From an uncultured virus (IMG/VR IMGVR_UViG_3300026472_000008) (taxonomy: Duplodnaviria; Heunggongvirae; Uroviricota; Caudoviricetes; Crassvirales), in IMG/VR virus record IMGVR_UViG_3300026472_000008: a stretch of 64,000 nt of DNA; one strand, given 5' to 3'. A program made the position numbers and the translations under genes. The notes under the pieces were generated by a model. That model was not told the DNA's origin, did not search any database, and saw only the letters and a list, made by a program, of their open reading frames with translations. Below are positions 1 through 64,000 of the stretch, piece by piece; within the stretch, counting starts at the first letter, position 1; each line of letters starts with the position of its first letter.

Positions 1-3000
1 GATGATAATATCAATGTTCCAAAGAAGTCTATACAAGATGTTATTAAAAAGAAGATTGAATTAGATGATAGTATTTCTTATTTAGAACATACATTGCCTA
101 CTACACAATATAATTATCAAAATGAATATAATGATGTTGCTAGAAATGTAGATAGATTAACTATTGATAGATATAATAAAGCTGTTGATGATGTTAATCA
201 ATATATAGAATCACAAGATAATCTTCAAGAAGCTAGAGATAATATTATGACTAATAATGTTTCTCCACAACTTAAAGAGAAACTTGATATTCTTAAACTA
301 GGTCATCATAGTACTCAACAATATGCTGCTCAAATAAATGCTTTACTTAAAACTGTAAGACAGGATAGAGAAAAAGCTGCAGAAGATGCTAAAAATGTTA
401 CTGTGGATAATACTACTACAAATGATCAACAAGCTGCTAATGAACGTAATGATGTTGAGAATGTTGTAGATGTAGCAGATACTAGAGAAGAAGTTGTCGA
501 AACTGTCCCCTCTACAGGGGAGGAGCAACAATCTACAGAGGTTACAATACCTGAACTTACTGGAGATATCAATATTGATGGTCAATTTGGTGCTACTGAT
601 CCTAGTAGAAGAAACCCTGCTCCAACTTTTGATGCTGAAGAAGAAGTATCTAGTCTTGAAAAAGATGCCGATGCTATTGAACGTAGAAGAGCTGAAGAGT
701 TTATATTAGATGTTGATAGTAGAGCTGTTGGATTAGCTAGTAGTGTTACTTTTAATCTATTTAAAACTTCTCGTAATCTATTTGATAATCTTGTAGGTAA
801 AGATGTTAATAGTAAAGAGTTTAATGATGTTGTTGATATTGTAGCTGATGAATTGTTACTTCAAGGAGTTTCAAGAGGTTATACAAGATCAGCTTCTGTT
901 GAAGGTATTAAATTAGCTTTTAATATGATTCAACGTAGATTAACAACTAAAGGAGATAGTTCAGCTAATACATTTAAAACTTTAGCTGATCAACTTGCTA
1001 CTAAACAATATGTTGAACCTGTAATTGAAAAAGTAAATACTAATAATAAAAATTCTGTTATAGATAATCTTACTACAGTAGGTTATAAAGTACAAGATGG
1101 AAATAACTTTATAGGTACTGTTGTTAATGATTCTTTTGGAAGATTTATAGTAGAATATCCTAGCGGTAATGATTCTACAATAGCTTATACTAAAGATACT
1201 ATTAATAATATTAAATGGATTGTTGATTTATTATCTAATGATTCTACACGTTCTAATTCAACTACTAGATTAATTCCTGATACAGAGTTTAATCAAGTTG
1301 TTGATCAGTTTATCAATTCTTATATTGATAATAAAGGTATTTATACTGTTAAAGGAACTAAAACTGTTATTAATATAGAAGATCTTTTTAGAGAAATTCT
1401 TAATAATAATGAAATTAGTTTTGAACAAGCTAAACAAATATTTTATAATATTGCTGATTACATTGCAGCAAGTAATAATAAAAACTATATCTTTACTAAT
1501 AAGACTGAACTTAATAAGAACTTAAAGACACCTAGTACTTTCTTTAATAATCTTGTTAATAGTAAATCTACTACTGAAAATATAGATAGTTATATGCATA
1601 TTGCTGCTCCTAGTAAGTTAGCAGATGGATATAATAAAGCTTTAACTGATGCAAAGAATGGTTCTCCTATTACAATTAGTTATTTTGAGAATAATGGATT
1701 TACTAGTCCTAATTCTATATCAATTAAGTCTGGCAATGTAGAGATTGGTTATCTTGGTTCAGTTACTCCTAATAGTACTAATACAGGTTATTCTTTAAAG
1801 AAACAAGATAGAGGTTTTGTTTATAGTTTAGATAATACTAATGGAAGTATTCAAAGTAATTTAGATAAACTATTTGTTCCTCTTATTAATAGAGAAGGTG
1901 AACAGTATGCTCAATTAATGGATATAGCATATAAACAATTTGCTTATGAATCTGCTAATAAAAATAATACTACAAGCGATCCTATTACAGAAGAAGAAGT
2001 TAATAAAGTTGTATTTAATCCTGTTATTAAACAATTGCTTGGAAGTGGGGAAATTAAATATCCTACTTGGACTGTAACTAATAGACAGAAAGCTCAATAT
2101 ATTTTGAATGCTATTAATAATATAGTATTTTATGATATCAATGCTGTAACTATTCCTAGTATTATTGAGAGTTATAATTACTGGAAAGCTTCTACTTATA
2201 ATAATTATGCTAATACTCATAAGATACAACAAGCTTTAGAAAACGATAAAAAGATTACTACTAAACTTGTTAATATATCTAGCGGTAAAGTTTTATTAGA
2301 TAGTGTTAATCATGATATTAATACTAGAGGTTTTACTTATCAACAAAATCCTATTATGATTGTTGATGCTAATGGTAATATTATAAATGAAAATAATAAT
2401 ACTACTTATAGTAATGTAGCCGGATTTGAATCTGGTAGTATGGGATTGTTAGTTGCTGATAATCCTAATGCTCCAATTATTGCTATGTTTACTGAATCTA
2501 ATAAACTTAGTTCTAATGAGAAATTATATAATGATGTATACAATGAACTTGGTACTTTATTTAATGACTTTCAAACTAGAACAATTAGTTTTGATAGATT
2601 AGGTTCAAGACTTGCTGATCTATTTAGTGGACCAGGTGTTAAAAGTAATAATCTATTTAGCGGTTACAGTGTAATTCGTACTTCTGATAGAATAGCTCTT
2701 AATATACAAGGACAAAAAGGACAATATAATGTTATTGTTCATAAGTTTGAAAAGGGAACTAATAAAGAAGGTTTAGGTATTACTTATATTCCTAATGGAA
2801 ATATATCTGAATCTAGAAGTTCTATTAGTCCTGGTAAAAGATTTACTAACGCTATTGCTAAGGAGATTGTAAATAATCTTAGTTTTAATAAAACTTTCTA
2901 TTCTGTTAATAATAAGAATGTTGATAATGATAAACAGAATCAATATATTTATAAAGAGAATGGAAAACTTATAGTAGATATCAATGGTAATAAGAATAGT

Positions 3001-4302
3001 TATGATAGTTTTGGTCATTTTGCTTTGGCTAATAATGCTTTTAAAACTAATCAAGGAGTTAATGCTAATGGGGGTTATTTTGATAATACCGATAAGGTTA
3101 AATCATTATATATCAATACTGATATTATAACCTCCCCTGTAGAGGGAACAGATCAGATTGCACTTGATCAATCTGCTTCTGATATGATTAAATCTGCTTC
3201 TAAAACTGTTGGTGTTAATACTTCTGAACTACTTACTAAAGCAGGTGTTACTAATGATAAGGTTGAAGTTCTTACTGGAACTAATCAATTTAATATAGAA
3301 CTTATTCCTGCTGAATCTTATTATGATAAGACTGCTACAAAAGCAGAAGCTTATTATTCTAAAGGTAAAATGTATTTTACTACTAAAGGTGCTAATGCTA
3401 TTGCTAAAAGTCCTAATAATCTTATTAGACTTCTTATTCATGAAAATCTTCATGCTAAATTTGAAGAACAAGGTTTGTTTCAAAGAGATGCTATAGCAGA
3501 TGATTTATTAGATACTTATGGTGCTATGATCACTGCTATTAATAGTGATACTACTTCTCCAGAAGCAAAAGTTATTAGAGATTGGATTACAACTAATAAA
3601 TTTACTCCTACTGAATATTTTACTACTTTATCTGCTGAACAACAAAGAGTTTGGTCTAATAAAGATGAGATTGATCGTCAACTTAAATTTGCTGAAGAAT
3701 GGCTAGTTGAAAGTATTACTCAACCTGCTATTATAAGATATCTTAATAATACTCCTTATAATGGTGATGTTATTTCTGTTGATGGTATTGATGATAGTGC
3801 TAAGACTATTTGGCAAAAGATCATTGATATTTTACTTAAACTTTTTAATAGAAATAGTGGTAATATAAAAAATAATAGTATATTAGCACAACAATACTCT
3901 ATACTAGGAGCTAATACTGATGCTGTTATTAATACTGAGAGCAATGTTAATACAGAAACAGAAACTAATACTAATGAAACTACTAATGGTGAAACTCCAA
4001 TAGTTGTTAATACTCCTAACGAAGACCTCGGAAATCTTCAACTTGATAATTCAGTTGATACTAGTGTTGATCAAATAGACGAACAAAGTGATGTTGATGA
4101 TCTAGATTTTGCTGTAACTAATTTAATTGAAACACCTGACGATGTTATTGTTCAAGCTTATAATGAAGCTAATGATGTTAATATGAACGGTGTACAAGTT
4201 GTTACTGATATGAATAAATACGTCGACCAGTTCGCCGAACAGGATAAGCCGTTAATAGCTAAAATGATAGCGCAGAATGAATTGAAATTTCGCTGTCAAT
4301 AG
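1..4302 (+). CDS. Large virion cargo/ejection protein with zincin-like HExxH motif (5'-truncated by window edge)
   Basis: Frame is open from position 1. LLIHENLHAKF plus a downstream AEEWLVE motif. Lies directly before the virion RNAP gene, as in crAss-like phages. Confidence 0.75.
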   Translation, partial: DDNINVPKKSIQDVIKKKIELDDSISYLEHTLPTTQYNYQNEYNDVARNVDRLTIDRYNKAVDDVNQYIESQDNLQEARDNIMTNNVSPQLKEKLDILKLGHHSTQQYAAQINALLKTVRQDREKAAEDAKNVTVDNTTTNDQQAANERNDVENVVDVADTREEVVETVPSTGEEQQSTEVTIPELTGDINIDGQFGATDPSRRNPAPTFDAEEEVSSLEKDADAIERRRAEEFILDVDSRAVGLASSVTFNLFKTSRNLFDNLVGKDVNSKEFNDVVDIVADELLLQGVSRGYTRSASVEGIKLAFNMIQRRLTTKGDSSANTFKTLADQLATKQYVEPVIEKVNTNNKNSVIDNLTTVGYKVQDGNNFIGTVVNDSFGRFIVEYPSGNDSTIAYTKDTINNIKWIVDLLSNDSTRSNSTTRLIPDTEFNQVVDQFINSYIDNKGIYTVKGTKTVINIEDLFREILNNNEISFEQAKQIFYNIADYIAASNNKNYIFTNKTELNKNLKTPSTFFNNLVNSKSTTENIDSYMHIAAPSKLADGYNKALTDAKNGSPITISYFENNGFTSPNSISIKSGNVEIGYLGSVTPNSTNTGYSLKKQDRGFVYSLDNTNGSIQSNLDKLFVPLINREGEQYAQLMDIAYKQFAYESANKNNTTSDPITEEEVNKVVFNPVIKQLLGSGEIKYPTWTVTNRQKAQYILNAINNIVFYDINAVTIPSIIESYNYWKASTYNNYANTHKIQQALENDKKITTKLVNISSGKVLLDSVNHDINTRGFTYQQNPIMIVDANGNIINENNNTTYSNVAGFESGSMGLLVADNPNAPIIAMFTESNKLSSNEKLYNDVYNELGTLFNDFQTRTISFDRLGSRLADLFSGPGVKSNNLFSGYSVIRTSDRIALNIQGQKGQYNVIVHKFEKGTNKEGLGITYIPNGNISESRSSISPGKRFTNAIAKEIVNNLSFNKTFYSVNNKNVDNDKQNQYIYKENGKLIVDINGNKNSYDSFGHFALANNAFKTNQGVNANGGYFDNTDKVKSLYINTDIITSPVEGTDQIALDQSASDMIKSASKTVGVNTSELLTKAGVTNDKVEVLTGTNQFNIELIPAESYYDKTATKAEAYYSKGKMYFTTKGANAIAKSPNNLIRLLIHENLHAKFEEQGLFQRDAIADDLLDTYGAMITAINSDTTSPEAKVIRDWITTNKFTPTEYFTTLSAEQQRVWSNKDEIDRQLKFAEEWLVESITQPAIIRYLNNTPYNGDVISVDGIDDSAKTIWQKIIDILLKLFNRNSGNIKNNSILAQQYSILGANTDAVINTESNVNTETETNTNETTNGETPIVVNTPNEDLGNLQLDNSVDTSVDQIDEQSDVDDLDFAVTNLIETPDDVIVQAYNEANDVNMNGVQVVTDMNKYVDQFAEQDKPLIAKMIAQNELKFRCQ
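503..523 (+). repeat. Dispersed motif copy 1 (GGGGAGG variant)
   Basis: CTGTCCCCTCTACAGGGGAGG. Confidence 0.9.
3131..3151 (-). repeat. Dispersed motif copy 2 (GGGGAGG variant)
   Basis: rc CTGTTCCCTCTACAGGGGAGG. Confidence 0.9.
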
Positions 4303-4322
4303 TTTGTACGGATTACAATAGT

Positions 4323-4369
4323 TATTGCAGGATATGGCTTTAAAATAGGTCATATCCTACAATATTTTT
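4323..4369 (+). terminator. Intergenic hairpin followed by T-run (rho-independent terminator or processing stem)
   Basis: TATTGCAGGATATGGC...GTCATATCCTACAATA, then TTTTT. Confidence 0.6.
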
Positions 4370-4432
4370 ATATTACCACATATTATATATGTTGTTAATT
4401 ATATTGCCAAAACTTATAATAACAATAATGCC

Positions 4433-7400
4433 ATGAGTTGTACCAAATACGGGTTTACAATACCCGGAGACGTAAACGATCGATTAGCTGCTAGTGTTAA
4501 TGCTGTAGCTGGAGCTGACTATACTAAAGCGCAAGTGCTTGTAGGTTATTTAGGAAGCGAAGATTTTGCAAGATATGTGGAAGCAGATCAAGAGACAAGA
4601 GATTACCTTAGTATTAATGCTAATACTTTGCGTAGGCTTCTTGGCTCTTTTTTTGTTTCTAGACATCGTGATATTACTAATACAATTAACAAAAAGAATG
4701 CTGATACTTTAAATGGTTTTACTAGCGCTAAAGCTAAAACTATTGCTAAAGATCATACAGCTAATCTTATTATTGAGTCTTATTATGAGGAACTTAATAA
4801 ACCTAAAACTGATCGTCGTGCTAAGGATGCAATTCTTAGAGATATTAGCAAAGGTATTAATAATAACTTTAATTCTAAAGTTGTAATTCCTTTAATTAAA
4901 AGACTTCAAGTTGAAAATACTAATAAAGAAGCTTTAGGTATTATTGAAAAAGCTTCTGCTATTAATGCTGAAATTAAAGCATTAAATAAACAAAGAACTG
5001 ATATTGTTAGACAGTATAATGAGTCAGATGATATTGCTGAGAAGACTATTCTAAATACAACTATTGATGCTTTAGGTAGTACTCTTAATATTAAAGATTC
5101 TGAAAGATATGTTGTATTCAAGAATTTAGTTGATAGATTTGGTAATGTTCGTGAAAAGAACTATTCTAGTCTTACTTCTCAAGTTAGAGGTAATTCTATA
5201 GAATGGTTTAATAATGTATTTACTACTTCTAAGTTAATTAATCTTGTAGATGACTTTTCAGTTACTTTAGAAAATGATAAACTTATTGAGAGAAATTATG
5301 CTGATGAAACTGGTATAGTTAATCTTGATAGTGATAGTGTTGATGAAATGGCTAAATCATGGGAAGATACTTTGTATGGTTCTTTTGATCGTCATGTTGG
5401 TACTAAACTTAAAGTTTATCTTAATAGACTATATAGATTATCTAGTCCTACTCCTAAAGGAAGTAGTGAGTATCAATTTGATGATAATAATGAATTAGGT
5501 GTTCCTATGACTATAGGTGCTAATTTTGTTATTGCTCAAGTAAGTAACTATGCTACATTTAATTCTGTAGATGATTTTATTAATAGTGTTAGTAAAGTAT
5601 CTCAAATTAATCCTAATCTTTATGGATTAAGTAAGATGGTTAACGATATGATTGCAGATAGAGAATTTGCTAATTATATCTTTCAACAATTAGCTAATCC
5701 TAAGATTGCTAAAACAATTGTTACTATTGCAGACAATGGAATTAGTTTTGATCATAGTAATAGATCTGCTGATGTATTAAGTCATTTAGTATTTAATATG
5801 ATTAATTCTATTAAGGCTACTTATAAGAATTCATTTAGTACTAATGATAGAGAAACTATTAAGTCTATATTATTATCTCTTAATAATGTTAAAGATAATA
5901 ATGTATTCTTTAATGGAGAAACTATTAAAGGTATTAATACTTTCATAGAAAATACTCTTACTAAATACTTTCCTAAGATTGATAGAAAATCTATTTATGA
6001 TTATTTAGGTAGTAATCCTAGCGATGCTGTTAATATTTATAAGGGAGTTCTTCAAGATATATCAGGACTTATGTCTTCTGTTGAAGATGTAGTTGATGAT
6101 TATAATTCTAAATGGGGAAATTACTTAACTCAATATGGTTCTTGGGCTAGTAAGAAAAGAATAGCTGATGATGCTGGCGAAATATATGGTACACCTATGC
6201 CTGTATTTGATTATTCATCTGTTAATTATTCTAAACTTGATGCTCCAATTATTAACTTATCTAAAAAGCTAATTAATTATACTGCTGTTAAGAATGAATT
6301 AAATAGTGTTAATGCTGAAGGTAATTTAGCTTCTGATTTAATTGGTAATAATTATATTACTAATTTTATTAAACAAATACAATTTGGTTCTCCTGAAGAT
6401 ATTAATAAAGGTCTTAATAATCTTAAAGATTTTATACTTAAAAGTCCTCAATATAAATATTCTCCTTTTTATTTTGGTGTTAAAGATAGTAATGGTAATA
6501 CTATATCTCAAGGATTATTTAATAGAGATTCTAGTGGTAAAGTTTCTGTAAACCCTAATGCTAAAGATATGATTAATATATCTTTATTTGATGGAGCTAA
6601 AGATAGAAGCAATGCTAAATCTACCATGTATTCAGGTATGAGTAAAGGTGATTACTTTTTAACTCAACTTGTTGCTTTTAATACTCCTATTAAATATGTT
6701 ACTAATACTGGAAATGTAGGACCTACTGCAGGATACTTCATGAGAACTCCTTCAGATGCTCCTAAGAACTTTATTGTTCAAACTACTAAATATTCTATTG
6801 ACGGATTATGGCAAGTAGTTAATGAAAGTCGTACTAAATACATTAATGAAGTACAACGAGAATTGGCTGCTAAACATACTTTCACTAGTGAGGGAGAATT
6901 AATTGGTGAAACAGATGATTTTATAACCAATACATCTTCTAAAGCAAAAAACAATATTATTACTGCTGAAGAAATGTATAGTTTACTTTCTGATGAAATA
7001 GATAATAAGAATTATAATAGTCTATATAATGTATACGATAATAGTACTAATAAAGTATTAATTCCTATGCGTTATCAAAAAGGTGAAACTAATCTTATTG
7101 TTTGGTTAGAGGGAGATAAAGTTGTTGGTTCTATTAATAATATTGCTGAAAATATTAAAGTAAGAGAAGTTTATAATCCTATTGAAAATGAGATTTTACC
7201 TGCTGATCTTCTTATTGATATTGCAGATCAATTAACAAATGATGGTGTTAATTCTAATAGAATTGATAGAGTTATTGATAAAAACAATGTTGCATTTAGA
7301 GCTATTCAGTCTCACTTACTAGGAGAAGTTAATAATTACGTTAACAATCTTAATAATGTATTTGAAAAGAATAATGGTAAATGGACTACTAAAGATAATA

Positions 7401-10400
7401 CTTTAAATCTTATTGATCGTGCTCATTATAATGGTGGGGAGATTGTTAAAGATGGAGTTTTAACTGGTAATCTATTTAAGTTTATTAGACTGTTTGAAAC
7501 TAATGGGTATAATCCTAATAGTGAGGTGATACAAGCCTTATCCCTCTACAGGCAAGGGAATGCGAACAGTACTGATAACTTATTTACTGTCAATCGTAAT
7601 GGTAAACTTACTATTAATGCTAATAGAACTGATATTATCAATACTAAGTCTGGTAGAATAGAGTTTTCTATTTCTAATGAAAATGTTGAAAAGCTTAATA
7701 CTATTGTAGAAAATTGGCTTAACAATTACTATAATGAAGTAATAACTAGAACTGAACAATATAATACTATTCTTGAAGATCGTTATTCTACTAATGATAT
7801 TGTTGATTATGCAATTAACAACGCTATTATGGAAATGAACTTTGATGATGTGTTTGAAGGTGATACTAAATTCTATAAATCAGCACAAGATTTTCTTAAG
7901 AGAGCTAAAGAAGTTCAAGCAGCTGGTAAAGCTTATGCAGGTTTTGATATTAACTTGCCTATAGGCGGTGTAGTAAAAGATGTTTTAGATGCTAATGGTA
8001 TTGCTTCTCCTATTATGATTGGAGATATTAATATAGGAAATGCTAGAAATGGTTTTAAAGCAGTTACTATTGAAAATACAGTTAGACCTGCTCAAAATGC
8101 TGGAGAAATAAAACAAGAACTTATTGATATATTAACTCCACAAGTTGGTAAAACTGAAGCTACTAGAATTGCTACTGAAATTAGTGCAGGTTATTTTGAT
8201 AGTACTAAAGTTAATGATGCTCAATCTTATATTACATTAGAAGAGTTTGCTAGACGTCGTTATGCTGATGGAACTTTGAATGAATATCAATCTTTATTGT
8301 CTCAATTAATGGATGATAAAATTAATATTGAAGACATTGATCTTAAAGGTGTAAATGTTAGAGTTCAAGTACAAAAGAATTTCTATTTCGATAAACAGTT
8401 TGATGAAAATACTGGAACTTATTATCCTCGTCAAATTAAAAATGCTGAGTTTGTTCTTATCCCTAAACTAATTAAAGGTACTGATTTAGAAAAGCTTTAT
8501 GATGTAATGAAAGCTAATGGTATAGATCAGGTAAATACTAGTGAAACTTCTAAAGCTGCTAAAAAGAATATACTTACTTTTTGGGACAATAATGGAGTTT
8601 CTAATGTAGATGCTTTTAATCAAGCAGTTAAAGCTAATAATGGAATTGCTATTGAAGATTATTATTATCAATATCTTTATAAGCAACAAGATGTAGCTGA
8701 TCACATGGTTGACGAAAAGAACAAAGCTGGTATTCAAGTTATGAAGAAAATTATTGATAATGCCAACGCAGAAGTGCAAGGAGATATTAATAATTTCTTT
8801 AATAATTATGTTGCTAATATTAAAGATGACTTTAACATGCTTCTAACTCGTATGGGTTGGAAAGTTGGAGAGAATGGAGAACTACAAGATGTTAGTGGCA
8901 AACTAGATGGTAATGGTAGACCTCTTCTTCAGTTTAATGATTTCTATAAGAAAGCAAGAGTAGAAGCTCAACGTCTCGGTATGGATTCTAATTTTATGGA
9001 GTATCTTACTCCGGATGAGTTTGGACAACCTACTATGCCTAATTACATGAATAATGTTTCTAGTAAATTAGAAAGTATTGCTCAAAGTATATTTAATAAC
9101 GGTGTTACGAGACAAACTCTTCCTGGATGGCATGCGGCTCAAGTAACAGGAGTTGGTCATGGTACTAAAGTATTAGGAGAAGATGGTGTTTTCAGAGAAC
9201 TTAAATATCATCCTAAAGTTACTGATGGAAATGATAATACAGTTCAAGAATCTTATACTGAAATAATGATTCCTCGTTGGAGTAAGTTAATTCCTAAGGA
9301 TTATGATATTAATAAACTTGCTACTGAAGGACTTGATATTCATTTAGGTTATCGTATTCCTACTGAAGGAAAACAATCTATTAGTAATATGAAAGTTGTA
9401 GGTTTCTTAGATGAAATCTATGGTTCTACTGTAATGTTAGCTGATCCTTGGGTTACTCAAACTGGTTCTGATTTTGACGTTGATAGTGTTTATGCTATTT
9501 CTTTTGAAATGTATAAAGATAAAGATGGTACTATTAAGAAAATTAAGTTAGATACTACTAATGAAGAAAAAGATATTCAACGTAGATATGTTAATTATGT
9601 TAACTCTACTATTGAAGAGAAAGTTGATAGAGATCAATTAGATGATGAATTTGTTAATAATGAAATTAATAAAGTTCGTAATGATTTAAAAGATCTTAAT
9701 AAAAGACGTAGAGATTCTACTACTTTTAATCAAATTATTGCAGAAGAGAAAGCTATTTATAATCAACTTCCTGTAGAAATACAAGAACAAATTAAGACTG
9801 TAAATAGAGCTTTCGCTAATGGAGATATTGTAGAAAAATATAATTATATAGCTAATGCTTTTTATAATCTTGCAGATCAACAAGAAACTCCTGAAGCTAA
9901 AGATTTACTTGAACAGTTTGCTAATTATAATGAAACTCTTGCTAATATTATTAATCTTAGTAGAGAAACTAGAGAGTCTGAACCTCAACAAATTAAGTCT
10001 GCTGTAAGTGAGAAACTTAAAGAAATTTATGAAAAGAACAGATTAGATTATCTTGATAAAGTTGAGAAAGCTGCTAAGAAGGTAGGTATAGTTAGTTATG
10101 CAGAATTTGCTAAATGGTCTATTATAGAACAGAATAATAGAAAGGCTCGTAATAATGATATACTTAATAGTATGATCAATATTATGAACAATACTAATTC
10201 TCGTGAAGAAAACTATTCTCGTAGTAATTTTGATGATCTAACTAATGCTATGAAGAAGATGAATAATCTTCGTGGTGCTTCTGCTTTAGCTCGTAGTACT
10301 TATAATCCATTAGATCAAATTGATTTTATGGAGAATGCTATGAGTGGTGCTACACTTAAAGCTTTTTCTGTTACTAGAGATACTTTTAATTCTGTTAATA

Positions 10401-13400
10401 ACTATATTAAATCTACTCTTAGTGGAGAACATACTATATTTGTAGAATATGATTTAAATCAATATGATCTTAAACAGATTCAAAATGCTTATGATGGCGT
10501 TCAAGTTGATCAAAAGAATAATTTTGCTATTGTTAATCATAATCGCCTTGCTAATAGTAAGAATAATAGGAATGTTGTAGGTAAGATTCTTACTGTATAT
10601 AGTTCACAAACTACAGCTCACATTTTAGATGCTGTTAAAGAAGGTACTATTTTCAATGAGAATGATTATACCTTTGGTACATTTAAAACTCTTGTAGATT
10701 TAGGTATAGATTATGATACTGCTGTAGGTTTCTTAATGCAACCAGGAGTTACTAGAATTGTAGATGCTTATTTTCAAACTAAAAGTATTTATATTAATTC
10801 TAGTTCTATACCTGTTAATACTGCTATTAAATCTATTGCTACTGAGCTAGGTATTACAATAGGTGGTAGGGCTATTGATGCTTATACTCCTATCAAATTG
10901 GTTATTCAGCAGATAAGTGGTAATAGAAATATGCAAATGGCCTTTAGGGAGCTATTTAATACTAATATAAGCTATGCTAATACCTTTGATGGACTAAAGG
11001 TCAACTTGAATGGTAGAATGTTGCAAAACCGCTTAAAACAAGCCGAAATAACTAATAATTCAGAATTGCGGACTGATACAAAGCGTTATAGAGATTATGC
11101 TTTTGATCTTGCTATGATAGTTAACTTTGATAAGTATCGTAGAACTGCTCGTAATATTGAAAGTATTGCAAGAGTAAGTAATCCTGATAGATTTGGCGCA
11201 AAGCAAACTATTAGAAGTACTCGTAATACTTTAAATAATATTATTAAATATAGTAATGATCCTAATGATATTGTAGGTAATACTATTATGGTTGGTGATA
11301 GTAATATCATACAAAGATTATATCCAGGAATTGGAACTAATCAAGGTATTGATATTGAAACTAGTGGATATCCTTATCTAGCCGCTTTCTTAAAGTATGC
11401 TACAATGCCTAGTGTTGAAGCTAATAGTCAATTGTTTCCTACTGAAAGTTTATCTTATACTAATGTTACAGATACTGTACAGCGTAGATTAGGTGTTAAT
11501 TTTACTGATGAACAGTATAAAGAATATAAACAATATATGATGTCTAGTGTTTATAGTGGAGTTCAGTTTTTAACTTCGCCTTTAACACTGAATGATTATG
11601 GTTTAGTTACTTTAGATAATAAGACTATTCAAGATCAGATGGAAAGTGATGAACTATATTGGGATTCTGAAAGAGGTAGAATATTTGGTTATGATACTAC
11701 TCAAAGTTCATCTTTAGAAATAGCTGATATTAATAATCCTACTATTGAAGATATATATAATTTTAATCAACTTACTCCTGCTCAGAAAGTTATGTGGATA
11801 CAACGTAATTTTAATGAGAATAGAGGTGTATTTGATTTTCTTGATGTAAATACTTTCAATCAGTATGAATTTAAGAATAAAGGTTTTACTAGTCAAACTA
11901 TTAAATATAGTGATCAGATAGATGATGTTGAAGAGATATTTGTTTCTTTTAGAGATAGTTTCTTTAATAAAAATCCTTTAGTTCGTCTTGCTTCTATTGA
12001 TCTTATTAAATATGCTTTTGTAGTTGAAGGGTTTAAATTTAAAAAAGGTAGTATTAGTAAGATTATTACTAATGATGCTATGTATTCAAATCTTGAAGAT
12101 AAAGGTATGAATATTATTGAAGCAGTACAACAACAATTTGCTGTTTATAATAATCCTTTTGAACAAGCTACTCTTAAAGCTATTGATAAGTTTGTTAGAA
12201 GTCATAGTGAGATTGTCAAAGAAGTGAGTATCCCTAAAGGCAAGAAAGACAAGCAGGGTAATGACAATATTGGCCTTAAACTTACTAAACAATTGTCTGG
12301 TGATAATGTTATTTATATACCATTTCAAGAGTCTACTAAAGAATTACTTGAGCATATTTCTATTAAAGAAGATAGTCCTTTAGATTATATTAGACTTACT
12401 AAGTATATTAGCGATAATAGAAAAAGAACTACATTATATAAAATTAAGAACGATGGTAGAGGTGTTTATTTACTACCTTTAAATCTTCTTGAACGTAATG
12501 AGACTTCTGACTATTCAGCTAATCCTAAGAATAATATTTATAGAGCTTTTGAGTATTATGATACTATATCTAATATGGCAAGTGAAGCTAATACTACTAT
12601 AAACGAACTTCTTAAACAGCCAGATACTATGGCTGAAATTGATATTCTTCAAAATCAGTTTACTATAGACAAACATCAGACTAAACATGTTATAGAAACT
12701 CTTGAAAATAGAGATGAGATTAATCGTATTCTACAATATGGTAGTAATGTTGAGAAAGCTGAGACTGCTAAATTTGTTAAAGATATTAATGATTACTTTG
12801 CCTTGCCTGTAGAGGAACAACAATCATATGGAGTAGTTAGAAATGATAATAGATTTATTAATTCTCTTGTTCCTACAGCTACTTTTATTATTCAGAATAT
12901 TCCTAATGGGGAAGAGATTATTACTATTAAGATTTCTAAATATACTAAAAATAATGGCCTTAGTAAACAATTTAGATATGTTCTTAGTGATGATAAACGA
13001 GGTGATATTACTAAAGTAAAACCTGAAGAACTTAGTGCTTTACAAAATTCTATTGATGCTAAGAGTGTTCGTCCTACTCTTTATAAGATTGAACGTGTTA
13101 CTAGTGAACAAGAGCGTCAAGATTATGAACAACTTAAAGCTGAAATAGAAAAAGAGAATGCTGATAGAATGGATGCTGTTACAAATCTTATTGAAGATTT
13201 TGATGTAGATGTAGCATATAATTTTACAGATATTGATAAAGTAGCTAAAGATATCTTTAATGAACTTAATAAACGTGCATTATCTAATGATGATAAACGT
13301 GCTTCTAAGTTTAAGAAAGGTATGGATGTTGCAGGAATTGATAGAATGAGTGCTGATTCTATTCACAATAATAAGAAGAATATATATACTTCTGCTGCTA

Positions 13401-16400
13401 AATATTATAGTGAGAAATCTCATGAACTTTTGTCTAATATTAATACTTTTACTGGAATTAATGGAGAACAGTATAGTATTGACAATCCTGCTTTGTATAA
13501 ACATCTTACTGAACATCCAGAAGATTATCCTCTTCTAGTTAAACTTATTCTTGATAGTAAAACATTTGGAGAACAATTTTATGATATATTTAATCTCAAT
13601 CTTGCTGGTGAAGATGATACAACAGTTAGGGCAATAACTAAAATAAAAGACTCTATTAACAATGTTCGTACAAGTTCTAAACTTAAGAATGCTGTTAATC
13701 TTTTATTCAATGATTATATTGCTAATAATTTTTCTACTAATCCTCTAATTCGTCATGGACTTATTGAACTTAAAACTCAATTTGGAGATACTGATTGGTT
13801 TGATTTAACTTTTAGTGATGTTGGAGAACTTAATCATAAACAAGTTCAAACTGTTACTAAATATGTTTATAGTATTATTAATGAAGCTAATAAATTAATT
13901 GCTCCAGCAGCTGTTAAGAAATTTAATCAACAATATGAAGCTATAGAGAAGTCTACAGGTTCATATGATATTAATAATATTATTGATAGTACTGGTAAAT
14001 TTATTACTCCTTATACTGAGCAGTTTTTAGCTGATAGAGAAAAAGTCGCTTCCGATGTTAAAGTTGCTAAGGAAAATTATGGAGTTGATAGTCTTGAATA
14101 TATTAAAGCTAAATTAGCTAGAGATAAATGGAGAGCTAAAAATGTTCATCAAGATATTGTTTCTACTTATTATAACTCTAATAATAATTTAGTTGAAAAT
14201 ATACTTAATACTGCTCCTAAAGAATATCTTGAATACATGACTTTAATTCATGAAAGATATGGTGACAATAGACCAGTTTATTTATTAACTAAAGATGAGA
14301 AAGATGCTCGTAGATTAATTAATGCTAAAATACGTAATCTAACTTCTGATATTGATCAAAGTGGTGAACTTAAGACTGATGAACAAAGATATCGTGCTGG
14401 TAGACTTAAACATTATATTCAAGCTAAAAAAGCTCTAAATACTGAATATTTTAATTACGATGAAACTGATGGTTTTAAAGATACTTTAGAGTATTATCAA
14501 ACTATTATTAAACAGTATGAAAAGAAACATCCTCTTGAAACTCTTGATCAAAAACTTAATAATCCTAGTTTTAGAGAAGCTTATGAATGGATGCAGGGTA
14601 ATACTATTTATACTCTGGATGAAAGCACTCAAAAGATTATAAGTGATGCTTTTGCTGCTATTAAATCTAAAGATAATCCGGGTTCTAAAGATATTAGTCG
14701 TATACTAAAAGATGCTGATGCTTATGATGAGTTTGGAAATATTGATCCTCGTAAGTTAAGTGCTGATCAAATTGCTAGTATTAAAAAACTAACTGAACAT
14801 AAATTTAGTTGGACTTATGATAGTAATGCTGGAGAAGCTATTTTAATTAAAGATGTTCCATCTGATCTTCCTGTATTATCAGATAAGTTTTATCGTATGC
14901 TTCGTTCTAGTAGTGAAAATGATTCTGGAGTTAATGTTGAACGTATTGCTGTTATTGGTAAAATAAATGCTTTATTAGGAAGAGCTATTGATCGTAATAC
15001 TGGTCATATTAGTTCTAAGGATTTGTTTGAAAAACTTACTGAAGATGAACTTAGTGATTTAGCTTCTTACTACAGAAGATTACATAATATTAAAGGTGAT
15101 CGTAATAATGTAGAACTTGCTAAAAAGTTTAAAGCTAATGTTAATTTTGAAGTAAATGATGCAGCTTTTAATAGAGAATGGGCTTATGCTCAATCTAATC
15201 TTAAAGGTACTAAACAATATGATACTTGGTTGAGTATTTTTATTCAAACAGATAAACAAGGAGTTTATGTTACTGATAATGATGGTAAATTGGTTGCTAA
15301 TAATGATATATTTGGATATATTGTTCCTAAAGATAAAACTTATATAGATGAAGCTAAAACTGCAGCTAGACAAGTTATAGAGAATGATATTGAATATGTT
15401 CCTAATGAATATTATTATGCTGCTATGAGAGAAGTTAGTAATAATGGAACATTTAATGAATGGTATAATGCTAATCATATATTCAATCCTTATTCTCATA
15501 GAATGGAACCTCTTAAGGTTTGGACTACTATGCAAGTTAATCCTAATGGTAAACTAAAAGGAACTTATAGTTATGCTCCTACTTATGAGAATACCGAACG
15601 TACTGTTAAAGATCAATATATAAATGCTAATCATAAACAGTATTCAACTAATTATAATGTTGAAGATGGTTCTTATAATAATAGATCTAAACTTTCTGAT
15701 AAAGAAAGAAATATGTTAGATTTACTACAAGGAACTATTAACGCTTATGCTTCTACTCATAGTATGAGAATGTTTGCAGAACAAGGTTATTTGCCTCGTA
15801 GAGCTAAATATACTCCTGATACTAAATGGTATATTGGTCAAGCGTTTGGTGCTGTAGGTTTAGAATTTAGAAATACTGGTGAACAGCAATGGACTGATTC
15901 TATTGATTATACTAAAGATTTTGATACTGACTTTAATATGATGTCTCTTATTAAACAAAAGGGATATAAAGAAAGACTTAAAGTTGATAGTAAAGGAACA
16001 AGAGAAAGTGATGCAGAATATGCAGCTAGAGTAGAAGATATTCGTAATCAAAATAAAGTTATTGATGCTGATAATCTTAAACTAGATAATGAAATATTAG
16101 ATAGAGATTGGAAAAATGTATTTAATGATTTCATTGGTAAAGCTACTGAATATAATGCTAAACAACGCGCTAAGAACACTGTTTATTTATTACTTGAAGA
16201 TTTAAAGGAAAGTCCTGCTTTTAAAGAAAGTGCTTTTGGTAGAAATCTTAAGAGAGATAATAAAGCTAGTACAAATGAACGTGATGAGTTTCAAACTGTA
16301 AAACAAACTAATACTCATAGTATTGTTGAAAACTGGGCTAGACGTATATTGTTTGATCAGTTTAAAAAAGATAGTCCTTATCGTATATATGCTGATTTAG

Positions 16401-18034
16401 CACAAAATATTACATCTGCTAAATATATGATTGCTAACGTTACAGGTGGTATAGCTAACGTTGCAACTGGTATGACTAACGTATTTGGTGAAGTATTTGC
16501 TAATGATTATTTCGGTAAAGATTCTTTTGTTAAAGGTCAGTCTCAATACTTTACTAATAGTTTAAGTTTTATTGCTGACATGTATAAAGAAACTACTAAT
16601 AATCAATCAGTTGCTATTGCTAAGTTATTTGATATAGTTGATTTTGATGCTTTTACTGAACGTAGACCTAATGAGAAAGCTAGTGAAAATGTTAAGAGAG
16701 TAAGAGATAGTTTATATTCTATGCAAAGCGGTGGTGAACATTATATGCAAAATAGTGTTCTATTTGCTTTACTTAAATCTCATAGAATATTTAAAGATAC
16801 AGATGGTCAAATGAGAGTTGGTAGTATTGCTAATTACAATTGGGAATTAGAAGTACAAACTCTTATGGGATTACTTAATGGAAAAGAAGATCTTCTTATT
16901 AGATATAAATCTTTTCTTAAGGATATTAAATCTGATCTTAATGAACTACGTAAATATGATAGTTTTACTAAAGACTTTAATGAACAGTTTTTAAGAGACG
17001 TTGGAGATAAAACTCTTATTAATGAATATATAGCTGCTCGTAAAGAAGCTTTGTCTAAATCAGAAGAAGAATTTGCTAAAAATCCTACTGCTGAAGAACA
17101 ATTCGAATTAGTAGATGGTCATGCTGTTATTAAAGGTGATAGTTTAATGACTGGTCAAATGTTTGGAGAACTTAGACAAAAGGTTATTTCTATTAATAAG
17201 AAAATACATGGTGTATATGATAAGATAGGTGCTGCTACTATCGAGAAAGAATGGTGGGGAGGTTTAGTTATGCAATATCATAAACATATATACCCAGGTA
17301 TTATGAAACGTTATCGTACTAAAGGTTATTATAATGAACTTAGAAATAGTATGGAGAAAGGTTCATATGTTTCTTTAGCTAATTATCTTGCTGTTGAATT
17401 TAGAGGATTGAAAGGTAGAGTTAATAGTAGAGTTGAAACTGATAATGAGAATATAGCTCTTGCTTCATTCCAAGAAGTTATTAAATCTGCTATTGATACT
17501 GTACTTAATCTTAAACTTAATTATAATTTAATGCCTGTTTGGGAACAGAATAATCTTAAACGAGCTTTAGGTGATCTTATGGGAATTGGTTCTGCTTTCT
17601 TACTTGCTATTGGTATTCATTTAATGACTGACGATGATGAGATTAAAGAAAGTGAATTATTATCTACTGCTTTATATATGGCAGATAGACTTAATTCAGA
17701 GTCTGCAATGTATACTCCTATGGGATTATTTGCTGAGGCTGGTACCTTGTGGAGTTCTCCTATTGCTGCTCAGAACGGACCTAAAGATTTAATTAAAGGT
17801 TTAGGTATTGCTACTGGAATGTTATTCGATAGTGAATATAATCCTAATTATACTACTGGTCTTTATAAAGGTCAAAATAAACTTGCAGTACTTCTTTATA
17901 GAAATACTCCTATTTATAGAGTTTATCAAAGACTTAGTAATATGACTAAGAATAATAATTACTATAAGATTAATGAGAATGCTCTTAATATTAAATTTGC
18001 TAAGGGTATTGCTGATTATGTCGATAGTGAATAA
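4433..18034 (+). CDS. Giant virion-packaged RNA polymerase polyprotein (crAss-like), 4533 aa
   Basis: GYRIPTEGKQS followed by TGSDFDVDS (DxDxD, nt 9470-9484), typical of the crAss-like double-psi-beta-barrel RNAP. Size and position fit. Confidence 0.88.
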   Translation: MSCTKYGFTIPGDVNDRLAASVNAVAGADYTKAQVLVGYLGSEDFARYVEADQETRDYLSINANTLRRLLGSFFVSRHRDITNTINKKNADTLNGFTSAKAKTIAKDHTANLIIESYYEELNKPKTDRRAKDAILRDISKGINNNFNSKVVIPLIKRLQVENTNKEALGIIEKASAINAEIKALNKQRTDIVRQYNESDDIAEKTILNTTIDALGSTLNIKDSERYVVFKNLVDRFGNVREKNYSSLTSQVRGNSIEWFNNVFTTSKLINLVDDFSVTLENDKLIERNYADETGIVNLDSDSVDEMAKSWEDTLYGSFDRHVGTKLKVYLNRLYRLSSPTPKGSSEYQFDDNNELGVPMTIGANFVIAQVSNYATFNSVDDFINSVSKVSQINPNLYGLSKMVNDMIADREFANYIFQQLANPKIAKTIVTIADNGISFDHSNRSADVLSHLVFNMINSIKATYKNSFSTNDRETIKSILLSLNNVKDNNVFFNGETIKGINTFIENTLTKYFPKIDRKSIYDYLGSNPSDAVNIYKGVLQDISGLMSSVEDVVDDYNSKWGNYLTQYGSWASKKRIADDAGEIYGTPMPVFDYSSVNYSKLDAPIINLSKKLINYTAVKNELNSVNAEGNLASDLIGNNYITNFIKQIQFGSPEDINKGLNNLKDFILKSPQYKYSPFYFGVKDSNGNTISQGLFNRDSSGKVSVNPNAKDMINISLFDGAKDRSNAKSTMYSGMSKGDYFLTQLVAFNTPIKYVTNTGNVGPTAGYFMRTPSDAPKNFIVQTTKYSIDGLWQVVNESRTKYINEVQRELAAKHTFTSEGELIGETDDFITNTSSKAKNNIITAEEMYSLLSDEIDNKNYNSLYNVYDNSTNKVLIPMRYQKGETNLIVWLEGDKVVGSINNIAENIKVREVYNPIENEILPADLLIDIADQLTNDGVNSNRIDRVIDKNNVAFRAIQSHLLGEVNNYVNNLNNVFEKNNGKWTTKDNTLNLIDRAHYNGGEIVKDGVLTGNLFKFIRLFETNGYNPNSEVIQALSLYRQGNANSTDNLFTVNRNGKLTINANRTDIINTKSGRIEFSISNENVEKLNTIVENWLNNYYNEVITRTEQYNTILEDRYSTNDIVDYAINNAIMEMNFDDVFEGDTKFYKSAQDFLKRAKEVQAAGKAYAGFDINLPIGGVVKDVLDANGIASPIMIGDINIGNARNGFKAVTIENTVRPAQNAGEIKQELIDILTPQVGKTEATRIATEISAGYFDSTKVNDAQSYITLEEFARRRYADGTLNEYQSLLSQLMDDKINIEDIDLKGVNVRVQVQKNFYFDKQFDENTGTYYPRQIKNAEFVLIPKLIKGTDLEKLYDVMKANGIDQVNTSETSKAAKKNILTFWDNNGVSNVDAFNQAVKANNGIAIEDYYYQYLYKQQDVADHMVDEKNKAGIQVMKKIIDNANAEVQGDINNFFNNYVANIKDDFNMLLTRMGWKVGENGELQDVSGKLDGNGRPLLQFNDFYKKARVEAQRLGMDSNFMEYLTPDEFGQPTMPNYMNNVSSKLESIAQSIFNNGVTRQTLPGWHAAQVTGVGHGTKVLGEDGVFRELKYHPKVTDGNDNTVQESYTEIMIPRWSKLIPKDYDINKLATEGLDIHLGYRIPTEGKQSISNMKVVGFLDEIYGSTVMLADPWVTQTGSDFDVDSVYAISFEMYKDKDGTIKKIKLDTTNEEKDIQRRYVNYVNSTIEEKVDRDQLDDEFVNNEINKVRNDLKDLNKRRRDSTTFNQIIAEEKAIYNQLPVEIQEQIKTVNRAFANGDIVEKYNYIANAFYNLADQQETPEAKDLLEQFANYNETLANIINLSRETRESEPQQIKSAVSEKLKEIYEKNRLDYLDKVEKAAKKVGIVSYAEFAKWSIIEQNNRKARNNDILNSMINIMNNTNSREENYSRSNFDDLTNAMKKMNNLRGASALARSTYNPLDQIDFMENAMSGATLKAFSVTRDTFNSVNNYIKSTLSGEHTIFVEYDLNQYDLKQIQNAYDGVQVDQKNNFAIVNHNRLANSKNNRNVVGKILTVYSSQTTAHILDAVKEGTIFNENDYTFGTFKTLVDLGIDYDTAVGFLMQPGVTRIVDAYFQTKSIYINSSSIPVNTAIKSIATELGITIGGRAIDAYTPIKLVIQQISGNRNMQMAFRELFNTNISYANTFDGLKVNLNGRMLQNRLKQAEITNNSELRTDTKRYRDYAFDLAMIVNFDKYRRTARNIESIARVSNPDRFGAKQTIRSTRNTLNNIIKYSNDPNDIVGNTIMVGDSNIIQRLYPGIGTNQGIDIETSGYPYLAAFLKYATMPSVEANSQLFPTESLSYTNVTDTVQRRLGVNFTDEQYKEYKQYMMSSVYSGVQFLTSPLTLNDYGLVTLDNKTIQDQMESDELYWDSERGRIFGYDTTQSSSLEIADINNPTIEDIYNFNQLTPAQKVMWIQRNFNENRGVFDFLDVNTFNQYEFKNKGFTSQTIKYSDQIDDVEEIFVSFRDSFFNKNPLVRLASIDLIKYAFVVEGFKFKKGSISKIITNDAMYSNLEDKGMNIIEAVQQQFAVYNNPFEQATLKAIDKFVRSHSEIVKEVSIPKGKKDKQGNDNIGLKLTKQLSGDNVIYIPFQESTKELLEHISIKEDSPLDYIRLTKYISDNRKRTTLYKIKNDGRGVYLLPLNLLERNETSDYSANPKNNIYRAFEYYDTISNMASEANTTINELLKQPDTMAEIDILQNQFTIDKHQTKHVIETLENRDEINRILQYGSNVEKAETAKFVKDINDYFALPVEEQQSYGVVRNDNRFINSLVPTATFIIQNIPNGEEIITIKISKYTKNNGLSKQFRYVLSDDKRGDITKVKPEELSALQNSIDAKSVRPTLYKIERVTSEQERQDYEQLKAEIEKENADRMDAVTNLIEDFDVDVAYNFTDIDKVAKDIFNELNKRALSNDDKRASKFKKGMDVAGIDRMSADSIHNNKKNIYTSAAKYYSEKSHELLSNINTFTGINGEQYSIDNPALYKHLTEHPEDYPLLVKLILDSKTFGEQFYDIFNLNLAGEDDTTVRAITKIKDSINNVRTSSKLKNAVNLLFNDYIANNFSTNPLIRHGLIELKTQFGDTDWFDLTFSDVGELNHKQVQTVTKYVYSIINEANKLIAPAAVKKFNQQYEAIEKSTGSYDINNIIDSTGKFITPYTEQFLADREKVASDVKVAKENYGVDSLEYIKAKLARDKWRAKNVHQDIVSTYYNSNNNLVENILNTAPKEYLEYMTLIHERYGDNRPVYLLTKDEKDARRLINAKIRNLTSDIDQSGELKTDEQRYRAGRLKHYIQAKKALNTEYFNYDETDGFKDTLEYYQTIIKQYEKKHPLETLDQKLNNPSFREAYEWMQGNTIYTLDESTQKIISDAFAAIKSKDNPGSKDISRILKDADAYDEFGNIDPRKLSADQIASIKKLTEHKFSWTYDSNAGEAILIKDVPSDLPVLSDKFYRMLRSSSENDSGVNVERIAVIGKINALLGRAIDRNTGHISSKDLFEKLTEDELSDLASYYRRLHNIKGDRNNVELAKKFKANVNFEVNDAAFNREWAYAQSNLKGTKQYDTWLSIFIQTDKQGVYVTDNDGKLVANNDIFGYIVPKDKTYIDEAKTAARQVIENDIEYVPNEYYYAAMREVSNNGTFNEWYNANHIFNPYSHRMEPLKVWTTMQVNPNGKLKGTYSYAPTYENTERTVKDQYINANHKQYSTNYNVEDGSYNNRSKLSDKERNMLDLLQGTINAYASTHSMRMFAEQGYLPRRAKYTPDTKWYIGQAFGAVGLEFRNTGEQQWTDSIDYTKDFDTDFNMMSLIKQKGYKERLKVDSKGTRESDAEYAARVEDIRNQNKVIDADNLKLDNEILDRDWKNVFNDFIGKATEYNAKQRAKNTVYLLLEDLKESPAFKESAFGRNLKRDNKASTNERDEFQTVKQTNTHSIVENWARRILFDQFKKDSPYRIYADLAQNITSAKYMIANVTGGIANVATGMTNVFGEVFANDYFGKDSFVKGQSQYFTNSLSFIADMYKETTNNQSVAIAKLFDIVDFDAFTERRPNEKASENVKRVRDSLYSMQSGGEHYMQNSVLFALLKSHRIFKDTDGQMRVGSIANYNWELEVQTLMGLLNGKEDLLIRYKSFLKDIKSDLNELRKYDSFTKDFNEQFLRDVGDKTLINEYIAARKEALSKSEEEFAKNPTAEEQFELVDGHAVIKGDSLMTGQMFGELRQKVISINKKIHGVYDKIGAATIEKEWWGGLVMQYHKHIYPGIMKRYRTKGYYNELRNSMEKGSYVSLANYLAVEFRGLKGRVNSRVETDNENIALASFQEVIKSAIDTVLNLKLNYNLMPVWEQNNLKRALGDLMGIGSAFLLAIGIHLMTDDDEIKESELLSTALYMADRLNSESAMYTPMGLFAEAGTLWSSPIAAQNGPKDLIKGLGIATGMLFDSEYNPNYTTGLYKGQNKLAVLLYRNTPIYRVYQRLSNMTKNNNYYKINENALNIKFAKGIADYVDSE
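7541..7557 (+). repeat. Dispersed motif copy 3
   Basis: TCCCTCTACAGGCAAGG. Confidence 0.95.
12801..12818 (-). repeat. Dispersed motif copy 4
   Basis: rc GTTCCTCTACAGGCAAGG. Confidence 0.95.
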
Positions 18035-18046
18035 TTAAATTAAATT

Positions 18047-19728
<1,682 letters not shown>

Positions 19729-19760
19729 GTGATACAGTAAGCTAGTTAGTAAAGATAAAA

Positions 19761-19804
19761 AAAAGGCCAATAAACAAGAACTTAATCTTGCTTATTGGCC
19801 TTTT
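19761..19804. terminator. Bidirectional terminator 1 at the convergent junction
   Basis: AAAAGGCCAATAAACAAG...CTTGCTTATTGGCCTTTT. Confidence 0.85.
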
Positions 19805-19820
19805 GTTGTTTATACCATAA

Positions 19821-19852
19821 AAAAGGCTAATGATATTACTCATTAGCCTTTT
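19821..19852. terminator. Bidirectional terminator 2 at the convergent junction
   Basis: AAAAGGCTAATGA-TATTAC-TCATTAGCCTTTT. Confidence 0.85.
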
Positions 19853-19935
19853 GTTGTTTGTAGTGATATTGTTAACGTTCCCGATTGCTAACTATATCAT
19901 TGTAGTAATATTCAATCTAAAAGTATTTTGCAGCT

Positions 19936-20358
19936 CTATGAGCCATTATTTTGTTTTCTCCGGCCATTAGACCGTTTATTAGGTTGAGTGTCTGAAACAG
20001 GCTTAAATGAGGTCGTTTCCGATGCTTTAGTAATAGCACCAATAGCAGTAATAGCTTTATTACTATAAAGTTCCAGATTACCACTAATATCTTTAACAAC
20101 ATCGCCAATAGATATTTGTCTCGAATCTAAAACATTTAATTTAGCAAAAGCACTTTGAAAATTAGAACTAATAAGTTCTTTTAATTCAGTAACATTATAG
20201 TTAAATCTTTCAACAGATTTAGTAGCATTATCTAAAGCCTCAATATTCTTCTTTTGAAGCTTATGAATAGCAAATAATAATGGCAAGACAATTAGTAATA
20301 GGACAATCACTATAAACACTCCTAGAGTGACTATTAGTTGTATATAATCTGTAAGCAT
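19936..20358 (-). CDS. Membrane-anchored coiled-coil protein, function unknown
   Basis: N-terminal hydrophobic helix followed by a heptad-like region. Confidence 0.55.
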   Translation of the reverse strand: MLTDYIQLIVTLGVFIVIVLLLIVLPLLFAIHKLQKKNIEALDNATKSVERFNYNVTELKELISSNFQSAFAKLNVLDSRQISIGDVVKDISGNLELYSNKAITAIGAITKASETTSFKPVSDTQPNKRSNGRRKQNNGS

Positions 20359-20374
20359 GAGTTTTATCTGATTG

Positions 20375-20392
20375 GTTCCTCTACAGGCAAGG
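20375..20392 (+). repeat. Dispersed motif copy 5 (intergenic)
   Basis: GTTCCTCTACAGGCAAGG. Confidence 0.95.
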
Positions 20393-20425
20393 GGATATAA
20401 TCTTAATAGATCAACACCGTTTTAT

Positions 20426-20438
20426 CTTGCCTGTAGGG
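20426..20438 (-). repeat. Dispersed motif copy 6 (short variant, intergenic)
   Basis: rc CCCTACAGGCAAG. Confidence 0.8.
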
Positions 20439-20455
20439 TAATCACCATTATATAA

Positions 20456-20947
20456 TTATTGACTACTTTTTCTAGTAAGACCAAACTTAGCCCATTGAAG
20501 AACAAAACCAAGATGACCCCAAAGCTTATCAATAATAGCTTTTCTAGCATAAGTATCACCAATTTCTTGATTATAATTAGCAGGATCAACACAAGGAGAA
20601 CTTCCAAGCATATCAAAACCTGTAAGAGTAGTATCCATTAAAACAGTGGTTTTCTCACCCATTTTAATACCAGCTCCTTTAACTAAGAAACCATTAACAT
20701 CTTCTTCAGTAATACGATTGTCAGTAGCAATTTCAAAGTATGAACTTTCATGAACTTCTTTAGGTGACCAAGAAATATAGTTTTCATGTTTAGGATGGTT
20801 AGCATTACCTTGTCCTAAATATTCAACTAAATAACCTTCTCTATTAGGATCTTGATCTTTAGGAATATCCCAACCTTGATAGTTATTATATTCACCTAAT
20901 GTCATTGCTATAGCAGCAATCATTTTAACACCAATATAAGTTTTCAT
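20456..20947 (-). CDS. N4 Gp49/Sf6 Gp66-family protein with an extra N-terminal phage domain (candidate nucleotide sponge)
   Basis: C-terminal GFDMLGSSPCVDPANYNQEIG...LWGHLGFVL; N-terminal YIGVK...EGYLVEY...YISWSPKEV. Confidence 0.75.
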   Translation of the reverse strand: MKTYIGVKMIAAIAMTLGEYNNYQGWDIPKDQDPNREGYLVEYLGQGNANHPKHENYISWSPKEVHESSYFEIATDNRITEEDVNGFLVKGAGIKMGEKTTVLMDTTLTGFDMLGSSPCVDPANYNQEIGDTYARKAIIDKLWGHLGFVLQWAKFGLTRKSSQ

Positions 20948-20949
20948 TC

Positions 20950-21273
20950 TTAACCTAGATTAATAATACTAACAAAATGCTTTAATTTAACAGCTGCAGC
21001 AGTGGCAGTTTCTTTATGATGCTTATTAATATTAGGATCACCAGCAATATTAGATAAACAATAAAGTAATTTAGTAATATCATCAGCAGCAACAGTCTTA
21101 GGTAATTCATCTTTAGAAATAACTTCTTCATCCCAAGATATTTCTTCTGTATCATGAGAAGTTCCCATTAATTCTTTAGGAATAGACATTCCATCATTAG
21201 TTATGGCTTCATAATCAACAAAATATTTATCATCTACTTTAGTAACTAATTTTGCTTTTCTTGTAACTTTCAT
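20950..21273 (-). CDS. Hypothetical protein
   Basis: Tightly packed ORF in the minus-strand operon. Confidence 0.6.
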   Translation of the reverse strand: MKVTRKAKLVTKVDDKYFVDYEAITNDGMSIPKELMGTSHDTEEISWDEEVISKDELPKTVAADDITKLLYCLSNIAGDPNINKHHKETATAAAVKLKHFVSIINLG

Positions 21274-22398
21274 TTAATTTTGTTTTTGTTTTTCAGTTTC
21301 AATAATATGACGATAAGGAATAAAACCTCTAAAATTACGACACCAACCTAAAGACTTATTACTTTCTATAACAGGTATAGGTCCAGAACCAATAACATCT
21401 TTATATAAAGCAGAACCTTTAACATTAGTAGCATATTCTATAGAATTCATACATAAAGCACAATGTTCCATAGGAGAACTATGAGGTGGTTGTTGAGCAA
21501 CAAGATTATCATGAAGTTCTACTTGTTTCTCAATACTAACTTCTTTTTCTTCACCTACAATAGTATATGAAGTACGAGCAGCCATAGAAGTAGAAATTTT
21601 AACTTTAGTTTCAATAACCCATCTAAGAGCATCTTCAAATTCAGATGAGACAATACCTCCATGATCAGGATAAAAATAAGGAGACAGTTTATATAATGTC
21701 TTTCCATTTCTATCAATAATCTTTTCAAAAGGAATATGCCAATCTCCAGCTTTAAGTTGTTTAGGAGTAGACTCATTAAAAGCATCCCAAATACATTCAG
21801 CTAAAGCCATCATATGTATTTCAGCAGCACCTGTATTAAGTTTAAGACGATCTATAATGGATGCATCTTTAGCCGCAGGATAATCAACAATAGCATCTTT
21901 CCAAGATTTATAAACTTTATGATCATCGCCACTATGTAATTTATAACTAGGACAACGAAGATTAAAGAAATTATCCCAACCTTGTTCAAGACTACCGGTA
22001 ATAAGCATAGTAGTCCACATGAAAGGTTCAAGTAGACGATTAGCGAGTTGTTTAGTAACTTTACAATTCTCATTCATAATAGAAGCATACTTAACAGCAT
22101 TGTGTTTAGCGCCAATCCACTCATCATGAGCATAAGCTACATCTATAGGAGCAGTAAGATATTCGGTACCTTGCATTCCTTTATGATCTATTTGCCAAGC
22201 TATAGGTATAAAAGGATTAGTATTAACAGATTCAACCATCTTCTTAAAAGGAATAGCTCGACTACTAGCAGTATTCTTAGAAAGCATTCTATGAGTATTA
22301 ACTTCAGCTAGTATAATACGTGGGAATGTACATAGTAAAGAAACAAGTCGATCTCCATTAGGAGAAAGACTATCGGCAACTATTTGTGCCTTAATCAT
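21274..22398 (-). CDS. thyX: FAD-dependent thymidylate synthase (ThyX/Thy1 family)
   Basis: RIILAEVNTHRMLSKNTASSRAIP, KQLANRLLEPF, HSSPMEH. Confidence 0.85.
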   Translation of the reverse strand: MIKAQIVADSLSPNGDRLVSLLCTFPRIILAEVNTHRMLSKNTASSRAIPFKKMVESVNTNPFIPIAWQIDHKGMQGTEYLTAPIDVAYAHDEWIGAKHNAVKYASIMNENCKVTKQLANRLLEPFMWTTMLITGSLEQGWDNFFNLRCPSYKLHSGDDHKVYKSWKDAIVDYPAAKDASIIDRLKLNTGAAEIHMMALAECIWDAFNESTPKQLKAGDWHIPFEKIIDRNGKTLYKLSPYFYPDHGGIVSSEFEDALRWVIETKVKISTSMAARTSYTIVGEEKEVSIEKQVELHDNLVAQQPPHSSPMEHCALCMNSIEYATNVKGSALYKDVIGSGPIPVIESNKSLGWCRNFRGFIPYRHIIETEKQKQN

Positions 22399-22732
22399 TG
22401 GTAATTTTAAAAAGTTCCCAATCAGTAGCTAACATATCAGTTTGACTAGCAAGCCAACCATTAACAATACTGTTATCAGCAGCTTTCATACAAAGATATG
22501 GAGTAAAACTTATAAGATTTTTACCTTTTTGTTCTTCCTCTTTAGTATGAGCAAATTGTGCAACAAAGTAATCTTTAACTACCTGAGGTAAAGATTTAAT
22601 ATTATGTATCACAACATCTACAGGTATAGCATCAGCTGGACGCATAAAAACAAACATACCTTTACCGTTCCAACCAGAACGAGCAACAGCTTGTCCTTCT
22701 TTTATAGCTTCAATAGCTTCTCCGAAATTCAT
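22391..22732 (-). CDS. DUF2829 / Tad2-like anti-Thoeris sponge family protein
   Basis: MNFGEAIEAIKEG..VARSGWNGKGMFV...GWLASQTDMLATDWE. Confidence 0.85.
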   Translation of the reverse strand: MNFGEAIEAIKEGQAVARSGWNGKGMFVFMRPADAIPVDVVIHNIKSLPQVVKDYFVAQFAHTKEEEQKGKNLISFTPYLCMKAADNSIVNGWLASQTDMLATDWELFKITND

Positions 22733-22741
22733 ATTATTATA

Positions 22742-22993
22742 TTATTTACAATTAACAATTTTAGTTTCATTATTTTGAACTGGAGGTGTACTCCAAAAGT
22801 ATTGAGGATTTCCATAACTAACATAATGTTCTCCTTCTACCCATCCTTTATTATTATCAGCATCTTCTTGAGATTCAAATATAGCATTTCTATAATCATG
22901 AATAATTTCACCACATATTATACAACGTTGAACTCTTTCAACTTCATCATATTCAGCAAGAATATGTTTAACATAGATAGCACTAAGTTCCAT
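22742..22993 (-). CDS. Small hypothetical protein with CxxC
   Basis: RCIICGE; operon packing. Confidence 0.55.
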   Translation of the reverse strand: MELSAIYVKHILAEYDEVERVQRCIICGEIIHDYRNAIFESQEDADNNKGWVEGEHYVSYGNPQYFWSTPPVQNNETKIVNCK

Positions 22994-23202
22994 TATATTT
23001 CCTCCGAATTATAATGTCCTTTAATGTTATGATGATAATAACTACCAACAGAACTAGAAGCTAACATTTCATCAAATACTTCTTTAGGAACAGCAGAATA
23101 TTGATAAACTCTATTATTCTTAAACTTAATAATAAGAGTATTATCTTCCCATCCAATATAACTAATATTGGATGAGGTTACAGGATGCATTGGAACTGAC
23201 AT
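22993..23202 (-). CDS. KTSC-domain protein
   Basis: SSNISYIGW...LIIKFKNNRVYQYSAVPKEVFDEML.SSSVGSYYHHNIKG. Confidence 0.88.
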   Translation of the reverse strand: MSVPMHPVTSSNISYIGWEDNTLIIKFKNNRVYQYSAVPKEVFDEMLASSSVGSYYHHNIKGHYNSEEI

Positions 23203-23203
23203 A

Positions 23204-23470
23204 TTAGTCTACAATTACCCAATCTTCAGCAAGAATATCATTAATACTAGGAACCCAAGTACTAACAGTACCATTTACATTTTTAATAGCTAGATAAGCA
23301 TTATAATCAACAATATCACCAAATTCTTCTTTAGCTATTTTTGTTGCAGCAGGATAAGAAGATGCTGGTACATAATATACAAACATATTCTTACCATTCC
23401 AACCTTTTCTAGCTATTTTAGCACCGTGTATAACAGCATCTAAAATAATACTAAAATTATATTCGTTCAT
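23204..23470 (-). CDS. Second DUF2829 / Tad2-like protein
   Basis: GAKIARKGWNGKNMFV...WVPSINDILAEDW. Confidence 0.85.
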   Translation of the reverse strand: MNEYNFSIILDAVIHGAKIARKGWNGKNMFVYYVPASSYPAATKIAKEEFGDIVDYNAYLAIKNVNGTVSTWVPSINDILAEDWVIVD

Positions 23471-23796
23471 TATAATTTGTGATTAACTTCAATATCTTGA
23501 GTTACATATAAATGAGCAACTTCAAGGTTACTAAAGATAATAGATTTTTCTCTACTTCTATGAGTAAAGTTCATCTTATTAACTCTAGTCATAAGACGAG
23601 CAATTTCAACTCTAATAGAGTTCATTTCGTCTTGAGCATCAATAGCTTCTTTAGAAGCAACAGTTTCATTATTCATATAATATGGTTTAAATAATCTACT
23701 TTCATCATTAAGCTTATTAAATACATTTTCAAAAGGTATAATATTATAAGCTTTAGGATTATAAAACATTTTTTCTAGGTCATTAAAGTCACTCAT
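23470..23796 (-). CDS. Possible Acb2/Tad1-like helical-hairpin protein
   Basis: C-terminal SREKSIIFSNLEVAHLYVTQDI resembles the SRExSLAxTxLExA-W helix of that family; sits in a sponge-gene context. Confidence 0.4.
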   Translation of the reverse strand: MSDFNDLEKMFYNPKAYNIIPFENVFNKLNDESRLFKPYYMNNETVASKEAIDAQDEMNSIRVEIARLMTRVNKMNFTHRSREKSIIFSNLEVAHLYVTQDIEVNHKL

Positions 23797-23799
23797 AAC

Positions 23800-24369
23800 T
23801 TAATATTTACCAGAAACAATATCATATATTTTATGACATATACCTATATCATAAATACCATCATGTAACTTAGTTTTATCAATTTCTATCCCTAGAAACT
23901 CAGCTACAGTACTTTGTTTGAAATTAGCCATAAGATGTCTTTTATTAGACAAATGATCAGCAGCTAAAACCATAACATCAATAACAACAGAATAGAATAT
24001 TTTATAAAAGTCAAAATTACCATTGCGAACAAACCATTTAGCAAGAAATGGAAAATCACAAACTTGACCATTATAAGCTACCATATGAAATCTATCAGAA
24101 GCATCTTTAAAATCAGTATATTTAGCAAGCATTTCAAATAGTAATTTAGAAACTTCTTGCATAGTAGGATAAGCATATATTTGTTGATAAGTTACTTGAC
24201 AAACATCTAAAGCATCCTGAGCAACAAAAGCAGATGGGTGAGGACGTACTTTAAAGTCGAATTCTTCTTTAACTTCACCATCTATAATAATTTTACCACT
24301 AATCTGATGAACACCATGTTTTTCAACATTAGTTCCTGTTAGCTCTAAATCAAAGAAAAATAGTTTCAT
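23800..24369 (-). CDS. DEDDh 3'-5' exonuclease (DnaQ-like)
   Basis: FFDLELTG, AYNGQVCDFPFL, LHDGIYDI. Confidence 0.88.
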   Translation of the reverse strand: MKLFFFDLELTGTNVEKHGVHQISGKIIIDGEVKEEFDFKVRPHPSAFVAQDALDVCQVTYQQIYAYPTMQEVSKLLFEMLAKYTDFKDASDRFHMVAYNGQVCDFPFLAKWFVRNGNFDFYKIFYSVVIDVMVLAADHLSNKRHLMANFKQSTVAEFLGIEIDKTKLHDGIYDIGICHKIYDIVSGKY

Positions 24370-24372
24370 AGC

Positions 24373-24654
24373 TTACTTACAAAGTTTAGTATATTCAGCA
24401 AATATAAAACTTAGTTCTTCTTCACTAAGTATCATACTACCAGTAGTACCTATAAGTCTAAAATTACTAGACTTACCATCATGATTACGTTTAAACAAAA
24501 ATTCCTGAGCAGAAATAAGAATAATTTCTCCATCTTTAATAACTTCAATACGATCTTCTTTATCAGAAGTATTAACAGAAATAGTTGTCTTTCCTGTTCC
24601 CTCTACAGGCAAGGTTTTACTATCTTTACTTTTACCCAATCCAAATAAGTTCAT
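24373..24654 (-). CDS. Hypothetical protein
   Basis: Operon-packed ORF. Confidence 0.55.
   Translation of the reverse strand: MNLFGLGKSKDSKTLPVEGTGKTTISVNTSDKEDRIEVIKDGEIILISAQEFLFKRNHDGKSSNFRLIGTTGSMILSEEELSFIFAEYTKLCK
24594..24614 (+). repeat. Dispersed motif copy 7
   Basis: CTGTTCCCTCTACAGGCAAGG. Confidence 0.95.
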
Positions 24655-25145
24655 TATAAACCTCCTTTAATAAACGATAAATCAGCAGGACTATATCCAA
24701 CAGACTTCATAGTTTTATCGTCAGAATCACGAACAACTATATAAACTTCTTTATAACCTTTTGTATCAAAATCATAAACTTCTTTAGAAAAATATCTACA
24801 AGGGCCATTCTTTTCAGAATGAAATTCAGCAGTAACTTTAGCTTGTTCAATAGTCTCACAAGCTTTGCTCATATTAGAACGTTGAACTTCAGCAAAAACT
24901 TTAGGAAATAAATTCCCTAATCCAAACTCATGAATAGCTCCAGCAAGAACATATTGTATATCTGCTAAAGCATCAGCAACTTCTACAATATCTCCAGCTT
25001 CAGCGGCTATTTTAAGTTCTTTAAGTTCTTCTTGTAGCAAATTAATCCTTAATTCTACTCTTTTAGCAGAAGGAATAGTAGGAGTTTCAAGAACAGGATG
25101 ATCAAATAGCTTGTGAAATTGTTTTACATCTTCAAGTGCATTCAT
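24654..25145 (-). CDS. MazG-like / PRA-PH family NTP pyrophosphohydrolase
   Basis: LLQEELKEL...EVADALADIQYV...EVQRSNMSK. Confidence 0.88.
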   Translation of the reverse strand: MNALEDVKQFHKLFDHPVLETPTIPSAKRVELRINLLQEELKELKIAAEAGDIVEVADALADIQYVLAGAIHEFGLGNLFPKVFAEVQRSNMSKACETIEQAKVTAEFHSEKNGPCRYFSKEVYDFDTKGYKEVYIVVRDSDDKTMKSVGYSPADLSFIKGGL

Positions 25146-25154
25146 ATTTATATA

Positions 25155-26189
25155 TTAAAAAGTAAGTATTAGATTAGCAGAAGACTCAATCTTATTAGCC
25201 TTATCTCCGTATAGTAAACTATCCATACGTTTAAGACCAATAGCTTCATCTATATTAGAATAATAACCAGTAATAGCATTAAACACTCCCCAACCAGTTC
25301 CAAGAATTTCTCTTTGAGCAGGACCGTTGTGATAATAATTATTAATCTTATTAAGAGTATTTACTTTCTTCATACTTATACCAGCATCTTCAATAGCACT
25401 CCAATTTTTAGAAACAATTTGTTCTACAGTATGACCGGTCATTTCTATAGCAGTTAATTCTGCTTGATTAAGAATAACAGAAGCAAAAGCTGTTTGAGCT
25501 TGCTTATCGTTAAATACTTTCTTATACATCTGTTCATAATAAGTAGATACATTATCAATCCTTTGTTTACAAATACCAAGAATTTCAGCACCTCTATTAA
25601 GATTATCATTAACAGATTTAGTATGACGGAAAGATATATAATTAGTAGAAGTAGCAATAGCTGCGGTAAGAGTATTCATACAATATACTCTAATTGGAGT
25701 AAGTAAAGCTTTAACTCCACCACTTCCATCATGAGTAGTAGTAAATACTAAATAGTTATCTACAGGATCTTCTCCATGAACCATAATACCTTTAGGAAGT
25801 TTAGCTGAAACAAATATACGTTCACCATTACCAAAACAACCTGCAGTTTGAAATATAGCTTTATCTTTACCAATTGCATCATCAAAGAATTTAAAAGCTT
25901 CAATGTTCTGTACAGGAGTATATCTACCTTTAACAACTCCTAATGGAGTATTATTATCAGTACGATAAATAGAATAATCATTAGGAACATCTTTATAAAA
26001 TTCACTACCACGAATAAATCCATCGTCACGAGAAGAATCATTATCAGAGGCAGGCATTTTAGCAACTAGTTCACACTTAGCAACTTCCCAATTCAACTTA
26101 GCAGCAATCATAACTTCTTCAGAAGTCTTACAATGACTAACATCATGAACACCTTTAAAAATAAAAGGAGCAGTTCTAACAATCGACAT
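25155..26189 (-). CDS. DUF932 family phage/plasmid protein
   Basis: LGVVKGRYTPVQNIEAFKFFD, TTHDGSG, TPIRVYCMNTL, WGVFNAITGY. Confidence 0.85.
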   Translation of the reverse strand: MSIVRTAPFIFKGVHDVSHCKTSEEVMIAAKLNWEVAKCELVAKMPASDNDSSRDDGFIRGSEFYKDVPNDYSIYRTDNNTPLGVVKGRYTPVQNIEAFKFFDDAIGKDKAIFQTAGCFGNGERIFVSAKLPKGIMVHGEDPVDNYLVFTTTHDGSGGVKALLTPIRVYCMNTLTAAIATSTNYISFRHTKSVNDNLNRGAEILGICKQRIDNVSTYYEQMYKKVFNDKQAQTAFASVILNQAELTAIEMTGHTVEQIVSKNWSAIEDAGISMKKVNTLNKINNYYHNGPAQREILGTGWGVFNAITGYYSNIDEAIGLKRMDSLLYGDKANKIESSANLILTF

Positions 26190-26195
26190 ATTATA

Positions 26196-26555
26196 TTATT
26201 TATTTAAATCTTTTCGTTTATCAATAACAGTTATTTTAGCAGTATATATTGTATTGCGAAATCCGTAACTATTATCCCAATCATCATCTTTTTCAGTAAT
26301 ATTAATATAAGGTTCGATTTCTTTGAGAATATCTTGTTTAATATCAACATTAGCTTTTAATACAAGATGTTCACGACTACTTATACTATTAGGTTCAATA
26401 CTATAGTCAACTCTAATATCTATAGAATTATAAGTATTAATAGGAACATTTATTTTATTAGGAAATCCTCCTCTTTTACGAACATAATTATAACACCAAT
26501 TGTATAACCACTGTTTTAATTTATCTTTTAAGTTTAACATACTTACGAATATCAT
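26196..26555 (-). CDS. Hypothetical protein
   Basis: Operon-packed ORF. Confidence 0.5.
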   Translation of the reverse strand: MIFVSMLNLKDKLKQWLYNWCYNYVRKRGGFPNKINVPINTYNSIDIRVDYSIEPNSISSREHLVLKANVDIKQDILKEIEPYINITEKDDDWDNSYGFRNTIYTAKITVIDKRKDLNK

Positions 26556-27258
26556 ATTTAATAATATCTTTATTCATTAAAATAGGAACAGTATAATTAG
26601 TCATTAGAAGTTTAAGATTAGGATCTCTAAAATCAATAGTATAAAGATCAGCTTCTTTAGTTCTAATAATACTTAAAGGTAATTCTATAGGAATAGTAAT
26701 ATCAATATTATTTTTTAATATATAATCTGGATCAATAGAACAATACATTATATATTCACCAGTCATATTACCACCTTTAGTAATAAAAATAGGAATATTA
26801 CGTAAACCTGACCATCCTAAAGGTATATTAACTTCTAGTTTAGTAATATCTATATAAAACTTTTTAGCAATAGGAGTATAAGCATTAAGATTGATAATAT
26901 TAGATATACCAGTATTGATATCAATATCTTTTCTTATATGTTCATATCTTTTATTAAATAAAACACTTTTACCTTCTCCATTATCAACATCATCAACATA
27001 AAACTCATCTTTATCAAAAGTTAAAGAAGTTAAAGGTTTACCTATAATAATATTTAGTAAAGTATTAAAATCATTAGCTATTTCTTTATGATTATGATAA
27101 TGATAATCTATATTAGCAGCAATATGAATTAACTTAGAGAATTTATCAAATGTATAATCAAGTTGAGGATCATTATCTTTAGTAGAAGCTAATATAATAT
27201 TAGCTTCTACTTTAAGTCTCTTAACGAGAACATTATCTTCATCAAATATGACAAACAT
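26521..27258 (-). CDS. Hypothetical protein, paralogous to 28095-29027
   Basis: PLTSLTFDKDEF...VLFNKRYEHIRKDI...NLNAY matches the segment in 28095-29027. Confidence 0.6.
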   Translation of the reverse strand: MFVIFDEDNVLVKRLKVEANIILASTKDNDPQLDYTFDKFSKLIHIAANIDYHYHNHKEIANDFNTLLNIIIGKPLTSLTFDKDEFYVDDVDNGEGKSVLFNKRYEHIRKDIDINTGISNIINLNAYTPIAKKFYIDITKLEVNIPLGWSGLRNIPIFITKGGNMTGEYIMYCSIDPDYILKNNIDITIPIELPLSIIRTKEADLYTIDFRDPNLKLLMTNYTVPILMNKDIIKYDIRKYVKLKR

Positions 27259-27259
27259 A

Positions 27260-28093
27260 TTATCTCATTTGTAGGCTTACACCTTTAACAATTTTAGCAA
27301 CACTAGGGTAACTAACTAAATCAGGACAATTTTCACCATCAACATTATTATTCATAATATCAACAACTTCAATTCCTTTTTTCCAATCAGTTTTACTAGT
27401 TTTAGCAACGATTTTAGTAGTAAAAGGATTCTTAGCTAAACTAATTAAACTTTCTCTACCGTCTCTAAAGAAATCATAAACACTTCTAGTATTATTAATT
27501 TCAATAGTAAGATTAGTTAAATCACTTAAAGTGAAAGGGATAAAATGTTTAACACCATTTAATCCTAAATCTTCAACACTATTAGCTTCAAATTCAGCTT
27601 TAACATTAGCATTAATAGAATCTAATATACCTTGTAATTCAACATCTTGAGCAGTGTACAATACACCATTGTCAACAAGTTCAGATACATATCTGTTAAG
27701 TTCATTCATTAATAGATTAATACGAACATCATCTATTTCAGCAGATGGAGTAGTTTTTGTAAACAACTTAATAGTAGGAAGATCAATAACTTTATTTCCG
27801 GACTTACCATCCATACCAAATAAAGTAACAGCTTGAAGCATAGCTGTCTTCAATCGATCAATACGATTTTGTTTAACTAACTTATTAGCATTGAGGCGTT
27901 TAACTTCAGACTCAACTGAAGCAACATCTCCCTCCCAAGAACGAATAGCTTTAACATAATCACTAAGCTTCTCTTTAAGATTGTCTTGTGTAAGATCAAG
28001 TTTAGCAGCTAATTCAGGAGACAATTCTCCTTCATTTTCTTCAATTTCAGCAAATATTGCTAAAAGTTCATTTTCAATATTATATAACGACAT
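27260..28093 (-). CDS. Siphovirus Gp157-family protein
   Basis: MSLYNIENELLAIFAEIEENEGELSPEL, then coiled coil EVKRL...IDRLK. Confidence 0.7.
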   Translation of the reverse strand: MSLYNIENELLAIFAEIEENEGELSPELAAKLDLTQDNLKEKLSDYVKAIRSWEGDVASVESEVKRLNANKLVKQNRIDRLKTAMLQAVTLFGMDGKSGNKVIDLPTIKLFTKTTPSAEIDDVRINLLMNELNRYVSELVDNGVLYTAQDVELQGILDSINANVKAEFEANSVEDLGLNGVKHFIPFTLSDLTNLTIEINNTRSVYDFFRDGRESLISLAKNPFTTKIVAKTSKTDWKKGIEVVDIMNNNVDGENCPDLVSYPSVAKIVKGVSLQMR

Positions 28094-28094
28094 A

Positions 28095-29027
28095 TTAATA
28101 TCCGTAAGATTGAGTAATTTCAGTAATATGTTTACCTTTAATTTGATTAACAGTAAACCAATTTATTTTATAATGATGATCAAGAGTATTAAGTAACTCA
28201 TTGTTACCAGAAACAAAATAAAGCCAATAATCTTTAGTAACTTCTACCTGAGTAGCAGGTATTCTAATTTTACGTTCAACAAAACGTCCTTTAGCAACAT
28301 CATTGTCACTGAAATAGCAACGCCTAAAAGCTCTACCTGTAGCAACATTTCTTCTCATTTCAAAGACTATTCCTACAGACATTCCAATATCAGGAATTTT
28401 AACTATTTCATTACTACCTAAATACTTAGATTGAATTACTTTAAGTCCAAAAGCATTAGCATTATAAATGCCATAAATATCTTTATGAATACTTCTATTT
28501 CTAATATTAACCAGAACATTAGATTTAGTACTAAAAGAATCTTTAACAAATTCATCAGCTTTAAAAGTAAGAGGAGATATAATATCATATCTAGCAATCT
28601 TACTAAATAAAGCTATAATATAAGGATCATCATTTCTATATTTATTAGTATAACTACAAAATACAGAAATTAACTCAATAAGATCTTTAGCCATCGAAGG
28701 ATTAATATTATGATTACTATCCTTAACAGAATTAGCTATTTCAATCTCATTTAAAGCATGCATAACTCTAGGATTTTTCCTATTAATATAGGTTATCATA
28801 GAAATTAGACTAGGAATATCTGATTTAACAATATTAAATTCAGTAGCAGGCCTTTTACCAGTAAATATATAAGAAATAGCATGTTTAACACGATCAATAA
28901 AGTTTTCTTTATATAATCTACTATCTCTTACAATTACTTTGAAATAATCTTCATTTTCAACACCAACTATCTTTAGAAAATAGTCCTTATTAATACTATG
29001 TTTATCAAGTATAGAATCTAATTCCAT
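28095..29027 (-). CDS. Hypothetical protein, paralogous to 26521-27258
   Basis: IISPLTFKADEF...VLVNIRNRSIHKDI...NANAF. Confidence 0.6.
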   Translation of the reverse strand: MELDSILDKHSINKDYFLKIVGVENEDYFKVIVRDSRLYKENFIDRVKHAISYIFTGKRPATEFNIVKSDIPSLISMITYINRKNPRVMHALNEIEIANSVKDSNHNINPSMAKDLIELISVFCSYTNKYRNDDPYIIALFSKIARYDIISPLTFKADEFVKDSFSTKSNVLVNIRNRSIHKDIYGIYNANAFGLKVIQSKYLGSNEIVKIPDIGMSVGIVFEMRRNVATGRAFRRCYFSDNDVAKGRFVERKIRIPATQVEVTKDYWLYFVSGNNELLNTLDHHYKINWFTVNQIKGKHITEITQSYGY

Positions 29028-29207
29028 CTAATTATATGTAGGGTCAACAGTTTTAACTCTAGTACCTTTAATACGGCCACAATTAACACATCTATTAACT
29101 ATAACCAGACCAACAGTCTTATCTTTAAGATCAGTTAGAGGTATTTCTTTAAGAATATCATCAGCATGTAAACCAATGAAACAACGAGACTTTCTTTCTC
29201 CGTTCAT
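29028..29207 (-). CDS. Small Zn-binding-like protein (59 aa, not in the ORF track)
   Basis: MNGERKSRCFIGLH...RCVNCGRIK; its stop codon abuts the next ATG. Confidence 0.55.
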   Translation of the reverse strand: MNGERKSRCFIGLHADDILKEIPLTDLKDKTVGLVIVNRCVNCGRIKGTRVKTVDPTYN

Positions 29208-29217
29208 AACAGTATAT

Positions 29218-29535
29218 TTAATTATTTGTTTTAATTAATTTAATCTTTATTCCAAACTTATTATAAAGTCTAGAACTAGAAATATTAGTAGCAACTTTAC
29301 GTTTATAAGTTTTACAACATTGATCACAAACACCAACTTCCCATACATTATAAACTAATTTAAAACCTCTATGATTCTTATATCCTCCAATAACAATATA
29401 TTTAGATTTAACTAAATAATCAGCATCATGAGAATAACATAAATGAATATGATCTTTAAAAGTCTTTTTCTTAGCAAATAGATTCTTTAAGAATAGTATA
29501 ATTCTAACCATTATTATACATAGTTTGAACAACAT
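29218..29535 (-). CDS. Small hypothetical protein with CxxC (start uncertain)
   Basis: LCYSH...VCDQCC. Confidence 0.5.
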   Translation of the reverse strand: MLFKLCIIMVRIILFLKNLFAKKKTFKDHIHLCYSHDADYLVKSKYIVIGGYKNHRGFKLVYNVWEVGVCDQCCKTYKRKVATNISSSRLYNKFGIKIKLIKTNN

Positions 29536-30244
29536 TTAAAGCTTTATAGAAAAGCTTAAGCATAGTACCATTATTATCAATATTAACAGTACAAGAAAAA
29601 TCCATAGTTTCACTGGCGTGATCGTCACGATTGGGAAGATTCCTAGAGATCATTATATCTTGCCCGTAGAGAGAATGTCCACATACAGCAGCATGCTCAT
29701 CACTAAACCTCATATCAGGAATAATACAAATCTTATGTTTCTCAGCAATATCAGCGGCTTTACTAATAGTAGACATAACCCATAGTAGTTTATGAAGCAT
29801 ATTCTTACCAATTTCAGTACCAACATATTGCATAAGAGTACGAAGTTTAATAACAACTACAAGATGAGAGTGTTGCTCTATTAATTCACTTAAAGTAAAA
29901 TGTTTAAGAAGATCTATTGTAATAATATAAGTATGACCTAATCTAACGTCTCCTTCTTTAATAAATCTTTTACCACTAATACTCCAATACATATCATCTT
30001 TATGTTCTCTACTATCAAAGTATTTTCTAGGAATACCAAACATAATAGAAAGACAATCTTTCAAAGGATCAGCAAAATGAGTAATACGTTCAGCATATTT
30101 AATATCATATTTTAGTCTATTTAAAGACCAATCTTTATAATCAGCTGATGTAATACCTTTAGCAACAATGTAATTAATCATAGAAGCAAAAGTATCTTTA
30201 CCAGATCCTTTAACTCCACCAATACCAATAATATAACTTTTCAT
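29504..30244 (-). CDS. Deoxynucleoside monophosphate kinase (T4 gp1-like)
   Basis: GIGGVKGSGKDT P-loop, HFADPLKD, RTLMQYVGTE, IPDMRF. Confidence 0.85.
   Translation of the reverse strand: MKSYIIGIGGVKGSGKDTFASMINYIVAKGITSADYKDWSLNRLKYDIKYAERITHFADPLKDCLSIMFGIPRKYFDSREHKDDMYWSISGKRFIKEGDVRLGHTYIITIDLLKHFTLSELIEQHSHLVVVIKLRTLMQYVGTEIGKNMLHKLLWVMSTISKAADIAEKHKICIIPDMRFSDEHAAVCGHSLYGQDIMISRNLPNRDDHASETMDFSCTVNIDNNGTMLKLFYKALNVVQTMYNNG
29659..29675 (-). repeat. Dispersed motif copy 8 (two transitions)
   Basis: rc TTCTCTCTACGGGCAAG. Confidence 0.7.
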
Positions 30245-30250
30245 AATAAT

Positions 30251-30493
30251 TTAAGGTTGTTCAAGATTAGCATCAAGCATAGCAATAGCAAATTCAATCT
30301 GTTTATCTATAGATTTATGAACATCTTTAACGATTTGTTCATTAATATCTTGTTTCCAAGGTATATCAGTATCGATAAAATGTATACTATTCTTAAGATG
30401 TTTAAGATAGATTATAAGTTCGGAGATAGAAATACATCTATCTCTACGATTAGGATTAGTTTCAATAGCAGATAGAATATCAGTTATATCCAT
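30251..30493 (-). CDS. Hypothetical protein
   Basis: Operon-packed ORF. Confidence 0.5.
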   Translation of the reverse strand: MDITDILSAIETNPNRRDRCISISELIIYLKHLKNSIHFIDTDIPWKQDINEQIVKDVHKSIDKQIEFAIAMLDANLEQP

Positions 30494-30741
30494 ATAATTA
30501 ATTTATAATGTAAGATACGAAAATAATTAACTTTTTAAACCCAAAAATAATATTAATTATTATGAGACGATTTAAGCCTGTTTAAGCTAGGTTTTAGTAA
30601 TCTGATATAATCTATCACATACTATAACATAATAGCACAGACAGCCACATTCAGCTATATACGAGCAAATCAATGCCATTCGATCACCTGCCGGAGCAAA
30701 CCAGTGAAGCTACCAATAGTAACTCCACTAGTTATAGCATA

Positions 30742-31089
30742 CTAAGTAACCCTATAAACATCATAATAATCAGTACTTTCTATGTAATCTACAATTAAAT
30801 TACCACGCTCCTTACTTTCATTAGCAATATAAGTAAGCAATTCACCTCTAATTCTTATCTGTACTCTACTATAAGTATCAGTACTACATAGTCTGCAATT
30901 AACATCAAACTTATCTTTAGATAGAAGTAGAAAGTATTCTATACCTTTATCTTTACTAAAACTAGTAACAGCAACATAATGTCTATAAGATGATTTTAAT
31001 GGGATATAAAAAATGCCCTTCTTCTCATCGAAAAAGGGCAGCTTATTATCCTTAACTGGGTCTAGTACATTATAATGAAATAGACTCAT
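30742..31089 (-). CDS. Hypothetical protein
   Basis: ORF directly downstream of the ligase. Confidence 0.55.
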   Translation of the reverse strand: MSLFHYNVLDPVKDNKLPFFDEKKGIFYIPLKSSYRHYVAVTSFSKDKGIEYFLLLSKDKFDVNCRLCSTDTYSRVQIRIRGELLTYIANESKERGNLIVDYIESTDYYDVYRVT

Positions 31090-31101
31090 AGTTTTATTAT
31101 T

Positions 31102-32316
31102 TTAATCTTCAATAAAAGTAACAGTTTTAATATGGAAAGGAACTTGTTCCACTCCACTACGTTCACCGTATTCAACTACAACAGTTCTTCCAATATATTC
31201 TTCTTTTCTTTTAAGAATAGATTTTTGATAATCAAAAGAACCATTAATATGACACTTAAATATAGAATTATTAATGTCATTTCTAACAAGTAATAAAGGA
31301 ATATCAGGTCTAGCATCACCTTCAGGAATAATATCTACAACTTTAAACTTACCATCAGTAGTAGCTTTATGTTTAATCATAGAACTATTACGTTTACCAA
31401 ATTGATATTCCTTTTTAGGATCACGATAAACACCTCCTTCAAACTTCATCTTTATACACCAATCTCTAAACCTAATAGCATTAGAATGACTCATTATAGT
31501 ATAATCAGGAACTCGAACAAGTCTATTAGTATTTTCAGTATGATCAGTTTCAAACAATAGTACAATTTGATTTTTAGACATATATTCGTCTAATAGTTCA
31601 AGACGTTTTTCTTGAAGCATATCAGGAATAGCAATATCATAACACCAAAACTGTAAAAGTTTATTCTCTGGAGCTTTAGGATCTTTAGCAAAACTATTAA
31701 TAGTAGTAACAGGATAACCATATAGATAAATCTCTCCATCAAGAATATAATCTTCATTTACCATTTTGTTTAGTAAATCAGGATGTAATTCTTTAAGTAA
31801 ATAATCTTCTAAGTCACTAAGACTATCCCAATAAGTTGCTTCGCGAGATTGAAATGTTAATCTGATAGGTCTAAATAAATCAGCATTATTTATTTTAGCT
31901 CCAATACCACAACGTAAACCATTAAGCTTAGGTTGACCTATACGTTTAGGAGTTTTTTCAAATACACCATTATCATAAGTTTTGGCAAGCATATGAAGCA
32001 TAGTTCCAGCAGAATTACTTCTATCACGTTCAAGATAGGTATCGAGGAAGATCAATATATCCAATTCCTCTACAGGCAAGGGAGTATTATCTTTAACCTC
32101 TGATAGATACTTATATCCAGTCTTACGTTTAGCTGCAATTCTAGACTTTAATTCAGCATGAGAATCTCTGCTTGTAGTAACATTTTCAACAGTAATAGTT
32201 TTATTCATAATACCATGATTTAATTCAATAGTATTATTGTCAATAACTCTAGGATACCATACACAAACTTTACCTTGGTTATTTCTCCTATATAAAGCAG
32301 AAGTATAATTAATCAT
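31102..32316 (-). CDS. ATP-dependent DNA ligase
   Basis: QPKLNGLRC (motif I), LDGEIY, FWCYD, FEGGVYR, SMIKHK. Confidence 0.9.
   Translation of the reverse strand: MINYTSALYRRNNQGKVCVWYPRVIDNNTIELNHGIMNKTITVENVTTSRDSHAELKSRIAAKRKTGYKYLSEVKDNTPLPVEELDILIFLDTYLERDRSNSAGTMLHMLAKTYDNGVFEKTPKRIGQPKLNGLRCGIGAKINNADLFRPIRLTFQSREATYWDSLSDLEDYLLKELHPDLLNKMVNEDYILDGEIYLYGYPVTTINSFAKDPKAPENKLLQFWCYDIAIPDMLQEKRLELLDEYMSKNQIVLLFETDHTENTNRLVRVPDYTIMSHSNAIRFRDWCIKMKFEGGVYRDPKKEYQFGKRNSSMIKHKATTDGKFKVVDIIPEGDARPDIPLLLVRNDINNSIFKCHINGSFDYQKSILKRKEEYIGRTVVVEYGERSGVEQVPFHIKTVTFIED
32057..32082 (+). repeat. Dispersed motif copy 9
   Basis: ATATCCAATTCCTCTACAGGCAAGGG. Confidence 0.95.
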
Positions 32317-32969
32317 GTTTTCTTCTTTAAAGTAAATTGCATAGCAGCCATTGGTACTCCTACAACTTTGGTTTCTTTAACTTTCTTTTTAGGAGCATTT
32401 AATTCCTCTAATAAATCAGGATTATCACTTTGTATAATTTCACCAGTTTTACTATTAGAATAAATATAAACTTCCTTATCACTAAACATATCTTTAGTAA
32501 CCTGTTTAACAAAACCTTTAGGTCTAGCTTTCATCTTAGCAAAATCTCTAGACTTACTTTTAGGTTGTTTAACAGGTTCTTCGACAATAGGATTATCTAA
32601 TTCAAATTGAATATTATTAGTATGAATATCGCATAGTGCTTCAAATGAATTATTATAAAGATCTTGATCTTCTATATGGAGCATATAATAATAACATAAT
32701 GATATATCATGATTATAAGTCATATTAGTAGTACTAATTAATCTTTTACCTCCCCATTCTACAGAAACATCTAATCTAGTAAATATTTCATTAAGAATAT
32801 ACATAATATCAACATCTCCATCATAAGGGATAAAACTCTTCCATAGACGATAATCAACATCAGGATATTTAATAGTAAAACTGCAATTACTTAATTCTAC
32901 AATTAAATCTTTAACATCTTTCATAGTCACTATCATAATATTCAATATCAGCATCTTTATAATAATCAT
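32313..32969 (-). CDS. Hypothetical protein (true start probably MKDVK near 32924)
   Basis: ORF in the replication operon. Confidence 0.55.
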   Translation of the reverse strand: MIIIKMLILNIMIVTMKDVKDLIVELSNCSFTIKYPDVDYRLWKSFIPYDGDVDIMYILNEIFTRLDVSVEWGGKRLISTTNMTYNHDISLCYYYMLHIEDQDLYNNSFEALCDIHTNNIQFELDNPIVEEPVKQPKSKSRDFAKMKARPKGFVKQVTKDMFSDKEVYIYSNSKTGEIIQSDNPDLLEELNAPKKKVKETKVVGVPMAAMQFTLKKKT

Positions 32970-33174
32970 AAATGATTATTAACATGTGTTTGTCACTAGT
33001 AATATTATCTCTAACAAGTTCATCGTAAATATTCTTAAGTTCTTCAAAACTATTACTAGTATTGATTAATCTTTTATTATCTACTTCAACTGTTAGTTTG
33101 TATCTTTCAGTAGTCTCAACTAAAAAATCAATATTGGAAGAATCTGAGTTCATCATATGAAGCATTACGTACAA
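32911..33174 (-). CDS. Hypothetical protein
   Basis: ORF in the replication operon. Confidence 0.45.
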   Translation of the reverse strand: MYVMLHMMNSDSSNIDFLVETTERYKLTVEVDNKRLINTSNSFEELKNIYDELVRDNITSDKHMLIIIYDYYKDADIEYYDSDYERC

Positions 33175-33574
33175 CCACTTTATTAGGCTTACCTAATAGT
33201 ACATGATTATACTTGAACCAAAGTAATGGATCGATACACGGTCCCCAAAGACTTTGAGGTTCGTATTCAACACCGTTAAAAATATTAGATTGTTCATAAG
33301 TACCAGACTCATAATCAAAATTACTATAAACCATACCAAGATGATCAGCTTGAATTATATTATAATTTCGAATATGATCAATATCATCTTTCTTAGTAAG
33401 ATCAATATCACCATAGAAGTAGATATGACGTTTATCAGACTGTTTATCATATCTCTTTTCACGATCTGCATCAATAGCTTCCATGATAATAGCATTACCA
33501 TTAGAACGGGACAGTATCACCCTCTTCCGAATCCCCAGTAAGTTTATAGTGCTTACGGACAATTTCTTTTTCAT
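33128..33574 (-). CDS. Hypothetical protein
   Basis: ORF overlapping the primase 3' end. Confidence 0.55.
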   Translation of the reverse strand: MKKKLSVSTINLLGIRKRVILSRSNGNAIIMEAIDADREKRYDKQSDKRHIYFYGDIDLTKKDDIDHIRNYNIIQADHLGMVYSNFDYESGTYEQSNIFNGVEYEPQSLWGPCIDPLLWFKYNHVLLGKPNKVVVRNASYDELRFFQY

Positions 33575-34712
33575 ATTTCTTTATATTAGTAATTACGTCA
33601 ATAATAGGATTAATAATCCGTTTAATTCCTTGTTTTTCTCGCCATTCGGCAAAGTCTTTATTGTTATACTCTTTAGGTATTAAAAAGGGAGTAATAACAA
33701 AATTCATTAATAGCCATTTGGCCATACGCTTACCAACTCTATCATTGTCCATTAAAGAACATATAATTCCGTCAGCATTAAGTTTACTTTTTAACCAATC
33801 ATATTCATTTTGACGAAGATAATAAGTTTCATGAGGGATATTGATAAAGCCAATTCTGATATTTTCCACTTGCCTGTAGAGGGATTGAATATACCTAATA
33901 GTAGCTTTAGCTGATACTCTATCTTTACTAGATTTAGTAACAAGTATAATATCATAATCATTTCTATCCAATGTATAAATACCTTCAAGATGATCACAAT
34001 TAGTTATAAATCTAGGAAGAGCTTTATCACCTTTAGGTCTATGAGGAAAATATACTTTTAAATTAGCAATATGATTTTTATCTTTTCCAAGAAGATAACC
34101 ATAGCATAAATCTCTAGTATCATAATAATATCTAGGTTCAGGATTAATATGTCTATTAATATAATATTGATCTAAAGGATAGATAAATTCAAGATTAAGA
34201 TCATGTAATGAAACACCAAATTTTGACCAATAAGCAGTATCAGTATTAGTCCAATCTCTAATAACAAATTCTATAATATTCTTAGTACTTTTTATATTCT
34301 GTATTGCAGTATTAATATCAGTAATTAAATTAATATCTTTTTCTTCTCCATAGAATATATCTTTAAACATTAAAGTAATGTGTCTAAGAACTTTAACAAA
34401 ATCATCTTTATCAGATATATTAAATTGTCTTTTATAAATATTAGACATGACAAAAGCAACAACATCAAAACAGTCACCCCAAAAATAACCAGCAAAGTCT
34501 TTAAACTTAAGTCTATTTTTGTTATCATATCTAAACCCACACGTAGGGTTAATATCATATCTTAAAGGAGAAAGAATAAATTCTCCTGTATCAATACAAT
34601 ATTGAACAGTAGCATCGGATAAATTTAGATATGTACTAAAAATAGTAATTTGACTTACTTTAGAAAGAACATATTGTTTATTAAGTGTACCTGTGTTTAT
34701 ACTCCTACCCAT
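33501..34712 (-). CDS. DNA primase (crAss-like DnaG/TOPRIM type)
   Basis: SPLRYD.NPTCGF, FKDFAGYFWGDCFD, ILVTKSSKD, SLMDND..G, KDFAE. Confidence 0.8.
   Translation of the reverse strand: MGRSINTGTLNKQYVLSKVSQITIFSTYLNLSDATVQYCIDTGEFILSPLRYDINPTCGFRYDNKNRLKFKDFAGYFWGDCFDVVAFVMSNIYKRQFNISDKDDFVKVLRHITLMFKDIFYGEEKDINLITDINTAIQNIKSTKNIIEFVIRDWTNTDTAYWSKFGVSLHDLNLEFIYPLDQYYINRHINPEPRYYYDTRDLCYGYLLGKDKNHIANLKVYFPHRPKGDKALPRFITNCDHLEGIYTLDRNDYDIILVTKSSKDRVSAKATIRYIQSLYRQVENIRIGFINIPHETYYLRQNEYDWLKSKLNADGIICSLMDNDRVGKRMAKWLLMNFVITPFLIPKEYNNKDFAEWREKQGIKRIINPIIDVITNIKKYEKEIVRKHYKLTGDSEEGDTVPF
33869..33892 (-). repeat. Dispersed motif copy 10
   Basis: rc ATATTCAATCCCTCTACAGGCAAG. Confidence 0.95.
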
Positions 34713-34746
34713 TATCAGTAATTACAGAATTAGAAAAAAGAGAAAA

Positions 34747-34780
34747 AAAAAGAGTTGATACAGATGTACCAACTCTTTTT
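34747..34780 (-). terminator. Rho-independent terminator after the SSB gene
   Basis: AAAAGAGTTGATAC-AGAT-GTACCAACTCTTTT with an adjacent long A-run (U-run on the minus strand). Confidence 0.75.
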
Positions 34781-34801
34781 ATTATATTATATTTATTATC
34801 C

Positions 34802-35800
34802 CTAGAATGGCATATCATCATTAGTATCCGCAGTAATATTTGCGAAACCATCTGAAGCACCACCCATAGAACTCATTGTATCAATGCCAACTCCGGCCAT
34901 ATTAGGCATACCATTGCCCATGTTTGGAGCTTTAGCTTTGTTAGATTCAATGTCTTTAGGAGTAATAGTCTCTTTAATAACATCAACTCTGATAGATGGA
35001 ACAACGTTTTGTTTAACGATTTCAATAACACCCTCTCCAACAAATGAAGGGAATGCAAGATCACCGTTAGTAACATTAATCCAACCTTTCTTGTTGTGCT
35101 TAACATGACGAAGTAGTTTAATCCATAAAGGAATAATTTTATTATCCTTAGTTTTAAACACAGGTTTTCCTTCAGCATTGTTATTAAGCATATTAGAAAC
35201 ATTTTCAAATAAAAGTTTCCAACCTGCAATAACATCAGCAACATCAACTGCAGAATATTCACCTTGTTCATCAAAATCAACAAAGTTAAGAGATAATGCA
35301 TCCTCTTCTTCTTCAGTTAATGCTCTACCTTTAAAGTAGAATACATTAAGAATACTACGAATATAATCAAAAATTTGATTAACTTTCCACTCTTCTTTAC
35401 CTCCTGGAATAGTCAATACATTTGACTCAACAGCGTTAAAGCTAAGAGTAACATAACGACGTTTAGTAACATCATCTTCGTTAGTAGGAAAAGTAAAAGT
35501 AATACGAGGAATTTCTTCACCGTTAAAAGATGGCATTCCAGTAGTATCAGCACCAATTAGAATGTTGGTTAACTCAACACTCTCTAAGTGACCAATAAAT
35601 AATCCATTTTTAGGATGGGCAATATCATGAGTATACTTTAACCTTTGGGTACCTCTTGCAGAGGCGACACCTCTACGAACTTTTTTAGGTTCAGCGGTTG
35701 TATTAGTAGACTCTTGAGGAGCTGCAGTTGTATCAGTTGTTTCCTCTTGTTGTTTAGCTTCTGTTTGCGCTACAGCAGCTTTAGCAGTTTCATTTGCCAT
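34802..35800 (-). CDS. Putative single-stranded DNA-binding protein
   Basis: Flexible G/M-rich tail ending DTNDDMPF; adjacent to primase. Confidence 0.6.
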   Translation of the reverse strand: MANETAKAAVAQTEAKQQEETTDTTAAPQESTNTTAEPKKVRRGVASARGTQRLKYTHDIAHPKNGLFIGHLESVELTNILIGADTTGMPSFNGEEIPRITFTFPTNEDDVTKRRYVTLSFNAVESNVLTIPGGKEEWKVNQIFDYIRSILNVFYFKGRALTEEEEDALSLNFVDFDEQGEYSAVDVADVIAGWKLLFENVSNMLNNNAEGKPVFKTKDNKIIPLWIKLLRHVKHNKKGWINVTNGDLAFPSFVGEGVIEIVKQNVVPSIRVDVIKETITPKDIESNKAKAPNMGNGMPNMAGVGIDTMSSMGGASDGFANITADTNDDMPF

Positions 35801-35840
35801 GAATATATAATAATTAAATTAAACGTTTAATATACAAAAA

Positions 35841-35882
35841 TAACCGATAAGCTATACTATCATTAGCAAGCTTATCGGTTTA
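35841..35882 (-). terminator. Intergenic hairpin
   Basis: AACCGATAAGCT...AGCTTATCGGTT. Confidence 0.65.
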
Positions 35883-35952
35883 AGTTGGTTCTTAGGGTAG
35901 AACCGTTCTAATTCCTATAGAAAGAAATTAGTAAATCTAATGGACGAGATTA

Positions 35953-36792
35953 TTAAGCGTCAACTTCATCAGAAGCTTCTTTAGAACCAATACGAGCTGG
36001 TTCTTTATCAACAGAAGCTCCTAAGATTAAACCTTTAATTGGAACTAATTCGTAACCATTGCTGATCTCGATGCTTTGAACATCTTCAATATCAAGATCG
36101 AAAACACGATTAAGCTTAGTAGCGTCATCTTTTAAATCAACCTTTAATTGTTTCCAAACATTAGAATCAGTAAAGGTTAATGGAACACCAGCACCAGTTA
36201 AACCGCCTGGGTTAGCAAGTTTAGAACCTTTAACTTTCGCAACTTCTTTAGGAGTAACGAATTGAGAAAGAATAGCAACTTGCTCTTCTTTAGTGATACC
36301 ATCACGTTTTAAAGCATCTTTAGTTTCAGCAGAAACTTGTTCATCAGATGCAGCAAGAACTTGCTCTAAGAAAGACTCAAAGTCTTGAGCAATATATTTA
36401 GCACGATCATCTTTAGTTAAACGCTCAGTAACTAATTTAGCAAAACCTTTAGTATCAAGTTCAGGGATACCTTTAGCAATCATCCACTGATCGAACTCTT
36501 TGTGAAGAGCAACAAGAGCTTCTGGAGAACCCCACTCTAAACCAGCAGTTTCAACCCAAGCAACAAGTTCTTCTTGTTTAGCGGCAATAGCTTGATCGAT
36601 ACCATCAATGTTAGAAATAAACATAATGTTATCACCATGCTGTAAACCTAATACTTTAGAAACAGCAGCGGTTAAGCGAAAATTACCTTCAGTAGATACA
36701 GCAATAACTTGTGGTTCACTACTAGCGTTACGTTGTCCTGCGTTTACAGCGCTAAATCCAAATGCTAATCCTACTTTTGCAACAGTTTTCAT
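35953..36792 (-). CDS. Hypothetical protein of the replication module
   Basis: 279-aa ORF flanked by hairpins. Confidence 0.65.
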   Translation of the reverse strand: MKTVAKVGLAFGFSAVNAGQRNASSEPQVIAVSTEGNFRLTAAVSKVLGLQHGDNIMFISNIDGIDQAIAAKQEELVAWVETAGLEWGSPEALVALHKEFDQWMIAKGIPELDTKGFAKLVTERLTKDDRAKYIAQDFESFLEQVLAASDEQVSAETKDALKRDGITKEEQVAILSQFVTPKEVAKVKGSKLANPGGLTGAGVPLTFTDSNVWKQLKVDLKDDATKLNRVFDLDIEDVQSIEISNGYELVPIKGLILGASVDKEPARIGSKEASDEVDA

Positions 36793-36852
36793 ACTTTAAT
36801 TGTTTTAATTTTTAAAATGATAAATAATTTACTTTTTAACATGAAGAACGGG

Positions 36853-37827
36853 TTAATCAATACTATAAGTAGCTTCTTCAATACTACCTATATCTTTTTG
36901 AGATAATTCTTTACCTTCAACAATCTTCAATTCAGTAGTTTCCATAACACCAAATAGAATATCAGAAGCGACCTCTCTAGCAGCATATGTAAATGCTCTG
37001 TGACCAATAAGAGTACGATCATATTTAACGTAAGTATCTTTTTCGAAAAGACCTGCTTTTTGAGCCTCAGTATAACTGAAACGACCTTTAGCAGTTACTT
37101 CTTTTCCTTTTACTGTACGAGTTATTTCATACTCTGTAACATAATCAACAGGATTATTAGGAATACGAATTACAGCAACTTTCTTATCAGCTGTAATCTT
37201 AGCAACTTGTGCTGGATTAATAGCAATACCAAATTGTGTAGTATTTAATTGGTAATCTCTATATATATTACCATCACTACCTTTATACCACTTAACAGGA
37301 TAAATATAAATAATATCTAAACCATTAGTGTCAGAAGCTTTTTTATCAGCTTCAGCTTTGTCTTTACAACGTTCTACGTAATCAGGAAATTTTCCATCTA
37401 CATACACATTAATGCCGTCTGTATATTCATACAGAGGTTGATAATCTTTAATACAACTCCAAGTACAACCTGCCCTCGACAATAGTGCTTTAACAATATG
37501 AATATCAATACCAGTCTTTCCATTAATAACATGGATATGTTCAATACAAGTACTAAAAGGTAAACCTAGATCATTAGCACGCATTAGCACGCCAAGACCA
37601 TCTGCAACACTGGTTATACCACCAGTTTTACTTTTAATAACTTTACCTAGAAAAGCTTCAGCAGCAGCAAGTTGTTTTTCATCAAATAAATTCAATGTAG
37701 ACATACTGGCTCGAGCTTCGTATTTACTAATACTTTTAGACTGACTTTGAGATTCATCTTTCTTTACAACTGTAGTAGGAGTTTCAACTACAGTTTCAGA
37801 AGCATTACCTCCTTTATTCTCGTCCAT
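36853..37827 (-). CDS. RecT/Bet-like single-strand annealing protein
   Basis: HIHVINGK...FSYTEAQKAGL...RTLIGHRAFTYAARE...LFG.METTEL. Confidence 0.6.
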   Translation of the reverse strand: MDENKGGNASETVVETPTTVVKKDESQSQSKSISKYEARASMSTLNLFDEKQLAAAEAFLGKVIKSKTGGITSVADGLGVLMRANDLGLPFSTCIEHIHVINGKTGIDIHIVKALLSRAGCTWSCIKDYQPLYEYTDGINVYVDGKFPDYVERCKDKAEADKKASDTNGLDIIYIYPVKWYKGSDGNIYRDYQLNTTQFGIAINPAQVAKITADKKVAVIRIPNNPVDYVTEYEITRTVKGKEVTAKGRFSYTEAQKAGLFEKDTYVKYDRTLIGHRAFTYAAREVASDILFGVMETTELKIVEGKELSQKDIGSIEEATYSID

Positions 37828-37881
37828 ATTTCAAAGAGCTATTTTGTAATAACTATACAATTATAAGTATTTACTGTTATA

Positions 37882-39258
37882 CTACCAAATATTATCGTCA
37901 TTTGTTTCAGTATATCCAATAAAATCTTCACTATCGTCTATAACCTTAATTAAAGCCGATTCTTTTTGTTCAGCAAGCACTTTGGCCTCTAAAGTACCAC
38001 GACAATAAACCTTATAGTTAATAGTAGGTTCGCTAGTAAAACTAACACCACTAAATCTAGTTTTAAAGTCAATTATCCCATCGACCGTAGGAGTGCTAAA
38101 TATTATCAAATCTACAGCCGTTTTAAGCTTGCTATCCGAACTATTTTTTATTGATAGTATATTTATATTACCATCGTTAAAACGCTTCGCATTCGCTGTA
38201 GAAATGGCCACTGCCCCGATCACTTTAGGTTGACCTTTATTTGCACCACTTTTAACAAGTATAGTTTGACCATATTCGTCAGTAGCGATTGTACTCTCAA
38301 TAGTATTATGAAAATCTCCACATTTAAGTAAAGAGTTTTTATTAATATATTCAGTAATAGCTGAGGCGAATTCCCCACGTTTAGAAACAATTATTATTTT
38401 CTTGTCTTTATGTTCTATACATAGATCAAGAATAACTTGTAGTTTAGCAGCATTATCTGTAGCAAGTTCTCTACGTTCTCTAAGAATATTGTAAAAAGTA
38501 GTAGCTCGTTCAAGTAAGACATTAGGATTATAAATATCATCTATCTGTCTATTAAAAGTACTAGTACAATCTAATTCAGGATGCCAACCATTTTGCCTGG
38601 CTATCTGATCTCTAAAGTCAATAGCACTAGTATTAGTTCTAGGATCACCCATTTTACATTTCTCAATATTATAAAATTCACCGAATATACTAATAGAAGT
38701 AGCAATATATTCAGCACATTTATCGTATAGAGCTTTATCTTCATCATTCATATCAACGCCAATCCTGTATTCCTCTACAGGCAAGTAAATTTTATCGGCA
38801 CGAACAGAAGCGGGTGAAACAGTAACTTCAATAGCAGGCAAAAACTCACGAACACCAGTAATAAATTCATTATTCATAATGTTCTCAGTAAGAATAGCTA
38901 ATACATACTTACCTTGAGTACCTACAAATTGTAAAAAGTCAAGACTATTATTAATACCAACAGTAATGATTAATTTATAATCATATTTATACTCTTTCTT
39001 AATATAGTCAGCACTTAAAATAGTAACATTATCATTAAGAGAATTAAACTTTAATTTCTCAATAATAGCTACTCTAGTATCATAACAGTCAACAATAACA
39101 AATACTTTCTCTTCTGGAGAACGTACTCTATAAGCAGTTATCATACCAAGAATAACAGCTGCGGGTTCAATAGGTTCAAAACAATATACACTTGCTCTAC
39201 CTCTATTTTGTTGAAAGCCGCTTACAACTTCTTTAACATATTTATCTTGATTATTCAT
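37882..39258 (-). CDS. SF2 helicase-like protein with degenerate ATPase motifs
   Basis: C-terminal AKLQVILDLC..HKDKKIIIVS, FHN, RFNDG.INIL, DLIIF resemble helicase_C. No recognisable GxGKT or DExD/H. Confidence 0.5.
   Translation of the reverse strand: MNNQDKYVKEVVSGFQQNRGRASVYCFEPIEPAAVILGMITAYRVRSPEEKVFVIVDCYDTRVAIIEKLKFNSLNDNVTILSADYIKKEYKYDYKLIITVGINNSLDFLQFVGTQGKYVLAILTENIMNNEFITGVREFLPAIEVTVSPASVRADKIYLPVEEYRIGVDMNDEDKALYDKCAEYIATSISIFGEFYNIEKCKMGDPRTNTSAIDFRDQIARQNGWHPELDCTSTFNRQIDDIYNPNVLLERATTFYNILRERRELATDNAAKLQVILDLCIEHKDKKIIIVSKRGEFASAITEYINKNSLLKCGDFHNTIESTIATDEYGQTILVKSGANKGQPKVIGAVAISTANAKRFNDGNINILSIKNSSDSKLKTAVDLIIFSTPTVDGIIDFKTRFSGVSFTSEPTINYKVYCRGTLEAKVLAEQKESALIKVIDDSEDFIGYTETNDDNIW
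38770..38785 (+). repeat. Dispersed motif copy 11
   Basis: TTCCTCTACAGGCAAG. Confidence 0.95.
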
Positions 39259-39264
39259 TTTAGA

Positions 39265-41616
39265 TTATTTATCTTCTTGTAAATCATCAAATAAGGTAGA
39301 GTGTTGACCTCCATATCTTTTCAATAGATGTTTGCCACTTTTTGTACCTTTGTCTTTATCACCTTTTTGGTTAGGCGAAATACCAAGTTTAATAGGATCA
39401 ATAATCTTCATAGCCTCCTCATGATAATATTTATAATTAATATTACGATGAGTAATAGACTTATCATCAAGAGTATTAAGAACTATTACTTTCTTTCCTG
39501 CAGCGAGATTACTTCTTTTCTTTTCAGTATTATTAACTTTAAATATTGAACCACCTCTATTAGAAACATAAAATCTTACATTTCGTTGAAGTTCTTCATT
39601 AGTAATACCATTACTAAATTCAACATGATATTGTCTACCTACATTCTGAGTTTTACAGAAATCAAGTATATTATTACATTCATAAAGAGTTTCAAGAACA
39701 GGTTTACCATCTGCAAAGTAATTAACTACAGCTTGTGCTACAACAGGCATATCATAACCTTTTGATAGATCAACAGCATACATTAATGGATGCAAAGCGC
39801 CTTTATTAATTGTCTTACCATTAAATTCTTTAACAAAATAGTTATTAATATCTCTATTAATATAACATTCATACTCTTCGCTATCAGCTTGCAGATTAGT
39901 AGCAGTTTTCCAATCATCTACAATCTTTTCAAACTTCTCTTTGTCTCTCTTATATAACTTTACAACTATACCATCCGTATTCGCACTAACAACCTCTATT
40001 CCTCCCAACTCCAAATCCTCACATACCATCATAATCATTAACTGACCATTAATAGTAACTTTAAGAACTGCCATTTTATCCTTTAAATCACCATATTCAT
40101 AACCCAACTTACCATAAATAGAATTAATAACAATCTTAAGAGCTTCTGCAAGTAAATCTTTAGGAATACCATCAATAATTGGTTCCTTAGAGTGTTTAGC
40201 CGCAATCCTAGTATTCATAATCCACTCAACAAGTTTAACAAAAACACCTTCATTAAGATGTTTAGGTGCAACTCTACGAGTAACCATTATACGAGGATAA
40301 AAACTAGAAATATCAAAGTGAACATAAACAAAACTATCATCGGTTAAGTTAGACCACTCCGCATCCTCTGGCTTAACCTTGCCTGTAGAGGGATTAATCG
40401 ATATACATTTACTTCTCAACTCTCTAGGAGTATCTTGACTATGTAAACCTCCAGTAGCAATAGTATATACTAACTTACCAAGTTTAACCTCTCTTAAAAA
40501 TGAATCTTTGTTAACAGAATGAACTATAACTTTCTTCATATCTTCAAGTAGATCTTGAAGTTCAGGAGTTTTAAACTTAATATCATCAATAATAACTCGT
40601 CTAAAAGCCATAGCAGTACGTTCAGTCTTTTGACCTTGCCACTGTTTAGGATGTAAACCGCTAAACTCTGAATAAAACTTAGTAAAAAGCTTATCAGCAA
40701 TATCACTTCTAGAACTACTTAGAACATTTACACCATAAGAATTGGTAACACTATATCTAAGTTTAATTTCATCAATATATAACCTAATCATTTCACACAC
40801 AATGAAAATATCATTTTCCATATAGTGCATAGTATCAGCAATGTGTTCAGGTAGAATATATCTATCCCACTTATCAATAATCTTATTAAGACCTTCAGCA
40901 TTAATACCTTTATATCTTAAATCATTCCAATATAATTTATAATCATTTTCTCCAATAGGTGGAAGATCATGTTCCAATAGTTGATACCATTGTAAATTAA
41001 TAGAAGTTTGTTTAAGACTTTTAGGAAAATATATAGTATTTCCTGTAACTTTATCTACACCCTTACCACATTTGTTAAGAGCAAAGATAGTCATTACATC
41101 AACATCTACATAAGGTAAACCAAATTTCTTAAGACTATTAAGAAAATAATCTCCTCGAGCAAGCTCAGGATTATTTTGAGTTTCAATAATAGTTTTTGAA
41201 GTATCATATAATTTGGTAATAAGTTCTTTGGTAGTATTGACTTGACCAGCATACATAAGTAAAGCTGCAACCATAAATCTATCATACCTACCACTATTAT
41301 AACCAAACATATCAGTACGAACAGCTTCATTATTTTCAAGCCTATGAGGACTCATTTGATTAAGTCTTGAAAGCATTGGAAACAACTGACTATCATCATT
41401 ATCAGTAATATAAAATTTATCTTTCTTTACAGTAGCCAATCTATCAACTATTTCTTCAACAGTTAAACACTGAATTAAAGGAACAGGTTTTTTCTTACCA
41501 TTACTATCAGTTTTGACACAATCTGCAAATACTTTAAGATAATCAGTAACACTAACAATACCTATCGAAAAGAAGTTAGGTAGTATCTCAACATCATAAG
41601 CATTAGATAATATCAT
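39265..41616 (-). CDS. polB: Family B DNA polymerase
   Basis: YDVE (ExoI), GYNS..YD, FDISSFYP, KIVINSIYGKLG, ANTDGI. Confidence 0.93.
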   Translation of the reverse strand: MILSNAYDVEILPNFFSIGIVSVTDYLKVFADCVKTDSNGKKKPVPLIQCLTVEEIVDRLATVKKDKFYITDNDDSQLFPMLSRLNQMSPHRLENNEAVRTDMFGYNSGRYDRFMVAALLMYAGQVNTTKELITKLYDTSKTIIETQNNPELARGDYFLNSLKKFGLPYVDVDVMTIFALNKCGKGVDKVTGNTIYFPKSLKQTSINLQWYQLLEHDLPPIGENDYKLYWNDLRYKGINAEGLNKIIDKWDRYILPEHIADTMHYMENDIFIVCEMIRLYIDEIKLRYSVTNSYGVNVLSSSRSDIADKLFTKFYSEFSGLHPKQWQGQKTERTAMAFRRVIIDDIKFKTPELQDLLEDMKKVIVHSVNKDSFLREVKLGKLVYTIATGGLHSQDTPRELRSKCISINPSTGKVKPEDAEWSNLTDDSFVYVHFDISSFYPRIMVTRRVAPKHLNEGVFVKLVEWIMNTRIAAKHSKEPIIDGIPKDLLAEALKIVINSIYGKLGYEYGDLKDKMAVLKVTINGQLMIMMVCEDLELGGIEVVSANTDGIVVKLYKRDKEKFEKIVDDWKTATNLQADSEEYECYINRDINNYFVKEFNGKTINKGALHPLMYAVDLSKGYDMPVVAQAVVNYFADGKPVLETLYECNNILDFCKTQNVGRQYHVEFSNGITNEELQRNVRFYVSNRGGSIFKVNNTEKKRSNLAAGKKVIVLNTLDDKSITHRNINYKYYHEEAMKIIDPIKLGISPNQKGDKDKGTKSGKHLLKRYGGQHSTLFDDLQEDK
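40377..40393 (-). repeat. Dispersed motif copy 12
   Basis: rc TCCCTCTACAGGCAAGG. Confidence 0.95.
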
Positions 41617-42187
41617 GATAATCTGGATTTAAAATACTATTAATATTATTATAAAACTTCTTTATAATATCAGGCTTTTTGTAATATAAAACAGAAGGAC
41701 TATAAGATTTAAATATGTTCTTCTTAGGAATTACATGACCAACTGTATCAGCTCTAGCTATATAATCATCATAAGCAGAACCAAAGAAAACAACAGTTCT
41801 AGCTCCTAATTTATTCAATTCATAAGCTAGAAAAGTACTACAAGGTTGAATACAAGACTGATATAAATCATGACCTGTATTCTTACTACACTTAACAAGT
41901 CTAGTAATGTAAATATCATCAAATATATTCTTACCATAAGTTTGCTCATACCAAAGAGCTAGCATACTTAATACAGTATCATAACCTATTTTAGCTTTGA
42001 TATCATAAGTAGGAAGAATAAATATAAAATCAGAATTAATATTACCAACGCCTAAAGTAACAACTTCATCATCCTTAGCATAAATACGATAAGGACAATC
42101 TTTACATGCAGCATTAGTTTTAATCATAATCTTAGTAACCATATGCTCAATATAAAGATTTTGCTGATTACTATTCTTATTAGCCAT
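41603..42187 (-). CDS. Uracil-DNA glycosylase family 4-like protein (degenerate)
   Basis: ACKDCP, GVGNINSDFIFI, YITRLVKC, C..FLAYEL, VVFFG, YSPS. Confidence 0.6.
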   Translation of the reverse strand: MANKNSNQQNLYIEHMVTKIMIKTNAACKDCPYRIYAKDDEVVTLGVGNINSDFIFILPTYDIKAKIGYDTVLSMLALWYEQTYGKNIFDDIYITRLVKCSKNTGHDLYQSCIQPCSTFLAYELNKLGARTVVFFGSAYDDYIARADTVGHVIPKKNIFKSYSPSVLYYKKPDIIKKFYNNINSILNPDYHDII

Positions 42188-43637
42188 AGTGTAATATTAA
42201 TTCTTTCTTAGTTCTAGAACAAGCTACATATAAACGACGAAGTAAATCATCTTGATCAGCATAAGGTTGTCCATTCTTATCATAAATAATATTATTTACA
42301 TTAACGAATACACTTCCATAAGTAGAACCTTGTGACTTATGAGCAGTAAGACTAAATCCATAATCGATATCTCTATCATGAATAATCTTTCCTGTTCTAT
42401 GATCCCAAATATTAGCAGCTAATAGATATTTCTTCTTAAAATCATAATATTCATTCCACTTACCAACTCTATTACTAGCATGGCTATTTTGACCATTAGC
42501 TGTTAAAGTAGTTTTAATCTTATGATACATATTAATTGTAAACTTATCAGTATGATCAATTACAAACAAAGGACGAGTAACCATACCTCCATGAACAAGT
42601 TGAAATCTTACAAGAAAACCTTTAAAACCATATTTATCATCAACAAAGTTAGTAATATCATTTACAATATATTCCTCACTATTATTAATAATAACATCCA
42701 AGAACTCATCAACTATAGTCTCATAAGACATAACCAAATCATTCTTAGTTAATATGTTTCTATCAGCATCTTTAATAATAGTATCTCTAATATACTTATT
42801 CCAACCAGTAACACAATTATTTGTATAAGCAATAATGCGATACATATCTATATTACTAGTATAAGCTTTATCAGAAAAACTATGATTAACTTGCTCAGTA
42901 AAACCGGTAGGAGTTAATACTTTATATCCTTCTCCAATATCATTATAAAATGATTTACCAACTCTTTTACTAATATAATCAAGAAACGAATAACGTCTCT
43001 TATCAATATCATCACGAAGCATCTTTAGTAAAGGATTAATAGGATTATTAATACCTTGTCTAACAATTTGAGTTAAAGTGTAAATAACATAACACCTACT
43101 AAAAGCAGTAGATTTTCTCTCTCTAGGAGGAGATAATTGATAATCATCACCCATAAAGATAACTTTAATACCAAGCTCTTTACATTTATCACAAATATAA
43201 TTAACAACTTTAAATGGTATCATAGACGATTCATCAATAATCAAAAGCTTAATACCATCAAGCTTAGTTTTACCCATAGATGCAAACTGTGGATTTTTAG
43301 GATCAAAATTCTCTAATCTAAGATTAGGTCTAAAACCAAATACACTATGAATAGTATCTACAGGATGACCCTCAATAGCTTCACTTAAAACTCTACAAGC
43401 TTTATGAGCTGGTGCAGCACATCGTATAACACTACGTGAATATCTACAATTCTTAATAATAAAATTGATAGTATATGTCTTACCAACACCACCTGCTCCA
43501 ACTAATCCAACAATATATTTACTAGGATTAAAATCTCTACCAATAAATTCAATCATCTCACCAGATGCAATTTCTTGATCTCTGGTGAGATTATAGTTAT
43601 TGTTATCTTTATTCTTTTCAACTATAGTTAATTCCAT
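42180..43637 (-). CDS. Dda/RecD-like SF1B DNA helicase
   Basis: GAGGVGKT, IIDESSMI, GDDYQL, LTQIVRQ, TAHKSQGSTY, LYVACSR. Confidence 0.92.
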   Translation of the reverse strand: MELTIVEKNKDNNNYNLTRDQEIASGEMIEFIGRDFNPSKYIVGLVGAGGVGKTYTINFIIKNCRYSRSVIRCAAPAHKACRVLSEAIEGHPVDTIHSVFGFRPNLRLENFDPKNPQFASMGKTKLDGIKLLIIDESSMIPFKVVNYICDKCKELGIKVIFMGDDYQLSPPRERKSTAFSRCYVIYTLTQIVRQGINNPINPLLKMLRDDIDKRRYSFLDYISKRVGKSFYNDIGEGYKVLTPTGFTEQVNHSFSDKAYTSNIDMYRIIAYTNNCVTGWNKYIRDTIIKDADRNILTKNDLVMSYETIVDEFLDVIINNSEEYIVNDITNFVDDKYGFKGFLVRFQLVHGGMVTRPLFVIDHTDKFTINMYHKIKTTLTANGQNSHASNRVGKWNEYYDFKKKYLLAANIWDHRTGKIIHDRDIDYGFSLTAHKSQGSTYGSVFVNVNNIIYDKNGQPYADQDDLLRRLYVACSRTKKELILHYG

Positions 43638-43639
43638 TA

Positions 43640-44179
43640 TTAAATCCCAGGTCCGTCCATTACGTCAGCATTGACAGATTGTACATCTTCAACTTCATAG
43701 TTGTCAATCATATCTCTCTGTATTGCATTAGTAATAATTTTATAATTATCTCTATAGTATTTAATAGCTTGTTTAGCAATAGGATTAGCAGTATCAACTA
43801 TTGTCTTTCTAATCTTAAAATAAACAGAGCCTGCATTAGCATGCACAACAACATTTCCTTTAACGGAACAACCAGCAGTAAATGGTAAGTACATAGAACG
43901 ATCTCTATCAGATCTATCTCTATCAGAACGAATATGTCTTACTCTAACTATATCATCAGTCAAAGCAAGTTCATATATTTCACTTACTCCTTTACAAGAA
44001 TAACTCTCTGGTGCAATATTATATATAGAGTCTCCAACGTGTACTTTATATACTCCTTCAAGAGTAATAAATACAACACCTTCAACATCTTTAAATAGAA
44101 TATTGTATTTACTACTAGGACTAGAAGATTTCTTAGAACTAGAAGCTTTCTTTACAGGTGTAAATCCAAACTGAGGCAT
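43640..44179 (-). CDS. Hypothetical protein
   Basis: Operon-packed ORF. Confidence 0.6.
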   Translation of the reverse strand: MPQFGFTPVKKASSSKKSSSPSSKYNILFKDVEGVVFITLEGVYKVHVGDSIYNIAPESYSCKGVSEIYELALTDDIVRVRHIRSDRDRSDRDRSMYLPFTAGCSVKGNVVVHANAGSVYFKIRKTIVDTANPIAKQAIKYYRDNYKIITNAIQRDMIDNYEVEDVQSVNADVMDGPGI

Positions 44180-44185
44180 AACCCA

Positions 44186-44533
44186 TTATCTAGCAGATGT
44201 AGATTTCATAGCAGCTCTTGCCATGTTACCCATAATTGTAGACTTTCCTTTTCCTTTACCAATAGCATTATTATCGGTAATTTTGTTATTACCTTGATAT
44301 TTAGTAAAAGACTTATTCTTTCTAGTACTATCAGAAGTATAATGTTTTTCTACTTTACCAATAGTATAATGGTATCCATGAACTTTACACAGATAATCAA
44401 TTTTACCCCAAGTAGAATTACCTACAGTTGATTTAGTATCATCAACAGTAATTGTTTTACCTTGAATAGTACATCCTTTGTTGTTTCCTACAATACGAAC
44501 AACACCTACTTCATCATACGGTTTCTTAGCCAT
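44186..44533 (-). CDS. Small basic hypothetical protein
   Basis: WGKIDYLCKVHGY; operon-packed. Confidence 0.6.
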   Translation of the reverse strand: MAKKPYDEVGVVRIVGNNKGCTIQGKTITVDDTKSTVGNSTWGKIDYLCKVHGYHYTIGKVEKHYTSDSTRKNKSFTKYQGNNKITDNNAIGKGKGKSTIMGNMARAAMKSTSAR

Positions 44534-44557
44534 AATTTTACGTAACTTAATTTATAA

Positions 44558-44974
44558 TTATTTGAATTTAATTTTAGTATTAGTAACAACATCTTGTAAA
44601 GCATCATCTAAATTATAATAAGTAATACCAATTCTACTAAATGTATGAGAATCCATTTTATACTTTTTATATTTAGTATTTAGATCACTAACTTTAATAT
44701 AAATACTATTTATATTACGTTTAGGTATAATAACCTTCTTTTTAATATAAACAGAAATATAAGTTCTTTCAGGAATAGGTCCATTTTTAATAAGATTATA
44801 AACATGTTCCCAATATTTACGACCCTCTTCTGTATTAGACCATTTAAAAGCTAATATTAAAGCATCTCCTATAGAATTAGGATAAACTTTTGTATGTTTA
44901 TTATATTTACTATGATATTTTAAAGCTTTTTCTTTATATTCTTTAGGTAATTGTTTAAGATATTTAACAATCAT
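44558..44974 (-). CDS. Hypothetical protein
   Basis: AFKWSNTEEGRKYW. Confidence 0.55.
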   Translation of the reverse strand: MIVKYLKQLPKEYKEKALKYHSKYNKHTKVYPNSIGDALILAFKWSNTEEGRKYWEHVYNLIKNGPIPERTYISVYIKKKVIIPKRNINSIYIKVSDLNTKYKKYKMDSHTFSRIGITYYNLDDALQDVVTNTKIKFK

Positions 44975-45034
44975 AACTTTATTATTATCAATAACCTTTT
45001 AACAAACATGATTTTCTCAATGTTTAACTTGTTA

Positions 45035-45192
45035 TATGCCGACTTGATGACTAGCACCATTCAACTCAAGAGGTTTCAACTTTTATTTATACACGCTTAA
45101 GTCCTCTGCTCTTAACAACGCTACCGGGGCGAGTCATAGATTCCAGACAATCATCAGATTGAGCACGTGTTTCCTATATGCTAACAGGAATA
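45035..45192 (-). ncRNA. Possible structured non-coding RNA
   Basis: GC-enriched intergenic stretch with long-range complementarity (ATGACTCGCC/GGTGCTAGTCAT, AGAGG/CCTCT, TTCCT/AGGAA). Confidence 0.3.
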
Positions 45193-45356
45193 TTTTAATC
45201 TATTATAATAATAAATACTATAATAGCAGCAATAACTTTACCAATCTCAGCCCATTGCATAGGATCATAAGAATGATTTAATAAAGCAATTACAATATAG
45301 ACAAATAATATGCCTACAAGTTTTTCTTTGAAAGTATCTTTAACCATATTAGTAAT

Positions 45357-45782
45357 TTAAGGATAATATAAATCTTCACTAGCAAGTATCATCTGATCTT
45401 TATCAGATAAATTATGCCATATTTGATTATTAGCTACAGCAATTTTATAACCTTCATGTCTATTAACATAACGATTATGAGAAGTAATAAAACCTTGATT
45501 CTCATCAGGAGCTAAATGCATAATATCATTAGCAACATCTTCTTCTTGAATAATTGTTATTAGATCTTTCTCTTGTATAATAGATATCATACTAGATATA
45601 GTTTTATAACAATCAGAATGTCTACGACCAGCAATTATAAATCCTGTATCAATACCTTTTGGTTGTTCTTCATGTTTCTTACGATCATCTACATGAATAG
45701 CAGCACAAATAATAAACTCTTTTGTCATATGACGAACTCCATCAACTATAGTAATTTCTTTTCCCATATTACCACCTATCAC
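45357..45782 (-). CDS. Phage hypothetical protein
   Basis: IICAAIH, GRRHSDC, QGFITSHNRYVNR.E, SEDLY. Confidence 0.65.
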   Translation of the reverse strand: MIGGNMGKEITIVDGVRHMTKEFIICAAIHVDDRKKHEEQPKGIDTGFIIAGRRHSDCYKTISSMISIIQEKDLITIIQEEDVANDIMHLAPDENQGFITSHNRYVNRHEGYKIAVANNQIWHNLSDKDQMILASEDLYYP

Positions 45783-45943
45783 TTATATAATCAAGATAAT
45801 CATCTGCAGCTGTTTGTTCAACTTGTTCTTTAGGAAGCTTTTGACAAAGCTTACCTTTATGAGTAGTCCAATTACGATCAGACTGATCTATAGGTATTTC
45901 GTTAAAACGATTACATAGATCAAGATACTCATTATATTTTGGA

Positions 45944-46309
45944 TTATTTTTCATATTTAACAGATTTAACTTTAGTATAAACTTTAATACTATATACAGC
46001 AAATATAAGCATAGCTATAAATAGATAAATAATTCCACTATCTAATGGTACTTCAACAGTTGGTTGACAATTAACTTGAGCATCTGTATAAGTAATAACA
46101 TTACCATGATTACCATTAGCAATACATTGTTTATCAATCGGTCCATAAGGATCAGTAATATAACATTTACCAGCTTGTAAAGTCATACCATTATTATAAA
46201 CAATTAGAGTTTCTCCATTAAATAATTCAACAGTAGGTTGATAAACTAATGGATAAGTATTAGTAGAATTGGTAATTACATAATTACCTATGTTACAACC
46301 CTTAGCCAT
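45944..46309 (-). CDS. Protein with C-terminal PID-CTERM-like sorting signal
   Basis: VPLDSGIIYLFIAMLIFAVY followed by a basic tail. Confidence 0.55.
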   Translation of the reverse strand: MAKGCNIGNYVITNSTNTYPLVYQPTVELFNGETLIVYNNGMTLQAGKCYITDPYGPIDKQCIANGNHGNVITYTDAQVNCQPTVEVPLDSGIIYLFIAMLIFAVYSIKVYTKVKSVKYEK

Positions 46310-46311
46310 AT

Positions 46312-46572
46312 TTAAAAAGGTAATGTATTTCTAATAGCATCTATAAAGAAATTATTATTTCTTAAATAGCCATTATTAACATCTTTAGCTTGTTTAATAG
46401 CATTAAGAATAGCAAGATCTTTTCTACAATCTTTTTGAGCTTTAATTATAGCTTGTTGCTCTTTACTTAAAGACATAGTAAAAGCATGTTTATGATCAGC
46501 TAGTTCTATTTGTTTTTCTTCGATACGTTGTTCAACAGAATTAACAATATCAGCAATCTTTTTATCAGACAT
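46312..46572 (-). CDS. Coiled-coil hypothetical protein
   Basis: Operon-packed ORF. Confidence 0.55.
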   Translation of the reverse strand: MSDKKIADIVNSVEQRIEEKQIELADHKHAFTMSLSKEQQAIIKAQKDCRKDLAILNAIKQAKDVNNGYLRNNNFFIDAIRNTLPF

Positions 46573-46592
46573 ATTATGTATTTGGTTTAAGT

Positions 46593-46820
46593 TTATTGTT
46601 CCTTGCCTGTAGAGGGAATCATCTTATCTACTTTAGCTTCTATAACACTAAGACATTCATCAGCAAATGCTCTAGCTACTTTATCTACACATTTATCAAT
46701 TGTCCTATTATCACCAGTAAATAATAACCATTCCCAATAAGTTGTACCAGTTCTATTATCTTCATCTTGATCAAATATAACTTTAGCAACTTCTTCTTTA
46801 ATTTTATATAAAGATTTCAT
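46593..46820 (-). CDS. Hypothetical protein
   Basis: Operon-packed ORF. Confidence 0.5.
   Translation of the reverse strand: MKSLYKIKEEVAKVIFDQDEDNRTGTTYWEWLLFTGDNRTIDKCVDKVARAFADECLSVIEAKVDKMIPSTGKEQ
46601..46618 (-). repeat. Dispersed motif copy 13
   Basis: rc TTCCCTCTACAGGCAAGG. Confidence 0.95.
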
Positions 46821-47069
46821 ATTATATGTTTCTTTACTTTAGTAACTACAAAACCATAACCAAAACCGTTAGTTTTAGCTATAAATATTCTAACATCTTT
46901 ATCCCCACCTTTATAAGAAGATATAAATCTTCTAGTAGTATTATTATCTTTATTAACAAACAGAACAATTTTAGTAAAGGTCAGCATATTATTTAGTTTT
47001 ATAATTAGAAATATAATAATCTTTATCTTTTTTAGGATCATATTCATTATAAGGAACAACTGCTGCAAA

Positions 47070-47645
47070 TTAAGCAAAAGAAATAGTTTTAGGTTTATCA
47101 ACATGTAAATCTTCAAAAGACGATACTTTATTGATATTAAATTCAGTTTTACCATGATAATATCTAATAGATAAACCATGTTTTGTAACACCATCTTCTT
47201 TGTATTTAGTAATACAAACAACAGGATCTCCAACTTTAAATATAGCACCCATAACTAAACTTGTTTTAAAATGTTAATAGCAAACTCTTTAATCTGTTCT
47301 GTAGTAAGATCTATACTAACAGATAAACCACATTCATGTTTGACAAGAATTTGATGTAGAACAACATCTTTATTCATAAGAAAACTATTAATATCAACTT
47401 CACCATTACATCCTTCTTGAGAAACAGTTATATTTTTCATATTAATCTATCTTTAAATTAATAATATTAATTAAACCATTAAATTGACTTTGAGTTATAG
47501 CTATTATTTGATGTTGACCATCATCATCAGACATTATTAAATGTATATGAGTATTTCCATAATTAATAACTTCTAGTTTTCCAGTTCTAGTATGAAAAGT
47601 AGTACTAATTATATTAGTAGTAACTTTAATGTTATCATTAGCCAT
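47070..47645 (-). other. Run of three tiny early ORFs (47070-47252, 47255-47440, 47442-47645)
   Basis: Head-to-tail packing with 1-2 nt gaps. Confidence 0.5.
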
Positions 47646-47847
47646 AAATAATTAATATTATTATATTGTGAACGAATTTAATGCGATTTGCCGCATTATT
47701 ATATTAGTCTCGATTAATAACCTTAGATTATACTTTCAATTCAATAGAAAGCCTAAAACAGCTATTATATGAGATATTTACCATCAATCAACTATCAGCC
47801 GGAGAAGTACGCTTAAATCGACTTCATTTAAGAGAAACACTTAAACA

Positions 47848-48150
47848 CTAAGTAACTTGTCTAAATTTAAGATATTGATATCTATCAACAATAGACCATA
47901 AATAATTACATATTAGAGTAGTCTTTTGTTCTTTAGTTATCCAACTTAAATTATCATTAATAATATATGTTTCTACAGGATGATTTCTAGCTTTATAGTA
48001 AACTATATTATTATCATGTATAGTCCATATAAATACTTTACCTATTACTTGTTGAAATTCACCAACAACAAAAGTATTATTAGTAGTATCAATTATACAA
48101 TACATAACTATTAAATTAAATACAAATAAGCCTAACATCCTCACATCCAT
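47848..48150 (-). CDS. Hypothetical protein
   Basis: ORF downstream of the tRNA-like element. Confidence 0.45.
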   Translation of the reverse strand: MDVRMLGLFVFNLIVMYCIIDTTNNTFVVGEFQQVIGKVFIWTIHDNNIVYYKARNHPVETYIINDNLSWITKEQKTTLICNYLWSIVDRYQYLKFRQVT

Positions 48151-48207
48151 GAAGAGTTAGGCTAAAACCAAATATAACATCTAAAGCTATAGAAATACAT
48201 CTATAAG

Positions 48208-48280
48208 AACTCTTAACAGGACTCGAACCTGCATCAGTCAAGTCTTAGTTGACAGGCAATACCAATTATACTATAAGAGT
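48208..48280 (-). tRNA. tRNA or tRNA-like gene, anticodon AAG (nominally Leu), short variable loop, no encoded CCA
   Basis: Acceptor ACTCTTA/TAAGAGT; D-arm GTATAATTGGTATTGC; anticodon arm GTCAA-CTAAGAC-TTGAC; T-arm GCAGG-TTCGAGT-CCTGT. Confidence 0.8.
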
Positions 48281-48311
48281 TACCGTGACTTAGACCTCTA
48301 CGTCTAATATC

Positions 48312-48632
48312 TTAATCAATATCAATAATATCATCCACAATACTAACAAGATCTTCGTCTCTTAAACCAAGTTCTTTTTGTAGTTCTTGTAGATATTCAA
48401 TACCTTTAGTATATTTATCTACTTCAGATTTATGCTTAATAATATTAGATACATCTAAAGGATAAGCAGTCTTTGCAGCAGCTAAATTAATCTTGGCAGT
48501 AGCTAGACTTTCTTTTGTAGCTATTACGTCCGCTTGTAATACTAATTTCGACTTCTCCAATTTCAATTGAAGTTCCTCGTCTGTTAGACTGTTCTCGTCC
48601 AACACTTTCTTGTTTTTGTAATCTATTTTCAT
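48312..48632 (-). CDS. Coiled-coil hypothetical protein
   Basis: Heptad-rich ORF. Confidence 0.55.
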   Translation of the reverse strand: MKIDYKNKKVLDENSLTDEELQLKLEKSKLVLQADVIATKESLATAKINLAAAKTAYPLDVSNIIKHKSEVDKYTKGIEYLQELQKELGLRDEDLVSIVDDIIDID

Positions 48633-49002
48633 TTTGATTAATATTAATTGATGTATTATTTATAAAACATTCTAATAAGTTAATAAACTCAGGAATACTA
48701 TTAGTACTCATATAAGTTTTATAATCATCATGTTTAACTAATGTATTATTATTCCATTTGCCTAAATTATAATAATTAGTTTCTTTATTATAATAAATAA
48801 CAGCATAATCATTAGTATTAAATGGATGAGTATTCTTAAATTCTTTACCTGTTCTAATATGAACTCCTAAATTAACGTAACTACATACATTTTGAACAGC
48901 AACAATAAAAGCTTCTATCATATCTTCAAATTTAGGATATGATTTAGAGTAATAACTAATAATATCATGCTTAGAAATAGCAGCAATAAGTTTATGTTTC
49001 AT
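48487..49002 (-). CDS. Hypothetical protein (3' part overlaps the next gene)
   Basis: ORF with ATG after an AT-rich leader. Confidence 0.45.
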   Translation of the reverse strand: MKHKLIAAISKHDIISYYSKSYPKFEDMIEAFIVAVQNVCSYVNLGVHIRTGKEFKNTHPFNTNDYAVIYYNKETNYYNLGKWNNNTLVKHDDYKTYMSTNSIPEFINLLECFINNTSININQNENRLQKQESVGREQSNRRGTSIEIGEVEISITSGRNSYKRKSSYCQD

Positions 49003-49027
49003 AATATAATTATTGAAATAAACAGAA

Positions 49028-49056
49028 ATAGCTGAACCAATAAATAGTTCAGCTAT
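49028..49056 (-). terminator. Hairpin after the acidic mini-gene
   Basis: ATAGCTGAAC-CAATAAATA-GTTCAGCTAT. Confidence 0.65.
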
Positions 49057-49068
49057 ATTAATTTTATA

Positions 49069-49239
49069 CTATAGACCGTAATGTTCAGCTAATTCATCAT
49101 CACTATCATCATCCTCTTCTCCATCATAATTAATCTGATCAAAATCTCTATCAAATGTTTCAGCATGAATTAATAATTCATCACCTGCGTATTCGAAGTC
49201 ATCATCTTCATCATCTTCAGGTTCAAATTGTCTACCCAT
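49069..49239 (-). CDS. 56-aa hyper-acidic protein (not in the ORF track)
   Basis: MGRQFEPEDDEDDDFEYAGDELLIHAETFDRDFDQINYDGEEDDDSDDELAEHYGL; TAATG overlap with the upstream stop. Confidence 0.7.
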   Translation of the reverse strand: MGRQFEPEDDEDDDFEYAGDELLIHAETFDRDFDQINYDGEEDDDSDDELAEHYGL

Positions 49240-50081
49240 TATCTTCCTTCATTAGAGTTAACAATGAACTGTACTTCTTTCTCATCATACACCTGTTCAA
49301 ATCTCATATCTTTCTCAATATTAAGAAATGTATCAATAGTATTTTGAGCACTAGCAGAGAAACTAGAGAATGAAGCAACAAAACAGTTAATAAAGAATAC
49401 TTCAACATATTCATATTCTTTAACTAGATTACCACACTTAACAACAAACTTATCCCACTTAAAGTCAACAAAACGACCACCACCACGAATTTCTCCTTTT
49501 TGTAGAAGATAATTAAGTACACCTAATGCAGTATATCTTCTAATCTCTGCATTATTCTTAATAATAAGAACCATTTGAACAATATGTTCAGGATATACTC
49601 CCATTTCTGGTCTATTCATACCATTATTCCTAAATACTTCACCATTAGGTTTACCTTGATAAGGTCTACCATAATTAGCATTATGATGCTTTTGATAAGG
49701 TTTATTAGGAGCACCTTTATCATGAGAATGTTTAGGTGCAGGTTTAGTTGTTCCCTCTACAGGCAAGGGAGACTTAGCAGGTACAGTCTGCTTAATATCC
49801 ACAACCTCTTCTACTTTAGGAACATCGATACCTTTATCTTCAAGTACACCAGCAAGAGAAGCTAAATCTTTAACAGGTTCTTTTTTAACCTTTAGAACTT
49901 TATCTCCAACAGGAGCAGCTTCAGGTTGTAATGAACTTTCAATTGCATTAGCAAGTTCATCAATTTCTTTTTTGTCTTGTTTAACATCTGTAGTTTTAGC
50001 GTTTAGAACAAGTTTTTTAGCATTCTTTTTAGCAGGATACTTAGTATCAACTGAATTAGTAGTTTCTGTTTTCTTTGCCAT
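49239..50081 (-). CDS. Hypothetical protein with a disordered K-rich N-terminal half
   Basis: 280-aa ORF. Confidence 0.65.
   Translation of the reverse strand: MAKKTETTNSVDTKYPAKKNAKKLVLNAKTTDVKQDKKEIDELANAIESSLQPEAAPVGDKVLKVKKEPVKDLASLAGVLEDKGIDVPKVEEVVDIKQTVPAKSPLPVEGTTKPAPKHSHDKGAPNKPYQKHHNANYGRPYQGKPNGEVFRNNGMNRPEMGVYPEHIVQMVLIIKNNAEIRRYTALGVLNYLLQKGEIRGGGRFVDFKWDKFVVKCGNLVKEYEYVEVFFINCFVASFSSFSASAQNTIDTFLNIEKDMRFEQVYDEKEVQFIVNSNEGR
49750..49768 (+). repeat. Dispersed motif copy 14
   Basis: GTTCCCTCTACAGGCAAGG. Confidence 0.95.
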
Positions 50082-50357
50082 AGCAATAAGAGTTTTTAAA
50101 TTAGTATTAATAATAGAAATAATACAAACACTATGTTTATATTATGTAAGGTAAGTTACAACAATTAAATCAAAAGTCAAAATAATTAATATTTTATTAT
50201 TTACTGTGTTTCTACTTCATAGTTCAGCACTATGCTCGGCAGAACAATTAACAGTTAACAGTATATATAATAAATATTAGCATGTTAGGTAGATTCTAAA
50301 CTATGAATAATAGTAGCAATAGATCAATGTCTATCACTACTATTATAATATTAATCG

Positions 50358-50954
50358 CTAGAAGCCTAATAGTTTATCCATTAGACGATCAGCAGCTTTC
50401 TGACCAGTGTTAGAAAGATTAAATTTAATCACATTATTAATAATAACATCATGATCATAAACTTGAGCTTCTGCATGCTCTTTAGTAGTAAACGGATTGA
50501 AATACTCTTCACCTTGTTTAACTTCTTGTTGTAAGATATCAACGGTAGCACCATTGAATACAACGTTAACAGCTGTAGGAGATTCCAACAATTTGTTAGC
50601 CATGAAAGCAAGATTCTCATCTTCTTTAATAGCACCAGCAATAGCATACAGTGAAGTATACAATGTATTGGTCATACCAAGTTTCCATGTGTCAGTAGCT
50701 TCATCAAGAACAAAACCACGAATAGGAGAAGCCAAAGTAAGACTAATCATAGTATAATTATCTTTCTCGGTAAAATTAATGTTCTTAACTCTAACAGAAC
50801 TAATACGTTTAGCACCAGTAGAGATAAGTTTCTTAATAATGTTAAGATAACCTACAATGTTAGCAGCTTCTTCAGCAGCATTAACAGGAGTTTCGATAAC
50901 TGAATTTACAGTTTCTTCGGCAGCAGTAGCTGCGGCAGGATTGTTATTAGCCAT
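50358..50954 (-). CDS. Early protein, paralogue of 53350-53868
   Basis: Colinear similarity with 53350-53868 (see findings). Confidence 0.7.
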   Translation of the reverse strand: MANNNPAAATAAEETVNSVIETPVNAAEEAANIVGYLNIIKKLISTGAKRISSVRVKNINFTEKDNYTMISLTLASPIRGFVLDEATDTWKLGMTNTLYTSLYAIAGAIKEDENLAFMANKLLESPTAVNVVFNGATVDILQQEVKQGEEYFNPFTTKEHAEAQVYDHDVIINNVIKFNLSNTGQKAADRLMDKLLGF

Positions 50955-51041
50955 AATCTAATAAATTTAAATTTGTGTATAATGATTAAACAATTAAAAG
51001 CAATGATAATAGATAGGGAACTGTTACAAGTCAACTACCCA

Positions 51042-51066
51042 AAATTAATTATGTATTGTATGAGGT
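51042..51066 (-). promoter_or_regulatory. Putative early promoter motif copy (CCTCATACW-N3-4-ACATAAT on the minus strand)
   Basis: One of four intergenic copies, each upstream of a minus-strand ORF. Confidence 0.65.
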
Positions 51067-51412
51067 AAATAAAGCAATATACAATATCCTATAAAGAATA
51101 CTGTATATGCTAGTTTAGTTAATGATTAAATAGTTGTTTATTTAGGCATTAGAGCTATTTCTAGATTTTCTGTTATAGATATGCTTAATGCATTATCATA
51201 TGATATTGGTAATAACCAATTTCCATCTGTGTCTGCTCCTATAACTTGTAGATAGTAGTTATTACCATCTACATATAATCCTATTGATGCTGTTATTAAT
51301 TGATTCATATCTTAATTATTTAAATGTATCTCTTAATAATTTAAGAGCATAACCTGTTGCTACTCCTACTAAATATAGTAGTATGCATTTTGCTACAAAC
51401 CATTCCATATTA

Positions 51413-51625
51413 TTAAAATGGTATTGCTTGATAATTAATTATTAAGTGTATTAGACCTATTACAGTGATTACTATTAATAGATATAATACAGCTGTTATT
51501 AAACTTTCTCCCCATGAGAGTGGAAACTTCCGATTACCATTCTGATAATTCAAATGCTCACGATATAATTTCCAATAAGTTAGTAATAATGCTAAAACGA
51601 ATATTAATATTACTAATACTATCAT
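51413..51625 (-). CDS. Small two-TM membrane protein
   Basis: Two hydrophobic helices. Confidence 0.5.
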   Translation of the reverse strand: MIVLVILIFVLALLLTYWKLYREHLNYQNGNRKFPLSWGESLITAVLYLLIVITVIGLIHLIINYQAIPF

Positions 51626-51789
51626 TTTAAATCCTCCTAATTACAAGTTCTAAGTGATTTGTTATTACGAAGCCATTTCATTTGACCTCGTGATTGTTTT
51701 CCAACATATTTATAACCTGTTGAACATGATGACATTAATACTCCTAGTACTAATGATAATAGTAATAACTTTTTCATAATTAAATGTAT

Positions 51790-52071
51790 TTATTTTTCTT
51801 TTTCTGTTAATTTTGTTATTAATCTTTTTATAAAATCTCTTCTAATAGGTATTTCTCCTTGTGGCCAATAATATGCATCATCCCAACCTAAACGTTCTGG
51901 TTTATTTATTTGTATTATATCTGTTATTCTACGATGCTCTCTATCTGTTACTAATTGTAGATTTACTAACCATGCTGATAATATACATAATCCTGGTATT
52001 ACATTGCCTATTTTATGTGTATTATCTAATAATACTTGTAACAATTCAATGTCTGATCTTATTTCTTTCAT
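51790..52071 (-). CDS. Hypothetical protein
   Basis: GLC...YYWP...RRDFIKRLI. Confidence 0.55.
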   Translation of the reverse strand: MKEIRSDIELLQVLLDNTHKIGNVIPGLCILSAWLVNLQLVTDREHRRITDIIQINKPERLGWDDAYYWPQGEIPIRRDFIKRLITKLTEKEK

Positions 52072-52732
52072 AGCTGTAGTTGTTTGTATTAACTAGTGAT
52101 TAATACTTGTTAATTAGTGATTAATTAATGTTATTGGTTATACTAAAGATAGTATTTGATTTATTGTTGATCTTTATCTTATTGTTACTAGGGGTAATAG
52201 TATTTATAATGATACTATTAAATGATGAGAGAATGGGTAACAGTAAGACTGATTTAATTAAGATTGATGATATTGGCGAAGATTAGGGCGGTGGGTGGGG
52301 TGCGGGTTGTGGCACTTAGTCATACACACTTACATTTAAATAAAATAACAATACTCGGACTAGTTTCAGGGTGTAGTCTCATAATATAGAGCTTTCCGAT
52401 GTATATACCACATATTGTTATTATACTCTTAATAAATAAAGTAGTCAAGTTCCTAACCAACCGAACCGTTGACATTATTCTCTTGACCTACTTTATAATG
52501 ATAATTAGCTTAGTCCCACTAATCGGGATAGTACTACTCCCTCACGTGATATTAATGGTGTTATGGGTAATTATCAATCTCATTCTGTTAGTTAATAGTA
52601 TAATGTATTACAATTTAGCAGTCGATCATCCTTACTAGTCCTCTCCCCCTAATAGTTCCGATCAACTGCCTCCTTGTATTGCTATTATTCCAACTACAGA
52701 TAATATTGTTTATTGTGACGATAGTATTTCTA

Positions 52733-52936
52733 CTAATATAAATCATAATGGATTTCGCATAGTAATTGAGAAAGATCTTCATCACCTCTAAGAGCAGCAT
52801 AATCTCTAAATGCTTCAACAATACTAGCAAGATGATTAATATTATTACTAATATCATCTATGTGCCAATTACCATTATCTGATTTAATATCAGTAAGAGC
52901 AACTTGTTTAATAATATACTTAAGCTTATCAGACAT
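52733..52936 (-). CDS. Small early hypothetical protein
   Basis: Directly downstream of a promoter motif copy. Confidence 0.5.
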   Translation of the reverse strand: MSDKLKYIIKQVALTDIKSDNGNWHIDDISNNINHLASIVEAFRDYAALRGDEDLSQLLCEIHYDLY

Positions 52937-52990
52937 AATAATATAGATTAATACTGTTAAAAGAACTCTTAAAAGAATGATAAGAACTCC

Positions 52991-53015
52991 AAGATTAATT
53001 ATGTTTAGTATGAGG
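52991..53015 (-). promoter_or_regulatory. Putative early promoter motif copy
   Basis: + strand AAGATTAATTATGTTTAGTATGAGG. Confidence 0.65.
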
Positions 53016-53030
53016 ATTAATACAATTATA

Positions 53031-53059
53031 AATAGTATCAGTATTACACTGATACTATC
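53031..53059. terminator. Intergenic hairpin
   Basis: ATAGTATCAGT-ATTAC-ACTGATACTAT. Confidence 0.6.
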
Positions 53060-53062
53060 TTA

Positions 53063-53257
53063 TTAACTATTTAGATCAACATCTATTCTATCGCCATTAA
53101 TATAAATGAATAGAAAGAAACTATTTCTTCTAATATAAACATTAGGTTTAATAGTGATTTGTCTAATAGCTTCAATAATTTCACTATTAAATATTTCAAC
53201 AGGCATACTAACAGCATCATCGTGCTTATTAATATCTTTATGATAAGTAATATACAT
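53063..53257 (-). CDS. Small early hypothetical protein
   Basis: ORF between hairpins. Confidence 0.45.
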   Translation of the reverse strand: MYITYHKDINKHDDAVSMPVEIFNSEIIEAIRQITIKPNVYIRRNSFFLFIYINGDRIDVDLNS

Positions 53258-53349
53258 TATAATATAATTTAAGTTAATAAAAGGTGTTGCACTCTATCCA
53301 GAGATACAACACCATAACTAGAAGGGCCTTCTTCTCCTAGTTGAGTATA

Positions 53350-53868
53350 TTATGCAAATACTGCATCAAACATTTTATCAAGGTTAGCTTGAACTCTATC
53401 TGATACAACTATCTTAACAATATCAGTATTAAATCCTGTATTATCATGAGTTTGAGTTTCACCTTTACCATCAGTGTATTCATCACCAGCATTGAATTGA
53501 GTACGTTTCACTTGTAGTTTAGCTCCACGTAATACAACTTGCAATTCAGCTGCACCAAAACCAGATGCATTGTCTCCTTTAAGACCAGTCTCTTTCTTCT
53601 TGGTATACATGAAGTCAAGACCTTCAATATGATTAATACATTGAGCAATCAATACTCTTGGAACAAAGTCAATGTAATCAACCTGAGCGATACCATATTC
53701 TTCAGTAGCAAGATCTTTCTTAATTGCATCAAATGATTGATCAAATGTAACACGATACCTAATGTCATCGCCATTAGAATATACTTGAATAGATTTAGTT
53801 TTAAGATCAAGAATAACTTCTTTAGCAATTTGATCTTGAGTTTCTGTAGTTGTTGCTGTAGTAGCCAT
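53350..53868 (-). CDS. Early protein, paralogue of 50358-50954
   Basis: Colinear similarity with 50358-50954. Confidence 0.7.
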   Translation of the reverse strand: MATTATTTETQDQIAKEVILDLKTKSIQVYSNGDDIRYRVTFDQSFDAIKKDLATEEYGIAQVDYIDFVPRVLIAQCINHIEGLDFMYTKKKETGLKGDNASGFGAAELQVVLRGAKLQVKRTQFNAGDEYTDGKGETQTHDNTGFNTDIVKIVVSDRVQANLDKMFDAVFA

Positions 53869-53900
53869 AGTAATAATAGTTTAAATAAGATTAACAATTC

Positions 53901-53927
53901 AAGATTAATTATGTTATTGTATGAGGT
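53901..53927 (-). promoter_or_regulatory. Putative early promoter motif copy
   Basis: + strand AAGATTAATTATGTTATTGTATGAGGT. Confidence 0.65.
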
Positions 53928-53996
53928 TTACAACTTAAGTAAAGCCACTAGCATTACACTAGTAGCGATACTTATCATCCCCATAATAGTATTAGA

Positions 53997-54209
53997 TTAT
54001 AACCATAATCCAATTAGTATATTACCAACAAGACCAACAAGACAACAAAGACCAAAGATACATAGACCAGTGGCGATACCTTGATCAGTTTTCATGTTAA
54101 TATCATCATCACATTTGTCATGACTTGAACTATCAACATTGTCTTGTTGTTTGAATTGATTTGTAGTGTTGACTTCACACCACACTCTAGAATACATGAA
54201 CTTCTTCAT
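53997..54209 (-). CDS. Small protein with C-terminal TM helix
   Basis: First ORF of the minus-strand block. Confidence 0.45.
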   Translation of the reverse strand: MKKFMYSRVWCEVNTTNQFKQQDNVDSSSHDKCDDDINMKTDQGIATGLCIFGLCCLVGLVGNILIGLWL

Positions 54210-54246
54210 AGTTATAAGATTAATTATATAAATAATAGCAAGTTTT

Positions 54247-54267
54247 ATTATGTCGAATGTATGAGGT
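54247..54267 (-). promoter_or_regulatory. Putative early promoter motif copy
   Basis: + strand ATTATGTCGAATGTATGAGGT. Confidence 0.6.
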
Positions 54268-54681
54268 TTCCTATATAGATTGACGGGGTATTCAATTCGC
54301 TTTACAACACCCCGGGGGTTCTAGGTAGTACCCACCGCCCCATAAATATATAGCCTACTTTCTATACCCCTAGCAAGAGCATGTATATCATCTTATCTAG
54401 TTCCCCTAGTAAGTCTATGTAAACCGGTACAAGTCCCTCTCTTAACAATAAATCAATCACAAATCAATAAAAGATCAATAACATAACAACAATTATCTAC
54501 ATTATATTTATCTGTATCCGATCATATAACATCATTATAGATAGTAGTATTAATTATAGAATGATCTTGATTAGTATCACCAGTATATATAGTGGAATAG
54601 TATAATATAGGATTATTAGATATTAATATATTATATGAATTATTGTTGTATGCTGAACATCAAATGTTTATATTGTGAACA

Positions 54682-55155
54682 TTGAATGTTACTAATGCTA
54701 TTGATATGTCTATTAAACTAAATACAAAAGAAACTGATATAACTGTTTATGATAAGATTAATCTTAATCATGCTAGTGGTAAGCAAATAATCCCTCTTAC
54801 TACTATTATTAGAGGTACTATTAAATCTAATTTAATCAATCTTATTAGTGTTAGTTTAAATCTTAATGATAGTGAAAGAGAATTATATAGAGGTATAATT
54901 GAACATATAGATCATGAATATAATAAAGGTAATGATGTTTCAGATTGTCTTGATTTATATTTTATAACTCATACTGTAGCTGTATTTACAGATAAGAATA
55001 TTGTTACGTATAAAAGAGCTGTAGATACTCTTGTTAGATTGGGAGTTATTACTGTTCCTCATTATCGTAAAGCTAAGATTGTAGATTGTTATAATTGTAT
55101 TCCTATTGATAATGCTGCTAAGTATTTTCTTATTGAAGTTAATACTACTGATTAA
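54682..55155 (+). CDS. Hypothetical protein, possible winged-helix
   Basis: TYKRAVDTLVRLGVI resembles a wHTH recognition helix and wing; start uncertain. Confidence 0.4.
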   Translation: MNVTNAIDMSIKLNTKETDITVYDKINLNHASGKQIIPLTTIIRGTIKSNLINLISVSLNLNDSERELYRGIIEHIDHEYNKGNDVSDCLDLYFITHTVAVFTDKNIVTYKRAVDTLVRLGVITVPHYRKAKIVDCYNCIPIDNAAKYFLIEVNTTD

Positions 55156-55312
55156 GCTATTATTGTAATTTTAAACTATTATTGTAATTTACATTGTACT
55201 GTGTATGTTGTTGTTTGTGGAGATAGTATTACTATTAGTGAGTGTAATAGGTGGAGTAGATGGTGATAATATTATATATCATTCGTATATTACTACGTAA
55301 TATACTCATAGG

Positions 55313-55372
55313 GCGCGCATACACGTACACACACGTAGGCGTACACACGTGCATATACACACACGTGTGTGC
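55313..55372. repeat. Alternating purine-pyrimidine tract (CA/CG/TA)
   Basis: GCGCGCATACACGTACACACACGTAGGCGTACACACGTGCATATACACACACGTGTGTGC. Confidence 0.8.
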
Positions 55373-55601
55373 GAGATATAACAGTATTACTTATACTCGT
55401 ACTCGTACATATAATATATTTGCAACTAATACTATTAATAGTTATACTCGTAGTAATATTAATCTTAATAATACTAATGATATGAATGAGACTATTAAAC
55501 TTAAAACTGGTGGTGCTACAGTTATCACTATCCGTTAAGATGTTCCTGAATTAAATGTTAAAACAATTATTGATTGTCAAATTAAATTAAAAAGAAAAGT
55601 T

Positions 55602-56189
55602 ATGTTAGAAGTTAGAGGTACAGATAAAAGCTTTAGTATTAATTTCCCTACTAGTCTTAGTGAGTTAACTCCTGAAGTTTTAGGTGCTCTTACAGAGAAT
55701 ATTGGATTGCCTCCTAATTATTGTGTTATAGCTTTATGTTTTGAACCAAGACTATTAGATCTTGCTACTGAGATTAGAGCACAAAAAGCAGGTAATGCTA
55801 CTGTTAATATTCTTAATGCTAAGATTAGTCCAGAAGATTCTGAAAGAGTTAAGAGTAAAGTTGGTCAAAAGATTATAGCTGATAGAACAGATGTAGAAAG
55901 AGGTAGTCATGTTAATGTTCCAACTCTTATTGCTAATAAGAATGTAATTGCTTACATGGGTAATGATCAACATTTACTTACAACTATCATTAAAGGTAAT
56001 CCTGATGGAGCTCCTACTGATGATAAAGTTCGTGATAACATGGTTAAAAATAAAAATAATACTGTTGTTATTGTTGAATTTAAAATTATTCCAATTAATG
56101 ATATCAAAGGTTCTATTGATATCGATACAAGTATCATTGATCCTTTCAAACTTAAACATGCTACTAAGACTAGTAAGCTAGTTAATTAG
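55602..56189 (+). CDS. Hypothetical protein (late module)
   Basis: 195-aa ORF with ATG after an A-rich leader. Confidence 0.65.
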   Translation: MLEVRGTDKSFSINFPTSLSELTPEVLGALTENIGLPPNYCVIALCFEPRLLDLATEIRAQKAGNATVNILNAKISPEDSERVKSKVGQKIIADRTDVERGSHVNVPTLIANKNVIAYMGNDQHLLTTIIKGNPDGAPTDDKVRDNMVKNKNNTVVIVEFKIIPINDIKGSIDIDTSIIDPFKLKHATKTSKLVN

Positions 56190-56238
56190 TATTCTAATAA
56201 TATGCGACAAAGCTGTAATGGTCTAATTGTCTTTGCTA

Positions 56239-56255
56239 TCCCTCTACAGGCAAGG
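56239..56255 (+). repeat. Dispersed motif copy 15 (intergenic, upstream of the HU/IHF-like gene)
   Basis: TCCCTCTACAGGCAAGG. Confidence 0.95.
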
Positions 56256-56322
56256 TTCAATTATCTATTACAGCTTTTATTATTTACGTAATGTTAAATG
56301 TGGAGATCAATTTAATTATAAT

Positions 56323-56826
56323 ATGGAAGATGTTGATATTGATTACACTATTGCTATTAGGAAACAAGCTGATATTGTATCCGAACTTACAGATGATCCT
56401 ACAGAAAGACTAATCTTTGAATCTATTATTGATGGTATAGAATGTACCGCAGCCGAAACTATTAATGCTAATAAAATTGCTCAACTTCCATCTATAGGAT
56501 GTATTCGAAAAGATCCTGTTAAACAAGCTATTAGAAATAACTATAGTAATTTTAAATTAGCTAAACAAAATCTTAGTACTGAACAATATAAAGATTATTC
56601 TCGTGAAATAGTTTTAGATGTTAAGATTAAACAAGAACGAGAAGATAAATATAAAGCTTTTGTTAGAAGTGTTAGAAGTAGGAATAAAAAGAAGTATGAT
56701 AAAATATATACTACATTAGGTAGAGCTTATGCTGAAATGTTTATATATTCTATGCTTTGTTTTAGTGAAGTTCCTTATGATGCTGAAGTACAATATGCTT
56801 ATGATAGATTAAATAACTTATTGTAA
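56323..56826 (+). CDS. HU/IHF-like DNA-binding protein (divergent)
   Basis: IFESIIDGIECTAAETINANKIAQLPSIGCIRK resembles the HU/IHF helix2-beta1-beta2 segment. IHF-like genes occur in crAss-like packaging modules. ATG 56323 is preferred over TTG 56227. Confidence 0.5.
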   Translation: MEDVDIDYTIAIRKQADIVSELTDDPTERLIFESIIDGIECTAAETINANKIAQLPSIGCIRKDPVKQAIRNNYSNFKLAKQNLSTEQYKDYSREIVLDVKIKQEREDKYKAFVRSVRSRNKKKYDKIYTTLGRAYAEMFIYSMLCFSEVPYDAEVQYAYDRLNNLL

Positions 56827-56829
56827 TAT

Positions 56830-57444
56830 ATGAAAGGTGGAAAACTAAGTGTAGAAAAGTTTATTACTATTGATAATACTGGTTATCCTAGACCTCCTGA
56901 TGTTCGTCAGATTCAAGATAAAGATATACTTGAGCTTTGGGCTAGAGATAAAACTCCTGATAAAAGAAAGTATATGGCAGAAGCTGGTGTCATATATTAT
57001 ATGGGAGATCCTAAAAGTCCTCCTAAAGAAAGAGGTCTTAGTGATAGAGAATGTCTTAAAGAAGCTATTCAAAATTATAATCTTAGTTCTGATTACGTTC
57101 CTGATCTATTAGTTAATAGATTGATTAAGAAATATTATATTAGTAATATAACAGAAGCTGGTGTTGTACTAGAGTCTTTACAAAGGTCTATACATCTTGC
57201 TTCTATTGCTACTACTAGAATAAATGAATTTCTTAATAATAAACTAAGTGGAGCAGTTAGTGATGAAGACATTGATGCTATTCTAGATAAAGTAGATAAA
57301 GTTAATAAACGTATTGTTGAAATACCTGGTCTTACTCAAGCTCTAGGTAAAGCTTATGATAATCTTAAAAATGAAGAAGAACAACAAATGGGTAGAGGTA
57401 AACAATCTGTACTTAGTTCTATGAATGCTGATGAAGATGATTAA
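56830..57444 (+). CDS. Helical protein upstream of terminase (small-terminase candidate)
   Basis: Position and helical C-terminus only. Confidence 0.4.
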   Translation: MKGGKLSVEKFITIDNTGYPRPPDVRQIQDKDILELWARDKTPDKRKYMAEAGVIYYMGDPKSPPKERGLSDRECLKEAIQNYNLSSDYVPDLLVNRLIKKYYISNITEAGVVLESLQRSIHLASIATTRINEFLNNKLSGAVSDEDIDAILDKVDKVNKRIVEIPGLTQALGKAYDNLKNEEEQQMGRGKQSVLSSMNADEDD

Positions 57445-57459
57445 TAATATTTAAATAAT

Positions 57460-58455
57460 ATGCACTTAAGAGATAAACGTTATGATGAAGTTAGACTAAT
57501 CTTTAGAGAAGAGGGTCATACTTATACTGATACTTTTGGTAACAGTTATTTGTCTATGACTACTTGTCTTGGTAGATACAAAGAGAAGTTTGATAAAAAG
57601 TACTGGCTTCGTAAGAAATCTAAAGAACTTGGTATTAGCGAAAAACGTTTAGAACAACAGTGGCAAACTATTACTGATGAAGCTTGTTCTCGTGGTACTA
57701 AGACTCATGATGGAATTGAGAATGGAGTACGAGATAATTCTATGTTTAAAGAAGCTGTTAAGTATCTTAAACGCGATGAAGGTGATATGATTACTGTAGC
57801 TGATATTCCTAATCTTAATATGCATATTAAACAATTAGATATTAAAGATTTTATTGAAGCTACTCAAAATAAATATCCTGAAATATATTCTGTTCTACAA
57901 TGGTATATTGAGAGAGATTATAAAATCTATGCTGAGATTGGTGCTTTCCTAATTGACTTTCTTTTATCTGGTATGATTGATTTACTTCTTATTAGAGAAG
58001 ATAATTTTCATATTGGTGATTGGAAAACTAATAGAGGAGGTCTTATATTTGAGTCTGGATATTATAAGAAAGATAAGGAGCAAAAACCTAATCAAACTAC
58101 TGATATTTGGATACCTAAAGATGAGCGTATGTTAGCTCCTTTAAATCATATTCAACATTGTAACGGTAATGCTTATACTTTACAACTTAGTGGATATGCT
58201 AATATGGTAGAAAGAATACTTGGTATTCCTTGTAAAGGATTATGGCTTGCTCATATTGATTCTGATTTTGTTCTTAATGAATATGGAATGCCTAAGCGTT
58301 TTCCTGATGGTCTTTATCATATTAAAAGAGAACCAGTTGAGAAAGTTACTCTACATAAAATTCCTTATTGGAGAGATGATTTTAATCTTATTCTTGGTGA
58401 TAGAATTAAAGAGGTTGATGCTACTAGACTAAGAAGTCATACATTATTTGATTAA
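57460..58455 (+). CDS. PD-(D/E)XK nuclease
   Basis: FREEGHTY, RGTKTH, GMIDLL...IGDWKTN, YTLQLSGYA. Confidence 0.85.
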   Translation: MHLRDKRYDEVRLIFREEGHTYTDTFGNSYLSMTTCLGRYKEKFDKKYWLRKKSKELGISEKRLEQQWQTITDEACSRGTKTHDGIENGVRDNSMFKEAVKYLKRDEGDMITVADIPNLNMHIKQLDIKDFIEATQNKYPEIYSVLQWYIERDYKIYAEIGAFLIDFLLSGMIDLLLIREDNFHIGDWKTNRGGLIFESGYYKKDKEQKPNQTTDIWIPKDERMLAPLNHIQHCNGNAYTLQLSGYANMVERILGIPCKGLWLAHIDSDFVLNEYGMPKRFPDGLYHIKREPVEKVTLHKIPYWRDDFNLILGDRIKEVDATRLRSHTLFD

Positions 58456-58467
58456 ACTATAAACATA

Positions 58468-58896
58468 ATGGGTAATAAATTAAAAATTGTACTACTAGTA
58501 TTAGTTAGTGTTTTAACATTCAATATTGTTGGATGTAAATCTAGTTCTGATCGTATTCATGATAGACTAGATTCTATTACAGTTGATAGTTCTTCTGTTG
58601 ATACTGCTACTAATAAATATGATGCTGATGCTCAATTATTTGAATTATCTAGGGATCATTCTATTGCTCTTGATTCATTAGAGTCTATTAGAAATAAAGT
58701 TGATTCTTTAAAATTACAACTTGGTAAAGTTATTAAAACTAAAGATTCGGTTGTAAAAGTTAATATTACTAATAAAGAAAAACTTGCTGTAGCAGAGTAT
58801 AAACTTCTAAGAATACGTGAATATAATCGTATTGCTGGACAAGGTAATAATATTAAGTTTCTTCGTGGTTGGATTATTCGTACTCTTAATCATTAA
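58468..58896 (+). CDS. Lipoprotein (lysis-module associated)
   Basis: Signal peptide with lipobox IVGC, coiled coil. Confidence 0.6.
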   Translation: MGNKLKIVLLVLVSVLTFNIVGCKSSSDRIHDRLDSITVDSSSVDTATNKYDADAQLFELSRDHSIALDSLESIRNKVDSLKLQLGKVIKTKDSVVKVNITNKEKLAVAEYKLLRIREYNRIAGQGNNIKFLRGWIIRTLNH

Positions 58897-58899
58897 ATT

Positions 58900-59130
58900 A
58901 TGGAAGGATATAAAATATATAGTCATAAGTTTGAAGGTAGAGATAGATATGGTAATGATCATGTTTCTTATACTTATCAAATAACATTAAACCGTTCTAC
59001 TGAACATACTCAAAGACTTTGGAATGGTATTGAAAAAGGTTTAGATATGTACGAAAAGTATGAGAATACTAGTAATCCTATTAAGAAATGGTTTATAAGA
59101 TGGTTCATGGGTTATCCTAAAAGGAAATAA
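58900..59130 (+). CDS. Hypothetical protein
   Basis: Operon-packed ORF. Confidence 0.5.
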   Translation: MEGYKIYSHKFEGRDRYGNDHVSYTYQITLNRSTEHTQRLWNGIEKGLDMYEKYENTSNPIKKWFIRWFMGYPKRK

Positions 59131-59131
59131 T

Positions 59132-59584
59132 ATGATTAATAAATTCTATTTAAATTCACTTAAACGTGTAGGTATATCTGAAGCTGGGTATGCTAATGAT
59201 AAAGATGATACTGGTGGTGAGACTTATGCAGGTTTTAGTATAGTTAATAATCCTGATCTTAAAATGTGGGATATTATACATAATATTATTAAGTCTATGG
59301 GAGGTCTTAAAACAGAGGCTGATGTAGACAAACTTAATAAAACTTTAAAAGTTATTCCTGCTGTTCAAGATGAGATTGCTCTTGCTTACAAAAAGAGATA
59401 TTGGGATCCTATTCAATTAGATCTTCTTAATAGTGAAGAACTTGCTCATCAAATATTTGATATGGCTGTTAATGCTGGAGTACCTCTTGCTATTAGTTTA
59501 GCTTATGAGTTAGTTGGACTTCCTAAATCTACTAAATATACTTCTGCACTTGGTACTAAACTAAAAGAATATGGAGTTGAGTAA
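59132..59584 (+). CDS. Endolysin, glycoside hydrolase family 108
   Basis: EAGYANDKDDTGGETYAG, YKKRYWD, IFDMAVNAG. Confidence 0.9.
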   Translation: MINKFYLNSLKRVGISEAGYANDKDDTGGETYAGFSIVNNPDLKMWDIIHNIIKSMGGLKTEADVDKLNKTLKVIPAVQDEIALAYKKRYWDPIQLDLLNSEELAHQIFDMAVNAGVPLAISLAYELVGLPKSTKYTSALGTKLKEYGVE

Positions 59585-59870
59585 AAGTAATTGGGTATGG
59601 TTATGCTTAGGTGTACTAATAGGAATGTTAATTATTGTTATGATGAATGAACATTTTGGTGTTAACGGAGAATTACCTACACAACCTGATACAACCTATA
59701 ACAAAGTTAAACTCGATAGTATTAATATTCAAATAGGTAAACGTGATACTACAATATATAACCTTAAAATTAAACTTAAAGATGATGTTGAAAGGAGTTA
59801 TCAGCTTGATGATAGTGCTGCTGTTAAGTTGTTCAAACAACTTGTTACACAGTCAGATACTATCAAGTAG
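59571..59870 (+). CDS. Inner-membrane spanin-like protein
   Basis: N-terminal TM plus coiled coil, immediately after the endolysin. Confidence 0.5.
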   Translation: MELSKSNWVWLCLGVLIGMLIIVMMNEHFGVNGELPTQPDTTYNKVKLDSINIQIGKRDTTIYNLKIKLKDDVERSYQLDDSAAVKLFKQLVTQSDTIK

Positions 59871-60207
59871 TTCTGCTGTTCCCTCTACAGGCAAGGTACT
59901 ACAATCAGATACAAGTAAAGTAATTATTCCAATTGCTTTTTTACGTGATGCTAATGCTAAACTTATTGAACGTATTTATCTCATTAAGATTAATAAAGAA
60001 CAAGATAGTATTATTAAATTAAATAAATTATATAACATTGAACAGTCTAATATTATTAAAGACTTTCAAGGTAGAGTTGTTAATTTAACTAATGATAATA
60101 ATCGTCTTAAATTATCTAATGATAAATATAAAAGAGCTAATAAAACTCTAGCTACTATAGTAGGTGGAGCAATTGTAACTGTAGCTGGTATTCTATTTCT
60201 TAAATAA
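59782..60207 (+). CDS. Overlapping lipoprotein/spanin-like protein
   Basis: MMLKGVISLMIVLLLSC lipobox-like start overlapping the previous gene out of frame; coiled coil; C-terminal hydrophobic helix. Confidence 0.5.
   Translation: MMLKGVISLMIVLLLSCSNNLLHSQILSSSSAVPSTGKVLQSDTSKVIIPIAFLRDANAKLIERIYLIKINKEQDSIIKLNKLYNIEQSNIIKDFQGRVVNLTNDNNRLKLSNDKYKRANKTLATIVGGAIVTVAGILFLK
59876..59896 (+). repeat. Dispersed motif copy 16
   Basis: CTGTTCCCTCTACAGGCAAGG. Confidence 0.95.
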
Positions 60208-60219
60208 TATACTTTTAAT

Positions 60220-62460
60220 ATGACAGGTTATCCTTTTTTAGACTTTATTAATGAAGATAAGTCTCACTATAAGACTGCAAGAGAATGTGGATATGTTGAT
60301 GATGATGACTTATTTCTTGTTGGAGAAAGTGGAGGATTTCTATTAAATATTGATCCTAGAACTAAATTTATTAACACTCATCTTTTACATGAAGTTGCCG
60401 ATTATCATAGAGAACATAAAACATATACTAATGCTAAGATTGATTCTGTAGCTCATAGACAATTTCGTAAACGAGAACAACATCGTAGAAAACACGGTTA
60501 TAGTGCTCCTTGTTTATTAATGCCTGATGGAAGTATCAAAACTATTAGAATTACTGGTTCTCATTATAATTTTATTAATTATGTTAAGATTGAACAATTA
60601 GATGAGTCTACTATTAATAGAGGGAATACTAATACAGCGTCTAAAACTCAAGACTTTCCTAAGTTTATAGATAGTCAGTATTGGACTTTCCATATTATGG
60701 AGTTTGCTCAAAAGAATGGTTTCCATCTTCTTATTGATAAAACTCGTCGTGGTGGTTTCTCTTATATGATGGCCAGTGATAGTGCTAATGAAGTTAATGC
60801 TAATCCTAAGAAAGTTGTTATACATGTTGCAGAAGATAAGAAATATCTTCTAATGACTGGAGGTCTTACTGACTTTGCCACTAATAATCTTAAATACTTT
60901 GAACAAGTTACTCCTTTTGTTCGTGGTGTATTTAGTCCTGTTGCTTCAGATTTTAAACTTGGCTATAAACTTCCTAATGGTACAGAAGCTGCTAATAGTT
61001 GGGGTAGTGCTTTGATTTCAGTATCTGCTTATAATAATAATAACTGCGCTATTGGTAAAGATGCTGTTAAGATTAAAGTAGAAGAGATTTCTACTATGGA
61101 GAATTTTGATGGCTTTATGGAAGTTACTGAACCTGCTATGCGTACAGGTGCTTATACTACTGGATGTTTACATGCTTGGGGCACTGCAACTTCTGGTAAT
61201 ATGATGGTGTTCGAACAGAACTTCTATAATCCTAAAGCTTATAACTTTATGCCTTTTGAAAATGTGTGGGACAATGATGTTCGACATGAAGTTTGTGGTT
61301 ACTTTAAACCTTATTGTTGGGGACTACAAGGTGAGTATAAAGGTAATATGGGAATGGATGCTGATGGTAATAGTAATATTCTTGTAGGTTTACAAATTGC
61401 TAAAGTTGAAAGAGAACATAAGAAAGCAAACGTTAAGAACTTTGCTGAATATATTAATTATCTAGGTCAGTATGCTAATAAACCTTCTGAATCTTTTAGT
61501 AATGCTTCTGAAAATATATTTAGTTCTGATGAACTTAATGAGTGGGAAAATAAACTTAAAATAGATTCTACTTATAAGTTCTATATTGATGGAATGTATG
61601 AGATAGTTGATAAGGTTGTTACTTTTAAAAGTAATGCTAGATTAATTCAAGAGGGTAAGAAAGTTTATGATTATATAGTAGGTGTTCCTAGAAGATCTCA
61701 TGAAGATCCTCATGGATGTATCCGTAGATGGTTTGCTCCAGAACATGTAATTGAGACTGAAAAGAACGGTATAGAACGTAAGGTTATTCCTCCTGGTTTA
61801 TATGTTATTAGTTATGACCCTGTTGGTATTGATAAAGAGAAAAAACAAATAACTAGTAAACACTCTCATAATAGTATTAAAGTTTGGATGATGCCTCATT
61901 ATCTTAATGGGTATAAACCTAAACTTGTAGCTTGTTATTATGGACGTCCTGATAAATTAGAAGAAGCTGATTGGATTTGTTATCTTCTTGCAGTAGCTTA
62001 TAATTGTGAAAAAAATGTTCATGCTGAGGTTAACAGGGGTGAGACTGTAAGTAACTTTAAAAAGTGGGGAGCGTTAAAGTATTTAGCTTTTGAACCATTG
62101 TTTGTATGGGATGCTAATGTTAAGGAAAAATATAGTTCTAGTTATGGTTATGTTATAACTGATGGTGGTCGTAAGTTAGATGCTCTTCGATTACTAAAAG
62201 AAATGCTTTATGAAATAATTGGCAAAGATGAGAACGGAAAACCTATTAGGATGTTTCATCGAATATTTGATTATCAATCTATTTCAGAACTAAAGAAATG
62301 GCGTAATGAGGGTAACTTTGATAGAGTTTCTGAAATGCTACTTATAGGTATTGTTTGGAAAGCTGTCGATGTTGCTGCTAAAATGCTATTAGAAAATAGG
62401 CCTGATTTAACGGCTAACAATATTGATGATAATGATATTCTAAATAGACCTTGGTTCTAA
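60220..62460 (+). CDS. terL: Terminase large subunit
   Basis: DKTRRGGFSY (Walker A), IKVEE (Walker B), WGT, nuclease-domain SYDP and FDRVS; precedes portal. Confidence 0.9.
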   Translation: MTGYPFLDFINEDKSHYKTARECGYVDDDDLFLVGESGGFLLNIDPRTKFINTHLLHEVADYHREHKTYTNAKIDSVAHRQFRKREQHRRKHGYSAPCLLMPDGSIKTIRITGSHYNFINYVKIEQLDESTINRGNTNTASKTQDFPKFIDSQYWTFHIMEFAQKNGFHLLIDKTRRGGFSYMMASDSANEVNANPKKVVIHVAEDKKYLLMTGGLTDFATNNLKYFEQVTPFVRGVFSPVASDFKLGYKLPNGTEAANSWGSALISVSAYNNNNCAIGKDAVKIKVEEISTMENFDGFMEVTEPAMRTGAYTTGCLHAWGTATSGNMMVFEQNFYNPKAYNFMPFENVWDNDVRHEVCGYFKPYCWGLQGEYKGNMGMDADGNSNILVGLQIAKVEREHKKANVKNFAEYINYLGQYANKPSESFSNASENIFSSDELNEWENKLKIDSTYKFYIDGMYEIVDKVVTFKSNARLIQEGKKVYDYIVGVPRRSHEDPHGCIRRWFAPEHVIETEKNGIERKVIPPGLYVISYDPVGIDKEKKQITSKHSHNSIKVWMMPHYLNGYKPKLVACYYGRPDKLEEADWICYLLAVAYNCEKNVHAEVNRGETVSNFKKWGALKYLAFEPLFVWDANVKEKYSSSYGYVITDGGRKLDALRLLKEMLYEIIGKDENGKPIRMFHRIFDYQSISELKKWRNEGNFDRVSEMLLIGIVWKAVDVAAKMLLENRPDLTANNIDDNDILNRPWF

Positions 62461-62481
62461 CAATTTAATAATAATTTTAAT

Positions 62482-64000
62482 ATGACTAATGATTTCCAAA
62501 GTTATGATTTTCCTAAACAGAGAATTCCTAATTCCGAAAAGACTCTTACTTGGGCTGCTGAATGCTGTGATTGGATTATAGCTCAAGGTATTGGAATGAA
62601 AGATGTTGCAGGACTTGAACTTAAATATGGTTTAATTCAAGGTATAGTTCCTGATGAAGCTTATAAGAAAATACTAAATCCTTATAATGCTACTAATGAA
62701 CAATATACTAGATTCCCTGCAACTATGCGCCATTACGATATGCTTAATGGTATTCTTCGTAGATATATTGGTGAGTATATTAAGTCTAATCATGATTTTA
62801 TTGTAGCTGCTAATAATCCAGAAGTTGTATTTGCTAAAAATGCTAAACTTAAACAAGAGATTGGTGTTATTATACAACAAAAGATTGCTGTTAAGATACA
62901 AGAGAGTTATACTCAATGGCAACAAGGAGGTAATGATCCTAAAGAGTTTAATCCACAAACTGCTCTTGATATACCTAAATTCATTGAAGAATTTGAGGAA
63001 AAATATATTGATGATATGTCTGAACAAGGTCAGCATATTCTTAATGTAATTAGAGATATTACAGAAGATACTTTATTGTATGCTAGATGTTATTTTGATT
63101 TTATTAGTTTTGGAGAATGTTTCTCTTATGCAGATATAACAGGTAATGAACTAGTTAAGAAAGCTATTAGTGCTAAAGATGCATTTCCTATTTCTACTGA
63201 TAATATGTTTCATGAAGATGATGATGCTTTTGCATGTCGTCGTAAAGTTACCTTTCAGCAGATTATGGATAAGTATGGAGATACTATTGATGATAATCAA
63301 TTAAGTTTCCTTAATACTTATTATGCTAGAAATGGAGCACCAGTTACTGCTGAATATGCTTTTAGTACTTATGAATCTTTCTTTCCTGATGTTTGTAATA
63401 AATATTCTAAAACTGATAGAGATATATTTAAGAAAGAAGCTGTTTTTCAAAGAAGTAAGAATTCTGGTTTATATGATGAATGGCATGTTGTTTGGAGAGG
63501 GGAAGCTAGACAAGCTTTAGTTACTTATCAAAATCCTGCAGGATTTATTGATACTCGTGTTGAGGCAGATGATTATATTCTTAATCCAGCAATAGGAGAC
63601 ATATCAATTGAATATGTTTATCAACCACAAGTTTATGAATGTATTCGTATTGGAGGACGTAATGATGCTATATATCCTTTAACAGATAAAGGTTTTAGAG
63701 CTATTGCTTTCAATAGAAATGGTAAGCTTCCATATAACGGTGTTAGTGAATTACTTCAAGGTTTAGGTAAGTTTAGTATTGTAGAGATTGTAACTCCTTA
63801 TAGTATTTTCTATGATATTGTTGCTTATCATAGAGAAATGGCTCTTGCTAAGAATAAACTTTCTATTCTTATGATAGCTAAATCATTACTAGGTAAAGTA
63901 GCTGAAGAGACTTTATATAAAATGATTGCTGATGGTGTTCTTTATTATGATGATACTGATGATTCTGCAGGACTTAGGGCTCAACAAGTTCGTATGTTAC
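62482..64000 (+). CDS. Portal protein (3'-truncated; absent from the ORF track)
   Basis: Open frame from ATG 62482 (MTNDFQSYDFPKQRIP...); follows terL as in crAss-like phages. Confidence 0.8.
   Translation, partial: MTNDFQSYDFPKQRIPNSEKTLTWAAECCDWIIAQGIGMKDVAGLELKYGLIQGIVPDEAYKKILNPYNATNEQYTRFPATMRHYDMLNGILRRYIGEYIKSNHDFIVAANNPEVVFAKNAKLKQEIGVIIQQKIAVKIQESYTQWQQGGNDPKEFNPQTALDIPKFIEEFEEKYIDDMSEQGQHILNVIRDITEDTLLYARCYFDFISFGECFSYADITGNELVKKAISAKDAFPISTDNMFHEDDDAFACRRKVTFQQIMDKYGDTIDDNQLSFLNTYYARNGAPVTAEYAFSTYESFFPDVCNKYSKTDRDIFKKEAVFQRSKNSGLYDEWHVVWRGEARQALVTYQNPAGFIDTRVEADDYILNPAIGDISIEYVYQPQVYECIRIGGRNDAIYPLTDKGFRAIAFNRNGKLPYNGVSELLQGLGKFSIVEIVTPYSIFYDIVAYHREMALAKNKLSILMIAKSLLGKVAEETLYKMIADGVLYYDDTDDSAGLRAQQVRML

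What the first reader, a model, noticed from the sequence alone, without database searches (positions are those of the whole stretch)
503..59896. Window-wide GC-rich motif TTCCCTCTACAGGCAAGG written into coding sequences every 2-7 kb
Seen: 16 copies at 503, 3131, 7541, 12801, 20375, 20426, 24594, 29659, 32057, 33869, 38770, 40377, 46601, 49750, 56239 and 59876. Fourteen carry the exact 10-mer CCTCTACAGG and 12 carry the exact 14-mer CCTCTACAGGCAAG. In a roughly 70% AT genome a back-of-envelope expectation for that 10-mer is far below one copy. Thirteen copies lie inside ORFs, including RNAP, PolB, primase and ligase. They are read in three registers (PSTG, SLYRQ/SLYGQ, PVE) using codons otherwise rare here (CCC, AGG, GGG), so selection acts on the DNA rather than the peptide. 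The motif is an imperfect dyad around an asymmetric core: TT(C)CCT-CTAC-AGG(C)AA. Inference: a cis-acting site system, for example binding sites for a genome-organising, packaging or ejection protein (parS/matS-like), programmed nick sites (as in T5 or phiKMV-like phages, although those lie on one strand), or recombination sites. I know of no such element described in Crassvirales.
Basis: partly seen in the sequence, partly recalled or inferred. Interest (0 to 1): 0.92.

Follow-up and report, generated by a model that had tools for sequence, protein, structure and literature searches.

The report
Strand-tiled DNA word of crAss phages
This crAss-like phage writes one GC-rich DNA word about every 7 kb along each of its two strands, even through essential genes and at the same places as human-gut crAssphage, so some still unidentified phage machine must read it.

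Summary
The window has 14 exact CCTCTACAGG (0.03 expected) and 16 sites in all, 9 on + and 7 on -. It is not an assembly artefact, a hairpin or a mobile element.

It is this phage's dialect of a word shared by Crudevirinae crAss-like phages. All nine relatives analysed carry 18-33 copies of the same core (CCTCTACRGG), including prototype crAssphage (32 sites) and cultured Rudgehvirus jaberico (30). Each genome has its own 3' half. Sites sit at exactly orthologous positions in primase, ligase, PolB, SNF2 ATPase and RNAP genes: 56 of 69 mappings keep a site. Flanks have diverged to 40% identity against 78% in the word.

Sites on one strand avoid each other (4 pairs within 1.5 kb, 54 expected; median gap 6.4 kb). 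Opposite-strand sites do not, and pair up at 130 bp or less (16 against 5).

So a co-evolving, strand-specific reader exists; its identity and job are not shown. My best guess, at about 0.35, is fixed start sites for strand synthesis (priming). Rivals are RNA-polymerase start signals, nick sites and a private Chi-like signal.

Earlier notes of this scan report the same phenomenon in at least 14 other genomes. I found no paper describing it.

The parts
506..533 (+). site 1, GGGGAGG variant of the word (TCCCCTCTACAGGGGAGG + N7 + ATC), inside the 5'-open ORF 1-4302, sense
   Evidence: (40.2 bits)
3121..3148 (-). site 2, GGGGAGG variant, inside ORF 1-4302, antisense; orthologous site in G005
   Evidence: (42.8 bits)
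7540..7567 (+). site 3, inside the giant RNAP gene 4433-18034, sense; orthologous site in 4 of 4 mapped relatives
12791..12818 (-). site 4, inside the RNAP gene, antisense; orthologous site in 2 of 2 mapped relatives and in IMG/VR fragment L024
20375..20402 (+). site 5, intergenic; left member of a convergent opposite-strand pair 52 bp apart, just upstream of ORF 19936-20358(-)
20415..20442 (-). site 6, degenerate copy (one base shorter in the core), intergenic; right member of the pair; full copies at this locus in G002 and G010
   Evidence: (15.4 bits)
24597..24624 (+). site 7, inside ORF 24373-24654(-), antisense; absent at the mapped place in G005
29648..29675 (-). site 8, weakest full copy (TTCTCTCTACGGGCAAGA), in the dNMP kinase gene 29504-30244, sense; site kept in 4 of 8 mapped relatives
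   Evidence: (28.8 bits)
32064..32091 (+). site 9, in the ATP-dependent DNA ligase gene 31102-32316(-), antisense (LPVEE); site kept in 8 of 9 mapped relatives including crAssphage
33858..33885 (-). site 10, in the primase-like gene 33501-34712, sense (SLYRQ), in a variable loop; kept in 9 of 9 relatives
38769..38796 (+). site 11, in ORF 37882-39258(-) (orthologue of crAssphage gp17, SNF2-like ATPase), antisense; kept in 9 of 9 relatives
40367..40394 (-). site 12, in the family B DNA polymerase gene 39265-41616, sense (PSTGK); kept in 7 of 9 relatives
46591..46618 (-). site 13, intergenic, sense, about 28 nt upstream of the ATG of ORF 46312-46572(-); not mappable in relatives
49751..49778 (+). 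site 14, in ORF 49239-50081(-), antisense; not mappable in relatives
56238..56265 (+). site 15, intergenic (after ORF 55602-56189), sense; orthologous site in G005
59879..59906 (+). site 16, best-scoring copy, in ORF 59743-60207 upstream of the large terminase gene, sense (PSTGK); kept in 9 of 9 relatives
   Evidence: (50.1 bits)
33501..34712 (-). candidate reader (inference only): stand-alone DnaG/T7 gp4-type primase homologue
   Evidence: PHROG 12622 'DNA primase' E 7.5e-79; low-confidence AF2 model (pLDDT 59, C-terminal half about 85-90) whose 12 best PDB matches are all DnaG or T7 gp4 primases; binding to the word not tested

Best explanation
SHOWN. The motif is this phage's dialect of a strand-specific DNA recognition word shared by Crudevirinae crAss-like phages. 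The word is a 7-nt pyrimidine tract, then AC, then a purine-rich tract, with core CCTCTACRGG. It is selected on the DNA, overriding codon usage and amino-acid choice. It is kept at fixed orthologous positions, and its 3' half changes in concert at all sites of a genome. Copies on the same strand keep 2-13 kb apart; copies on opposite strands are placed independently or as close pairs.

INFERRED. A phage-encoded, co-evolving factor that tracks one DNA strand reads the word.

MOST LIKELY MECHANISM (inference, not shown). The sites are hard-wired start sites for synthesis of a new strand. The pyrimidine tract plus AC would be the recognition part. The G/purine run would be copied into the first nucleotides of an RNA primer, giving a stable GC-rich hybrid in a 29% GC genome. 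On this reading the even spacing on each strand means either template strand always offers a priming site within about 6-13 kb. Close opposite-strand pairs would act as bidirectional start points. Candidate readers are the phage's stand-alone DnaG/T7-type primase or its giant two-barrel RNA polymerase.
For: - Reality and selection: enrichment, codon-preserving shuffle and rare codons, and independent contigs from a second sample that bridge the sites without differences.
- Clade-wide: the most enriched 12-mer in 8 of 8 relatives screened de novo contains the core. Weight-matrix site sets hold 16-33 sites per genome with 0 in shuffles. These genomes include crAssphage BK010471.1 (32) and Rudgehvirus jaberico (30).
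- Fixed positions: 56 of 69 window-site-to-relative mappings keep a site on the expected strand within 12 nt, mostly at offset 0. Pairwise identity is 0.78 in the 16-nt block against 0.40 in flanks (222 pairs).
- Dialects and concerted change. The residue after STG is K, E, D or S according to dialect, in both PolB and the ORF upstream of terminase.
- Strand logic, summed over the window and the nine relatives: same-strand pairs within 1.5 kb number 4 against 54.3 expected. Opposite-strand pairs number 48 against 57.6. Within 130 bp, opposite-strand pairs number 16 against 5.0.
- Spacing: per-strand gap variation is below random in 16 of 20 strand sets. The minimum same-strand gap is larger than random in 16 of 20. 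Orientation alternates more than chance in 10 of 10 genomes (z 1.1-3.0).
- Independence from transcription: inside genes, 104 sites are sense and 95 antisense.
- Composition: the pyrimidine share before AC is 0.87-1.00 and the purine share after it 0.75-0.93 in all 10 genomes.
- A primase of DnaG/T7 type is encoded.
Against: - No direct evidence of any 5' end, primer or protein binding at a site. Only contigs, no raw reads, were available.
- No step in GC or AT skew at the sites.
- Both convergent (18) and divergent (12) close pairs occur, so there is no single origin-like geometry.
- Intergenic sites are enriched (58 of 257 against 4.5-10% non-coding DNA). Between co-directional genes they are biased to the sense strand (37:12). 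This suggests a link with transcription that priming does not predict.
- Known single-strand initiation signals are hairpins, and this word does not fold.
- DnaG-type primases normally read three bases, not 17-28 (recalled). The zinc ligands of this primase's N-terminal domain are not conserved, and its sequence shows no pattern that follows the dialects.
- The genome counts are not independent, because sites are orthologous.
Confidence: 0.35

Rival explanations
1. Start (or stop) signals for a phage-specific RNA polymerase. The word would be a promoter-like site of about 20-28 bp, in the manner of T7-group promoters, read by the giant two-barrel RNAP. The G-run would be the initially transcribed sequence.
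For: - It is a long, asymmetric word with a conserved core and lineage-specific positions.
- Intergenic sites are about 2.5-fold enriched and 37:12 sense between co-directional genes. At 5 site-rows at divergent junctions the sites point towards the genes.
- Sense-side sites lie within 200 nt of the next gene start in 33% of cases against 18% for random places.
- In crAssphage, intergenic copies are followed by GC-rich hairpins.
- An earlier scan note proposed the same (e1-3276694).
Against: - Inside genes, 95 of 199 sites are antisense, and they tile the antisense strand as evenly as the sense strand.
- No site lies at the window's main divergent junction, 53868-54682.
- For phi14:2, the only crAss-like phage with mapped 5' ends, the authors report no common motif upstream of transcripts made by the virion RNAP (preprint 10.1101/2020.03.07.982082, passages). 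I found no tiled word in that genome either.
Confidence: 0.2
2. Recognition sites of a site-specific nicking enzyme, as in T5, phiKMV-like and tf/LUZ24-like phages, but acting on both strands.
For: In those phages the nick motif is enriched, mostly inside genes, and lies at similar positions in relatives. Its spelling differs between relatives, which the authors read as co-evolution of nickase and sites (PMC3517423 and PMC11780129, passages). The phiKMV consensus is also bipartite with a spacer. All of this is matched here.
Against: - All known nick systems keep every site on one strand. Here the split is 9+/7- in the window and about equal in all 10 genomes.
- Opposite-strand sites 26-130 bp apart are three times more frequent than chance (16 against 5.0). 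If both were nicked, the genome would be fragile there.
- No nickase-like domain was found in the window's proteins. However, 28.9 kb of the 92,881-bp genome lies outside the window.
Confidence: 0.15
3. A private Chi-like 'self' signal. A strand-tracking helicase-nuclease or recombination machine, of phage or host, changes behaviour when it meets the word. Phage DNA would then never be resected further than one inter-site distance, while host DNA that lacks the long word is degraded.
For: - Strand specificity, the bounded maximum gap on each strand and indifference to genes fit this.
- A long word would be absent from a host genome by chance (inference).
- The window encodes a RecD/Dda-like helicase, a PD-(D/E)XK-type exonuclease, a Gam-like protein and a RecT orthologue.
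Against: - Known Chi sites are 5-8 nt and belong to the host (recalled).
- It does not explain the enrichment of close opposite-strand pairs or the intergenic sense bias.
- Host genomes could not be searched: there is no host handle and the GroEL scan found nothing.
Confidence: 0.15
4. Binding sites of a double-strand DNA organiser (parS/matS-like, packaging or ejection scaffold).
For: There are many dispersed, conserved sites with roughly regular overall spacing (overall gap CV 0.52-0.77).
Against: A protein that binds duplex DNA would not make same-strand copies exclude each other (4 against 54 within 1.5 kb) while opposite-strand copies do not (48 against 58). The word is asymmetric and not clustered.
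Confidence: 0.05
5. A small mobile GC-rich element (RPE-like or GC-cluster-like), or an assembly or adapter artefact.
For: It is GC-rich in an AT-rich genome and lies in frame inside genes.
Against: - Ungapped alignments run through the sites at offset 0 in relatives with 31-81% local protein identity, so there is no insertion.
- Positions are shared with crAssphage.
- Contigs from two runs of one sample and from a second sample span the sites with no differences.
Confidence: 0.01

Closest known systems
Nick-associated motifs of phages with localized single-strand interruptions (tf/LUZ24-like TACTRTGMC; phiKMV-like CGAC-N5-CCTACTCCGG; T5/BF23)
   Same: A short, enriched, asymmetric word, mostly inside genes, at similar positions in related phages. 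Its spelling drifts with the lineage, and its function is unknown even where nicks are proven (PMC3517423, PMC11780129; passages read).
   Different: Those sites are all on one strand, number 4-14 per genome and are 9-19 bp long. Here both strands carry about equal numbers, with even spacing on each strand, 16-33 sites and 17-28 bp. Nicks were not tested.
T7-group phage promoters (recalled; no sequence used)
   Same: A conserved asymmetric word of about 20 bp with lineage-specific positions that co-evolve with the reading polymerase. A G-rich stretch lies where synthesis would begin.
   Different: T7-group promoters all point with the genes and need a single-subunit RNAP. Here half of the intragenic sites are antisense, and the only RNAP is the giant two-barrel enzyme.
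Single-strand initiation signals and primase recognition sites (plasmid ssi signals such as RSF1010 ssiA/ssiB; T7 gp4 sites; recalled)
   Same: Strand-specific start signals for a dedicated primase, with opposite-strand pairs that can act as a bidirectional origin.
   Different: Plasmid ssi signals are hairpins and occur once or twice per replicon, and T7 sites are 3-5 nt. This word does not fold, is 17-28 nt long and is tiled genome-wide.
Chi sites, KOPS and DNA uptake sequences (recalled)
   Same: Over-represented, strand-specific words read by a machine that moves along DNA.
   Different: Those are 5-12 nt, occur in hundreds to thousands of copies, belong to cellular genomes and are skewed with replication direction. 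Here there are about 30 copies at fixed positions, alternating in orientation, in a phage.
Evenly spaced strand-specific words noted earlier by this scan in other crAss-like phages (AI notes)
   Same: The same phenomenon: a pyrimidine tract, TAY, then a G/purine run, tiled per strand, written through genes, present in crAssphage, with crAss001 having its own spelling. I re-derived each of these points here.
   Different: This window has its own dialect (ACAGGCAAGG plus N7 ATC). Here I also measured the contrast between same-strand exclusion and opposite-strand pairing, the intergenic sense bias and the dialect-dependent amino-acid change. I do not know whether the earlier notes report these.

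Membership tests
Nick-associated phage motifs (T5, phiKMV-like, tf/LUZ24-like) | All sites lie on one DNA strand | tested here: not met
   9 on + and 7 on - in the window; 7-18 sites per strand, no strand empty, in the window and all nine relatives; the rule is taken
Nick-associated phage motifs (T5, phiKMV-like, tf/LUZ24-like) | Enriched motif at similar positions in related phages, with lineage-specific spelling | tested here: met
   56 of 69 mappings keep the site; dialects shown
Nick-associated phage motifs (T5, phiKMV-like, tf/LUZ24-like) | A physical, ligatable nick in virion DNA at the motif | not testable with these tools
   All runs holding this phage are kept as contigs, not raw reads
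T7-group promoters | Sites point in the direction of the genes and lie upstream of genes | tested here: not met
   104 sense against 95 antisense inside genes; only 33% of sense-side sites lie within 200 nt of a gene start
T7-group promoters | Phage encodes a single-subunit T7-like RNA polymerase | tested here: not met
   No such family among the 62 window ORFs in PHROGs or the 59 scanned against Pfam (the giant RNAP ORF, the terminase and the portal were not given to Pfam). The RNAP here aligns with the RNAP gene of crAssphage, annotated 'putative RNAP catalytic subunit fused to unknown RNAP subunit'. 28.9 kb of the genome was not seen
Chi-type sites | Short (5-8 nt) word, highly frequent, orientation skewed with replication | tested here: not met
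   17-28 nt, 16 copies per 64 kb, alternating orientation
Chi-type sites | Word belongs to, and is enriched in, the host genome | not tested
   No host genome handle could be obtained
Single-strand initiation (ssi) signals | Stable hairpin in the single strand | tested here: not met
   DNA folding of 15 sites: MFE -0.3 to -5.2 kcal/mol, 1 of 15 with z below -2, and different pairings at different sites
Single-strand initiation (ssi) signals | Strand-specific, recognised by a dedicated primase | tested here: inconclusive
   Strand specificity is met and a DnaG/T7-type primase is encoded; recognition is not testable
Mobile GC-rich mini-elements (RPE-like, GC clusters) | Present as an insertion relative to orthologues, with variable positions | tested here: not met
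   Ungapped tblastx alignments cross the sites at offset 0; the same positions occur in crAssphage
parS/matS-like duplex binding sites | Palindromic or orientation-indifferent sites bound as duplex DNA | tested here: not met
   The word is asymmetric; only same-strand copies exclude each other
Rfam RNA families | Match to a curated covariance model at the sites | tested here: not met
   The only hit in the window plus 60 kb of crAssphage is a tRNA at window 48208-48280(-)

The most novel reading that the evidence does not exclude
crAss-like phages, including the most abundant virus of the human gut, copy their DNA from about 30 hard-wired, strand-specific start sites. Each site would be a pyrimidine tract + AC recognition block followed by a purine run that becomes a polypurine-type RNA primer. 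The primer would be laid by the phage primase or by the QDE-1-like giant RNA polymerase acting on exposed single strands. Replication on both strands would then be programmed by sequence rather than by stochastic priming. Each lineage would keep a private dialect that co-evolves with the enzyme, and intergenic copies would double as transcription starts.
Probability: 0.25. Interest if true: 0.92.

Novelty: new variant of a known kind. Interest (0 to 1): 0.8.

Why it matters
Prototype crAssphage carries 32 copies of this word, and I found no paper that mentions it. The word is strong enough to dictate amino acids in the polymerase, primase, ligase and RNA polymerase, and it has stayed in place while the surrounding sequence diverged to 40% identity. 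It therefore points to an undescribed, probably essential step in how Crassvirales handle their DNA.

Practical value:
- Its dialects offer a marker for classifying crAss lineages.
- It warns anyone recoding or engineering these phages that these positions are constrained.

Cultured relatives (Rudgehvirus jaberico, 30 sites; crAss001 with its own word) make the question directly testable.

Tried and rejected
- Hairpin or cruciform: folding 15 sites as DNA gave weak, inconsistent structures.
- Assembly artefact: rejected by contigs from three runs in two samples.
- Mobile element: rejected by ungapped orthologous alignments.
- Nick test through read ends: impossible, because the runs are held as contigs only.
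- Whole genome of the window: none is held.
- Exact 17-mer scans found only chance-like single hits in IMG/VR (4) and in metagenomes (101 loci). None aligned to the window beyond the motif. Relatives were found instead through a 14-mer scan and the terminase.
- A search with the narrow dialect CTCTACRGGCAAG hit only 9 of 30 relatives. This wrongly suggested patchy distribution until de novo k-mer counts showed other dialects.
- GC/AT skew step at sites: none.
- Host signal test: the phage GroEL gave no bacterial locus, so no host genome was searched.
- Reader hunt:
  - No window protein is unusually similar between genomes that share the CAAG dialect.
  - No nuclease or DNA-binding Pfam, NCBIfam or PDB sequence hit turned up for the conserved unknown proteins.
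  - The primase alignment shows no dialect-linked residues.
- The window ORF next to the site pair is not RepL-like.
- phi14:2 has no comparable tiled word, so its published 5'-end data cannot test the promoter idea here.
- Positional homology with crAss001 could not be mapped, because the proteins are too distant for tblastx.
- Rfam: no family at the sites.

Full report
**1. Observation**

- The 10-mer CCTCTACAGG occurs 14 times in the 64-kb window against 0.03 expected.
- The 18-mer with up to 3 mismatches occurs 15 times.
- A weight matrix built from these finds one more, degenerate copy at 20425-20442(-) and nothing else. That gives 16 sites, 9 on the + strand and 7 on the - strand.
- The motif supplies all of the most enriched 10- and 12-mers of the window.
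- Shuffling synonymous codons within each gene removes the coding copies: 14 observed against a mean of 3.3 and a maximum of 6 in 300 shuffles. The remainder are essentially the unshuffled intergenic copies.
- The word uses codons that are rare here (CCC 2% of Pro, GGG 3% of Gly, AGG 6% of Arg, CTC 1% of Leu).
- The window is 29% GC, with a + gene block at 1-19728, a - block at 19936-53868 and a + block from 54682.

**2. Anatomy**

After TYCCTCTACAGGCAAGG come seven free bases and then A(T)C (A 15/15, T 11/15, C 14/15).
- The word is a 7-nt pyrimidine tract, then AC, then a purine-rich tract. The pyrimidine share is 0.99 and the purine share 0.88 in the window, and 0.87-1.00 and 0.75-0.93 across the ten genomes. 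This produces the look of an imperfect dyad.
- Folded as single-stranded DNA, the 15 strong sites give only -0.3 to -5.2 kcal/mol. One of 15 has z below -2, and the pairings differ from site to site. It is not a hairpin element.
- Rfam has no family there; the only hit in the window is a tRNA at 48208-48280(-).

**3. Not an artefact**

- Logan contigs of two runs of one sample (possibly the source) hold the laid stretch 20300-40299 in a single 92,881-bp contig with no differences.
- Contigs of a run from another sample and study bridge the sites at 20375/20425, 29658 and 32064, also with no differences.
- The genome is therefore about 92.9 kb, and the window shows 64 kb of it.
- Only contigs are kept, so read ends (nicks) cannot be examined.

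**4. Relatives**

- The closest named phages are Crudevirinae (Intestiviridae) crAss-like phages at 66-74% nucleotide identity in parts of the RNAP gene.
- The window's exact 17-mer is almost absent from IMG/VR (4 single hits) and from metagenome contigs (101 loci). None aligned to the window beyond the motif itself.
- Three loci from an earlier 14-mer scan did align with the window. One of their contigs, G003 (87.7 kb), carries 30 copies of a one-letter variant.
- A terminase search gave 39 related loci.
- A search with the narrow dialect hit only 9 of 30 records. De novo k-mer counts then showed that every relative examined has the same core with another 3' half. The most enriched 12-mer contains the core in 8 of 8 genomes screened.
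- Exact CTCTACRGG occurs 16 times in crAssphage BK010471.1, 10 in the cultured Rudgehvirus jaberico, 18 in cr3_1 and 4 in ctbg_1. The reversed control pattern gives 0-1.
- Iterated weight matrices give these site counts, with 0 in shuffles:

| Genome | Sites |
|---|---|
| window (64 kb) | 16 |
| G005 | 18 |
| G002 | 19 |
| G008 | 22 |
| G010 | 23 |
| Rudgehvirus jaberico | 30 |
| G003 | 31 |
| crAssphage | 32 |
| G016 | 33 |
| cr3_1 | 33 |

- Dialects:

| Genome | Spelling |
|---|---|
| window | CCTCTACAGG-CAAGG...ATC |
| G003 | ...GGG-CAAG.T |
| G005 | ...GGG-sGAG.TA |
| G016, cr3_1 | CCTyTACGGG-GGAr |
| crAssphage | CAT-CCTCyACGGG-GrGTm |
| Rudgehvirus | CCTyTACAGG-GGwk |

**5. Fixed positions and concerted change**

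- I mapped each window site into nine relatives by ungapped translated alignment. Of 69 site-to-genome mappings, 56 have a site on the expected strand within 12 nt, mostly at offset 0.
- Per site:

| Window site | Gene | Kept / mapped relatives |
|---|---|---|
| 33873 | primase-like gene | 9 of 9 |
| 38772 | orthologue of crAssphage gp17, SNF2-like ATPase | 9 of 9 |
| 59882 | ORF upstream of terminase | 9 of 9 |
| 32067 | ligase gene | 8 of 9 |
| 40382 | PolB gene | 7 of 9 |
| 7543 | RNAP gene | 4 of 4 |
| 12806 | RNAP gene | 2 of 2 |
| 29663 | dNMP kinase gene | 4 of 8 |
| 20430 | intergenic | 2 of 6 |
| 24600 | ORF 24373-24654 | 0 of 1 |

- The remaining mapped sites were 3136 (kept in 1 of 2 relatives) and 56241 (1 of 1).
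- Four sites (509, 20378, 46606, 49754) could not be mapped in any relative.
- Across eight orthologous groups (222 pairs), identity is 0.78 in the 16-nt block against 0.40 in 58 nt of flanks.
- At each shared position the 3' half follows the genome's own dialect, so all sites of a genome have changed together.
- The protein pays for this. In PolB and in the ORF upstream of terminase, the residue after S-T-G is K in the CAAG genomes, E in GGGGAG/GGGGAA genomes, D in GGGGAT genomes and S in GGCAGT/GGGAGT genomes.
- In the primase the word sits in a loop with insertions and deletions.
- These facts exclude a mobile element and show selection on the DNA by a reader that co-evolves.

**6. Strand logic**

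- Orientation alternates more than chance in 10 of 10 genomes (runs test z 1.1-3.0; window 13 runs of 16, z 2.2).
- The cause is spacing within each strand. Gap variation per strand is below that of random placements in 16 of 20 strand sets (window + CV 0.42, p 0.009; - CV 0.28, p 0.0012).
- The smallest same-strand gap is larger than random in 16 of 20 strand sets. Same-strand gaps have a median of 6.4 kb, with 5-95% between 2.4 and 12.9 kb.
- Pair counts summed over the ten genomes:

| Distance | Same-strand, observed / expected | Opposite-strand, observed / expected |
|---|---|---|
| within 1.5 kb | 4 / 54.3 | 48 / 57.6 |
| within 130 bp | 0 / 4.7 | 16 / 5.0 |

- Of 31 adjacent pairs within 450 bp, 30 are on opposite strands (18 convergent, 12 divergent).
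- The genomes share ancestry and sites, so these are not independent trials. Still, the contrast between same and opposite strand is an internal control.

**7. Relation to genes**

- With my own ATG-ORF calls, 104 sites are sense and 95 antisense inside genes. A further 58 of 257 are intergenic or at gene edges, while non-coding DNA is 4.5-10%.
- Between co-directional genes, intergenic sites are 37 sense to 12 antisense. By my reading of the and 78 lists, 7 of the 12 antisense ones are partners in a close pair. The five site-rows at divergent junctions point towards the genes.
- Sense-side sites lie within 200 nt of the next gene start in 33% of cases, against 18% for random places.
- In crAssphage, intergenic copies are followed by GC-rich hairpins and often by the letters CTACTAAT. 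The window's intergenic copies lack this.
- No site lies at the window's divergent junction, 53868-54682.
- There is no step in GC or AT skew at the sites.

**8. Candidate readers**

- The window encodes:
  - replication and transcription: the giant RNAP, PolB and a primase;
  - a RecD/Dda-like helicase, a ligase and UDG;
  - recombination and repair: a Gam-like protein, a PD-(D/E)XK-type exonuclease, and orthologues of crAssphage RecT, SSB and SNF2 ATPase.
- No nickase, recombinase or known sequence-specific DNA-binding domain was found.
- The primase-like protein has no Pfam or PDB sequence match.
- A low-confidence model (pLDDT 59; C-terminal half about 85-90) has DnaG and T7 gp4 primases as its 12 best PDB matches.
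- The zinc ligands of its N-terminal domain are not conserved, and I saw no residues that follow the dialects.
- No window protein is unusually similar between genomes sharing a dialect.

**9. Mechanism**

What is shown:
- The word is strand-specific, tiled per strand and position-fixed.
- It evolves in concert and is selected at the DNA level.

What follows by inference: a phage-encoded reader that tracks one strand.

I rank the possible jobs as follows.

- Fixed start sites for strand synthesis, about 0.35. This explains the symmetry between strands, the indifference to genes, the bounded gaps and the close opposite-strand pairs. It also explains why an AT-rich genome would insist on a G/purine run, which gives a stable primer-template hybrid.
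- Start signals of the phage RNAP, about 0.2. This best explains the intergenic enrichment and sense bias, but not 95 conserved antisense sites.
- Nick sites, about 0.15. These have the best precedent, but they break the one-strand rule and would put opposite nicks 26-130 bp apart.
- A private Chi-like signal, about 0.15. This explains the tiling and the length of the word, but not the pairs.
- The first two could be one mechanism if the RNAP makes the primers.

**10. Known and new**

- Seven full-text searches found no paper describing such a word in crAss-like phages.
- What I read of each paper:
  - phi14:2 preprint: passages;
  - tf paper and Rembedalsseter paper: passages;
  - crAss001 persistence paper: passages;
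  - everything else: search listings only.
- Earlier notes of this scan describe the same phenomenon (16 notes holding the search words, in at least 14 genomes). So this is not new to the scan.
- I re-derived its main points independently on this window.
- crAss001 (Steigviridae) lacks this core. It has its own word, CTCCAGAAG, 29 times against 0.37 expected, alternating with z 2.6.
- phi14:2 shows no comparable word.

**11. Limits**

- There are no raw reads, no host genome and no experiment.
- 28.9 kb of this genome was not seen.
- Gene calls in relatives are my own.
- Counts over genomes are phylogenetically dependent.

Noticed in passing
window 48208-48280 (-): A tRNA gene (Rfam RF00005, 46.3 bits) lies among small ORFs of the leftward block.
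   Followed up: no
window 22391-22732 (-), 23204-23470 (-), 28095-29027 (-), 20456-20947 (-): Two Tad2-like (anti-Thoeris) paralogues (Pfam PF11195, E 3.5e-25 and 1.5e-22). A Tad3-like protein (PF25185, E 1.5e-7). An N4 gp49/Sf6 gp66-family protein whose N-terminal half matches phrog_872, a PHROG also hit by the two Tad2-like ORFs.
   Followed up: no
window 18061-19728 (+): The phage encodes a full-length GroEL-type chaperonin (PF00118, E 6.7e-64; PHROG 5725). None of the six relatives compared has a homologue, and no close bacterial relative was found by the pattern scan.
   Followed up: partly
window about 19745-19900: Two strong hairpins flanked by A-runs and T-runs sit between the convergent gene blocks. 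They look like bidirectional intrinsic terminators (read).
   Followed up: no
crAssphage BK010471.1: 6022, 28078, 28173, 44954, 58728, 93668, 95865 (loci L326-L330): Intergenic copies of the word are followed by a GC-rich hairpin cassette rich in GCGNAGC-type mini-hairpins, often followed by CTACTAAT. One divergent pair flanks a 95-bp, 78% AT spacer between gp41 and gp42, upstream of the gene annotated RepL-like. This may be a composite element or an origin region.
   Followed up: partly
crAss001 MH675552.1, whole genome: It has its own dispersed word, CTCCAGAAG: 29 copies against 0.37 expected, 18 on + and 11 on -, alternating (z 2.55). Letter for letter it fits the pattern CTCYASRRG together with the Crudevirinae core.
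   Followed up: partly
window 33501-34712 (-): The primase homologue stands alone, with no fused helicase. The cysteine and histidine positions expected for a zinc finger in its N-terminal domain vary among relatives.
   Followed up: partly
MH616963.1 (ctbg_1): This mouse-associated relative has only 4 exact CTCTACRGG. It may use a further core variant or have fewer sites; I did not analyse it de novo.
   Followed up: no
runs X1-X3: The runs holding this gut-type crAss-like phage are labelled phyllosphere metagenome by their records. I did not look further.
   Followed up: no
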